The notes beneath the pieces were generated by a model that had not been told where the DNA came from, ran no database searches, and worked only from the letters and a program-made list of their open reading frames with translations. A program made the position numbers and the translations under genes. A stretch of DNA of 64,000 nt from Dipteris shenzhenensis (taxonomy: Eukaryota). Positions 1 to 64,000 of the stretch are shown in pieces. The DNA lies in assembly GCA_047967505.1 (NCBI GenBank), contig CM106538.1; one strand, written 5' to 3'. How positions within the stretch are numbered: the stretch's first letter is position 1; the number at the start of each line of letters is the position of its first letter.

Positions 1-1479
1 CAAAACTTTGTCCATATGGTGTAAATTTGCAAGATCTTCTTGGAAACCAGTAGAGAGGGTCAGCAATCCTTGCAAGATTGACTCCAGAAGCTAGCTACCT
101 CAAGCGATCCTAAAGCTCTCTTTCCACTGTTCAATATCAAGGGAAATAGGAAATTGTCGAAATGGAAGCATCTACATAATGACCAGAGGAAGAGAAACAG
201 GACAATGCTAGATATTGAAAATGTTCCTATTTATGCTTGCAATCCTTGTGAGATGGGATGGGAAATGATGTGTTGCCACTACTACTGCTTGGATGCAGAT
301 GAAACCAAGGCCTTGGCAAGGACGATCTGTTGTTGCAAATGGCTAATGAGCAATGGACAAGTGAGGGTGACATGTGGATGCTCGTGGCTACACAGATGAG
401 GAGTGATTTGTTGCGACGATTCATGTAAGGAATGATTTGTTGTAGAGATGATCTAGGAAAGGATCGAAGAAATGATTTGATTTGTGGCAATGAGCAAGGG
501 CGATGAGCAGCTGCGCAGGTACTCATGACGATAGGTAGGCTACAAAAAGCAAAGGTAGGGTTCCTAATTTTTTACTAAGGTTTCTCTAATTTTTAATTGC
601 TTGCCCTTTAGGTAGGCAAAGTAAAAAATTTAACCTTTTTATTGTTAGGGTAGGCAGGGTCTTCCCTCCCTATGACAAACCAATAGGCAGGTAGCCATCC
701 CTTTTCTAAAGAATAGCAATCCTATGTGTATATATAAAAATGACCAAATTCATCACCTTGTCATTGGACCAAAATTCTTATGTGCATATATAAAAATGAC
801 AAACATTTTTCCCATTTCCCTTTTTCATTTGACAACTTTTTTTTGGGAGCATTCTTAATGTTGTTCCAACTTTTTCTCCATCTTCTCCTCTTTCCTATTG
901 CGAATTCTCTTTTTAAAGCAAAAAATCCCTTCATGGTAGGCACTTGAACACGGTTCAATTTTTTTTCTTTTTAATAAAACATGCCCGATTATTAAGAGAG
1001 GGGGGCCTATAGGAAAAAAATTTCGGATGGAATCAAACATATGTTAAAAATCAAAAGGCTTGTGTTGGTCCGTCTATTGAGACTAAGCCTATTGATTGTT
1101 AATATATGTTTGATTTCATCATGAGGAACCTGCTACATGTTTTTATTATACAAATTCTTTTATAAAGATTCTTCTCTTGATTTTATAAAGTTTTTTAATA
1201 AAATAAACATAAGTAGTTAGATGTTTGGATATGTCAAAAATATGTATATATTTCATTACATGCATTTAGATATACATTAATGAATACATAAAGAAACTCA
1301 TCTAAGTACAAATGCATATACCTTTTAAAATATATAGTCAAATATAATCTATAAATATAAACATATAAACATACAAATAGAATCTATAGATCTAAACATA
1401 TATACATAATTTAGCTGGATATAAAACAGAGTGTATACTTAGATGTAAAAATTATATTACATACATATCTAGACACTCA

Positions 1480-2705
1480 AATAGATTTGACTGCCTAGTC
1501 AAAACTTCCACATGCTTTTTGATTGGGTGGGCTCATTAGATTTAGCCAGAAGGTCAAAATGTTTCCAATTCTTGTTTAGAACACCACTCAAGATTATGTT
1601 TGGACAACTCACAAAGATTTGGCCACAAGGTCAAAACTTTGTGAGGGTTGCCAAACTATCCTTGGGAGATGCCCTCAAGAACAAGATGTTGAAAAAGTAT
1701 AGACCTTGTGGCCAAAACTTTCCACGAACTTACAATGATTATCTCACTAGAATAACTTTTGTCTCATGAAGATTTTGTCGCAGGTTTAAAGCTTTTCCTC
1801 AACTTGTTCATAATATTTTGCCATAAGGTCAAAACTTTTCCACATGCACACATATAAATACATACATTGACACTTGACCGCCTGGTCAAACCTTCCATAT
1901 GCTTTTTTATTGTGTAGACAAGCCTCTTAACCTCATGAAGGCCAGAACTTATTCTCCATAGATATTTGGCTCATAACATTTGGCGACAAGCTCAAAATGT
2001 TTCCAATTCTTGTTTAGAACACCACTGAAGATTAGGTTTTGACAACTCACAAAGATTTGGCCATAAGGTCAAAATTTTGTGAGGGTTTTCAGACCATCCT
2101 TGGGGGATGACCTCAAAAACAAGATGTTGAAAAAGTTTAGACCTTGTGGCCAAAACTAAAAAGGGAAACAAGCTCACAAAGATTATCTCACTAGAAAGAC
2201 TTTTGTCTTATAAAGATTTTGTCACACAATCAAATCTTTTCCTCAACTTGTTCATAAGATTTGGCCATAAGGTCAAACTTTTCCACATGCACTCACACTC
2301 ATACATATAAATACATACGTAGACACTCAAATAGATTTGAACACACTCCATATGATTTTTGATCGTGTAGACAAGTGTAGTTTGCCTCTATGGGTGTAGG
2401 CACTCTTCTCAATGTTTTGTTTGGAAACTCTCTTGATTTGACCACAAGGTCAAAACTTTTCTTGGATTTTTTTTTGTGTGGACACCATCTTGCAATCATA
2501 AAGATTTGGACACAAGGTCAAATCTTTATGTGGACACCATTGTTCCCTCATACATACTTGGCGAGAAGATCAAAACTTCTCCTTACTTGTTTTGGATGCC
2601 ATCTTGCTTTCAAAAAGTTTTAGCCACATGGTCAAAAATTCTCTAATGTTTTATGGTTATGTTTACACCTTCTAGTCATATTTGTCCATATGGTCAAAAC
2701 TTTGA
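1480..2705. repeat. Array of short motif (TTGGCCACAAGGTCAAAACTT-like) in both orientations, including a ~450-bp duplicated block; resembles DNA-transposon subterminal repeats
   Basis: Many GGTCAAAAC/GACCTTGTGGCCAAAAC copies; ~1560-1850 recurs at ~2000-2295; the motif also occurs at window positions 1-20. Confidence 0.75.
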
Positions 2706-2867
2706 TAAGATTATATACCATACTGAGAGAGAGAGAGAGAGATTGGTATGGGGGAGTGGGAGGGATACTACCATGTGGTAGAGTTTGTTATTTCAAATTT
2801 AATTTACTAACTATGAGATCGCATTTTATCTTTTAGATGCATGGGTGTAGAAATCTAGTGCAAAGAT

Positions 2868-5460
2868 ATGGTCAACTTGATGGTTAATCTTGAAGTTGTA
2901 GCTATGGTGAAGGTACATGCAATAAATACATTTGACACATGCCATGGAAAGCTTCTCGGTGTTGGGTGCCTATCGGTGTTAGTGGAAAAATGTCTCAATA
3001 GTAGTGCACTTTTGCCATTCCAAACTGATGATACATGCAAAGTTTGTGATGATGTTGGTAGTTTTATCAAGTGGACTAGTAAAAATGTAATGAAGGTGGT
3101 GCACAATGAGGAGGGAGAACAACACAATGCTTTAGACCTTGAAAATGGCAAAATTGACCTAAGAAATTATGGTGGGACAATAATCCAATGTGAGGAGATT
3201 CTTGAGGATTATGATTGCATTAGTGTATGTGACAGTTGGAGAGAAAGGAGAGTGGTACTATGGTTATAGGGAAAAATACAATACTTGGCATAGGGATCAT
3301 CCTTTTGGCTTACCCAATGAGGCTATTGATTTTAAACTACTAGGAGACCTTGATGTGGGTGTAGTGGTGGTTAGGACATACAATGCCAATGCATCATCAA
3401 CTCTGAGTGATGACCTAAATTGTGTCAATTTGTACTTTGGGAGCTTGAACTTGGAAGCATGCACTAACTATGTGTATGATATTTTTGACTCATCAAATCA
3501 TGTTGATAGTGTGGAAGTACGAGCGGGGTGTGTGTAGAGCCATCCATGGAAACAAAGGACTTTTAAGGAAAGCTTGGGACAAGTGGGGTATAAGGATATG
3601 TCTTTGACCGCATTCAATCAAATATGGACCATAGAGTTCAAGCATGTAAGTCTTTCGAAAACAATAGTGAAGCACTTGTTCGGAGATTAAGAAATAGATG
3701 GGGGAAAAAAAATTTATATAAGAACGTGATAAACTCTTGAGGTGATGTTGATGTCACATGCTACAGCAACAAAGCTGTAGAAACATCTATTATGCATGGC
3801 ACTTCACCTTGGGGGGTGCACTACTTAGAAACCCTATGTATCATGTGTGTTCAAGGGGTATTTGAAAAACCCCTCAACTAGAATTTTTCCCCCAATAAAA
3901 ACACCCATATTTACTTATGAACTAAGTGATTTTTTTCTAAATTTGAATTAAAAAACCACTCCTATTATTGTAAACCTGTTAAATTTTCCAAAAAGACAAA
4001 TTGAAATACCCCTCCTTTTGAATGAACGTGGTACACTAAAAGTTTATGAGCTGAACCCCCAAGCACTTGGCATCACAATTGTGAATCCCAAAAAAAACTT
4101 GTGTATCATACATGACAAGATGGATCAACAAAAGACATCAATACCAAGATTGAGGGTGCGATCAAAAGAGATAAACAAATGCCCTCATTTGTCAGTTTCA
4201 CTAGCAGGAGTTATTGCACATGGACATGGGGAAGGGTAATATGGTCACTTCACTTTGGGACTATGGCCTCATGACTCAAACATCACTATTTCATCATTGT
4301 CCATGCATTTACCAAATTTAGAGGTGTTGGAGAGACATGAAAAGGGTGATCTGATAGAGGATGGTATGCTAAGATCAGGCACTACATCATCACCAAGGTA
4401 ATATCAATCAAAACATGTTTATGGATAAGATGGCAGCATTGGATGGTCAAATGGATTTCAAATGATTTCCTAAGAACTTACAACTAGAGCTTGACAATTG
4501 TAGATCAGAGAATAAAAATTGCTTCTTTTTTGCATTTTTATTGCTTTTGGTGGCACGAGGGACCTTCAAGATGATACAACTAGGATTTCTTATGGTGGGT
4601 TATACATATGAGCACATTGATGCCATGCTTATCAAATTCTCTGAGAATATTAGGACAAGTAGGAATTCCACTTTCCCACACCTGATGCATCATTTTCAAA
4701 TGTGTTAATCTTCAATGCCTGTACCATTCCTATTAACCCATGCCCTTGATTTCAAGAGTTACATCGATGGCTTCTTCTGTGATAACCAGGATGCATTTGT
4801 GGGACATTCAAAGACACTACAATTTAGGTTTTATATGAAAGGAAGCATACCAAACATGTTGCACAAGATGCATCCAAAGTCGATTGAGTGGCTACCGAGA
4901 GAAGGTGCCATTGAATTATGGAAGAGGGACAATTCTGGGGAGCCCATGCTTGCAACAGTGTCCCAAATGTTGGTACCCATGTTTGAATACATAAAGGAAC
5001 TAAGGTACTGGGAAGAATGGTCAACATCACAAGGTCTAGATGCTAAGTTCACATGCTAAGTTCACACGGTACATAGCACCTGTGATTGAGTATTGTAAAA
5101 ATATGGTGGGTGCTCTACAATCTCCAAATATTCAAGAAGAGGAAGTGTTCAAAGAGTTGGAAGAACTTGATGACCACTATTGTGGGCCTTCATAGAAAAG
5201 GCCCAAAGATGCATTTAAGCCAATGATGGATGTCAAGAATGGTGATTTTGTGCTTATTCAGCCACCCAAATCAATCTACCCAATATGGCTTGGAGTTGCA
5301 AAAAGTGACATAGATGTGAATAGGACATCAGAGAATTACAAAAAGATACTTGTACAATATTGGGCACCAGTTTGTGTTTGACGAAATGCTATAGATGAAG
5401 AAGTGTATTCAGGGTGTTGGGATAAATTTTGGATGTGCAACACAAAGGATTCTTAGCGAT
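2868..5460 (+). pseudogene. Degenerate Sola-like (DUF7869-type) DDD transposase
   Basis: Translated fragments LCIIHDKMDQQKT (~4100), GHFTLGLWPHDSN (~4245) and LQLELDNCRSENKN...GFLMVGYTYEHIDA (~4480-4625) match the DNCxxENKN / GHTHEDID signature; many stops; interrupted by a MITE. Confidence 0.7.
3808..4063 (+). mobile_element. MITE, CT(C/T)GGGGG-TIR family (older subfamily)
   Basis: Termini CTTGGGGGG...CCCCCAAG; flanks cacttcac/cacttggc (diverged 8-bp TSD); homologous in reverse to 57516-57770. Confidence 0.7.
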
Positions 5461-6165
5461 GGGGGATTCATCATTATGATGTAATTACAAGGATATGTAA
5501 GCCATATAAATGGCTTTATAAACACCACCATATTGATTTTTATGCAAGTTCCATACTATCTCATGGAAATTTCCATGCAAGTCTAAAAACATACCATCTC
5601 ATGGCCAGTTCCATATTAATGAAATTTCCAAATTTAATGGGATTTTTCTCATTCAAGAATTCACAAAGTATCTAAAAATTCCCAAATTCCCTAATACGGT
5701 GTTATTGGGTTGTAGTGGATGCTTTACAGGCCATTTGCATGCATTGCGATCCTTATTGGATGCACTGATAGGCCCAGATCGCCTTGTGGGATGGTTTATT
5801 GATGGACATTTAGCACATAGATGATATTTTATCCTAAGGGATAGCTTTCACATATTGCAGTGGATGCACAGACCGTGCTATGATCTCTTGGATGATATTT
5901 TGTTGATACATATTCTTATGGACAATATTTATGCTTCAGAAATTTTGGCAATTATTGGCATTGGGATTGCCATTATTTTGCCACCATTGCAATTGGCATT
6001 TTCTTTTGGGCTAGATTTGCTCATATGGATGCATAGTATATGCACATGAGTCAAATGTATTTTGATGCCTTGAGCCTTTGAGGTTTGGTGATATTACCTT
6101 CCATTTTTTCATAAACATTTGGGTGCACCTGGTATTTGGTGTGATTTCGCTCTTGCAAGTACTAG

Positions 6166-6950
6166 CATTTGGGATTTTGTTTCATTTACATCATGGCATC
6201 CTCTTCCATGTCTTAAAAGGAGTTTTTCTGGATTAAAAAGTTTGATGGGGCAAACTTTTCTTTGCAAAAAGAACAAGTAAGGGATGTGCTTATTCAAAAG
6301 AAGTAGGTTAAACCCTTGGCAAGGATTGGAGCTAAGCCTCTAGATATGTCTGAGGATGATTGGAATGACTTGGATGCATTAGCAAAGTCAATTGTTAGAG
6401 TTTGGAGACCCCTAAAGGTATCCACAAAGACGGGTATTTGACTAGCCAAGTGTTAGGCTATTGCACTAGAAAAGGGATAAAGGATGTAATCTAAACCTAC
6501 GAATGTAGTCCAAAATACACATTAAGATCCCCTCAAGTCTACCTTCCAAGACTTTCCTCACACACAAAAATTCCACATAAATTAACTTTTGTGCAATAAC
6601 TTCACTCATAGTCTCTTGAAATTGAATTTTAGTATTCAAACATCTACCAAATCAGAAAAACTAAATTATTTCTTTTAATACCCTTTCATTTCAACACCTT
6701 CATCATGAAATATTCCACCAAATATATGATGTTAATGATCCATATCCACTATGCATTTACTCATCAACATCATTGCAAGCTCATCTAAAACCTTCTATGA
6801 TTCAATATTCAAGATCCCCTCAAAAAATAAACAGAACTTTCTCTTCATTTCATTCCCAAATAATGCACCAATCCCAAGATATTCAACATCTCACAATCTC
6901 TTCAAACCATCATTTTACAAAGCATCACTCCTTCATGCATTTCAAATATC
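6166..6950 (+). repeat. Duplicate of 22513-23300: Copia gag N-terminus joined to an inserted AT-rich sequence
   Basis: Near-identical ~785 bp; encodes KFDGANFSL...DVLIQKK...DWNDLDALAKS (Copia gag start) up to ~6400. Confidence 0.8.
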
Positions 6951-7279
6951 AAATATGAATGAATATTCAGATTTAACACATGTTCCTTTTTACTTCCTCA
7001 AACACACTTCTTCATCTCAAGATATCCACAAATACATAATTTTTAATTGCATTTTTAATGACCAATTTACAAAGCAACACCTTCTCATAAATTTCTAATA
7101 GAATATATCATTTCAGATCTTTAAACTTCTCAATGAAATAACTACTTTTCCTTTTTAGTTCACTTCCATCCCATACACCAATCAAAAGATATTTAGATTT
7201 CCATGAAATCGTAAAATGTGTCAACATCCCTTATACAAAATCCATTTTCTCAAAATCTACCTTCCACTTGGCCAAATTA

Positions 7280-8760
7280 GACACATGACATATGATGGAG
7301 CAAGTAGTATACGATGGTATTGAGGGAACAGGATGTACCGTTGTTAGTGATGGATGGAAAAATGTCACTAAGAGGCATCTTATCAATATCATGGTAGTGA
7401 CATTTAAGGGGGAGGCTTTTCATCAATCCATCGACACAAGTGGTACTGCCAAGATATTTGAATACATTGCTGTACAATTGGAGGCTACAATCCTAGATGT
7501 TGGGGAGCATAATGTTGTTAAGATAATCACCGACAATGCGAAGGACTGTAGGACAGCTAGAAAAATTATAAATCAGAAATATCCTACCATTTGGGCATCG
7601 TCGTACTCTTGCCATTGCCTTGACCTTGTGCTTGAGGATTGGTATAAATCAGTGGAGACTGTGTGGTTCAAAGACACTATAGATGAAGGAAAAAGATTGG
7701 TGTTATACTTCCTCAACCACGAGAGATTGTTGGACATATTCAAAAACCACCAACCTGCAGAACATCCACTAGAGTTTTTCATACCTGGCGAAAGACGTTT
7801 TAGAACAAACTATATAATGTTGGACCGTTTGCTCAAGATATAGGGAGTTGTAATGGAGACATTATTTAGTGTAGAAGCTAGTGAGTGGATAGCTGAGTCA
7901 ACCACACAAAACGCTCGCACTGAATTCACAGAGATGAAGCAAATGGCTCACATTGCTAGCTTTTGGAAGAGAATAGCCGATGCGGTTGATGTAATGAGGC
8001 CAGTATGGTTTGCCATTTGGAGATAAGATGTGAAAGGTCCAAGTTTGGGAAATGCTTACATGGCATGGTGGACTATCGAGTGAGACCTCTTAAAGGAAAA
8101 TAGAAGATCCATAGGTGACAATGTTGGCTACAACGTCATTTGTCATGCCACTTTGCAAAATATGTTTCGAAAGTGATGGAATCATGCTCACAATGACCTC
8201 CACTATGCTGGCCATATTCTAGATCCCCAATGGTGGGAGTATCGTCCGGAAACATTGGAACACGTAATGCAGTCTTGGCATAATCTCTTGGGATGATTTT
8301 TTGAGGATGGATCTGAATATGCTGTTGCTTGTCAAGGAATTATCTACTTTTCAAAATAGGGAAGGTTTGTTTGCATATACAAGAATACGAGACCTTGCAA
8401 AGGGTATGCTTGCATGGAGATGGTGGCAAGAGTGTGGAGCTCTGACACCTCATTTGCAAATGTTGGCATTGAAAGTGCTATCCCAGCCTTGTAGCGATTC
8501 CTCGAGTGAACAAAATTGGAGTAATTACAAGTTTGTTCAAGACAGAAAGAGCAGAGAAATTGGTATATGTTTATGCAAATGGTAGAGTTTTGGATGATGT
8601 TAAGTGAAGGAACAATGATGGAGATTTAGCCAAGTGGGTGCATTGTGATCTCCAAGGTCCGTTGCATGATCCTCCCAATGTTGGGCAATTGCAAGTCATA
8701 GCGGTAGCAGCCGAAGCAAGCTCTAGCGATGAGGAGGATGAGGATGAGGAAACTTTGTGA
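7280..8760 (+). pseudogene. hAT-superfamily transposase remnant (DUF659 plus C-terminal dimerisation domain)
   Basis: GCTVVSDGWKNVTKRHLINIMV, IITDNA, CHCLDLVLED, FIPGERRF, WWQECGALTPHLQMLALKVLSQPCSDSSSEQNWS; stops and frameshifts. Confidence 0.85.
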
Positions 8761-10136
8761 TCACTCATGAGCAATCATTTCCAGGCTTGAAATACTATAT
8801 ACACTATTGATCGTGCTTACATTCTGACTTGTTAAATATTGTGCTAATTGATTGACATCATATCAATTTTGTTGATTGACGACATACCTATTGGAATTTA
8901 TGCTAAAGCATTTTTTTGTTTGACATCCACATTAATTTTGTTAATTGACGTCATATCAATTGGAAATTATGCTATAGCATTTACATGGTATTACAATCGT
9001 GCTCAAGTTCTATTAAAATAAAATTGACGTATATTGATGTCATCAATTTTGTTGATGGATATCATACCAATTTGAAGTACTGCTACAGTATTTAGATGGT
9101 ATTACAATTGCTTTACTTCAATGTTCAAACTTGCAAAATATTATCCAATTGTTTGCAACCTTAATGTACTTGTGTAAGTGATGCTAGCTGCTGCACTAGT
9201 GTGTGTAAAATACCAACATCTATCAATAGAGCATGATGTTGCAGATGATCATAATACAGATAGATGCTCATCAAACCATGTCAGGGGAGGGGGCAAGATA
9301 GTTGGTTGATTTCTCTCTCTCGAGGTCTAGCAAGCTTGCATGGAGTACTCATGTGTTGGAAGTTAGGTTAAAAATGCATTTCAAAGGGATAAATTGTTTT
9401 TGATGATTATGAAAGCAATTGAATTAACTAAACTGCTTAATTTTATAGCACTTAATGTCTCTAGAGAGGAATGGAGGTTGAACAACAGCACACAACTACA
9501 TTACAATGATAGCAGGAAATTGTTGGAGATGTGATATCTGCCATCAAGAATTTTGAGGCTCATCGGCGATGATGTTATGGCACTTCATGGGAGATGTTAA
9601 TAGGACAATGCCACGGTGCAGAGGCAATGGTGCACAAAGAGTGGCCACCATCATATAGCCGCTTGCTAGTATTGGTGTTGACATAACAATGCAATCTACA
9701 GATGCAGGTGAAGTTGCCGCAAACATGGAGAATAATGTTACAATGCTAGATGGTGGATGGTGGAGATGTAATATCTATCATCGGCCATACATTGGCTCTC
9801 GCTTAAGAAGGAGGTTTCATTTTTTGGGTGATGTGCATGAAAGAATTTCAAAAGGCAAGGGACTAAGAAATTAGGGCCTGACAAACTCTTGTTGCTACTA
9901 TTTTGGGACTTGTCCAATATTACTGTTTTAAGGCATCGTAAATCACCTTTTTAATTTTGAATGGATGTATGGTGAAACTGATTTTGCAAAGGATGAATAT
10001 GGTGAAACTAACATTGATTTTTATTTCACTTCAAATTATGCTCATAATAATTACTTCAGCAATTGCACTTATTCCTAGTTTTGCAAGTAACACCATGCAC
10101 AAGTTTGGGAATTATAGCTTCATTGAGCCATATTTT

Positions 10137-11142
10137 TGTAAGAGAACAATACAACGTCTGTGCTCAACAGATAATAGGATCCCATATGCAAGAGAGAAAC
10201 GCACATAGTATGGAGAATAAAAAATTTGATTACTATAAATCTAATACAATAGATGGTGCTACCTCCCAGCTGTGCGCTCCTGTGTGAGAAGCTTCGATGG
10301 CATACTCGAAACAGTAGAGGACAGAGGCTGGATGCTAAGGAATTAGGGTTGTTGTAGCGAGTGATTAATATGGGCTTCATGGGCTTGCTCTTATATAGCC
10401 ACCAGTCATAGTCGGTTAGACCCAATTGGGAGACCAACCCAGTCGGCCCAAAACGGCCGCGGCGGTCCCGAAATAGGCCACCAACCACATGTTAGAGCTG
10501 TGGCATAGAATCTCGGGGGGCTCACTCATCATATGTAACCCTATCACGTGAGTTCAACAGAAGGATTTTTTTTATTTCTAAAATTTACAGACATAAGGGA
10601 CTATTTAAAATAGTTTTGGAAAAAATTTACAGATTTGTATAGAAAAGGGATACATTTTATTAATGAAATTTTTTACAGATAAGGGACTTTAAATATAGGC
10701 CTTGAATGCACGTGATACAGAGGGTTTATACATAGTGACCCCCCCGAGCATAGAATAGAGCAACAGAGCCATCCAGGATCATCTGGGGCTCCAAACGGGC
10801 CTCGCAACCCGAGAGTGGGCTGCCCCAGGAAATGCTCCGTCTACCCTCAGTGCGGTCAGTCATGGAATGCCTTCCCACACTTGCATCTAGCCTAGCATAA
10901 GAGAAAGCATAAGCACAAACTTATGCTTTATCTTATGCTTTCTATCTAAAGCCGACCGTCCAGCCATCAGGCCACACATGGCCCCCATCTGGTGTCCAAA
11001 CCAGGACCTACCGGATAACCTAGCTACTAAAATGCCTTCTCCTCATATGGGGGGCTTACAAGTAGAGTTAACTGGTTCCCACGTAGTTACATGAGAGTGG
11101 ATCATTGATATCTAAGACCCCCCCTCAATGCCCACCTACAAG
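10137..11142 (-). mobile_element. Orphan Copia 3' LTR plus polypurine tract, same family as 17197-22258
   Basis: High similarity to LTR 21570-22258; followed by CCCCCCCTCAATG as at 17494; carries MITE 10512-10748; internal region ends at MITE 11143. Confidence 0.85.
10512..10748 (-). mobile_element. MITE, CTCGGGGGG-TIR family
   Basis: TIR CTCGGGGGG/CCCCCCGAG; perfect 8-bp TSD catagaat (10504-10511, 10749-10756); empty site in paralogous LTR near 21941 (gtgg cataaaat agagcc). Confidence 0.95.
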
Positions 11143-11376
11143 CTCGGGGGGGTCACTATGTATAAACCCTCTATATCACGTGCGTTCAAGGCCTATATTT
11201 AAAGTCCCTTATCTGTAAAAAATTTTATTAATTAAATGTACCCCTTTTCTATACAAATCTGTAAATTTTTTCCAAAACTATTTTAAATAGTCCCTTATGT
11301 ATATTTATTTCTATAAACTTTAGAAATAAAAAAAATCCTTCTGTTGAACTCACGTGATAGGGTTACATATGATGAG
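11143..11376 (+). mobile_element. MITE, CTCGGGGGG-TIR family, right TIR missing
   Basis: Near-identical reverse complement of 16373-16619, ending at ...gatgag without tgaccccccgag. Confidence 0.9.
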
Positions 11377-12845
11377 GATCATGTGGCTAGCAATCCCTTT
11401 ATGTGGCATGTGAAACTATAGAAATAGGAAACTAGGGAAGGTTGTAGATTTATGTACGGATATAGTGACATAGAAAAATACAAAGACTTATGTGATTCCA
11501 TGAAACCTTGTCATGAGCTTTTGCAAAAATTCAATCAAAATTGGCTAGCTAAAAGTTTTTATTACCCAGATAGATTATTAAGTCCCATTGAATAGAATAT
11601 TAATTTTCATTACCCAAATAGAATATTAATTTCCATGTGTTTTTTTTTTGCATGCGCCAGCCCAGCGCCCAAGTTCTGGCACCACTGTTCATATGCAGAT
11701 ACCGATTTTGAGAGCTAAGATGAGGGCACTGCAGGATGCTGGGGCACCCCCTCACTTGGTTGCGAGTCTCGATTCAGTCATTGATGCTCTAGGTCGATTA
11801 GACACAATTGAGGACGTTTTGGATACCTTTCAGGCATAGGCTAGGCAGAGATTAGTGGTCATGGCTTGGATTGGAGAGCCATTGTTTGAGCGTGAGTCAC
11901 CTCACAGGCAGTAGGCCTTAGAGGATATGTTTTGGGATGATCACACTGAGGTGATGTGACCACGATCAAGGCAGCCCTTTTATATTTTACATTGTAGGAC
12001 CCCGTCATAGCAGCACATATTTATCCGAGACATCTCGTTGTGAATGGTGTCGATTGCCTCACAACCATCAGATAGCCAGGTCATTTGCTATGTAGCTATA
12101 CGCCAAGTTTTGCTTGGTCATCGGTTAGACTACCTTAGTACCCGTCCAAGATCAGAAGCGGGACATGGTAGGATGGGGTGTCAGGAGCATCAGACTGCAG
12201 GTGTTCAGTGTCAATGCGAGGCACCAGAGCTACACACTATCCCTGCACCGGCATTGCGAGCTATTGGAGGATGGATCAGGAGGGATGTTCATTCAGTGGC
12301 CTCATCCTTGCACGATATGGCCTCTGTCCTATCGAGATCACTTTCGATTCCACCTTCCCCACCTCCCACATCTATGGAGCCTCCCATATCTACACCACCT
12401 CCCACATCTACACCGCCTCTCAGCATGAGTTGGACATTGGAGACGCACAGATTGTAGAGTTGGAGGCATTGTTGGCTGAGTCTAGGGTTGAGGTTAGTTA
12501 TTCTAAATATTTTAGTTTATTTTTTTGTTGCGTGTTTTGAACTGAAGTTTTTTGGTTCATTCTCACCATGTACGCGACATGTTTGCTTGGCAGGCACATC
12601 TATTGCGATACGATATGGAGTCTCGTGTACGACAGTTGGAGGTAGATTTGGAGGAGCAGAGGATTTGAACACACATAGCCTACTATCGAGCGGAGCACTA
12701 TATTTTGTAGTTGAGACATATTAGTCATGATCCATCTCGCCATAGGATCCACCCCAATGTGGCCTTCTACCCCGCTCCTCCTGTAGATGTGCTGACTAAA
12801 ACACCCATAGATGCACCAGTCATAGCTAGGCTTCCTACTGCCACT

Positions 12846-12965
12846 TGCGTCCTTTGCCACGAGGATTTTGACACCGTAGGGTGGTTTTGACTAGGGTGCA
12901 GCCACATCCCACATCTCCACTGCATGACCTGCCACATGGTGGCACGATAAGTGTGCCCTGTATGC
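12846..12965 (+). pseudogene. RING-H2 zinc finger remnant inside a degenerate gene (~11650-13500)
   Basis: CVLCHEDFDTVGWF*LGCSHIPHLHCMTCHMVAR*VCPVC fits C-x2-C...C-x-H-x2-H-x2-C...C-x2-C, with two stops. Confidence 0.65.
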
Positions 12966-14369
12966 TTTGCTGACATTGATGTGGCCACATACAGAGGACT
13001 AGGCATGGATGATATGTATCCTAGTCATCATCAAGCCATTGATCCATTTGCCTATGTGGTCTTGACAGAGCACTACAGGGAGGAGGCATAGAGAGCTTTG
13101 TTGTAGTAGGAGGGTGATGATACTTTAGTGGTTGCAGCGTGTATTCTGCGACGCTTCTCATATGGTGATTTCATGCCAGGTGATGAGGCACGAGCAGAGG
13201 AGGCATGTTGTATTGAGTGAGAGGCAGAGCTTCATATATCATTGCAGCAGTGGGTGGAGCAGTAGCTTGGGTAGGGCTGAAGACCATCGTCTTCTACATG
13301 TAGAGATGATTACTCGAGCTAGATTTGAGGCATGAGTATTTGTAGATGCACGACTTTGGGAGCTGAGGCGCGCATACATAGAGGAGGCGAGGGAGGTAGA
13401 GATGGCAGTGGTGGCTCGTGCAGCATGCCCTCCTCTTCATCAGGATGAGGCTGGCCCATCTGATCCAAGAGATGAGGCTGGCCCATCTGATTCGCCCGAG
13501 GGCACACAGCGGACGGTTGGGCAGCGGGTCATACAGGAGCCACGTCAGAGGACGACTAGAGGATCATATGTGGAGTTATCAAAGCATCGCAACAAGTAAT
13601 AATCCACAGCCTCCTCATTGCCCTCCGAAGCAATGACCGTGAAGATATCACCAATACGCAACATATTTGTAAGTTGGTCATAATCTCTAGAGAAATTGAA
13701 TCTCGCATCTTGATCATCATGTACCTCCTCCCAAGGCTGGAAGGGAGAAAGCACTCACCGTGCCCATGGATCAACCCATGGTATCATGGAGCATCCTCCC
13801 CAATCATCATCAATGCATGCGGAGCAAAAACATGCAAACCATTGAGAAAAGATTGTAGATCCGCTCATGACCCTACGGCACAACGCCCATATACAGTGAG
13901 ACTGCCACAGTAGCTACAAGGATGATCCACCAAAATGGGCACCGCCTCCGCAACCAAAAAATAGCATCACAATAACATCGTTGTCAGATTGCTCCACACT
14001 AACTCCACAATAGCACCGTGCAAATTGTCCCATCATCTTGCTTGGCAACTGCAACAATCTTCGCATACAAGATCGACCCTGCAATAACTTTTGCACAAGT
14101 TCGTATAATTAGCACTGTAGGTCCGCATGCCGTATTTCATCTGCAATCAACCCGCAAGATGGTTCCTGATGCCCATGCATGATTCTTCACCCGCACTCCA
14201 TAATTAGCATCTTTGCATTCTGCATTCTACCACAAGCCTCCTAATGTCTCTCGTCCCCGCCGATCTCCTAATGCTGCAGTTCTGGTCTTCTGCTCCATTT
14301 CGAATTGCTCTTTGATCTTCTGCTCCCTTACTGCTAAATCAGAGAGACTTGCACCGTCCATCATTCTTT

Positions 14370-14930
14370 TGGGTTGTGACTTCGATCGCACCTGTCTCTG
14401 CATCATGGACAGACTTACGAAGTAGAGAGATTTCATAGCCTTTTTTCTCAGCGTGCTCCAACAGCTTGGACTAAAACTCTTCATCCAACTCAGCAGTGCA
14501 GCTAAGGACCCAAAGGTACTTCCTCAAACTGACCAACAAGTGCCCGTTTGTAATCTTTGTCCACAAGCATTACCCAATAATCTTGCGTAACGGGGATCAC
14601 AGGTAGGAAAGGCGGTAAACCAAACTTGCAACTTTGCTTCGTTGCTCTTAGGATCAACCTTCCACTTATCACATGAAGCTTATAACCACTCCCATTAAAG
14701 CCTCCCTTCAGATCTGCTCTGTCTTTTGGCCAAATTGTATTGCCATAGCCATAACTACCCTTGGTCTCGAACCGCCAAAGTGTATGGTCGAACTTTGATG
14801 TGGGTTTGCCCATCAATAGTGGCGGGTTTGCCTTGAAAGACTTGAGAAGAAAGAGATGCCTTCCGAGAGCCTCTGCTCTTTTGATAACTCTAACTACATG
14901 GAAGATGATGCCTTCCACATTGGCCATGGT
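14370..14930 (-). pseudogene. TIL: Temperature-induced lipocalin (TIL)-like pseudogene fragment
   Basis: KFGLPPFLPVIPVTQDYWVMLVDKDYKRALVGQ, then after a frameshift RKYLWVLSCTAELDEEF*SKLLEHAEKKGYEISLLRKS, matching the plant TIL C-terminal half. Confidence 0.75.
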
Positions 14931-14974
14931 CTTCCTGAGGTAAGTCATGAAGGACACTGGGTAAAGCAGGGCGA

Positions 14975-15010
<36 letters not shown>

Positions 15011-15839
15011 ATAGCACATTAGAATCATGTGTAGCTTAGCTTCAATCATCCCAAGGCCCATGAGTAAGAACCTTGTGGTCAACAACGAGAGACTCTCAAA
15101 ACAGCAAGAACAAGAAGACACGAGACAAGAATGAAGAAGAATGGTCACTAAATTACACGTTGCTCTTGCATTGAATGCATACATATATAGAGAGGTCTAT
15201 GCCCCTTCATTGCCCACACATGTGCCTCTTGGTATCCCCATGTTCACACACCTCTTGGCATCCCAACTTAGGGCTAAACCCGTGTAGTATTAGGCCCTAA
15301 TAGCAGGAGACCAAGAGGCTCGAGGTTCCATCCATATTAATTGTAGGCCATCATGGTGGAATCTTGGGTGTCATCCTAGACGGGTTGGTAATCATGAAGT
15401 AGATGCCCAGTGGTGGTAACTGGTAGGTGAGCAGGAAACTGTGGTGCCTGATAATTAACTACCAGCCCGATGGAATCTTAGCCATGATAGACATGATGGG
15501 GCTGATGTGAGCCACCACCTCAGGGCAGTAATTATCACAAAAGTAAATCATGAAGCCTAATCACCTCTAATCACTCATTACCATGCACTCTACTACTCTA
15601 TTGAGCATGCAAGCCCATTGACTGATAATTTGTTGCACTCATATCATGTCTACATGGGAAAAGATATGCAACTTCCTCCATGGATGGGCCAATATTTAGA
15701 GCTTTAAATTTGATAAATTAGCCTAAAAATAAAGGTGGGATAATTTTTAGAGCCTCAAATTTGATAAATTCATGCTAAAAGTGGTAGCAAGCCTAATATT
15801 TTTAACTCTATATAGGGAGAGATTCTCCCATTGATCGAC

Positions 15840-17190
15840 ACTTCCATAATCTTGTTCCCTCCTTATTTTTTACCTTGCTCCATTCATATGTCACTGCTCT
15901 CTTAAGCAACTTTGTTAAAGGTGCCACTTGCTTGGTTGTATACCCTATAAATCGGTGATAGTATGCAATACATCCTAAGAAGGACCAGAGTGCAATGACG
16001 TGAGTCGGTGAATCTAGGTTTTGAACTTGGCAATTTCCATATCATAGTCATAATCAATCTTTGGTCCCTCTCTTAGAGAAGCCTTTCCATTAAGTCGCAA
16101 AGAACCTTTTGGCATACGTGCTAAAGAATGAGAGTCTGGTGGAGATTCAGATTGTTCGTGTAATCCCCTTAGACTAGTCATTTGTGAGTGATTGGGCAAC
16201 ATATGTCTATGGCTTTTACAACAACTACATGAGGGCATAGAGGTGGACACAGTGCGTATGTGAGGACCTAATCTCTCCCTATGCCCACTCTCATGAAAAT
16301 GGCCACCACTTGCACACTTCCTACTAGAGCAAGTAGGGGTCTAGTTGTTCTTCAAGGTCGTACCATCCTTTACTCGGGGGGGTCACTCATCATATGTAAC
16401 CCTATCACGTGAGTTCAACAGAAGGATTTTTTTTATTTCTAAAATTTACAGAAATAAATATACATAAGGGACTATTTAAAATAGTTTTGAAAAAAATTTA
16501 CAGATTTGTATAGAAAAGGGGTACATTTTATTAATGAAATTTTTTATAGATACGGGACTTTAAATATAGGCCTTGAACGCACGTGATATAGAGGGTTTAT
16601 ACATAGTGACCCCCCCGAGATCCTTTATTGGTTTGACATTACGTTGATCTACTAATCGAAGAACTATGTTTGTGGTCTCAATGCCCTTTAAACCAAACCC
16701 CTCCATGGTTTTCTCTATGATTAAATTCACCGCTACACGCCCATCTAATTGTACTTCTACTACACATAAGTTTCCTATGGTCACATCAAGAATAGGAGCA
16801 CCTGGGTCTAAGAAAAGATCCACTATTTTTACTTCTCTTGTACTTCTCCCTTGTGATTTTATTCTTCCCCCCCCCCACTATAACTTGTCGCACTCTTCTC
16901 CTGAGTAACTTTTTGTGAAGTCGTCGTCTACGGCTAGCTAAGGTGTCTAATAATTGTCTTAAGTGAATGCGTAAAGGGGTCCTTTCTAACTCAACCCTGT
17001 AAATCAAAAGTGTTAACCCCTTTAGTTTGTCTTGTTCCCTATTCTTTCTCTCTTTCCTTAAATACTAGCCTCTCTAGAAAAGGTGCTACCCCAATTTGGA
17101 TAGGTGGACTTTGTAACAGAATTGGCATCATGGGATGGTTTGACGAATGCCCTAGAGAATTTGACTTGGGTACTTCAATGTTATGTGCTC
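15840..17190 (-). pseudogene. Ty3/Gypsy-like gag-protease remnant
   Basis: VEVQLDGRVAVNLIIEKTMEGFGL...LRLVDQRNVKP retropepsin-like motif; interrupted by MITE 16373-16619. Confidence 0.6.
16373..16619 (-). mobile_element. MITE, CTCGGGGGG-TIR family
   Basis: TIR CTCGGGGGGGTCACT/AGTGACCCCCCCGAG; perfect 8-bp TSD atccttta (16365-16372, 16620-16627). Confidence 0.95.
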
Positions 17191-17196
17191 CATTCT

Positions 17197-20100
17197 CCAT
17201 CGGGGATCATCTGGGACTCCAAACGGGCCCCACAACCTGAGAGTGGGCTGCCTCAGGAAATGCTCCATCTACCCTCAATGCGGTCAGTCATGGGATGCCT
17301 TCCTGCACTTGCATGTAGCCTAGTTGGTAGTGTGCCAACTCCGTCCAGCCATCAGGCCACACCTGGCCCCCATCTGGTGTTCACTACCGGATAACCGAGC
17401 TACTCAAATGCCTTCTCCTCATATGGGGGGCTTACAAGTAGAGTTAGCTGGTTCCCACGTAGTTACACGAGAGTGGAGCATTGATATCTAACACCCCCCC
17501 TCAATGTCCACTTGCAAGTGAACTTACTTTTTTGGTCCAATGCCAAGTCGATGAAGGTGCCTCTCCAGCAAGTCTCTTCCAAGAGCCTTCGTGAAGATGT
17601 CCGCAGCATTCTCTATAGTCGGATAGTACACCAAGTCAACCTCTCCATCCATGATGAGCTTGCTACAAAGTGATATTGAATCTCAATGTGTTTTGTGCGA
17701 GCGTGGAACACAGGGTTCTTTGCAATCGCCATGCAACTCTGATTGTCACATGATAACTGCGTAGGCTTGTTCTGCAATGCACCCATGTTCCCTAAAATTC
17801 TCCTCAACCACACTGCCTCGCAAGAAGCAAAGCATGTTGATTTGTACTCAGCCTCGGTAGAAGAAAGAGCAACTGTGGGTTGCTTCTTGCTGACCCATGA
17901 CACAGCTCCAGATCCAAGTGAGAAACAGTAACCTGTCACTGATCTACTGCTATCCACGTCTCCTGCCCAATCCAAGTCATAGAATCCGGTAAAGATGTTG
18001 CCCTTGGTATAGGTGATGCCATAATCAAGTGTGCCTTTGATGTATTTCAGCACTCACATCCCTGCCCTCCAATGGTTCTCTCGGGGCTTATTGGAAAACC
18101 TGCTTTTAGTACACCGGTCGCAAAGCTGATGTCCGGCCATGTGTTGCACAAGTAAATCAAGCTACCCACAAGTCTTCTGTACTTCGCTTCGTCCATCAGT
18201 GGTGATGAATCCTCATTTGAGAGCTTCACATCAACCTCCATGGGGGTATCAACTGTCTTGCACTCAGCCATGCCAAATGCCTTTAGTATCTCTCGAGCAT
18301 ACTTCAGCTGTGAAATGATCTATTTCGGCTCTTACCAAACTTCAATCCCCAAACAGAAATGCATCATTCTGAGGTCTGTCATTTCAAACTCTCTTCCTAG
18401 CAAATGCTTTGTCTGCGAGATCTCTTCATGGTTCCCTGTTATGACAAGGTCGTCCACATAAAGGACCACGATCATACACCTGCCTCCTTCTCTAAAGATA
18501 TACAAATTTGCATCAGATGGGCTCCTCTTGAACCCGTTTTGCATAAAGTAGGCATCAATCCGCTAGTACCACACTCGTGGGGCCTATTTCAGCTCGTAAA
18601 GTGCCTTCTTCAGTTTACAGACTTTACCTTTTGAACCGGGGATCACAAAACCTTGTGGTTGTTCCACGTATACCTCCTCCTTGAGATCTCCTTTCAAAAA
18701 AGCGGATTTTACATCCATCTGAAACACGTGACAACTTCCCTGGGCACCTAAAGCCAAAACACTGCGAATTATTGTGGTTAGTCGAGTTGTGGGAGCAAAA
18801 GTATCTTGATAATCAAAACCATGTACTTGTACGAATCCTTTTGCCACAAGCCGAGCCTTTTATACTTATCCAACGTGCCGTCGGACTTGTACTTGGTCTT
18901 GTACCCCCACTTGGTGTCGATTACCTTGCGTTTTGGTGGACGATCCACAAGGTCCGAAGTGTTATTCTTCATTATGGAGCCATACTCCGGCTGCATAGCC
19001 TCCATCCACCTATCATCACCCTGTGCCTCTTCAAGACACTTGGGTTCATCAGCACGGATCACCTCAGTCATCAAAGCATAGTTGAACAAGTGTTCGTGTG
19101 CCCTTCTTTGCTCCTCTAATCTCTTGGACCGGTGGTGTTCGGATGGTGCTTTCTCAATGGCTGGAGGTTCTCTACTGTCCAAAAGCTACTTTACCCACTT
19201 CGGGAATGGCTGTTGTCGTTATGGTTCTGTAGGCTCTTCTTCATCTTCTTTATCTTGAGTCCTCCCAAGCACTATTGGGGGAGTTCAGTCTGCTGTTGGT
19301 GGTGGTATTGGATGGATATCGTGGTCTTGGTTGTCTGGGAAGGAAGCATCCTCCTCCAATTGATGCAGCTGTTTTGAGAAGACCACATCGTGACTTACTA
19401 TTACCTTCTTGGTAATAGGGTTATAGAGATGGTAACCCTTGGGCTCTTCACTGTAGCCCAAGAAAGTACACTTTCGGCTCTTTGGTTCCCATTTGGTCCT
19501 GTTAGCATCAGGGACATGCACAAAACAGTCACATCCAAAAACTCTAAAATGTGCAGCTGAAGGTTTCTTACCAGAAAAGGCCTGCAATGGAGTCATCCCA
19601 TTCACAGCCGTTCACTGTTCACAACCTTCGTGTAGCTACGATTCAGAATGTAAACTGCATTGTTACATGCTTCAGCCCAAAAGATCTTTGGCAAATATTT
19701 CCCTTTCATCATACTCTGGCCCATTTCACAGATGATGCACATCTTGCACTCTACTACTCCATTTCGTTGTGATGTATGTGGCGGGGGTTTCTACCTCTTG
19801 ACTGCATGACTTTTGTAGTAACTCTCGAATTCAGTTGATGTGAACTCTCCACCTCTGTCTGATCCCAACTTCTTCACCTTCTTCCCCGTTTCTTTCTTGA
19901 CCATTACATGCCATTCCATGAACTTACTAAAAGCCTCGTCTTTAGTCTTCAGTATATCCATATCCTTCTATTGTAGTCGTCGATCAACATCATGAAGTAG
20001 TAGGAACCACCCAAAGCTTCCATCTCCATCTTTCCATAGAGGTCCATGTGAACAAGCTCTAGAGGAGCCTTTGCCTTGCTAGCCTCTTTAGGAAAGGGTT

Positions 20101-22258
20101 GCTGATGCTACTTGCCCATCATGCAAGCTTCACATACATCGAGCAGATCTGTAATTTCTGGTAGGTCTACAATCATTCCACTTTTATGCATCTCCTTCAA
20201 AGAACTAAGGTTTAGATGACCAAACCTCTCATGCCATAGCTTAGTGTTCTTCACATCGGCTCGAGCACTGAAAGCTGAGAGTTCGTAGATGTTGTTGCAC
20301 CGTGTACCTTTACCAACTACCTTCCCTTGAAATCCAGAATCTGTGCACCATTCCTATCGAATTCAACTTTGAGGTCCCCATCCTTGATTGCAAAAATGGA
20401 CAACAAGTTCCTCTTGATATTTGGCACATAAAGAACATCGGACAACTGTTTTACAACTCCATCTGACTTGAGAGCAATCGTACCTTTTCCTTTTGCTGGA
20501 CATTTTGCATCATTGCTGATTGAGCACTACCAAGATGTCATTCCCTACCGGCTGTAGAGAGATATACCAATCCTTTCGACTGGTCATGTGGCGCGATGCA
20601 CCACTATCAATAATCCAAGGTTGATTCGTAGGTACATGAACTGCCTCAGTGCAAATCTCCTCAATTTCTACGAATAGCTCTATTGGTACTGCTTGCGCGC
20701 TATTGCTGGACTCTTTCTTTACTCTGTTCTTCTCATCTACAATCTTCTTTCGGCACTCATTCTGCTTGTGCCCTGCCTTGTTGCAATAGAAGCATTTGAT
20801 CTTCTTCTTTCTCTTTTTATCATCACAAGAAGATGGGTTACCAGAGTCCTTACCCTTACCTTTCTTTGATCCGGTCCAGAATGCCGAATCTTCTCCAGTC
20901 CTCATCTTTTGATACATCTCCTCCTCCAGAAGCATCGTGCTGAAATCCTCAAAGTTGAGGGGCGGATTTTTGTTATGCGTATTCAGCACCGTAACAAGAC
21001 CGTCGTACTTTGGTGGGAGAATCCGTATGCACCTTCGTGCTAGATTCTCGCTGGTGATGATGGTGCCAATCGCAGTCATCTGATCGTGCAGATTCTTCAC
21101 CCTGGTGATGAACTTCTCTGTGAGTTGAGTCTCTAGATTCTGAATCCGCGTCTAATTCGTGGTCTCGTATTGATTTTTCAAGACCGTCCATGTCTCCTCC
21201 GCTCTGGTGACATGTTGAATTAACGCCATGATGGAATCACTCACACTGCAGACAATAGAACATAGTGCATCTGCATTTCTTGTCCACGCGAGAATCTCAT
21301 CCACAATTGGAACTATTTGTTGTCCTGCATTGGCTGGATCTGCCGGTCTCGGCCTCAGGTCCACCCCAGTAGGAGTATCCCAAAGCTCGTATGCACTTAG
21401 GATGGTCTTCATCTTGAACTTCTAGAGTGGATAGTTAGAGCCGTCCAACTTTTCGCTTTTGCTAAACGGTGGGATTCGCAGTCTTGCAGGCTGGGCCATC
21501 TCTCACAATTTGCTCGCAAACAGAAACACACTACCAAATCTTCTTGCTAGAGTCCAAGCTCTGATACCATGTAAGAAAACAATACAACGTCTGTGCTCAA
21601 TAGATAACAGAATCTCTACGCAAGAGAGAAAACCAGATAGTATGGAGAATCAAAAATTGGATTACTATAGATCTGATATAATAGATAGCACTGCCTCCCA
21701 ACCGTGTGCTCCTGTGAAAGAAGCTTCGATGGCAAGCTGGAAACAGTAGAGGATGGAGGCTGGATGCTAAGGAATCAGGGTTACTGTAGCCAGTGATGAG
21801 ATGGGCTTCACGGGCTCGCTCTTATATAGCCACTAGTCGTAGTCGGTGGGACCCAATTGGGTGACCGACCCAATCCGCCCAAAATGCTCAACTAGGGGTC
21901 GGTCCTAAAATAGGCCACCAACCACATGATAGATCCGTGGCATAAAATAGAGCCATCCATGATCATCTGGGACTCCAAACAGGCCCCGCAACCCGAGAGT
22001 GGGTTGCCTCGGGAAATGCTCCATCTACCCTCAATGCGATCAGTCATGGGATGCCTTCATGCACTTGCATGTAGCCTAGTTGGCAATGTGCCAACTCCGT
22101 CCAGCCATCAAGCCACACCTGGCCCCCATCTGGTGTTCAAACCAGGACAAACTGGATAACCGAGCTACTCAAATGCCTTCTCCTCATATGGGGGGCTTAC
22201 AAGTAGAGTTAGCTGGTTCCTGCATAGTTACACAAGATTGGAGCATTGATATCTAACA
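17197..22258 (-). mobile_element. Ty1/Copia LTR retrotransposon, degenerate; 5' LTR 21570-22258, 3' LTR truncated (17197-17493)
   Basis: TG...CA LTR; PBS TGGTATCAGAGC (21558-21569, tRNA-iMet); PPT at 17494; gag CFYCNKAGHKQNEC, protease WIIDSGASRHMT, integrase region FGCDCFVHVP, RT QMDVKSAFL and LYVDDL, RNase H SSTEAEY. Confidence 0.95.
17520..21499 (-). pseudogene. Copia gag-pol polyprotein, broken by stops and frameshifts
   Basis: ORF pieces 21152-21412, 20510-21100, 19285-19605, 18778-19182, 18584-18847, 18332-18544, 18047-18271, 17613-18053 in gag-PR-IN-RT-RH order. Confidence 0.9.
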
Positions 22259-22512
22259 TCATGTGCATAGGCTTCTCCCACAAAATTAGGCGTTCAACCT
22301 CTTCTTAGCACGATTCCATTCAGCAAAACCGCTTTTTCTTTTCATAATCTATCAGTTGGGCTGGCTTAGCAATCTCCCATGAAGCCCACTAATGCACTCA
22401 ACCCAATGTCATGATGAAATGAGCAAAATTGGAATTCCTCTTCTCTCTCGCGTCGTCGGTCTGTGTATTTCCTCTGTTCTTTGTATTTCTCCATCCATAA
22501 CCACCTTAGTCT

Positions 22513-22749
22513 CATTTGGGATTTTGTTTCATTTGCATCATGGCATCCTCTTCCATGTTTGAAAAGGACTTTCTCCACATTTAAAAGTTTGATGGGACAA
22601 ACTTTTCTTTGTGGAAAGAACAGATAAGGGATGTGCTTATTCAAAAAAAGCAGATTAAACCCTTGGCAAAAATTGGAGCTAAGCTTGTAGATATGTTTGA
22701 GGATGATTGGAATGGCTTGGATGAATTAGCAAAGTCTGTTGTTAGACTT
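22513..22749 (+). pseudogene. 5' part of a second Copia gag, continuing at 54613
   Basis: KFDGTNFSLWKEQIRDVLIQKKQ...DELAKSVVRL joins HLAE...TTSNKVYLMK after 54620; ttagactt duplicated at 22742-22749 and 54613-54620. Confidence 0.75.
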
Positions 22750-23894
22750 TGGAGACCACTAAAGGTATCCACAAAGACGAGTATCTAACTAGCCAAGTGT
22801 GAGGCTATCGCACTAGAAAAGGGATAAATGATGTGATATTAACCTAAGAATGTAGACCAAAATACACATTAAGATCCCCTCAGGTCTGCCTTACAAGACT
22901 TAACTTCTCACACACAAAAACTCCACATAAATTAACTTTTCTTCAATAACTTCACTCATAGTCTCTTGAAACTGAATTTCAGTATTCAAACATCAACAAA
23001 ATCAGAAAAACTAAATTATTTCTTTTAATACCCTTTCATTTCAACACCTTCATCATGAAATATTCCACCAAATATATGTTGTTAATGATCCATATCCACT
23101 ATGCATTTACTCATCAACATCATTTCAAACTCATCTAAAACCTTCTATGATTCAATATTCAAGAACCCCTCAAAAAATAAACATAACTTTCTCTTCATTT
23201 CATTCCCAAATAATGCACCAATCCCAAGATATTCAGCATCTCACAATCTCTTCAAACCATCATTTTACTAAGCATCACCCCTGCCTGCATTTCAAATATC
23301 GAACGATATAGAGATGACTTGCAGGGTGAGCAGATACCGGTAAAGGTCTTGAGACACTTTCCCATCATTGCAAGAATAAAGCACATGTTCCGATGCAAAT
23401 CCATAGCAGGGTTGATGACATGGCATGCATCTCATTGATCCACTGATGACACATTGAGGATTCCCGTAGATTGTGTAGCTTGGAAGCACATAGACAATTA
23501 GTGGCCGGACTTTGCGAGGGAGCCATGCAACTCACTACTACACACGGATCCTATTGCGACATTTACGTATCGACGTTTAGCACCCGCTTAGCGTTAATCG
23601 TCGGTATGAAAAGCGGGTTCCGTAAAGCATCGCTATATAGTGACCCTTGCCAAAAGTCGCTATAAAGCGACCTTTATAAAAGTCGCTATATAGCGACACT
23701 GATATACTATTTTATAGTGACGTTTTCCATAGAGGTTTTTTTTTCCATATAGGCCTTAAAAGTTAGTTTTTTCCAATGAGAAATTTTTTTAAATTTTCAT
23801 ACATGTTTGATCTCATAGAGAATAAAAAAATGAGAGCATGTACATCAAGCCTTTGAAGCTCATATATTCATGTCCAAGTTTGAGATGAGAAAAA

Positions 23895-26420
23895 TCAATT
23901 AAGAGCATTTACATCAACTGTTTCATCTTGAGCCAATTCTAAGGTGCCAAACAAGTCTATCTCCAACTCTATACAGAGTTGATCTCCTATATCATCATCG
24001 TACTCTAGCATCGTACGTTCACCTAAAAGTATTCGATCATCTTCTTCAATAAAGTGTGGTGATTCTTGATGATTGTTGTCTTCTTCCTCAATATTGTGAT
24101 CTCCATCTTTCTCCCATGCGATGTCATTATGCACATCTTCCTCTTGGCTCATATGGTGATCTACATCTTCTTCGCTAGATTCATCAATTGGTAGTGGCAT
24201 CTCCATATCCATATCTCTATCTTCAAAAATTTGCTTACTTCGTGGTGCAACTTGGATCACGTACCACCATCTTGGATCAGAATGATTTGGATGAAAAACC
24301 ACCTATATTGAAGATGGGTGCCAAATGTCGTCAATTATATATATGAAATTATGCTCAAGTACATGTATCAATGGATCTTTAAAAATGAAAGCTTCGATTA
24401 ATTAAATCATTAGTATGCACCTACTCACAGTGCTCGGGAAGAACAAAAGTATCACTTTCATTGGTCCAATGTTTGGTGGAGTCTATTGCAAAGAAACTGC
24501 TACTATCTTTTCTCATTGTCACATGGGGACCGTTGTAAATAGTTCTAAACCATTTTACATCAAGAATGAAAATACTAAATTTTCTAAAATCAACTTCATA
24601 GATGTCGCGTATGGTTCCACAATAATCCAACCGTGAGAAGAGAAGATTGGTATCCGAAGCACTTACTCGGCTATCTTGTGTGAAGTTAGCCATGACTCCA
24701 CAATCATACGTTACTCTCTTTGAATCGATGTGTTCCATGCAAAAATGTCATCCATATGACCATAATGCACTGTACTTTTGGTACTATAAAAGAGCATCAT
24801 TAAAACAATGAAGATGCATCTATTTCATAGCATATATTGCCACAAATAATTACTTAATTATGTCAAGAGATAAGAAACTTACATGCACCATACATCCAGA
24901 TGATAACTCTCGCTCACACTCGTTTATTGTCTCTCCATCATGTTCGGCTTTACGTAGAGCCAGTTGTAGCCAATCGAGTGACATGTGAGTAGGGAGAAGA
25001 GCCAGATCCCGTGGATATGGTTGTGATCACCTGTACATTACTCTGAATCTCGTCCTTGCATTTATTCTTTCTGCTTTGGCCACTTCATATCTCTCAATCC
25101 ACTTCTGCATCTCAGGGCTATTGAGGATACAAAACTTATTGAATTTCTCCATTTTCTCTTCGCTCAACTTTCTTTCAATCCCTTTTCCTTGGGGAACCTC
25201 GCCAACGATGCGATCATCATCCTTGTTATGCCAAGCTTACGGCATATCGGGATCCGTGGATGCAAGATGTCGAGCGTAACCCGAAAGGATTCACGTCGTC
25301 CATGGCTAGCCCAAGATGTAAGTTGCATGGCTCCCTCGCAAATTCCGGCCACTGATTATCTATGTGCTTCCAAGCTGCACAATCTGCGGGAATCCTCAAT
25401 GTGTCATCAGTGGACCGATGAGATGCATGCCATGTCATCAACTCCGCTATGGATTTGCATTGAAACATGTGTTGTATTCTTGCAATGATGGGAAAGTGTC
25501 TCAAGACCTTTACCAGTATCCGCTCACCCTATCCGCTCACCCTGCAAGTCATCTCTATATCGTTGTTCCCCACACTTTGGACAACTAGCCAAATCTCCAT
25601 GCTCATGATGAAAGAGAATACAATCATTACTGTAATCATGGATGGTATCATAATCCATACCCATAGTTGTTAGCATTTTTTTTGCTTCATCTCTTGATGC
25701 GGGCATGGTATTTGGTGCAGGCAACATCTTCTGGAGCAACCTATGACAATTCAAAACATACATAGGCTTCAAACAATGATGATTCAGTATACACTATCCA
25801 AATGATGATTCTCAAAACGACCAATATCCAAATAGTGAGTCAAATTAATGCAAGAGCTAACCTCATTAAGGCCGAGACACTTGTATCCGACCACCCACAC
25901 ATTCAAGATTGAGAGACAAGCACGTAGTTTAGGCACCCTCGTACAATTGTGTTGATTGCAACTCTTGCATTTTGACCTCAGACTCTGACATCACATGTAC
26001 ATGGGATGTAGTGCCCCTAAAAATGGAATCCATCATGTCGACCATACCCTCGTCATCATCCGAGAGACTATAGTCTTGCTGAAAGTGAGAAGGTATATGC
26101 ATACCCTCATCACCCTCCTCATCCTGTTTTAAGATTTCGTGTAAATATAAGATCTTGTATTTCCTGCTATACAATAAGACTGTGAACTTAAATAGCTTTG
26201 ACTTACCGATGGTCCATCAACATGTGCAACACCAATGGTGGGTACTGGTTTGAGCTCCTCCCCATACATCCGCAAGTGGCGCATGATAATACGACATTGA
26301 TGTCATACTTCTCGCTTGCAATGAGTGCAATGATAGTATAACCTCTCCGTAAGCCACTTCGTGCTCTCCTCCATTGGTGCATCATCGGACGAGCTTCCAC
26401 TCATCCTTCCATCTACACTT
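23895..26420 (-). pseudogene. CACTA Tnp2 transposase gene with C-terminal DUF4216-like region, internally deleted
   Basis: YDTIHDYSNDCILF...CPKCGEQRY, MRHFPII, AWKHID, LAMDDVNPFG, YCGTIRDIYEVDF, WWYVIQVAPR; ~1.5 kb missing at ~25265 relative to the host copy. Confidence 0.85.
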
Positions 26421-27261
26421 ATAAAATCACAACAAAAGCATGAAGAAGAGATATTAACAGTAATAAAATAGCATCTATGAGCTTCTCTTCATGCTATAAC
26501 AAAAAGTGACTCAAAGCGTCGCTATATAGTGACTTTTTCCTCTGTTCCGTCGCTATATAGCGACGTTTTTAATTAAAAACGTCACTATATAGCGATGGAA
26601 AAGCGTCACTATATAGCGATGTTGTGGGTTAAAAACCGAGACTCTCGTTGCGCGGCGGTTTCTTTATCCCCTTCTCTAATCTCTCAAGTAAGCAAGGCAA
26701 TCTCTCCTCCCACCTATTTTCAACGACCTCCCACCTATTTCCGACAACCTCACACTCTATTCTCCACTCCTCACCCTTCTCCTAGCTCTTGTACTCCCTC
26801 TCTACCCTTTTCCCTCTTTGGTTTCTTGAAAGGAAGTTCTTCAAGAGGTGAGTTTGTTTCAACAATGTAGGTTATTTGTTTGTTAGCTTTAGTTTTGTGA
26901 GTGCTTCTCCTTGTATTGCTAAACCTGTAAACTAGTTTTCATGCTTGTTTTCAAAGGATTGAAACAAAAAACGAGATTTCAAGAAAGAAAGAACACTCAC
27001 CTCTTTTCTATATTTCTCTTCCTTCTCTTTCTCCTTGTCTCCTCAATCTCCACCTTTCAAGGAGTTACTTTTGTAATCTCCTCCTTCCTCTAACATCTTA
27101 TTTGAAAAATGGTATGTTTCCTCTCTTTTGTAGGCCAGTCCACAACACCGAGCGGGACGTACTATTTCAGGTAAGTGCTTCCTCTTTTTTCCATTTATTA
27201 TTTTTGTTATTTGCATTGGCCTGCAGCTAGCGCGTTAAGCGCTAGCTGTAGTGATGGGCAT

Positions 27262-28445
27262 AGGAACCCTCTCTTCCCCTCAATCTCTTTCCTTCTTCCC
27301 TCCTTCAATCTATTTCCTCCTCTTTTTCCCTCTTTCCTTTTCCTCTTCTTCTCTCTTTCTTTCCCTCTTTTTCCCTCTTTCCTTTCCCTCTTCTTCTCTC
27401 TTTCCCCCTTCTCTTAAGCATAAAATAAGCATGAGCATACGAATGCTTATGCTTATGCATGAGCATAAGAGAAGTAGACATATACTCATGCATAAGCATG
27501 AGCATATGTCTCTTTTTTCCTCTTTTCTCTTTCCCTCTTCTTCTCTCTTTCCTTTCCCTCTTATTCTCTCTTTCCCCCTTCTCTTATGCTCATGCATAAG
27601 CATAAGCATGAGCTTATGCTTATGCTTATGCTTATGCTGAAACATAAGCATGAGCATAAGAAAAGGAGAAATATGCTCATGCTTATGCTTATGCATGAGC
27701 ATAAGAAAAGTAGACATATGCTCACGCATAAGTATGAGCATATGTCTCTTTTTTCCTCTTTTCTCTTTCCCTCTTCTTCTCTCTTTCTCTCCCTCTTTCC
27801 TCTTTCCTCTTCTTCTCTCTTTCCCCCTTCTCTCTTTCTCTCTTTCCCCCTTCTCTCTTTCTCTCCCTCTTTTCTCTTTTCCTCTTCTTCTCTCTTTCCC
27901 CCTTCTCTTATGCTCATGCATAAACATAAGCATGAGCATAAGAATGATTATGCTTATGCATGAGCATAAGAGAAGTAGACATATGCTCATGCATTCCTCT
28001 TTTCTCTTTCCCTCTTCTTCTCTCTTTCTCTCCCTCTTTCCTCTTTTCCAATCTCTCCTTCCTTTCCCTCTTCTTCTCTCTTTCTTTCCCTCTTTTTCCC
28101 TCTTTCCTTTCCGATCCCTCTTCTTCTCTCTTTCCCCCTTCTCTTATGCTCATGCATAAACATAAGCATGAGCATAAGAATGCTTATGCTTATGCATGAG
28201 CATAAGAGATTCCTCTTCTCTTATGCTCTTCTCTCATTTCCCTCTTCTCTTCCTCTTCTTCAGATTCCTCTTCCTCTTCTTCCTCCTTCTCTCCCTCTTC
28301 TTCCTCTTCCTTTCCCTCTTTCCTTTCCCTTCGCTTTCCCCCTTTTCTTATTCTCTCTTTCCCCCTTCTCTTATTCTCTCTTCTTTCTCTCTTCTTCCTC
28401 TTCTCTCCCTCTTCTTCCTCTTCTTCTCTCTTCTCCTCTTTTCCC
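27262..28445. repeat. CT-rich and (CATAAG/CTTATG)n low-complexity satellite
   Basis: Pyrimidine tracts alternating with gcataagcatgagcata / gcttatgcttatgc hexamer runs; shares reverse-complement units with 49529-50085. Confidence 0.9.
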
Positions 28446-28759
28446 ATTAGGGAAAAAGGGAACTCATTTTGGGGCCCTGTAAGAAATTCACTATTTTTTG
28501 ATTTATTTCTCTCCTAAAAGACCTCAAAAATAGTAAAATATGGAAACGTGGCTCAGAACTGTCAGTAAGGACTACAGAACTATAAATTCAAAAAGGAATA
28601 AGATAATCTTTTGTCTGACTAACACGATTTTGCATTAAATATCCTCTTAGATTTTTTTTTGTTTACCAAAGATTTCGCATCTCTTTGGCCGACATGTGCA
28701 GGCCTTTCATAAAGAGTCCATCACTGAACTTAGTGATTGCAAGTTTTCAAAATATTCAC

Positions 28760-31593
28760 ATGGATACCGCCACACTTCCACGATTCATGTTACAAAACGA
28801 CTATGAGATTGAAAAACAAACTTCGCAACCTGAGAAGCACAAAAAATGGCCGATACTAGTGAGTCACTATCTCAGAAGAAGCGATTACACCATCTTCACA
28901 TCGATTTAGAAGAACAATATGCTCCAGCACAAAAAAGACAAAAGGATACGGTGTTGAATGCTCAACAGCGGGAAAATATGAGAAGAGAAGGGCTTCAACA
29001 TATTGACTTATGGTGCGATGGAAGCATATATCCAAAATGTCAAGTAAAAACCTCTACACCTCCATTTGTCAATCCCACCACATTACTGAGGTTTGCCGGC
29101 GATGGACAAAATGGACTTCTTGGTTATATTTCAGCGCAGTCTGCATTTGCGGAAACGTATAAAATGATGTACCTACAAGAAAAGGGGGCCAAGATGGAGG
29201 AGATAGCCATTCATGCAAAATTGGAGCAACAGTTGCAGAATGAAATTGAGGAGCATTCAAAGAGTAAAAAAGAGTTGACAAGAGCAAGAAAGAAGAGAAC
29301 CGTGCTTGGAGATAGACTATGTAGCAGGAAGATTAAAAACATTGCAAATTTGAAGGCTGGGACTGGTGGATGCAAGCGACGAATTCAGGAAGCAAGGTTA
29401 GATTGAAATTTATCATTTTGTATACTCAAAAAGGCTCTCTTCCAGACTATATCTATTTCGTCGATTGTCGCAAAATAAGAATGGAGGTGCTGAATGATAT
29501 AGTCATATTGTGTTGTTACTACAGGAAATTATTGGAGCCTACAAAATAAAATATGGACCCGAACCTTCTTCCTGTTAAACAAATGAAAGGATTGCTTTCT
29601 TGCGATGTAGCAAAAGGTTTGATTGAGGAAAAAAAATACAAAACAGTCAAACGCAATGTTGTAGAGGACTTTGTATCCAATAATCAAGTTGATGGCACTA
29701 TAATCCAAGAGGCTCTTGATGTTAGTGGAGTTAGCAGGAAGGGATATAATTCGATTTTCCATGCGATATCCTCAACTTTGAAAGATCAAAGGATTAAACG
29801 AGTTTTACTGCCAAATCCAGCAACCGTGTGGAGGATAAGAGGTCATTTGAATGAAAGTATAGATGAATTTATTGGGCAATATATCCATATTGAAGAAATA
29901 TTTCATGGTGTTAAAGGAACCACTGTGTATGATCCTTGGAACAATATATTTTTAGATCTGCAACAACTTCAAAAAAGAATGGTCGAGTTTTATGGAATAA
30001 CATTTGAGGAGTGCAAAGGCATTTTGAAATTTGTTATCAAACTGGATGAGTGTGAGGTTGTAAAGGAAAAGAAAATGGAAAAAGTTACTATTACATTGAT
30101 GAATGGAGCAATTGATACATCATTGACTGAAGCGAGTTCGAAGTATTTTAGTGTGCAGTTAGAGAAACACATATGGTGGTTAGGCTCCTCGTTCCAGGTA
30201 TGATCATTTTTTGTTTTATACTTGATTTTGGTCATTGTTTTCAAATCTGATATAGTAATACTTTTGTTTTCTATAATCTCGCAGGTGAAGACCGAAGACC
30301 ATGAAACACTAGATTGGGTGTTTCACCACACATAAATACCAAGAATAATCAAAAGACAAGTGCAAGGCGAGAATCTCCATGTTGCAGGAAAAGGTGATTT
30401 TCAAGTAGAATGGCACATGGCCGGGGATCTTAAAACACTTAAGTGCATGTATAACATTAGTAAAGGAGGCAACTCAAAGTCTCCTTGTCTTTACTGCAAA
30501 GAATCAGCTCAAGTAATGATTCAAAATGGTGGAAGAGAGCACCTAATAGAGATAAAGTTGACCCTGACTTCAAGGCCATTCTGGACATTCCACTATGTAA
30601 TGTTCACATCTACACATTGCATGGTCTATGTCGAATTATTGAGAAATTGGTATTTTTATATATTGGATTTGCTTGGAAACTCCATCCCGAAAAAAATAGA
30701 AAGGATGCTCTTCAAGCATTGGAAAAATTGTTATCCGATATAGGTCTGCATGGAGGAGATGTTCAAATCACAAAGGATTTTAAAAAGTCTACCAATGGCA
30801 AGGAGGTACCAATGAAGCCCTCTATTGGTGGTGTTAAGGCAAGAAGATTCTTGTCTCGACCCAAACACAGTAAGCAAGTAAGGCAAGGTAGAATAGTTTC
30901 AAAGATTAATTATGGATTGTGGAAGCAAGTCCATAATGTTGTGAAAGATCATGAGGCAGATGGGGAAGCACGAAATAGGAAGGCAGAGGTGTGGAGGTCT
31001 CTTGATCAACTCTTCATGTTCTGTGACAAAGTAACATGGACAAAGAGTGATTACAAGAACTTCGAGGAGGCAATTAAACATTTTGGAAAGTCAATGAAAG
31101 ACGCGTGGACAGCCTGCAATATAACTCACTACATGGTAAGGTTATGTCTTTTTCTTTTACTTAAGTGTGATCCTCTTTTTTTTTATTACTTACTATGCAT
31201 TCTTATGTCTTACAGCATATCATATACAACCACCTTCCCTATTTTGTCAAAAAGTATGGATGCCCAGCTATTTGGTCTACCCAAGGCATGGAGAAGTCTC
31301 ACTACATGGCATGTAATGCATTTTTTAGACACACACAACACTATGGAGGGAGTCAGAAGGCAAATAGTCTGAAGGAAGTCTTCCAATGGTTTTACTGAGG
31401 CATACTACAGAGGCTGCATGCTAAAAGAAAAGTTGCTAGCTCCAAAATCAAGCTTGCTTTTCTTCTAGCCCAAAAGCAAAGACGAAGACAAGCTCTAGAC
31501 AATTCAATTGCAGCAGACATAGACAATGGAGGGAATAGAAGATATTTAGAAACCATAAATGGACAAGTAAACATGAATAGGACTCATTTGTAA
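28760..31593 (+). pseudogene. RAG1/Transib/Chapaev-like DDE transposase gene, 4 exons (introns 29397-29524, 30198-30284, 31136-31215), few lesions
   Basis: Spliced product has FVIKLDE, AGDLKTL, PCLYC, TLHGLCRI, THYM|HIIYNHLP and GCPAIWSTQGMEKSH, collinear with RAG1 core motifs; canonical GT-AG introns that preserve frame. Confidence 0.7.
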
Positions 31594-31904
31594 CTTATTG
31601 GTGTTATGTCCACATGTTTTCAAACTCATTCAATGGAAATTTTTTTAGTGGAACAAGTGACTCTTGGTGTTATGCATGAAAAGTATTTCTTTTGTGAAAC
31701 ATATGATCTGAACTTAATACAATTTGTTTACAATTTCAATATATTGTTCACTTAATATTTAACGACACCACTCTATGTAAATGTACAAATCATTTCATCA
31801 TCAACTTATTAATCATTTATACAAGATCATACCAGATATCAAAGACTTTATACAAATCAGTTCAAATTTAATATAATGTTTGTGCTATATTCGATGACTA
31901 AATC

Positions 31905-33543
31905 CTATTTCTCCCAGGGCCTGCCGATCGGAACTCTCTTTTTGATCTTGATTGGAGTCTTTTTCTTCTTTATTGGCTTGATGTCGACTGTCTCTTTATC
32001 CTTTTCTTCAGCTCTCTCCACCTGTTCCTCTTCTTGGACTGTGTGGCCTGATGCAATCATGGGTGGCTCTCGAAACCTTACGAGCTGGTGTTTTCCATAG
32101 CCCCCCAGATATTTGGGCTCCTTAACACCACATGCTAATGCATAAGAAGTGTAAGACAAAAAGTAAGCGGCCCTAGAGACCTGCTTATTCACATAATCTC
32201 CAAATATATCTATGGCAGACAACCTCTCTATCAAAATGATCTTTTCCTTTTGCCATGAAAGAACATGTCCACCTAAATCCCTGGACAAACATTTTAGGAA
32301 GTAAACAATGGCTTCTCAATTCTTGCTCAACTGCCTATGGTAAATCAAGATCTTGGCACTGCCTAGATCATGAATATAATGAGCTAGGCCTGACATTTTG
32401 CGAAACCCAACCTGCCTGCTTCCACTTGATCTCTGGAGGAATGTGTCATCCTCAATTTGTAGCTGCCACATATCAAAGGATTGGAGTGATACAATACACA
32501 ACCTACAAAAACAAAGTTAAGCAGAAGCCAAAGTATTTGATTTGAAGTATCTTCTCATTTTCATCAACAACAAGCAGTTCATCTTTCCAAAGATTTATCC
32601 CTCTCCCCTCTTGTCCAACCTCTTCTTTAGGCTTTTTTGTGTATAGTGCTGAGAGATTCATAGCTTCCTGTGTGAGCTGGAAGGCAGCTTCATCTGGCTC
32701 TTGGAACTTTTCAGCCTCTTTGAAACAAAATGAAAGGGCCTCTACAGGATCAAACATTGTTTCCAAAGCCAGTAGTGAATGGTCATCCTCTATGCCAACC
32801 TCCTTGTCAAGCCTTGAAGCCTGGGCAATAAGGGAAATGGCATAATCCTCCCTCAAATCAAACATACACTCTATATCATGGAGGAAAACATAATCCTTTC
32901 CACCAATCAACACACTTGGAAGCATGGGCACTGCATAGTTGCTACTCTGAACATCAAAATCTTCAACTGGCTCTGCTCCCCTCAGAGTTTTTGTCCTCAG
33001 TTGAACAAGGTCAAGAGCAGCCACTTGCAGCCCCTCATCCTGAATGTTGATATCTTCTTCTTGCTCTGCCATTTCTGTGACCAAAGAAACATCCTCCTTT
33101 TCCTCTGCTTCAGATGTGTCTTCTTCTTCTATTTCCTGCCCTTGTTCATCCAAAGACTCCTGACTGAAGACAATGTACATAAGAAATGCCATGCTCTCCT
33201 CCAGCACTCTGCACTTTCTGGTGTGCAAAGTATAGTTGAATTTATAGTGATCAGGCAGGCTGTCAAATCTTCTGTTCACATGGTACCTCAGCCTGTCATT
33301 GGAGACAATATGATTTATGTGCACAAAAACCTTTTCTCCTTCCACAATTCTTCCTGCCTCTGTCAGTTCTTTGAAGGTATCCCAATAGTCTGAAAGAAAA
33401 TCTTTGTGCTACTCCAGTACAGAGCTCATTGTGAACTCCATGTTGAAAATACTGTGGAATATATGGAAGTTACTCTGAGCCTTGCATTTGTGAAGAAACT
33501 CAAATAGGAGCAAATCTGGAGAATTGTCCTCTTCTGGTTCCAT
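31905..33543 (-). pseudogene. Unknown ~500-aa protein with an acidic middle region, degenerate, convergent with the RAG1-like gene
   Basis: Long ORF 32503-33345 plus adjacent fragments (31905-32288; ATG at 33543); no motif recognised. Confidence 0.55.
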
Positions 33544-33867
33544 TTGTTTTTTGATGGAAGAATCAGCACTCTGCTCCAGTCTCTTCTTTTTGCATGTTCA
33601 AAAACTTATATACTATGAATTCTATATGCTGACATATGCAATCAGTGAATGCATTGTATATCACCAAATAATTCCTTCATGACATCTCATGACTCACCTG
33701 GTGATTGCTGTGGTCTAATAATAGCAACAGAAAAGTCCAGCTTCCTCTTGAAAGGTGCGGCCTGGGAGCCAGCTGTTCCAAAACAAAAACATTTCTCATC
33801 ATCAAGCAAGATTTCCACAGGGCTAAAGATAGCAAATTAATGAGGTAGAAGTGAGAACCAAATTAGA

Positions 33868-34575
33868 CACAGGAATTTGCAGCAAAATGCGATATGGGCT
33901 GTTTAGAGAATTATAAACCACTCTCCTCGCATTTTGTTGCAAATTCTCAAGTTCTGTTCATGTGCATGTCAAATCAAGCACTGGGTTCATCTCAGTGATT
34001 CCTGGACACTATGATCTCATATGCAAGAGAAATAATGGAATGAGTGAAACTTTTCATGAGGAATGTGTCAACAACAGGAATCTGCAGCAAAATGCGATAT
34101 GGGCTATTTAGAGAATTATAAACCACTCTCCTCGCATTTTGTTGCAAATTCTCGAGTTCTGTTCATGTGCATGTCAAATCAAGCACTTGGTTCATCTCAG
34201 TGATTCCTGGACACTATGATCTCATATGCAAGAGAAATAATGGAATGAGTGAAACTATTCATGAGGAATGTGTCAACAACAGGAATTTGCAGCAAAATGC
34301 GATATGGGCTATTTAGAGAATTATAAACCACTCTCCTCACATTTTGTTGCAAATTCTCAAGTTCTGTTCATGTGCATGTCAAATCAAGCACTTGGTTCAT
34401 CTCAGTGATTCCTGGACACTATGATCTCATATGCAAGAGAAATAATGGAGTGAGTGAAACTTTTCATGAGGAATGTGTCAACAACAGGAATTTGCAGCAA
34501 AATGCGATATGGGCTGTTTAGAGAATTATAAACCACTCTCCTCGCATTTTGTTGTAAATTTCTAGTTTCTATTCA
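33868..34575. repeat. 205-bp tandem repeat, ~3.4 copies, each with an internal palindrome
   Basis: AGGAAT(T/C)TGCAGCAAAATGCG recurs at 33871, 34076, 34281 and 34486; palindrome arms TTTGCAGCAAAATGCGA...TCGCATTTTGTTGCAAA. Confidence 0.92.
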
Positions 34576-37449
34576 TATCCAACTACAATCTAATTTTTGG
34601 GTGATTTACCACATTCTTGAACAGTATAAATTGAAAATGTAACAAGAAGGATGGAGCTGAGTGAAGACATTGGGACATCAAAAATCCAATGGATGGAAGA
34701 AATAAATGTTAAAAAACATTGAAACCAATCTAGAATTCTGACCTTTTTTTTCCTTTTCCATGCTGATGGAGTTGCACTGGTAAATCTCCTGCTCTTTCTC
34801 TAGCTTGAACTTTGCACTCTATAGGTAACCTAGAGATCTGGCAGTAGTAGTAGTCTTCAGGCAGGTTGCAGTCTGGATGGAGTGTGCTGGGTAGGAAAGG
34901 ATCAGAGAGAAGGAAATGGAAGATGTGAGGGTCGTGGCAGGGATGAAAGATTGGGAGATAGGGGAGGGAAAAGTGGTTGTGGTATTGATGATGAAATCAT
35001 GAATGGCACAAGTTCCAAGGCATAAAGTGTACTTTCACACGTGCCAAATTTCAAACTCCAAGAGATCTGGGTCCCATCCACACGTGTGAAAAACGACTAC
35101 ATTCCACACGTGTGGGATTTAGAGATTCTTTATTTCTATTTGCACTTATTTGTGGTATCCTGTTTTAGACCTCTTGCCCTCCAGTCTCTGCTCTCTTGCC
35201 TCCCTACCTTCATACTCTGCAACATCAGCATCCTGTCCAGCAGCATAGGTTCATCCTCAGCACAGGTTACTCCTCAGCAGCACAGCACATCCACAGATAG
35301 ATTCCAGGTCAGTAACAATGGGTTCTCCCCTTAGTCTCTGCAATCTTCTTGCCTAAAATAGAAAAAATCCATCCTGCATGGAAATGCATAGACTCAAGTC
35401 AAGACAGAGAAATCACTGTAGGAATGCAGATCTTCAAGTGTGATATTTGCATGTGAGGGTAAAACTGTACTTATGGGTTCTCCCTTCAGTCTGTGCACAT
35501 TTCTTGCCTTCCGTAGACTCAATCCATCCTGTATGGTTATGCAAACACCTTCAAATGACTGAAGGCATATTCTAGCATGCTGCCTCATGAATTTGCAGCA
35601 AAATGCGAGGAGAAGGCATTAGGAATTTCAAACTGCTGAAATCGCGTTTTGTTGCAAATATTGAAATATTGCTTCATCAACCCCTGTCATTCTGGTTTTG
35701 TGACTTCCATAGCTATAATCTTCTTGCATAAACTCCATTCATACTGTATTTAGTTGGAGAGACATAGAAATCACTGTAGGAGTGCACCAGCATGTCATTT
35801 CAAAAATTTGTAGCAAAATGCGATGTGGACCTGTTTGAAATTCCAAACTGCTCATATCGCATTTTATTGCAAATTTCTCTATATGGCTTCATCCACCCCT
35901 GTGATTGCCTTTTCTTTGTTAGAACATGTTCTCCATGTCTGTGATCTCTTTCCAATCCTTTGTATGTAGTTTTTCAGAGTGATGGCAAGAACCAAGTCAA
36001 TTGCAAGGAAAGTTGGCAAAGGGCCAGGGCTTGCAGTAACAACAGCTGGGGCAGGTACCAAGAAATTTAGTGTGCCTCCAAAGGGAAGAGCTGCACATGG
36101 CAGGAAGGGTAAGCCAATGAGCTTGCTCAAGCAAAAGGCCAAAAGATTGAATCAGGGTGCAGGTGTGCTAAGGGAGATCAGGAGGCAACAGAAAGCTATA
36201 GGCTTTGCAATACCCAAAGCACCCTTTCAAAGACTGGTGAGAGAAATTTGTGACAGTTGGAACCTTGGCTTCAGGTGGAATAGAAGTGCCATTCTTTCCT
36301 TACAGGAAATGGCAGAGGATTACTTGGAGAAATATTTTGAAGATGCAATGCTTGTAGCAGCCCATGCTCACAGGGTGACTTTGATGGCCAAAGACTTCAA
36401 CACTTTGTCCAGAGTGAGATGGAGGTATGACAAGCTTATTCATCCTGTGGAATGGCAGGACATCAAAATGAGAGACATATTGCTAATTCCACCTACAAGG
36501 AAGTTGAAGGTTGATGAGGTAAAGGTTGTTGAGGTAACACACTCAAAGAACACCAGAGGGAAGGCTGCTTATGAGGACTCACTGAAGCAGTAAATAAAAG
36601 AAACAAAATCTGTTATAGATGTGGAGACTAGAAAGAAGGAGCTACAGATACATAGAAGGTTGAAGGAGCTGGGCCCTGATGTAGTTGTTCATATTGAGGA
36701 TGAAGTTTCAGTGAATGATTTTGACTTGACAAAACAATGCTTAGCAGCATTGGCTCATAAGAATGAGTATTGCTCAGATACTATCATTCTTGCAATGCTC
36801 TAGTAAGTGTCTATAAATTTACATTTTTTGCAAATCAATCCTCCTTGTACCTCCTTTATAACCTACCCTAATTATTTTCTGATCCTATGCAGCATGATGA
36901 GAAGCTGGCTTCACCCCTCTGTATAGCATACAGTCCATATTGTTGATCCAGCCATTTCTTCTAAATTAAGAGATGCAAAGGAGACTCCCATGAGTATTTC
37001 CAGCTGGTTCAAACACTGCAATTTTGAAGTAATTGATGTTTTGCTACTTCCATACCATAGTAGGTATGTGGGTGACTACTTCTTTTAAGATTCTTCTTTA
37101 AGATTGGGAACTCTTGTAGCCTTTGATTTTCTTATGCTTTTTTCCTTATGCAGTGACCACTGGAGTTTTGTGTCTATTGACATCCAGCAGAAGCAATGCT
37201 TTCTATTCAACTCTCTAAAAAACCTCGGGGGGTCCACCTTACATAAGCCAGCTATACAACGTGCGTTCGAAAGGTATTTAAAAAACCCCTCTGTAACCAC
37301 ATTTTATCTATTTATATACCCCTACTATGAATTTTTGGATCAATAATTATATCCCTTCAATAAATTCAAAATTTAAGAAGCCTATATTTTTTGCCCTCCT
37401 CTTGTACATTTTAGTGTAAGTTGAAACAGATGCTACTTTTGAGAAATTG

Positions 37450-38005
37450 TATTGTATAATTGAATAAAACCATTTAAATTTTATGTCGCCGAGATGCATG
37501 CTTTACATCCATACTAGTACCTAATAGAATGTATTTTCAACTTTTGATCTTTTCAATTCTCAAATTCTCATGTATTTACTCCACCTTATCCAATTTTGTT
37601 TCCCTTGCATGCTCCCAAACTGTCACTACCTACTAGAGATTTGCATGAAGTAACTTGAATTGTACTGTGAATAAAATGGCACAAACTTATAAGAAGATGG
37701 CTTAAACTTTAACCTTGTGTTAATCTATTGTATAATTGAATAAAACCATTTAAATTGTATGTCGCCTAAATGCATGATTTACATCCATACTAGTACCTAA
37801 TAGAACGTATTTTCAACTTTTGATCTTTTCAATTCTCAAATTCTCATGTATTTACTCCACCTTATCCAATTTTGTTTCCCTTGCATGCTCCGAAACTGTC
37901 ACTACCTACTAGAGATTTGCATGAAGTAACTTGAATTGAACTATGAATAAAATGGCACAAACTTATAAGAAGATGGCTTAAACTTTAACCTTGTGTTAAT
38001 CTAAT
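37450..38005. repeat. Two direct copies of a ~278-bp unit near the left end of the P-like element
   Basis: tattgtataattgaataaaaccatttaaatt...taaccttgtgttaatct starts at ~37450 and again at ~37727. Confidence 0.9.
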
Positions 38006-39509
38006 GGGAGTTTTTATCTTAAATATGATGCATGTAGTAGCATTATGTTGATGTAGTGCAAGTGTTTATATTCAATATGATGCATGCACTAGCATCATGT
38101 TGCCTATATGCCACTCTCTATATTAGGAAAAGATAGTGTTTAACATCTCATCATAAAGGCATGCAACTTAATCATGTTAAGTGCACAAAGTTATTAAGCT
38201 TATTATCACTCCATCCGTATCTTTTTCTCAATTTATGTCGTTTTACTTTTCTTTAAGTTACATGCTTTCATATTTATGTATTTACATCACTTTTTTCTAA
38301 ATTTTTGAATATCCTAACTTCCAAACCATATGCTAGATGCATATGATATAAAAGAAAAATTTGTAGAATGATGAAATATTATAGCTTCTTTATTGAATTA
38401 AGATCTTAATTATTAATGCATCTGACAATTTTTCAGTTTGGAAAGCACCCTTTATTCCATTTCTACTATATTTCAATTCAAACTTTTGAAGGACCCATGC
38501 TTCCCCTCACAATTTTGAGACCATATGTAAATAAAATATGGTAGATAGAATTGGAATGCGTGGATATTTAAGGGAAGCCATAGACCACCTATACATTGGA
38601 TGCATAGTTTTTTGGATATAGTCTATTCTTCCTTTAGTAGTACTTTAGAGTTTTATAATCCATATTTTGCTGCTCAATATGGAATTTCACATGAAGGTTT
38701 AGTTAGAGGTTTGGGATGTTTCAAGCTTCGATGAGATCCATATCAAACTTGCATTGATTGCACAATTTGGTAGATAAATTCTATTTAGATGCTCAATTTG
38801 ATATTTAGACTCTAGCACAGAACCGAGGCTCACAAGCTATAGCCAAATTTCATCAAAAGTACCAAATGAAAAGGTAGAGTTGAATCCAAAGTACAAGCAT
38901 ATTGATATCTAAAAATAGATACAAGTTACAACCAAGACTTGTCATCAAGAGTTTAATCAAAACCTTAGACTTAGACGTGGCAAAAAATCAGCTAGAGATA
39001 GCTAGACTAAAGGTTGTTACACAGACTTCTCCTCCTCATTGATGGATCCTTGAATGACCTCAGCTGTATAACATGGAGGATGTGGAATTGTCTTGTTTAT
39101 AGTGTAAAGATTATAGCCAAGGGAGGGCCCTAAAATAGGCCACTTGGCTTCCAAATTTGACCCTCCATCTAGTATTGCCCTGTCTATTCACCAATAAGAA
39201 TCAAGAATTTCGCATGATTAATGTTAGATAAAGCTAGAAAACGTTTGCACTCAAGTTTATCTAAATTACTTGCCTTACAAAAAATATAGAATTATATCTC
39301 AAGAAAAGTTTGTATTCAAGTTTATCTTAAGGTATTTGACTTACAAAAAATGTAGATTTTTGCCTCAAGAACTAGCCCAACTCCTTATGCGATACATGTG
39401 ACGTATCATTATCTGAAACCAAAATTAGCCAAGGATGATCCTTAGATGATGTAGCTCATTATAAGACATTTTGGAAAGTTTCATCTTGCATGAAAAATGC
39501 AAAGTAAAC

Positions 39510-42002
39510 TTACCTAGCACTTTTCAAGAAGTCATTAAAAACTTTGTAGTCATTCTCATCTAGCTGGTACTTGTCTGTTCTTACAATATATGTCAAATTT
39601 GCTAATGCAATAATTGTTTCAATGTCCACCATGTTTAATTCTGTCAAATCATAAGTAAACATTTGTGCTCCTTTTGCCCTTTGATACCATCCAAGCTGAA
39701 CTTCCAAACCTTGGGGCCTATCTGCTAAATCAAAGCCACACTTATAATCCACGTACCTCCCTCCGACTTTCTTCCTCATCTTTTGAACTCTTCCTAAGTA
39801 CCATGTACCATGAGTTGCATCCATATTCCTCGTGATTGTAGCTTTGCCATTTCTTTTCATGTGTTGATTTCCTTGTCCTTTTGTGTCATCATGAAAGTAT
39901 ACAGCACAGTCACAACCTATCCAAATAAATTTCCATTTGATGATTGTGCTTTTGCTTCATGGTTGAAGTAAACACCTTGCTTTACCCTTGTGAGTCTATC
40001 TTTTGACAAGGTTGGACATCCATTGAGTTGACTCACCAATGTTGACTTGAAAATAAACTTTCCGTCCACCTCTACAATGGGGCTAATGTTTTTCTTAGGG
40101 GGCATGTTTCTTGTTTCCTTCAAAATGTCATCAATTTCATGTCTAATCTCACTAAGTGCAATAACCTCTTCGCTTTCATTGCTATTCTCGTCCATAGTTT
40201 CTTCTTCACCACATGGCTCCACAGAGTCATCATTCTCATCAGCTTCTCCCATTTCAGCATCTAGCTTACACCATGTAGACCCTGCATCTAGCCAAGGTTG
40301 AAACCACCATTTCAAGTCTTCAGCCTTGCTAGGTTTCAAATCCAAACACTCGCATAGTATGTGAGCTTGTTGTAAGCCCTCCTTTAATGCATCAATCATC
40401 TTTTCATCAGAAGAAACACTCTCATAGTCACCTAGATTTTCTTCAATCATCCCTTCTTGTTTGTTCAAATGTTTCCATATATGCTCTTGCTTTTTATGAG
40501 CCCTAGAGAAAGTTAGACCATTTTGAGCACACTCATGCATGGCAATTTTATTCAAGCTACCAATGCTATGTAGAAGATCTCCAAGATCAAATGCTCTTTC
40601 TTGCACAATCATGCCTCCAACTTTACTAAAATAGATTTCAGCAGCATCAGAACCGGTAAGATGTAGTGGACACTTCAGATTAGGATAAAAATCTCGAAAC
40701 ATCTTTATGAGCAATACAACAAAATGACAAGAAAGCATGCAGTCCGTATAAGCCTCCTTACTGATGAAATTTTTCTTCAAGGTGTAGGTTGGATGGTGAT
40801 GAATCCATAGTCGCCAAATTTTGAAAAAGAAGACTACCTTGGCTGCAAGCACCACACGCTCCTTCAAGATCAAATATGGTGACAAGAAAATATCAATATA
40901 ATCAGCAACAATCATCAAATAGGCCTCAGTCCCCTTCATACTTCTTTCTTTTTTTTGAAGTTTTCTCAAACATTTCTGTACTTGTCTACTTGCAATCCTT
41001 TGAGTTGCTCCCCAATTTTGTCGATCATTCCTTTGAATATCTCCATCTCGTAGCTTGTGCTCCTCAATTGAAAAAGAATTGTAAACAATAGATACATGAT
41101 TTAGTGTGATCCAAACACATCCAATTGCTAGTTGTCGAGTAGGACTATCAAGTGGGCTTGTAAGTTTCTTTCCACAGTGTACAAAGTCTTGATCATGAAG
41201 GCCATACACATTTCCTCCTACAATTTTTGCTCTCAAATTCCATCCACACCAATTGATAGCAAAAGGTTGTTCGCTTTTCTCCAAATAGTCTTCAAGCATC
41301 AACTTTCGTCTTCTACTATCTCCATCTGAAGCATGTCCAATTATGGGTCCAACTTTATCTTTCAGGTTTGCATTCCACATGGTCTCCAAAAGATTCCATT
41401 GGTTCCTTACAAAATCACTATCAAAACGATTGCATGTGCAATGCACAATCAAAGCCAATCGTGGAAGAAGATCATGAAGAGGATTAACAATCAAAAGTCT
41501 AGCATAATGACCTATGATATGATTTTGAAAGGCATCTATAATATTCGAGTATCCTTGTGAGCCTTCACCAACAACAATGGAGTCATTTGATGAGCATTGA
41601 TGATATTCTCCTTTCTTTCCACAAAACCCAATAAGAGTGTCATCTTTTGCATTCCATCTACACAACACAATTATAGAGTTTAATAACTTCCTCATCTTTT
41701 TGAGAGATTTCCAAACATAGCAATTATAAATATCTTGATGATATAGATAAAAGCATAATGCATAGAGAGCTAAAATTACCTTATTCGACGCTTAATGGTT
41801 GTCTCATTTAGTATACAACCTTCATCATCATTGTCATCTTTGATAACAAAATGAAAAGGAACATTAATGATTCCATCTTGCATAATCTCCTTACGTATCA
41901 TGCTATAGGTAGAGTCACCAAGCACTCTAACATATCCCAAAAGCTTCTTCTCAGATGATCCATAGTCAAACACCTTTATGTGAGTCTTTGAAGCCATGAT
42001 AT
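39510..42002 (-). pseudogene. P-element/THAP9-like transposase (intron 41658-41779; frameshift near 39920)
   Basis: NETTIKRRIR|WNAKDDTLIGFCG, GHASDGDSRRR, QDFVHCGKK (D-x2-H), DRQN, TGSDAAEIYFSKVGG; 592-codon open frame plus C-terminal ORF 39510-39860. Confidence 0.7.
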
Positions 42003-42357
42003 GATCAATAGTATACCTAATCAAAATAAGAGAAAAATATAAATAAACTCATAACTTTTAAATTCTAAATGGTATGCCATAGTCTAAATCACTAATGGTA
42101 TTTATTGAAGATCAATATTCTAGCTTAAGAGGAGAGAAAAATAAAGTATTTCACAAACGCTATATCAAAACAAATAACTATAGACCTTCTAATTCTTGCT
42201 TGTATCAACACAAATATTACATAAACATTATTAATGAGTCATTTGAAAGAATAAATTAAAAAAGTTGACATTTTTTATATACATAAATAGATCATGTACT
42301 AGAAAGAAAACCATCAATCTTTGGAATATTATTTAGAAACTATAGTGCTACAAAAGG

Positions 42358-43731
42358 TTACAATGCATCATGTCGTAATGCACTTTCACATGTGACTTTG
42401 AATATAGCTTCAAATGTATGAGTAACATCTGTTGCAGTAGGTCTAGCTTTAGGAATAGGATTTCTCATTTCCTCTATTCTCTTCCACCAACGCTTTAAGT
42501 GATCCAACTTAGTTGCATCTTGGATGTGAACAAAGTACTTGTAAGCTAGCCGATACAACTTTTCCAATGAAAAGGCTGTAGCATAAATATCAGTTTCCTT
42601 GGAAAACTTTGCATATGGAAAAGTATACAACTCAGGAGCCAACCACTTTCTTCGCATGCATCGCTCTTTGAATTGAGGATCACATCGATCCTTGCCATCA
42701 TTGACATATTTATCACTCTTGCTAAATCCCCAATCGATAATTCCTATAAAGACCTTATCAGACTCACTATCAAAGTGAAGCATAATGTTCGAAGGATGCA
42801 AGTCATTATGCAAAAGATCTTTTCCATGCATGTATTTTAACGTCCCCATCAAAGTACCAGCTAGATTTACGGCATGAGTACGGACACGAGATAAATGGTC
42901 TAGCTCCTCTCCCACATAGACTGAGTTCATAGCATTTAACCTTGACCATTTGTCCAATGTCTCCCCATTCCAATACTGGTATACCAATCTTGGAGGATTT
43001 ATCACACGAGCAATCGTGCGAACAAGTCCTCTATGAGGTAATTGGGCTTGCATTGTTTCCATATTTGCCATTAACTCTTGCATGGACCTTCTCTCTTCCC
43101 TTTCACTTGGCTTTTGAGATACCTTAAGTTTCTTAATGGCAAAGGTCTCTTTTGGATCAAAGCAGTCTACACCAATGATGTTACCTTTCACCACTCTTCC
43201 ATATGAGCCTTCACCCAGCACATAATCTTTCTCTTGTACATGAATCTGCTGCTTCTCAAGAAAAAACAAAGATGGCATCTTCAATCCTCTGGGATTGACA
43301 CATTCTTTTGAAGAACTGGCATTGAATGCTTTCCTCTTTGAACTCATAACTGCCTTCCACTTTAAGGAAAACCAATCAATCAACTCTTCTTTATTATTTG
43401 TATCTCTGGGATTGAATGTGCTTGTCCGCTTTTCATAAACACTTTTAACTCTCCCTAGTTCTATGCGAATACTCACACAAAAATTATCTTGAAATTCATA
43501 TTGCATATTCCATTGTGGATCTTCATTCTTCATCATGGTAATGACATCAGAGGAAAGATCCACACAAAGCTTATCCATCCCTCTTTCCCCTAAGTCAAAA
43601 TACTTTTCCAAATCTTCCTGCGTTTTTGATAACAAGCTCATGCAAAGACACTTCGAGAATATTTTTCGCATTCCTTCCTTGAATCTATATTCATATAACA
43701 CGTGTTTTTTATGACTCTTCATCTTGTCCAT
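42358..43731 (-). CDS. Protein kinase-like protein (457 aa), transposon cargo
   Basis: Uninterrupted ORF with LGEGSYGRV, FAIKK, HNDLHPSN, IDWG, WLAPE, ETDIY and RPTA subdomain motifs; ~160-aa N-terminal extension of unknown type. Confidence 0.88.
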   Translation of the reverse strand: MDKMKSHKKHVLYEYRFKEGMRKIFSKCLCMSLLSKTQEDLEKYFDLGERGMDKLCVDLSSDVITMMKNEDPQWNMQYEFQDNFCVSIRIELGRVKSVYEKRTSTFNPRDTNNKEELIDWFSLKWKAVMSSKRKAFNASSSKECVNPRGLKMPSLFFLEKQQIHVQEKDYVLGEGSYGRVVKGNIIGVDCFDPKETFAIKKLKVSQKPSEREERRSMQELMANMETMQAQLPHRGLVRTIARVINPPRLVYQYWNGETLDKWSRLNAMNSVYVGEELDHLSRVRTHAVNLAGTLMGTLKYMHGKDLLHNDLHPSNIMLHFDSESDKVFIGIIDWGFSKSDKYVNDGKDRCDPQFKERCMRRKWLAPELYTFPYAKFSKETDIYATAFSLEKLYRLAYKYFVHIQDATKLDHLKRWWKRIEEMRNPIPKARPTATDVTHTFEAIFKVTCESALRHDAL

Positions 43732-43794
43732 GTTACCTTCTGCACATAAAACAAAATTAGTTGCTTTTGTAAGATTATCCTCTCTTTCTCTCTC

Positions 43795-43835
<41 letters not shown>

Positions 43836-43906
43836 CTTCCTCTCTCTCTCACACACAACTAAACGGTTTGATTCTTGTGAGCATGTAGATGTATTTCCAA
43901 TTATTG

Positions 43907-44795
43907 ACTTGATTTTCTAAGCATTCTTCCAAGGGAATTGCAGACCGTGTTCAGAGACCGGAGTACTCCCAAGGCTAGATTGCTTACATACTATACATTG
44001 CACGACTTGATTCTCTAAGCATTCTGCCAGGGGAATTGCAGACCGTGTCAAGAGACCGGAGTGCTCCCGAGACTAGATTGCTTACATACTATACATTGCA
44101 TGATTTGATTCTATAAGCATTCTACTAGGGGAATTGCAGACCGTGTCAAGAGACCGGAGTGCTCCCGAGGCTAGATTGCTTACATAGTATACATTGCACG
44201 ACTTGATTCTATAAGCATTCTACTAGGGGAATTGCAGACCGTGTCAAGAGACCGGAGTGCTCCCGAGGCTAGATTGCTACATACTATACATTGCACGACT
44301 TGATTCTATAAGAATTTTGCCAGGGGAATTGCAGATCGTGTCAAGAGACCGGAGTGCTCCGGAGGCTAGATTGCTTACATACTATACATTGCACGACTTG
44401 ATTCTCTAAGCATTCTGCCAGGGGAATTGCAGACCGTGTCAAGAGACCGGAGTGCTCCCGAGGCTAGATTTCTTACATACTATACATTGCACGACTTGAT
44501 TCTGTAAGCATTTTGCCAGGGGAATTGCAGACCGTGTCAAGAGACCGGAGTGCTCCCGAGGCTAGATTGCTTACATACTATACATTGCAGGACTTGATTA
44601 TGTAAGCATTCTGCCAGGGGAATTGCAGACCGTGTCAAGAGACCGGAGTGCTCTCGAGGCTAGATTGCTTACATACTATACATTGCATGACTTGATTCTA
44701 TAAGCATTCTGCCAGGGGAATTGCAGACCGTGTCAAGAGACCGGAGTGCTCCCGAGGCTAGATTGCTTACATACTATACATTGCATGACTTGATT
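43907..44795. repeat. 98-bp tandem repeat, ~9 copies
   Basis: GGGAATTGCAGACCGTGTCAAGAGACCGGAGTG recurs at about 43933, 44031, 44129, 44227, 44324, 44422, 44520, 44618 and 44716. Confidence 0.95.
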
Positions 44796-44814
44796 GCTTA
44801 ATACATACTAAGAC

Positions 44815-45160
44815 TATAGAAATATTAAAGCATAAAGCATAAATGGCATAGAAGCATAAACTAAAGAAGCATAGGCATATATAAACATATTCCAAGAAAA
44901 TATTAAAGCATAAAGCATAAATGGCATAGAAGCATAAAGAAACATATAAACATATTCCAAGAAAATATTAAAGCATAGAAGCATAAAGAAACATATAAAC
45001 ATATTAAAACATAGAAGCATAAAGAAACATATAAACATATTCCAAGAAAATATTAAAGCATAAAGCATAAATGGCATAGAAGCATAAACTAAAGAAGCAT
45101 AAATGGCATAGAAGCATAAACTAAAGAAGCATAGGCATAAACTTTCAAGAAAATATTCCA
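44815..45160. repeat. AT-rich AAGCATA-based minisatellite
   Basis: Repeated aaagcataaagcataaatggcatagaagcataaa units. Confidence 0.85.
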
Positions 45161-48100
45161 AGCAAGTGTTTCAAGCATGTGTGGATGTTAAGTAGACCTA
45201 TTTGTTTTCCCCTTTCACCTACCTTATCGGTTTCATTTCCATACATCTAAGTTGTTTTCCCCTTTAACCTTTTGAGGGGTTACCAAATGAACGTTGCCCT
45301 TAACTCGGCACATTCAGAGATCGTTCGTGGAGACGTGATGGGGGCATAACAGTATGCAAAAAGTACAGAGCATGGTACAAGTGCGTACCTTGATGCGGGT
45401 GTAAAAATGAACTATCATATCTTCTCAGATACACACTATAGGAGTGGCCAACAGAGACTCTCATTCTGCTGGGTAAGGTCTTCAACTATGCCTCCAACCA
45501 CGTACAAACAAAACTCCACAGCAGCAAGCCCCCAATAGTAAGCGGCTCATGTGCATAGTTGTAGTGCCTCACTACAACTGAATGACAAACTCCAGGCTCA
45601 AATGAATCTTCACATGCATCTCCCACGTCCACAACCACTCCATCAACTCAACCGGTCTGTGTAGTTGGGCATCAACAGCAGCTCCAAGTGCAAGCTAGGT
45701 GCCTCAACCCTCTGGCTTCTCCAACAACTCCAGAGGCTCTAGCTTCAATGACATTCAAGCTCAGCCACCAGCCCACAGCCGCAATAGGACATGTAAGGCG
45801 CGGCGATAGATGATATGGACGAGAATTGAATGTCAAGCCAACAAACACGAGTTTTGTTAGATGAACCGCCAAAGGTTTCTGCGAGCAATCGTCTCTCGAT
45901 CGGCGGTAGATTGCCCATGGAATTCGAGGACTTTGCAAATAATTTGTGTCCGCACTTCCTGCCCGGCCTCACGAAAGATATTACGCCGGATCTTCGCCCG
46001 CTGCAATTTCGTGTTTCAAACAGCTTACTGAGTAAGAGGGAACACCACTGAGTGAAATAATATTTACGCCTTCTTTATATGGCAGGGCAATAAGCGCTCC
46101 CAATGCGCAGCTACATTAACACATGAAGATGAACACGTTCGCCTCTCAGGAGTGAGCAAGCACGCTGTACTACACTATAAACCTGGGAAGCATACAACTG
46201 CACTTCGGCCTTGTCAGAGCAATAGAGCAGAAGGAAAGTGGGGGAAGAGAAAATAATCTTCAAACCTAGCTGCCACCCTCTCCTCGAAACGAAAATTTAG
46301 CAACTGGAAATACAGAAAGTTGTGGACAATTCTCTTGAAGCTGTAAGGCTCAAGGAGTCGCAGTTCATGGAGTCCATACGATTTCTTGGAGTGCAGAATT
46401 AAGCCACCCACGAAGGTACAGATTCCAAACGACTGCTCAATGAAAGTACCTGGCTGCTGTTGAGTGACTTGAGTCTTCAGTCTTTAGTGACGAGTCGTGA
46501 GTCGTCAAAACTGCAAACAAGTTGAGCTTTCTTTGAACTGGAGGTTGATGGTGGTGGCACTCAGTGGCAAGTGCTCGAGCTAAGAGCATGATGTGAAAGC
46601 AAGAGCAAAGTTTGAGAAAAGAGTGGAGGAGACCTAAAGGATAAGAGATGACAACCACACATCTAACAAGCAATCAACGGTGATGATGGAATCTAAGTTG
46701 ATCTGTTTGATCAAGGGTTATTATGCAAGCCACATGGATTAATTTGTTTAAATTTTATTAATATTATATAAAAATAAGAATATATTATATAACCTTTAGT
46801 TTATAAAGTGCTTTATCAACATTAACCGGTTTTCCAAAGAGAGCTTATTAATCTAACCTTGATTTTCAAGGTATATCTTTTAAATATCATTAAAGTCGAG
46901 ATTGCCATAAAATTTTATCCTTTTTAATAACCTGCTTCTCACCACTTACGATGGTTTTTTGCCATTTTTACCAGTTCAAAATACACTAAATGACGGTTTT
47001 TTTCTAACACTGAGGAGCATACCGATACAATCATCGCAGGGATCTTTTTCTATGAGGGTATGGAGCTTTGGAGCAATGACTCCTCCTATGTGATGCGGAT
47101 GCACTCCGAAGGTCTCACCTTCTACTCTGTCACACACTTCGATGACTAGCACCCCTCCCAGTATTGGATAATCCCCTTCTTAGATTTCAACACACAAATG
47201 AATGTAGCCAGCAACCCCTTCGACCTCAACATGGCTCTCACCTCACCCTCTTGCCCAATTGGCTATCTATCCAAGAGTATTCTGATATGAGTAGAAATAT
47301 CTTATTTGTGATGCATGTAGGAATTCTCATCCAGGCCACAATTCAATTCTTGAGGCCACAAAGCTTGAGGTATTTGATTCTTTACTACAATTACAAATGC
47401 TTTTTTTTTTCCTACCCAAACCCTATCTCCTCTCTTCACCCCGATTAGTGAGCAAAGACTTTATAGGCATATCTAAAAAAATCAAATCTCTTCTCCATCC
47501 TTGACCCAATGGACCTAGCAGCTTCTTTGATTCTCTTCGTGAAGTTTTTAGTCGATGGGATGGCATGGAGGGCCCCACCTTCCACACTACCAATGACTTC
47601 ATGATGATCTTCCTATGGGTCTAGTTGATATTTTTGGTCGAGGAGGAATTTCTTATGGGGCTAACATCGGTGAGATCTTGATCACCATGCAAGACGATCT
47701 GTGGAGTGTCTAGAACTTGAGGAGAACTTGAGAGACCACAGTTGGATCAATCCAACACCAATATCTACTTATCATGACTGCGAGGGGTAGTCAGCACATT
47801 AAAATTTTGAGTCACCCATCAACAAATTGTGATTGCTCTTACACATCATCCTAGATGAAACAATATTTAAAAAATAACTTTTAATTTAGATCTGAGAATA
47901 AACACACCCTACCTGTTAATTTTAAAACAGTGTATAAAATTACCCCTGCTATAAATATATTTCTGTAAGTCTTGAGAATTAAAATACCCCTCATTTTGAA
48001 CTCTCACAGTATACTTACATTTCCTAGATGGACCCCCCGAGTAAAAAACACACACAGAGAGCTGAAATTGTAAGTGCTGTGTGTGCTTTTTGAACTTAAA

Positions 48101-48917
48101 ACTTCTTTATTTTGATATCATACTAACTAAATTATACATATTGCAGTTGTATTAGAAGGCTTTTAGATGCATTGGATCACTGTCCTCCAAATGTCTCTCT
48201 TTTGGATTCAATAGAGCCAATAAGTCTAGAGGTATAAAGTCTATTAAATGCTATGTCTTTGAAATTATTGAATAATTTTGTTTTGTGCTGATGCTAACAG
48301 TTTCTAACATATCTTTCTAACTGTACATACACCACAACAAAATGATTCAAGTAGCTGTGGATGGAGGGTGCTGATCAATGCAAAATATATACTTTCAAGC
48401 TACTTTGAGAAGGAACAGCCAGACCTGGTAAGGGAAAATGCTTTTCATTTAGCTTGAAGATAATTCGTAATGATACAAAGTGTTCTAAATTATCCTCTAC
48501 CATTGCAGATGAAAGAGGATAGGTTCAGCTCCAACTATGTACATAATTTTAGAGCTCATACAATTTGGAGGTTTTTGAGCTATGCCTCCCCCAAACCTAT
48601 TGTACCAGCTACTGTGGAGCTGGGTGAAAGCTCTAAAGTACAAGAAGGTGTCATACACCTTGATCCCACAAATGAAGCACCTAATGCTGAGGACCAGAAG
48701 CCACAGGAGCAATCACATAGTGCTGAGGAGGAGCAGACACAGGAGCAAAGACCTGCTGCTGATGTTGAGGAGAAGGTGGAGAAGCAGCAAAGAGAGGCTC
48801 CTGGGGCAGTGGAGGAGAAAGGATGGAGCACGGCCAGGATGGAGCAGCAGAGAGAAGATCCTCTAGAAAATGTAGAGCAGCCTCTGGATCAAAAGCTGTA
48901 CATAAATAGAAAATGGA

Positions 48918-49528
48918 TGTCAGAAATATGTTCTACAGATTCAGCTAAACAGTTCTGTACAAAATCTTACTTGATTGAATACAGGAGGACTGATGGTAGC
49001 AGAGTCAAAAGGAGTGGAAGCTGTGCGAGCGCTTCCGGAGCGAGGAGTAGCAGTGGGAGTAGGAGAGGGAAAGGGACCTGGCTGATACTGTGTCTCCAAA
49101 CCAAGTGGAGACCTATAGGAACGTGAGTGTGCTGACTCGTCTACATCTCCCGAGTCAGCATAACATAAGCTGCCCTTCCTACTCTTCCTGCCCTTATGAG
49201 AGGCATGTGCAGGTGATGACCCCTCGATCGAAGGGGCATGAGGGGACGGCTGGGCAGTACGTCCAACTGTCGGTGTAGGGGAGGGAATTGCTGAGGTTCT
49301 CTGAGATAGCAAAGAGAAGAATCTCGCTACCTCCTCATCGTGCTATGTGGAAGAGGAGTCGAACCAGGGGTAGTCGTAGTGCTAGGTCCGAGAGGAGTCA
49401 GACCATGGGTAGTCCTCAGGGTAGTCACTGAGAGGAATCAAAGTCCTCTGAAGCATATAGATCGTGAGCTCTCCTCTTGCGAGGCTATCCGTACTTGTCG
49501 GATGAGCAACGTGATCCCATGTCTAACA
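48918..49528 (-). mobile_element. Probable solo LTR (~610 bp)
   Basis: TG...CA with inverted termini TGTCAGA/TCTAACA (6 of 7 match); GC-richer than flanks; TSD only tentative (tgga/taga). Confidence 0.5.
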
Positions 49529-50085
49529 TAGACACAAACACGAAAACAAAAAACAAAAAAACAAACATAAGAATAGGCATAGGCACAAGCATAGGCAAAG
49601 AGGGAGAGAAGAGGAAGAAGAGGAAGAGGAAGAGGAAGAAGAGGAAGAGGAATCTGAAGAAGAGGGAGAGAAGAGGGAAAAGAGAAGGGGGAGGAGAAGA
49701 GTAAGAAGAGGGAAAGGAAAAAGGGAAAGAAGAGGAGAGAAGAGGGAAAGGAAGAGGAAGAAGAGGAAGAAGAGGAAGAAGAGGGAGAGAAGAGGAAGAA
49801 GAGAGAAAGAAGAGAGAAAGAAGAGGGAAACGAGAGGGGAAGAGAGGAGAAGAGAGAAGAAGAGGAAGAAGAGAGAAAGAAGAGAGGACAAGAGAAGGGG
49901 GAAAGAGAGAATAAGAGAAGGGGGAAAGAGAAGGGAAAGGAAAGAGGGAAAGAAGAGGAAGAAGAGGGAAAAGAGAAAGTGGACGAGAAGAGGGAAAGGA
50001 AAGACAGAAAGGAAAGAGGAAGAAGAGGGAGAGAAGAGAAAGAAGAGAGAAAGAAGAGGGAATAAGAGGGAAAGGAGAGATTTAT
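49529..50085. repeat. GA-rich satellite, inverted counterpart of 27262-28445
   Basis: gaggaatctgaagaagaggg and gagaagggggaaagagagaataag are reverse complements of units at ~28250-28370. Confidence 0.88.
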
Positions 50086-53000
50086 CCTAGTCTCATTAAG
50101 CATTGCTATTAGTTTAATTTACCACTCTAATTCATATTGCTTTTTTGCAGTTACTCAAAAGAAGAGAGAGCTCAATAAAATGCAAAGACATAGAAAATTT
50201 AAAAATTGAGATAACACAGACTCCATAAATAATGTAGAGACGTGACGCGCATTTTGGATAGGAACAAGTGGTTTATTGAGCAAGAGGCAATGGGAGCGAC
50301 GGTCGATTGGGCTGAGGTGGCTGCTCGCATGGTATAAGTTTACTCCTACTTGTAATCTCACTTTTTAAATTGTTTTATTCTTTAAGTTCCAATCTAATTT
50401 TTGATTTATATGGTTCACTCTTAGGGTCAAAGCTCAAGCGTCCCATCATCGGAGGCGAGCGATCACCAGGGCCAAGGATCAGATGCATGTGACGAGGATC
50501 AAGGAGAAGGCGCAGCTCACGAGGACCAAGGAACATGCCAACAAGACGAGGACGATTCGGATTCGGATGAGCAATAGTAGTAGTAGTGGTAGTAGCATTT
50601 TCTTCACCCTGTATGTCATTTTGTATATCTGCTCATTTGAGCAATTTTGTATCGCCCTTTCAAAAGGGTAATTTTGTAACAAACAATGTTGTATATGTTC
50701 GACATGTATATGCTTTTGTTGCTCGATCATTTCATTTGAGCGATTTTGTATTACCCTTTTCGCAAGGAAAATTTTGTTATAAAAAAACTTTGTTTTGTAA
50801 TAGCAAGCCCTGTTTAGCCCCACTAATCCTTTTTTTTAAGTTTTATTAATCGTCGCTATATAGCGACGTTTACCAGTGTCGCTATATGGCAACGATTAAT
50901 AGTGTCCCTATGTAGCGATGTTTATCATCGTCACTATATAATGATGCTTTATAGCGACGGTTCTTTTTCGACACTTTTAGTGACTTTTATAGCGACGTTT
51001 GCGCCCGTGAAAAAAAAAAATTTAATGTAAAAAGCGTCGGTATTTTCATCAAAAAATGGCCTATGACTTGTAGTGACTTACATCTTGGGCTCGCCATGGA
51101 CGGTGTGAATCCTTTCGGATTATGCTCGACATCTTGGTCGACATGGCCCATAGTCGTGGTGAATTACAATATCCCACCATGGCTAACAATAAAAAAGGGA
51201 CACCTCATGCTTGCACTACTTATGCCAGGGAAGTACAAGGCAAAAAGTATGGACGTGTACATGGCACCTTTGATAGAGGAGTTACAGATATTATGGAGAG
51301 GAGTGCAGGTCTTTGATATTTCCAGAGCTCCTAGACATAACAATGATATTTTGGTCAGGGGTATCTTGATGTGGACCATGCATGACTACCTAGGATATGG
51401 AGAGTGCACAGGTATGTGGTTGTGTCTCTACAAGTATAATACAGGATTATGCTTTTATGTCTCTCTTTTGCACGCATGTCTTATACTAACACATTCATGC
51501 ATGCGTGCAAGACTTGTTACAAGTGGGTACCTTGCTTGTCCTGTTTGTGGACTAGGTTTGAAATTGCTTGCATGATACTCCAAACATATGAGGAAAAATG
51601 TTTATGAAGGTCATGCTCGATACCTTCCGCTCGACCATCTCGCATGTGGAGGTCAGCTTGATCCACCACCATCATATTTGAAGGCAAGTGACTAGATTCA
51701 AGTTTGGAGGCCCAATGGAGAGGCACGTCCTTCTGGTATGAAGAGGCTATCAGTCTTCCTTATTGGGGTCAGTTACAAATCAATCATCTCTTGGATCCCA
51801 TGCATATCTTCAAGAATGTGGGGGCTACTATTTGGGCACACTTGGTTGGTTCCAAAGACTCGAGAGGAGTGCGAGAAGACTTGCGTGCTATGAATAGGAT
51901 ATCTCGTTTGTGGCCCCAAGTGCATGCTTCGGGAAAAGTTGTCCTCCTGAAAGCAACATGGATCCTCTCTACGAGGGAGGAGGCACCGGTCAAGGTGGAC
52001 ATTGCCTCTTTTCAAACACCGACAGGGTACATGCGTTGCTTGAAAGGAGCATTTTCAAAGGACAATAAGCATAGTGGGCTCAAGTCCCATGATTGGCACA
52101 AGGTCTTACACGTATTCTAAGCTATAGAATTAGTGTACCGATAATCATGATGCATTAGCGTAATTATGATTATGTTATATTGTTGACATGACTTCTTTGT
52201 TGCTTTGATAGTTCATCCTCCCAATTACAATAAAAGGGTGCTTACAAGAAGATGTTAGAAATGCTATATTCAAGATCTGTGGTATTTTGAGGTATACTTA
52301 CTATCAAATCGCATTGATTGCATTTTCTTCAATTTAAGCTGATTAATCTGTAGACTAATTATGAAAATATCTTACATGGATATGTGAAATAGGTGGATAT
52401 CTCAAAAAGAGATCTCCATATCGAGCATCAAGAAGGCCAAGTCCACTTGCTTGTGCACATAGTTGATGAGGTGGCTATTGCAGGTACCGTTCATAGTCGA
52501 TGGATGTTTTTTCTCGAGCAGTTTATGAAAACTTTGAAGTATTTGTAAGACAAAGAGCAAGACCAGAAGCAAGCATGGCGGAGGGATGGCTTGTGCAAGA
52601 GTCATTAGTATATATCACAGAGTACGGAGATTCTTGCATCCACGGATCCTGATATGCTGCAAGCTTGGCATAACAAGGATGATGATCACATCGTTGGCGA
52701 GGTTCCCCAAGGAAAAGGGATTGAAAGAAAGATGAGCGAAGAGCAAATGGAGAAATTCAATAAGTTTTGTATCCTCAATAGCCCTGAGATGCAGAAGTGG
52801 ATTGAGAGATATGAAGTGGTCAAAGCAGAAAGAATAAATGCAAGGACGAGATTCAGAATAATGTACAGGCGATCGCAACCATATCCATGGGATCTGGCTC
52901 TTCCATGCGGCAGTGAGAAAAGATAGTAGCGGTTTCTTTGCAATAGACTCCACCAAACATTGGACCGATGAAAGTGATACTTTTGTTCTTCTCGAGCACT

Positions 53001-54612
53001 GTGAGCACGTGCATACTAATGATTTAATTAATTGAAGCTTTCACCTTTAAATATCCATTGATACATGTACTTGAGCATAATTTCATATATATAATTGATG
53101 ACATTTGGCACCCATCTTCAATATAGGTGGTTTTTCATCCGGATCATTCTGATCCAAGATGGTGGTACGTGATCCAAGTTGCACCATGAACTAAGAAAAT
53201 TTTTGAAGATAGAGATGTGGATATGGAGATGCCACTACCAATGCTGGATCCATTTGATCCAGATGAATCTAGCAAAGAAGATAAAGATCACAATATGAGC
53301 CAAGAGGAAGATGCACATAATGACATCATATGGGAGGAAGATGGAGATCATGATATAGAGGAAGAAGACAACGATCATCAAGAATCACCACACTTTATTG
53401 AAGAAGATGATCAAGTACTTTTAGGTGAACATACGATGCTAGAGTACGATGATGATATAAGAGATCAACTCGGTATAGAGTTGGAGATAGACTTGTTTGG
53501 CACCTTAGACTTGGCTCAAGATGAAATAGTTGATGTAAATGCTCTTCATTGATTTTTTTCATCTCAAACGTGGACATGAATATATGAGCTTCAAAGGCTT
53601 GATGTACATGCTCTCATATTTTTTTTCTCTCAAAAGATCAAACATGTATGAAATTTTAAAAAAATTTGTCATTGGAAAAAACTAACTTTGAAGGCCTATA
53701 TGAGAAAAAAACCTCTCTAAAAAACATCGCTATAAAATAGTATATCAGTGTCACTATATAGCGACACTTAAAAGTCACTATATAGCGACTATTACAGAAG
53801 TCACTATATAGCGACATTTGCTTAAAGTCACTATATAGCGATGCTTTATGGGACGTGCTTTTCATACCGATGATTAGCACCCCGTGCACGCTAAACATCG
53901 GTACTTAAACATCGCAATAGGATTCGTGTGTAGTAGTGGCAACCCTTTCAAGCCCAGCAAGCACCAAGATTGAGTTGATTCATGTGCACAAGCTTCTCCC
54001 ATAAAATTAGGTGCTCAACCTCTTCTTGGCACGATTCCATTCAGCAAAACTGCTTTTTGTTTTCATAATCCGTTAGTTGGGCTGGCTTAGCGATCTCTCA
54101 CAAAGCCCACTGATGCACTCACAACCTGATGTCATGATGAAATGAGAAAAATTGGAATTCCTCTTCTCTCTCACATCGCAGGTCTGTGTATTTCCTCTTT
54201 TCTTTGTATTTCTACATCCATAACTACTTTAGTCTCCACATTAAGACACAACTGTTGGATCTTGAGTACTTACATTGCTACCATGTGTCCCTCTCTCACA
54301 CCCCTTCATTTCTCCACCTTTTTACCACTCCAAATCCACAATTGAATGCATTTTTGCTCATTTTTGCAACCTCCATAACTTTCAATCCGTAACTTGGATT
54401 GCAACACTGTAAAAATAAAAAGTGTTCATCTCAACAAGCTCTACATATTTGTAGCACCATCACTTAAATCATAGCAAAACATATGCACCCATTTTCACTG
54501 CTATAAAACATGATAAATACTTCATTGAACCCACACTAAATAGCATCAACCTTTCATATGACATGAGATTGCAACAAATACATTGCTTTTTAAGACCCAA
54601 AGTCACATGTCA

Positions 54613-56900
54613 TTAGACTTCATCTTGCAGAGTAAGATTATTTCATAGTAGTAAATGAGCAAACTACGAAAGATTTTTGGATGAAATTATGTGGCACTTA
54701 TGAGAAAGAAACTACCTCTAATAAAGTTTACCTCATGAAGAGTTGTTTGAGCTATAGATGAAGGAAAGGGTCTCCATTGCTTATCACTTGAATGAAATCA
54801 ATATTATTTTTAGGTAGCTTCAAGCTGAGAAGATGAATGTTGATGTGGAGACTAAGGCAATATTTCTCTTGTTTCATTGCCATTCTCATGGGATACCTTT
54901 CATACAGTTGTCAGTAACTATGCACCTAGTGGAGTATTGAAGTTTGATGATGTTGTGGGTATCTTGTTGGCCAAGGAGATTAGATGGAAGTCTATGGGAG
55001 GCAACAAGTAGGATGCAGCCTTAAATGTGCAAAGGGGTAGATCACAATTTAGGGGGAAGTCCCAAGAAAGAGGGAAGTCTCGTAGCAAATCCAAGGCATA
55101 GAACATTGAGTGTTACCATAGTGGCAAGAATGGCCACATGAAAAAGGATTGCTACAAGCTGAAAAGAGAGAAAAAGGATAAGAAAAAGAATGAAATTTGA
55201 AGTAAAAATAAGAAGGAAGAAAGTCCAAGGTAGGACAAAGGAAAAATGAAGATCGAGGACATTAATGAGGTCACTAAGAGCAGAGACGATGTCATTCTCT
55301 TCATGGCTAGTCTACTTGCAAACTTTCTTACCACTTCAGATGATGCATATTCCCAAGATTGGATTTTGGATTCTATTGCTTCATTCCATGTTACTCCCCA
55401 TAGGGAGTGGTTCTACACTTATGACAGTGGAAAGACAGGTTGTATGCATCTTGGAAATAACTATGCATGTGACATAGTGGGAGCAAGTGACATAAATTTT
55501 TCTTTTGCAAATGGGTCTGAATTTGTTTTGAAAAATGTGAGCTCAACATGTGCCTAAGATGACCAAGTCTTATTTTAGCGGGTCAGCTAGATAATGCTGG
55601 TTTTCAGACCACTTTTGACTTTCAAAGTTGGAAACTTCTAAAGGGCTCTATGGTTTTGGAAAGGGGTGTCAAGTGTGGGACATTTATCCCTTCCATGTAT
55701 CAAGGGTGTCTGATCATGTTGTTGCAATAACCAAGCATCCAAGTACTTCTTTGTGGCATTGGAAGTTGGGGCACATGAACTTGAATGGGATGAAACTCTT
55801 ATGTTGTTTTGGTTATGTATCGCATTTGAGTTTTTTATTTTTATTTTTGTGAGAATTGTCTATATGGGAAGCACACTAAATCAGCCCATAAAAGAAGGGA
55901 AAAGAAAGAGATTGAAAGGCTTGATTTGGTGCATGCAGACGTATGTGGTCCCATGCCTACACGGTCATTAAGCGGGGATGAATATTATGTGACATTCATT
56001 GATGATGCAACTTGGAAAGTGTGGGGGGCTTATGCTATAGCTCGGAAGGGCGAAAATTAGTTAGGTAGAATGTTTAAATACCTATGGACTGATAATGGTG
56101 GAGTATATCTCTCATGACTTTTAGCATTTCTGTGATACACGTGGGAACAAGAGGGAGCTCATGTCTCCTCATACTCGAGAGTAGAATCTAGTTTGCAGCA
56201 TAGATGAACCGTACCATTTAGGAAAGTTTGCAATGTATACTTTCTAATGCAAGTTTTTCTTATGGTTTTTGGGCTCGGGGGGGTCACTATGTATAAACCC
56301 TCTATATCATGTGCGTTCAAGGACTATTTCTAAAATCCCTTATTTGTAAAATTTTCATTAATAAAATGTACCCTTTTTCTATACAAATCTGTAAATTTTT
56401 CCCAAAATTATTTTAAATACTCCCTTATGTAGATTAACTTTTGTAAAAATAAGATATTAAAAATGTCCTGCTGTTGAACTCACATGATAGGGTTACATAT
56501 GATGAGTGACCCCCTCGAGTTTTTGGGCTGAGGCAATGAAGACTGGAGTGCATGTGATCAATAGATCACCTAATAAGAGTTTTGATGGTGGTATTACTGA
56601 AGAGGCATGGAGTGGCAAGAAGCCCTCTTACTCTCGTTTACATACATTTGGGTGTGAGGCATATGCACATGTGCCAAAAGAGCTTTGCAAGAAGCTAGAT
56701 CCTAAAGCTAGGAAATGTGTCTTTCTAGGTTATGGTGAAAGTGGAGAGATGGGCTATCATCTTTGGGATCTAGAAGCAAAGAAGATCATACAAAGCCACG
56801 ATGTGGTATACAATGAGATGAAGATGCATAAGACACCCATGAGGGATGTGGAAATGAGGAGTTCTAATCACCTTTTAGGATGTGAATCCACCCCATATGT
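54613..56900 (+). pseudogene. Copia gag-pol remnant (gag, protease, integrase)
   Basis: DWILDSIASFHVTP, LWHWKLGHMN, LDLVHADVCGP, FWAEA, FGCEAYAHVPKELCKKLDPKARKCVFLGYG; MITE inserted just before FWAEA. Confidence 0.88.
56274..56519 (+). mobile_element. MITE, CTCGGGGGG-TIR family
   Basis: TIRs CTCGGGGGGGTCAC/GTGACCCCCTCGAG; perfect 8-bp TSD tttttggg (56266-56273, 56520-56527). Confidence 0.95.
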
Positions 56901-57149
56901 TGATAGACAGCCATGCACCAAATGTGTAGGAAATGGTGCCACCAGGTGCTCCCATAGGTACACAATTAAGGGTAGATGATGGAGTCCAAGGAACAAATTA
57001 AATTAAATTTGGACGCATATTCCGACCAAGACAAAGAGAATCAAGATTTTTGTACCTTACCAAACAACCCAAGGAGCCTTAATACAAACTATCCACCACC
57101 ATCACCTATAAGTCCACCCATACATAGGATTGAATACACTAGTTCACAT

Positions 57150-59300
57150 GATGGCACATCCATAGGTAGCAAGTTTGAAATGTAAATTTTTTGAGTTTCA
57201 TGGTAAGGATAAAGAAGATCTAGACAGTGATGTTGCCCAATTTGAAACTGGGTGGTGAGCCAGTAGTTTGGACACCTTATTTGGGGATCCAAAAAAATTA
57301 CAAAAGTTTGCGAGCACACTTGTTAAAAAATCTATGAGGTGGTTTAGCCCACATGGAGTGGGAAATTTTGCCACTTATGATCAATAAAAGATACATTTTT
57401 GGGAGACATTTCAAAAGGAGAAAACCCCCTAGTGATGTTAGAAGAAAGCTAAGGCAACTAAAGCAAAAGAAAATATCCATAGAGGACTACACTCGACAAT
57501 TTTCAAACTTGAATGCTCATGGGTTCACCTCCAAAAATTTTATTGTACCAGGTGCATTCAAAAGGAGAGGTATTTTAATACCACTTTTGGGGAAAATTTA
57601 ACAGGATTACAATAATAACAGGAGGGGTTTTTTAATTCAATTTTAGAAAAACAATCCATTAGTTCATAAGTGAAAAGGAGTGGTTTTATTGGGAATTTTT
57701 TTAAAGATAAGGGGTATTTTAAATACCCCTTACATGATACCTAGGATTTCTTAATAGTGCACCCCCCAAGCCTGAATGCATGACTGAATGTAGCAGAAAG
57801 ACCGACGACACTGAAACAATACCCAAATACTTTTGCAAGGGACTGAGATTGAACATTTGAAGTTGGTTGGTGGCCTAGTACTGCCAGTAGGTGCAATGGG
57901 TTCAATACCCTAGTTGATGTAGCCAAAAGATCTTAATGACACATAGGAAGAAGGAAGATGAAAAAGAAAAAAATTGAGGTGGAATCCAAAGAAGATTTCA
58001 AAGAACATTTTGATTGTCGAGACAATGAATCCAAATCCGAATCCAACTTGAGCAGTAATGAGTTGGGTGAGCTTACAAAAAGGGTCGACAACATGACCTG
58101 CATGAGTTGTGTGATTGATCCGACTCTATCTTGATTGAAACACAACCAAAAAAATCACCTGGTGTGGGAAAATCTGGAAATGACCAGATCAAAAGGACCA
58201 GTTCAAGAGAAACCACAAGCAAAGATTGAGGTCAAAGAGAAAGCTCTTAGATGGAAGGACCACAAAGAATTATGGACAACAACATTCAAAGAAATTTAGA
58301 AGGCACAAGCCAAAGAGGCAACGACAAGAGTTTGGCAATCAATGGATCTACAGGAATGGAGAAATCTGACAAACCCAAAACATAATCTAATCAACAGCCT
58401 GGCAACAAATCCAAAGACATGTCTAGGTCATATCCTGATGTCAAGTCCAAGAAAATTTTTGACTAACAATCCAACTACAAATTCAACAAGTAGCCAAAAT
58501 TTGGGGAACCATTTAGAAAATCAAGAGCAAGAGATGACTAACTGAAAGCGGAACGAAGAAAACCTCAAGCCATGAAGCAAGCATTTATCAAGATGAAAGA
58601 GCTTCATTAAGAAATTGCAAGAGGGAAAGAAGGAGCAAAAGAAACTAGAATTTTCATGTGAAGTAGATTACCAGCCATTAGTGGAAGAACCACCGGTGTT
58701 GCAAGTAGAATCGGATGATGTGGTCTATAAGGTCCCGGCAATCAAAGTGCATTGTAATGGCCAAGAAATACCAAAAACATTGCTAGATGCAGGCTTAGGT
58801 GTAAATATCCTGTCGCACAATATATATGAGAAGATGGGCCTAATGGAGATGGACAAAGCACATTTTCAAATTGCTGATCAAAGAAGAGTTCAACCACTAA
58901 ATATTGTATAGAATTAGTAAATTGTAATTCAAGTCATGTCATTTAAAGTAAATTTTGTGGTCCTCTAGATGGAAAAGGGAGATTTCTCCTATCCAACGTT
59001 GATGGTAAGGCCATGGTTTTAAACAACCAAGGTGAAACAGGATTGGGGTGCCTATAAGGTCACAATTCGAAGCGAAAAAAAGAATCTCCACCTAGACATG
59101 GTCCCAAAGGTGGTACTGTGGAAAAAGAAAATAGAGCATCAATTGCATAGTGCATCAATATGCTGTCAGAGATGGACAATGATAAGGAGAAAGAACTTTT
59201 GGATGCGAATCCATCCATTGCACCCACTGCTTGAAGTTGATGTAGGTTATATAGTGTTGGAAGAGAGCAGGAAGCAACAAGAAGATTATGGACACAAAGA
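57150..59300 (+). pseudogene. Ty3/Gypsy-like gag-protease remnant
   Basis: FHGKDKED...QFETGW, LRQLKQKKISIEDY (gag); TLLDAGLGVNILS...IADQRRVQPL and RPWF...KQDWG (retropepsin). Confidence 0.7.
57516..57770 (-). mobile_element. MITE, CT(C/T)GGGGG-TIR family (older subfamily)
   Basis: Right end GTGCACCCCCCAAG; TSD cttgaatg/cctgaatg (7 of 8); reverse homologue of 3808-4063. Confidence 0.75.
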
Positions 59301-59339
59301 AATCAAGTGCTTATTTCTTTATTCATGAGAAAGCCATTT

Positions 59340-60800
59340 ACAAATTGTCCTCTTCCTTCATGCATCACTCATGATGTCACGAGGGGGATCTAGATCCTAA
59401 ATCTCCTCCATAATTATCTCATCCCCTCTTTGCCTTTTCTTTTCTACAATAGAGTCAAATACTTCAAGTTTTATCAAGCCCATTGGAAGGTGCATTTCAG
59501 TGAGATGATCACGTCATGGTTAGGGAGTTTGATAGATATATGGGGATGAGGTAAAGCATTTTCTTGTATGAAGTCTTGCAAAATTGTTGCTGCCCTGACA
59601 GTTGAGATTCTTGATTTGGACCTTCCTTTATTACCATAAATGCTAAATTTTTTGCCACCCTTTGCCTTACTGACTAAATCCCAATATGTACCATAAGATA
59701 ATCCAGTAATATTACGATATATCTTATTGCAAATCTTTTTTCCATTTACAAGAAGTTTCTCCTCTTTCATTATTCTCTTCCTCTTTGGTTGCTTTTGTGG
59801 ATCTACCTGGATTGAATTTTGCTTTCTCTTCATGCATTTGTATGACTGTTTTTGTTCTTCATGCACATTGTTATTTGTATTTATGCACTTTCCCTCCTCA
59901 TGTTTGTTTGTCACCAAGCATCCATGATTGGTCATTGCATCCTTGGCCATATCACAATCAAAGTCAAATACTGAATAATCCTCTGTTGATCTCATCCTTG
60001 CTTTTTACATACTCTTAGAGCCATTCAATGCATTCAATATTCTACGAGAGTATTGAGAACCTTGAAACTCTTCCACTCCTAAGAGAACATCGCTCATTGG
60101 GACATCTTGCATGGCTTTCACAAATCCACAAGTTTGATCGACACTGGGTTTGTTAATATGCATGAACTCATCCACACCTGACAAGACATCACCATTGAAA
60201 CCTTTGCCCTTCTCACTGTGCAAGAATTCATCCACTCTAGATAAGGCATCGCTTATATTTAAATATTTTTGTTTCTCGGAACCAATGAGCTCAGCCACCC
60301 CAGATAAGATGTCACTTCTATATTGACATTATCCACGTTTGAAGTGATAGAGCTTGTCATGTGGGCATGCTTTTTAGGTCCTTTGATATTGTAGTATACC
60401 TTATCTTTATCATTAAAAACCATGTGCCTCTTTCTCATATTTAAAAATTGCATGCTCCATGTCATATTCTTGCCTACCTCATAATAGGGATCACTTCAGG
60501 ATGTTATGTTATCTACCATACCATCATCAGTTACTTTTAGAATTCTCATCTGTGCAAATGACCACTGCTCCACTTGTTCCAATCCCAATACTTCACCTTC
60601 TACTACATTCCTATTTGCAAATGACCTCATTTGTAAAATGTCCCCTATAGTAAAATCCAAGGTGGTGCAATTTGTATTTTTGATATTGTATGTTGCATAA
60701 GTCTCACCTCCTTCCCTTGCTATAAATGATTTGTTGGATGTATTGTAGGGCAAAACATCTCCAAGTGTTTTCATATCTCCACATTTATACTTTAGCTCAA
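59340..60800 (-). pseudogene. N-terminal part of a probable second Sola/DUF7869-type transposase gene
   Basis: ICNKIYRNITGLSYGTY...YGNKGRSKSRISTVRAATILQDFIQENALPHPH resembles the region preceding the catalytic core in this group; the core itself is absent. Confidence 0.4.
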
Positions 60801-63237
60801 CATGTGCACTAAGAATCTTTCATACATTACTGCCACCACCTGAGGATTACCAAAAAGTGAGCGGAGAAAAGTGAGCAGCCCCAAATAAGCGAGCAAGATT
60901 AAATAGGTTTCAAGCGAGCGAGAACCTCATCCAGCATCTTATTCCCCTCAATATCATTGGAACAATTGATGTGATCATAAGCAAATTAAACATATTCCAA
61001 CAATGAACGCATGCCTGAAACTCACAATTAACTTCTCTTTCATCCCCATACTATCAATTTGAGTCATTGTGGAGAGGTAGAGACATAACAATACATAAAA
61101 TTTGCGATAAAAAAAGCAAACACTACTCAAATTGAACATCCACGATAGATCACAAGGTAGAATATATGACTGAAAATATGTAAACATGATCATGTGCTAC
61201 ATATACATATCATGTCTTTTATGCTTGCAGAAGATCATCCATACATTCGATCCAAAAACATGGAAATAGAACTAACTATGTCAAAAGAAAAAAAACACAT
61301 TTTCATCATAAGGATTAATTTTGCTTAGTGAAAATACCTATGTAATCTGGACAATACCATGCTTTAAAAAACTTAGGGAGCCAAAAAAGGATTTTAGCCC
61401 TCCATACTTCTATTATGACCAATGTCTGAATGATAGTTCTATCGGAACTAGAAATGAATGCATCTAACCACTATGTTGAGTGCTCATCCAGTATCCTGTA
61501 GACTATTATGTTAAACTCAATACGTGACCATAAACTCAAGCATAAGAGGAGCATGATTCAAGTGAAATAATTGGCCGACACTTTGTAACTAGTATCCTGC
61601 TGCATCTAACGAAAAATATGCACCAGGCGTTAACAAGCTTCTATTTCCACCCCTATAAGCAAACTCGTATCTTGTAGTATGAAAAACTTTAAGGAAAACA
61701 TTGCACTTAATGCATCAATTAAGCCAGTGACTACTCATGATGCACAATCGAACAATCATCAAGGAAAGTCTAGTCAAGCAAGTTGAAGCAAAAAACCAAA
61801 TATCTATTTGGATCTATGCCGTGGTGTATCTGCCAACCATGAGTAGAAAAAAAACCTATGAAAAAAGCAAAATAGGGATTATGCCACTCTACCATGATCA
61901 CTTCCATGCTACAAATAAGGGAATACATAGTCGTTTTAGGGTACTTTTAGGGTTCATTCCCAACCACTAAAAAGAGAGCCAATGCTATCTATTTGTATTC
62001 ATAAAATCTTTATGAACATTATCATGTTCAATATAAGGATAGGAGCCAGCTCAATGGGTAGTCTTAAACAAATATAAATACTATTCGAATTTTAACCTTA
62101 TGCAAAAGATTTTTTTTAAACACAAAGTAAAACTTGATTATACATATAGATGGGAATCAGGTCACCATGGTAAGTATGTATTTAGTAATTAAGTTGAAAA
62201 TATTCCCTTAGAAAAATAGCTCAATCAACATAGTACCCATATTATATATCCAAAATTTATAAGATCTCATTCATACCATTAGATTGTTTTCATCACTTGT
62301 CATGAGTACTAACCTCAATTGGCATTATGTATTTGGGTCAAAATAGTTTTTAGTATAGGATATAATGGAGCAATACATTTATGTAATATCTAGTGATCAT
62401 AGTTTCTAATATAGGATAAAATGGAGCATAGAGTAATCTTGTCATTCAAAAATGATAATATACCTTCCTTGACCATATACAAGGATCATGCATTCATAAA
62501 AAAAGTTAGTCATAAATTGCAATATAATGTGCCCATAATGCATGTACATTAAAACTTCACATGTTAGAATGTGAGAAAGGGAATAATTTAACTATGAAAT
62601 CAGGGATCAATGTAGGAAATGGTCTTCTATGCACACATATATGCTAAGGGTTCATCTAATACAATATTGGAAATTGATGTGAGTATAAGTGTATGCATCC
62701 ATCAGTGATGTATATGAGTGTATGCATCCATTTGTGATGTATATTGTTGTACTAATCCATGGTGCTTTACCGCTTGAGTTGTTTGTAGCGCAATTAATCA
62801 CAACAATGTTGTATTTTTTAAAAGAAAAATGCCATAAAAATTTCATGCTGCAAAACACAAAAAAAAAAAAGGCATTTGTAGCATTAATCCAAGCATTTCC
62901 TACAAGCAATCTCCATCCTTCCCTTTCCTGCTTACTCTTTTGGCCACCTCCACCCTCTTGTTGCCCTTCAAGACTGCCTCTTGCCTCCTCGCCTCCTTGC
63001 TTCCTCACCTCCTCACCTCCTTGCTTCTTTGCCTTCTCACCTCCTTGCATCATGCTTGTTGCTGGCAATTCCAAGGCTGTCCCTCCCCTCTACTCACGTC
63101 ATCCTTCTCCTCATTTTGGTGTCTCCAATGAATAGCTTGGGGGTCTTGTTTTTGGAGGGGGGAAGCATAAGAATGGCAACACCTTAATGCGCTGTCATTT
63201 TTCGTGCTTTTGCCACCCAAAAACAAGACCTGCAAAT

Positions 63238-63340
63238 CCCTTGCTTAAGCTTGAATGAGCCTCTTGATTTTGGGCGTGTTAAGCCATCTTTGACCATCAT
63301 ACCCCCAAAATCAAGAGGCTCATTCAAGCTTAAGCAAGGG
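63238..63340. repeat. Perfect 37-bp inverted repeat with a 29-nt spacer
   Basis: cccttgcttaagcttgaatgagcctcttgattttggg (63238-63274) and its exact reverse complement (63304-63340). Confidence 0.9.
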
Positions 63341-64000
63341 CATTGCAAGTCCAGTAAATGAAATCAATCAGATTAGGAATTGGCAAACTCAATTTGGGAA
63401 TGGTCAGAAATACTTTGCCTTTGAATAATGCCTTGGATCATGGGATGGGGTCCCATGAACTTGCTACCTGTGATGACGAATGGCTCTACCCTCGACTAAA
63501 GGTGATGTGTGTAGTAGTAAAAGGATAGCCCTCATGGAATCTCTAAGGGGTCTTGAGTTTGGCCATGATTTGCACATTCTAGCACTTGAGCCATACATCA
63601 ATTTCCAACACTTGAGGCATATAGTGGCTTTGCCCACGCAACGTTTCCAGCTGCAATCCAAGCATCAAGCAATCTCATATTCTGTATCCAGAGACATCAT
63701 GAGGGGTAGAGCCTCTTTTTGGTAGTCTCACTAGCAATATGTATTGAAAAAAAAATGTATTCAATTATTATATTCTTCCTTGCTATGTGAATGCTCTTAA
63801 TGCATCCAAATTGTAGAACTACTTCAATACTACTTCTTAGTTATATTGTATAATAACCTCCATATGTATGCTCGTGAGACAACAAAAAGAGACCTGGCAA
63901 CCCAAAAATGATAGCGCATTGATGCGCTGCCATTTTTGGGCTACCGGGCCTCTTTTTTAATGTCTCCTAAACATAAGAACAAGCACTTGTGTTCCTTACC

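Follow-up and report, generated by a model that had tools for sequence, protein, structure and literature searches.

The interval between two facing satellites in the window (the whole stretch of DNA analysed, 64,000 nucleotides) probably holds the decayed remains of one member of a deeply divergent lineage of RAG1/Transib-like DNA transposons, comprising a RAG1-like transposase gene (gene A), a convergent partner gene (gene B) and a histone H3-like gene with a Ulp1-type protease. All three genes are broken in this copy. The features are collected in Table 1. The surroundings appear to be of plant type, going by Pfam matches to copia, hAT and CACTA families.

Table 1. Coordinates of the features in the window; TIR, terminal inverted repeat; TSD, target site duplication.
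Feature	Position	Strand	Remarks
Left CACTA TIR CACTACTACACACGGATCC	23533-23551	+	2 matches in window, 0.01 expected
Palindromic CACTA motif cluster (TCGCTATATAGCGA type)	26513-26623	.	adjoins start of minus-strand transposase copy
Hairpin	27224-27248	.	internal to repeated unit spanning at least 26765-27300
CT-rich satellite	27260-28444	+	~236-bp periodicity, palindromic GCATAAGCATGAGCATAAG inserts
Conserved non-coding motif CATTAGG-N21-GGCCCTGTAAG(AA)	28445-28485	+	recurs in distant relatives
Gene A, RAG1/Transib-like transposase, pseudogene	28846-31518	+	fold evidence from its relatives
Gene B, orphan partner, pseudogene	32064-33507	-	convergent with gene A; in-frame stops near 33409, 32316
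205-bp tandem array	33869-34576	.	3.5 copies, 96%; each unit with a 20-nt-arm palindrome (GAATTTGCAGCAAAATGCGA / TCGCATTTTGTTGCAAATTC)
Histone H3-like ORF (MARTKSIARK...)	35982-36593	+	full histone fold; PF00125 E 1e-25
Ulp1-like protease, N-terminal half	36594-37215	+	H3 frame after one stop; cut by nested element
TSD TAAAAAAC of nested element, 8 bp	37216-37223	+	second copy 48042-48049
Nested P-like element, 10,818 bp	37224-48041	.	TIR CTCGGGGGGTCCAC, 13/14 bases equal to inverted partner
Arrays of nested element	37450-38003; 43906-44795		276-bp x2; 98-bp x9
Transposase ORF of nested element, 624 aa	39917-41791	-	
Protein-kinase ORF of nested element	42358-43848	-	
Ulp1-like gene, remainder	48050-49126	+	eye-read exons ~48050-48069, 48147-48231, 48301-48427; 220-aa tail ORF 48464-49126
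GA-rich satellite	49590-50080	+	inverted counterpart of CT-rich array
Second internal CACTA motif cluster	50848-51000	.	upstream of plus-strand Transposase_21 ORF (50955-51572)
Right CACTA TIR	53920-53938	-	inverted; 23/24 bases equal to left TIR

In the window, gene A is disrupted by stops near 30333 and 31390 and by a frameshift near 30524, and it has small introns; intact long reading frames are present at other loci (for example 843 aa in L014, 802 aa in L013 and 699 aa in L007). Pfam gave no match for four gene A relatives, and profile searches of the PDB, from 7 and from 31 sequences, gave none up to E 10; as neither search gave a sequence-level link to RAG1 or Transib, kinship is drawn solely from predicted structure. 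The 527-aa core of L008, modelled from a 31-sequence alignment, reached pLDDT 80.8 and pTM 0.79, and with this model Foldseek returned 48 matches at E<=1e-3 (best E 1.3e-9, TM 0.52), of which those listed were all RAG1, BbRAGL or HzTransib; an earlier, poorer model (pLDDT 52.6) retrieved the same families. VIA-align superposed model residues 1-476 on RAG1 552-1029 with Z 19.0 (rmsd 4.3, 392 aligned), followed by HzTransib (18.2), BbRAGL (17.9), the P element (11.2) and Hermes (7-8). The RAG1-like gene that the sequence-only reading had placed on the plus strand is thus supported through the modelled core of its relatives, and gene A belongs to a rare family whose whole catalytic core is predicted to be built like that of RAG1. 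Certain D, CxxC and H residues are invariant across the family, and its conserved D/D/E and C2H2 residues are putative equivalents of those of RAG1.

Distant relatives in other organisms carry the gene set as well, which argues for a real type of element. Among 34 metagenome loci encoding gene A relatives (23-83% identity), pieces of gene B were detected in ten (L001, L003, L004, L005, L009, L010, L012, L014, L015, L020), in nine of these downstream of gene A on the opposite strand, and an H3-like gene lies downstream of gene A on the same strand in three (L007, L008, L022), these counts coming from contigs mostly too short to include neighbours (maximum 6.1 kb). The H3 genes of the element may form one clade or reflect repeated captures, the link being known from the three loci. 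One assembly alone contains more than 20 gene A loci at 30-83% identity, and 48% of the words sampled from 28450-33800 occur in run X1, which comprises just 2 million letters. The earlier idea of a multi-gene transposon is sustained in that the three genes recur together as a unit of transposon type around the RAG1-like enzyme. Likewise, the minus-strand gene described as unknown proves real and conserved, with the motif LPxxxIxGKDYxxLxDIxxxFDLREDY, and gave no match in Pfam (Kelch, RAG2 or other), the Atlas or a PDB profile search. The 205-bp array was also confirmed, and lineage-specific palindrome arrays occur upstream of gene B in L001, L003, L012 and L014.

For the third gene, read earlier as H3-Ulp1, the histone fold is firm (E 2e-23 against PDB H3, residues 38-150 aligned with H3 22-137), whereas the Ulp1 part is weakly supported, being suggested by PF02902 at E 0.013, below the curated cut-off, together with HW and PQQNDSSSCGW motifs read by eye, the latter in the exon at ~48301-48427. 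The limits of the N-terminal exons were read in the same way, and Pfam gave no match for the short remainder pieces. In line with the nested inserts noted earlier, the gene is split by one such insert, which is the P-like element. By language-model features, the clusters closest to the 624-aa ORF of this element are TNP-like RNaseH/GBD ones (score 0.93), and Pfam searches with this ORF and 12 relatives gave no match except unrelated add-on domains. Removal of this single nested element and its 8-bp TSD leaves 12,055 bp, in place of the 11.5 kb reported previously.

The best-defined landmark of the element is CATTAGG-N20-22-GGCCYTGTAAG, the general form across loci of the motif at 28445. In L003, L005, L012, L014, L022 and L025 it is found on the gene A strand, 290-500 bp upstream of that gene; these are 6 of the 13 loci holding the gene A N-terminus, the remaining seven having only 2-433 nt upstream. 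CATTAGG is invariant among these loci and nothing is conserved upstream of it. Since similarity in distant relatives begins exactly at CATTAGG, the left end at ~28447, offered by the sequence-only reading as a fallback, fits better than its first choice of 27219; a start of similarity there is the left-hand half of the pattern that this reading had named as contradicting its borders. The motif may be either a left terminal recognition site or a transcription start with a 5' mini-exon and GTAAG donor. No right end, inverted motif copy or TSD of the RAG1-like unit was found in the window or at any locus, and the stated lack of a classical TIR agrees with a scan of 26600-28900 against 48900-50900, which found no TIR plus TSD. 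Mobility of its own is a candidate property of the unit.

On the favoured explanation, the interval 27219-50099 would form the interior of a 30.4-kb block with CACTA TIRs at its ends (23533, 53938), around which no TSD was seen, the flanking 3-mers being unlike (ACT / GCA). The TCGCTATATAGCGA-type motif also forms subterminal repeats at 23630-23700 and 53760-53850, and Pfam matches to Transposase_21 fall at 25229-25528 (minus strand) and 50955-51572 (plus strand). Together, the arms hold inverted copies of a CACTA transposase gene, CACTA palindromic motif clusters and mirror-image CT/GA satellites, any history of the block drawn from this arrangement being an inference. The interval had been read as one intron of the second gene of the CACTA; GT at 27171 and AG at 50149 do exist, but the transposase pieces on either side are on opposite strands and the reading is not confirmed.

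The CT-rich array does face the GA-rich one, as described before, the best inverted pair being 28310-28404 with 49858-49952 (95 nt, 96% complementarity). It could be argued that the RAG1-like element is longer, with the satellites acting as long degenerate TIRs, a left end at ~26700-26765, a right end at 50080-50850 and CATTAGG being just a promoter or first-exon sequence of gene A. The linked satellites point this way, as do the extension of the repeated unit leftwards to ~26765 (X1) or ~26703 (X2), CT-rich DNA directly upstream of the motif in L012, a CT/GA inverted pair flanking the two genes of L014 (372-414 / 5032-5074) and the consensus GTAAG donor at the end of the motif. However, no TIR plus TSD pair was found for such ends, 26640-27260 and 50080-50848 have nothing in common beyond 10-mers, and the DNA upstream of CATTAGG in L003, L005, L014, L022 and L025 is neither rich in CT nor related from one locus to the next, so that we regard this longer element as unlikely.

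It is decidedly improbable that the three genes are cargo lacking mobility of their own, a host gene cluster captured and amplified by a CACTA element (or a CACTA pair with outer ends 23533 and 53938). The unit does lie wholly within good CACTA TIRs, X1 depth is similarly high in the CACTA region and at 26763-27300, and the three genes are all dead in the window, yet the TIRs have no flanking TSD, tblastn with Transposase_21 matched 0/34 loci (contigs at most 6.1 kb), and the many diverged gene A lineages with their own partner gene and upstream motif resemble a transposon family.

With regards to borders at 27219 and 50099, GCATTG is present at 27213-27218 and 50100-50105, but as a 6-bp TSD it is considered a chance match because at least one common 6-mer is found in 80% of 5000 random same-size window pairs; the edges 27170-27260 and 50075-50160 have seven different 6-mers in common. 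The hairpin cagctagcgc-gttaa-gcgctagctg is real, with a perfect 10-bp stem and 5-nt loop, but it is not a terminus, and the window has 12 perfect 10-bp-stem matches, at ~7 sites, where 30 Markov simulations averaged 0.77. Contigs covering 27234 (10 in X1, 2 in X2 and 3 in X3) all continue both ways, X1 depth is unbroken over 26763-27300, and no loose contig end at 27218/19 appears among the 24 listed of 116. The junction 27218/27219 itself is bridged by two diverged X2 contigs (27063-27265, 27134-27281), which could share descent from one CACTA already carrying the insert, leaving room for an ancient insertion there; an empty CACTA site, with 27219-50099 absent, would read ...ttatttgcattg joined to ctattag.... 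A three-gene transposon occupying exactly 27219-50099 in a CACTA-gene intron, with a GCATTG duplication, a terminal hairpin and satellite arms replacing TIRs, is therefore very hard to maintain, since these features are all in place but chance alone predicts a common 6-mer, comparable hairpin sites occur elsewhere in the window, the junction is read through, pyrimidine-rich patches start already at 26700 and 27000, left of the supposed end, and opposite-strand transposase copies mean that the flanks do not join up as the surroundings of a single gene.

Active members of the RAG1/Transib-like lineage favoured here would transpose by a DDE cut-and-paste reaction and have a core stabilised by zinc, on the model of RAG1 and Transib. 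Gene B may provide an element-specific accessory or DNA-binding factor, while the H3 and Ulp1 proteins might have chromatin or SUMO at the element as their targets. The P-like element would have inserted later, leaving its 8-bp TSD. Given three broken genes and a nested insert, the window copy could be mobilised only in trans or by travelling as a passenger between the CACTA ends.

Among known systems, Transib is closely comparable, the predicted gene A core superposing on that of Helicoverpa zea (PDB 6pqx/6pqn; Z 18.2, 356 aligned), with a conserved acidic triad and CxxC...HxxxxH pattern whose correspondence is putative, and with many diverged, DNA-transposon-like copies. The Transib heptamer is of CAC type, and the conserved 7-mer here is instead CATTAGG. 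Unlike Transib, which has one gene, the gene A element has two or three and lacks a sequence-level match, and the 5-bp TSD and TIRs of Transib were not found at the RAG1-like unit (26600-28900 against 48900-50900). In plants, 39 "Transib-like" proteins are reported in an excerpt of PMC9435367. The best structural matches of the core are RAG1 (Z 19.0) and, from the RAG1-RAG2/RAGL (ProtoRAG) group, amphioxus BbRAGL (Z 17.9), and gene B lies tail-to-tail with the transposase gene, as the RAG1L/RAG2L genes do according to the abstract of PMC7204232. In contrast to RAGL, gene B has no Kelch, RAG2 or other Pfam match and none in the PDB or Atlas, an H3-like gene is attached, and the hosts appear non-animal, judged by the copia/hAT/CACTA context. 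CACTA (En/Spm) elements supply the TIRs, palindromic subterminal motif clusters and Transposase_21 that surround the unit. A Ulp1-type gene within a plant DNA transposon, CACTA included, is a known theme. Nevertheless, the block differs from CACTA in its pair of inverted transposase copies and in lacking a 3-bp TSD, and the RAG1-like/gene B/H3 set, which the 34 loci have without CACTA genes, is not the CACTA gene set. An H3-like gene carried inside a DNA transposon has a parallel in Pyrenophora, where, in the portion of PMC6710886 considered, such a gene is amplified via hAT; that case concerns a fungal hAT and a transduplicated host gene, whereas here H3 is linked to RAG1-like transposase lineages at 23-45% protein identity. 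Finally, the nested insert, and only this, resembles P element/THAP9-type transposons in its 8-bp TSD and short TIRs, differing from them by its protein-kinase ORF and by a 624-aa ORF that has no Pfam match.

The descent of an immune-system enzyme from a transposase is classically illustrated by RAG1 and Transib. Most relatives known so far are either Transib elements with a single gene or RAG1L-RAG2L pairs of animals. By its predicted fold, the lineage of the transposase gene studied here (gene A) belongs with RAG1 and Transib, while differing from them in sequence similarity, gene content and end motif. The family is rare: the largest exon of gene A matches only 4 longer proteins among 5.8 billion, and a relative matches 13, none of which is named. 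No Pfam family was found for gene A, nor for 4 relatives at E<=1, and neither RAG1 nor Transib chains came up to E 10 in PDB profile searches with 7- and 31-sequence profiles. When single ORFs of gene A, or of the P-like element nested in the unit, were searched by sequence against the PDB, the matches were chance ones only.

An initial AlphaFold model of 835 aa, built from 14 sequences (pLDDT 52.6), gave 39 Foldseek matches at E<=1e-3, all of them RAG1, BbRAGL or HzTransib. For a second model, ORFs from metagenome loci were added to the alignment, and the 527-aa core of L008, a metagenome-contig locus encoding a gene A relative, was predicted with pLDDT 80.8 and pTM 0.79. This core has 48 Foldseek matches at E<=1e-3 (best E 1.3e-9, TM 0.52-0.54) and, among the matches listed, all are RAG1, RAGL or Transib. 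Aligned with the RAG1 core by VIA-align, it reaches Z 19.0 and rmsd 4.3 over 392 of its 527 residues, model residues 1-476 corresponding to RAG1 552-1029; HzTransib (Z 18.2) and BbRAGL (17.9) follow, the next family being the P element (Z 11.2) and then Hermes (7-8). In these models, a RAG1-core architecture spans the whole catalytic region of the gene A family, beyond a bare RNase H fold, and the RAG1-like call made in the sequence-only reading is supported by this predicted core. Conserved residues are KLDE, GDLKTLK followed 20 residues on by PCxYC, TLHxLCR, and HxxxxH located 19-24 residues before STQGME. KLDE, GDLKTLK and STQGME look like possible counterparts of the RAG1 triad D600/D708/E962, and the CxxC and HxxxxH pairs may be those of its zinc site C727/C730/H937/H942. 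The copy of the RAG1-like unit in the window is dead: gene A has decayed to a pseudogene (stops near 30333 and 31390, frameshift near 30524), and so has its partner, gene B, through two in-frame stops.

A scan of metagenome contigs recovered 34 gene A loci, 23-83% identical, and no contig bearing one exceeds 6.1 kb. Gene B, the minus-strand gene of the window that had been noted as unknown, is real, as tblastn finds it in 10 of the 34 loci with shared motifs. In the window and in nine of these ten loci it directly follows gene A but runs on the opposite strand, L020 being the exception. Across 22-31% identity the motifs LPxLPxFxIxGKxYxLLxDIQxLFDLREDYAL and SINLW..LL..DEN and a C-terminal ...ILVERL.A.D.FG... 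block can be aligned. Pfam has no match to any of 4 gene B proteins or to 2 pieces from the window. In the PDB profile search no E value fell below 0.95; the Atlas search gave no usable match and a word-index homology search 2 proteins only. Intact forms exist of gene B (619 aa) and of gene A (L014 and L007). A predicted complex of L014 gene A (330-843) with gene B exon 1 (39-403) scored 0.00, the partner fold being uncertain and alignments unused; this score bears neither way on binding. H3-like genes follow gene A on the same strand in L007, L008 and L022, and lineage-specific palindrome arrays lie upstream of gene B in L001, L003, L012 and L014; in the window, each unit of the 205-bp array, which was likewise confirmed, contains a palindrome with 20-nt arms. 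The proposed three-gene unit is supported and extends to other organisms. In two of these loci (L007 3059-3238 and L008 2587-2856, plus strand), the H3-like gene is followed by an ORF with an H3-tail-like start, MVR(R/V)K..., and then a proline-/serine-rich stretch.

Parts of the query 28450-33800 are present in 20 public sequencing runs from 12 studies. Run X1, of only 2 million letters, contains 48% of the sampled words of this query, which suggests a high-copy repeat in its source organism. Among runs X1-X20, near-identical 31-mers of the gene A/B region turn up under the labels of six coded organisms and of algae and plant metagenomes.

To the right of gene B, a histone H3-like ORF with a full histone fold is followed by an Ulp1-like protease gene, for which the Pfam match is weak (E 0.013). 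Interruption of this H3-Ulp1 gene by a nested insert was borne out: excision rejoins the Ulp1-like frame, read by eye, with the HW half before and PQQNDSSSCGW after, and leaves a net unit of 12,055 bp. The nested element, of 10,818 bp, starts with the TIR CTCGGGGGGTCCAC, matched at 13 of 14 bases by an inverted partner at its other end, and is flanked by the 8-bp TSD TAAAAAAC (37216-37223 and 48042-48049), so that the P element-like hallmark of short TIRs with an 8-bp TSD is present. Its 624-aa ORF belongs to a large family (1899 representatives at E<=1e-3), has no Pfam match and resembles P-element/THAP9 transposases (TNP-like RNase H, GTP-binding insertion) by language-model features only, with a score of 0.93. 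The nested element also holds an uninterrupted protein-kinase ORF, upstream of the transposase ORF and on the same strand. Elsewhere in the window, ca. 240-bp MITEs whose ends, TCGGGGGG(G)TCAC, match those of the nested element are located at 10513-10747, 16374-16618 and 56275-56518, and the same ends recur at 3809 (plus strand) and 57769 (minus strand). A more distant inverted pair with this end motif, 3795-4058 and 57521-57782 (80%), lies ca. 54 kb apart and may represent two separate elements or one giant element.

With regard to the ends of the unit, the 40 bases from 28445 read CATTAGG-N21-GGCCCTGTAAG. In L003, L005, L012, L014, L022 and L025 this motif recurs 290-500 bp upstream of gene A, again on its strand. 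These are six of the 13 loci that include the gene A N-terminus, the other seven having only 2-433 nt upstream. CATTAGG and GCC.TGTAAG.A do not vary among the aligned sequences, whose spacer is 20-22 nt long and free in sequence, and there is no conservation upstream of the initial C. The left end at ca. 28447, which had been offered as a fallback, gains support from this motif. It may be a terminal recognition signal of heptamer, spacer and second block, a layout common to RSS and Transib ends. Alternatively, it could mark a transcription start with a conserved mini-exon, the terminal GTAAG acting as donor. An inverted copy was found neither in the window nor in any locus, and none of the contigs contains a right end. 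As a right end, CCTAATG at 48680-48686, the only one to the right of gene B, was rejected, having neither the second block nor a matching flank. Directly after the conserved GTAAG, L022 (187-215) and L025 (212-240) contain a stem-loop of the TCCCTAATTTCAAGGGA type, the CCTAAT arm of which complements the ATTAGG of the motif.

The wider borders first proposed, 27219 and 50099, are not supported, nor are the 6-bp TSD and the terminal hairpin. Each described feature is there: GCATTG at 27213-27218 and 50100-50105, a hairpin with a perfect 10-bp stem and 5-nt loop at 27224-27248, and a CT-rich array (ca. 27260-28444) opposite a GA-rich one (ca. 49590-50080). Their likeness goes beyond composition: the arrays are genuine inverted relatives, the best pair (28310-28404 and 49858-49952) showing 96% complementarity over 95 nt. 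The direct repeat carries no weight as a 6-bp TSD, since the two 90-bp edges have 7 different 6-mers in common and at least one is likewise shared in 80% of 5000 randomly chosen pairs of equal size, which is chance level. A scan of 26600-28900 against 48900-50900 for a TIR and TSD pair around the RAG1-like unit gave satellite self-matches only. Perfect 10-bp-stem hairpins give 12 matches at ca. 7 sites in the window, compared with an average of 0.77 over 30 Markov simulations, and the supposedly terminal one is just one of these sites, inside a repeated unit that runs across the border.

This last point comes from placing runs X1, X2, X3 and X12 on 24900-27300 at 85% likeness, which covers the left junction. 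Two diverged X2 contigs, 27063-27265 (24 differences, 5 gaps) and 27134-27281 (11 differences), bridge 27218|27219; X1 depth is unbroken over 26763-27300 (46, 206, 208, 227, 287, 344, 278), its zero in 26520-26762 being an uninformative cover gap; and 10 contigs of X1, 2 of X2 and 3 of X3 extend over the loop base 27234. No loose ends fall at the junction among the 24 listed of 116. The left 'flank' and the hairpin are therefore parts of one repeated unit. Furthermore, pyrimidine-rich patches begin already at 26700 and 27000, to the left of the supposed end. An old insertion at 27218|27219 may nevertheless be reconciled with the bridging contigs if all covering copies descend from a single CACTA in which the insert was already present. 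A Polinton/Maverick, considered for its 6-bp TSD and cysteine protease, was discarded, as Pfam detects no protein-primed DNA polymerase B or retroviral-type integrase in window ORFs of at least 60 aa or, within 36400-39500 and 44800-49500, in stop-free ORFs of 30 aa or more, and the 6-bp repeat prompting the idea is itself a chance match. In annotation, finding a short direct repeat next to low-complexity DNA should not be taken as evidence for insertion.

The RAG1-like unit sits in the middle of a 30.4-kb, CACTA-bounded palindromic block with mirrored arms, in a context that is transposon-dense and of plant type by Pfam. Self-comparison of the window gives inverted copies at 90-96% (23630-24526 against 52903-53814; 24996-25267 against 52632-52903), enclosed by a near-perfect TIR pair. 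The palindromic TCGCTATATAGCGA motif forms the subterminal repeats of the block and reappears in two internal clusters (26513-26623 and 50848-51000). The CACTA/En-Spm hallmarks of TIRs, subterminal repeats and Transposase_21 are all present; a 3-bp TSD is absent at the TIRs, the flanking 3-mers being ACT and GCA. The mirror-image CT/GA satellites agree with the symmetry of the block. Placement of the whole interval within one intron of one CACTA gene finds no support, because the two transposase copies point outwards from the centre. A second CACTA framing the unit was also dropped, the CACTA-type end CACTACAAGTCATAGGCC (51058-51075, minus strand) having no partner in the window; this terminus adjoins the start of the right-hand Transposase_21 match. 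Just outside the TIRs are duplicated pieces (23323-23535 and 25318-25530; 22259-22513 and 53980-54236; 6166-6950 and 22513-23300), one pair inverted at 92% and two direct at 89-92%, suggesting that other CACTA and hAT copies received the block as an insertion or recombined with it. An ORF at 4466-4705 (plus strand) has a strong DUF7869 match (E 1e-22), its neighbours being hAT-like genes.

Principal features of the window (Pfam: scan covering every ORF of 60 aa or more)
Feature	Coordinates	Strand	Basis or remark
hAT	7289-8582		Pfam; DUF659 at 7289-7840, hAT dimerisation domain at 8268-8582
copia element	18335-21421	-	Pfam
CACTA TIR, left	23533		CACTACTACACACGGATCC
CACTA Transposase_21	25229-25528	-	Pfam
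Gene A	28846-31518	+	RAG1/Transib-like, predicted fold
Gene B	32064-33507	-	convergent partner gene
205-bp array	33869-34576		3.5 copies, 96%
Histone H3-like ORF	35982-36593	+	
Nested P-like element	37224-48041		TIRs and 8-bp TSD
Protein-kinase ORF	42358-43848	-	496 aa; Pfam Pkinase, E 2e-20
CACTA Transposase_21	50955-51572	+	Pfam
CACTA TIR, right	53938		CACTACTACACACGGATCC, inverted
copia element	55234-56976	+	Pfam

The lineage, with its conserved partner gene and linked H3 gene, widens the known range of the RAG1 fold and adds an independent case in which a RAG1-type enzyme comes with an accessory subunit. Tentatively, and with rather more doubt than confidence, it could be a deep, undescribed RAG1/Transib branch of plant- or alga-type genomes, with bipartite RSS-like ends (CATTAGG, a free spacer of 20-22 nt and GGCCYTGTAAGAA), a non-Kelch partner of its own, functionally analogous to RAG2, and its own H3 variant, accompanied or not by a SUMO-type protease, that would prepare chromatin for transposition. 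That the histone borne by a transposon marks or opens the chromatin of that transposon is a testable idea, and the heptamer-spacer-block motif offers a concrete substrate for biochemistry. In the open-access literature searched, there is no description of a RAG1-like element with such a partner, a histone or Ulp1 gene, or the CATTAGG motif. One paper counts 39 Transib-like proteins in plants, 20 in fungi and 42 in bacteria, among which the gene A family could be included (PMC9435367). The nearest histone analogy comes from a fungus, in which a hAT element is reported to have amplified an H3-like gene (PMC6710886).

Compared with RAG1 and Transib, the gene A lineage combines a predicted RAG1 architecture with no detectable sequence similarity. 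Transib has a 5-bp TSD and CAC-type heptamer TIRs; around the RAG1-like unit, the right end of which lies in none of the contigs, no TIR and TSD pair was found, and the only conserved end-like motif opens with CATTAGG. Unlike RAGL, the unit has no RAG2-like Kelch partner detectable by Pfam or PDB profile, a comparison at the sequence level only; like RAGL, in which RAG1L is paired with RAG2L, it carries a partner gene tail-to-tail with the RAG1-like gene, both in the window and in nine metagenome loci.
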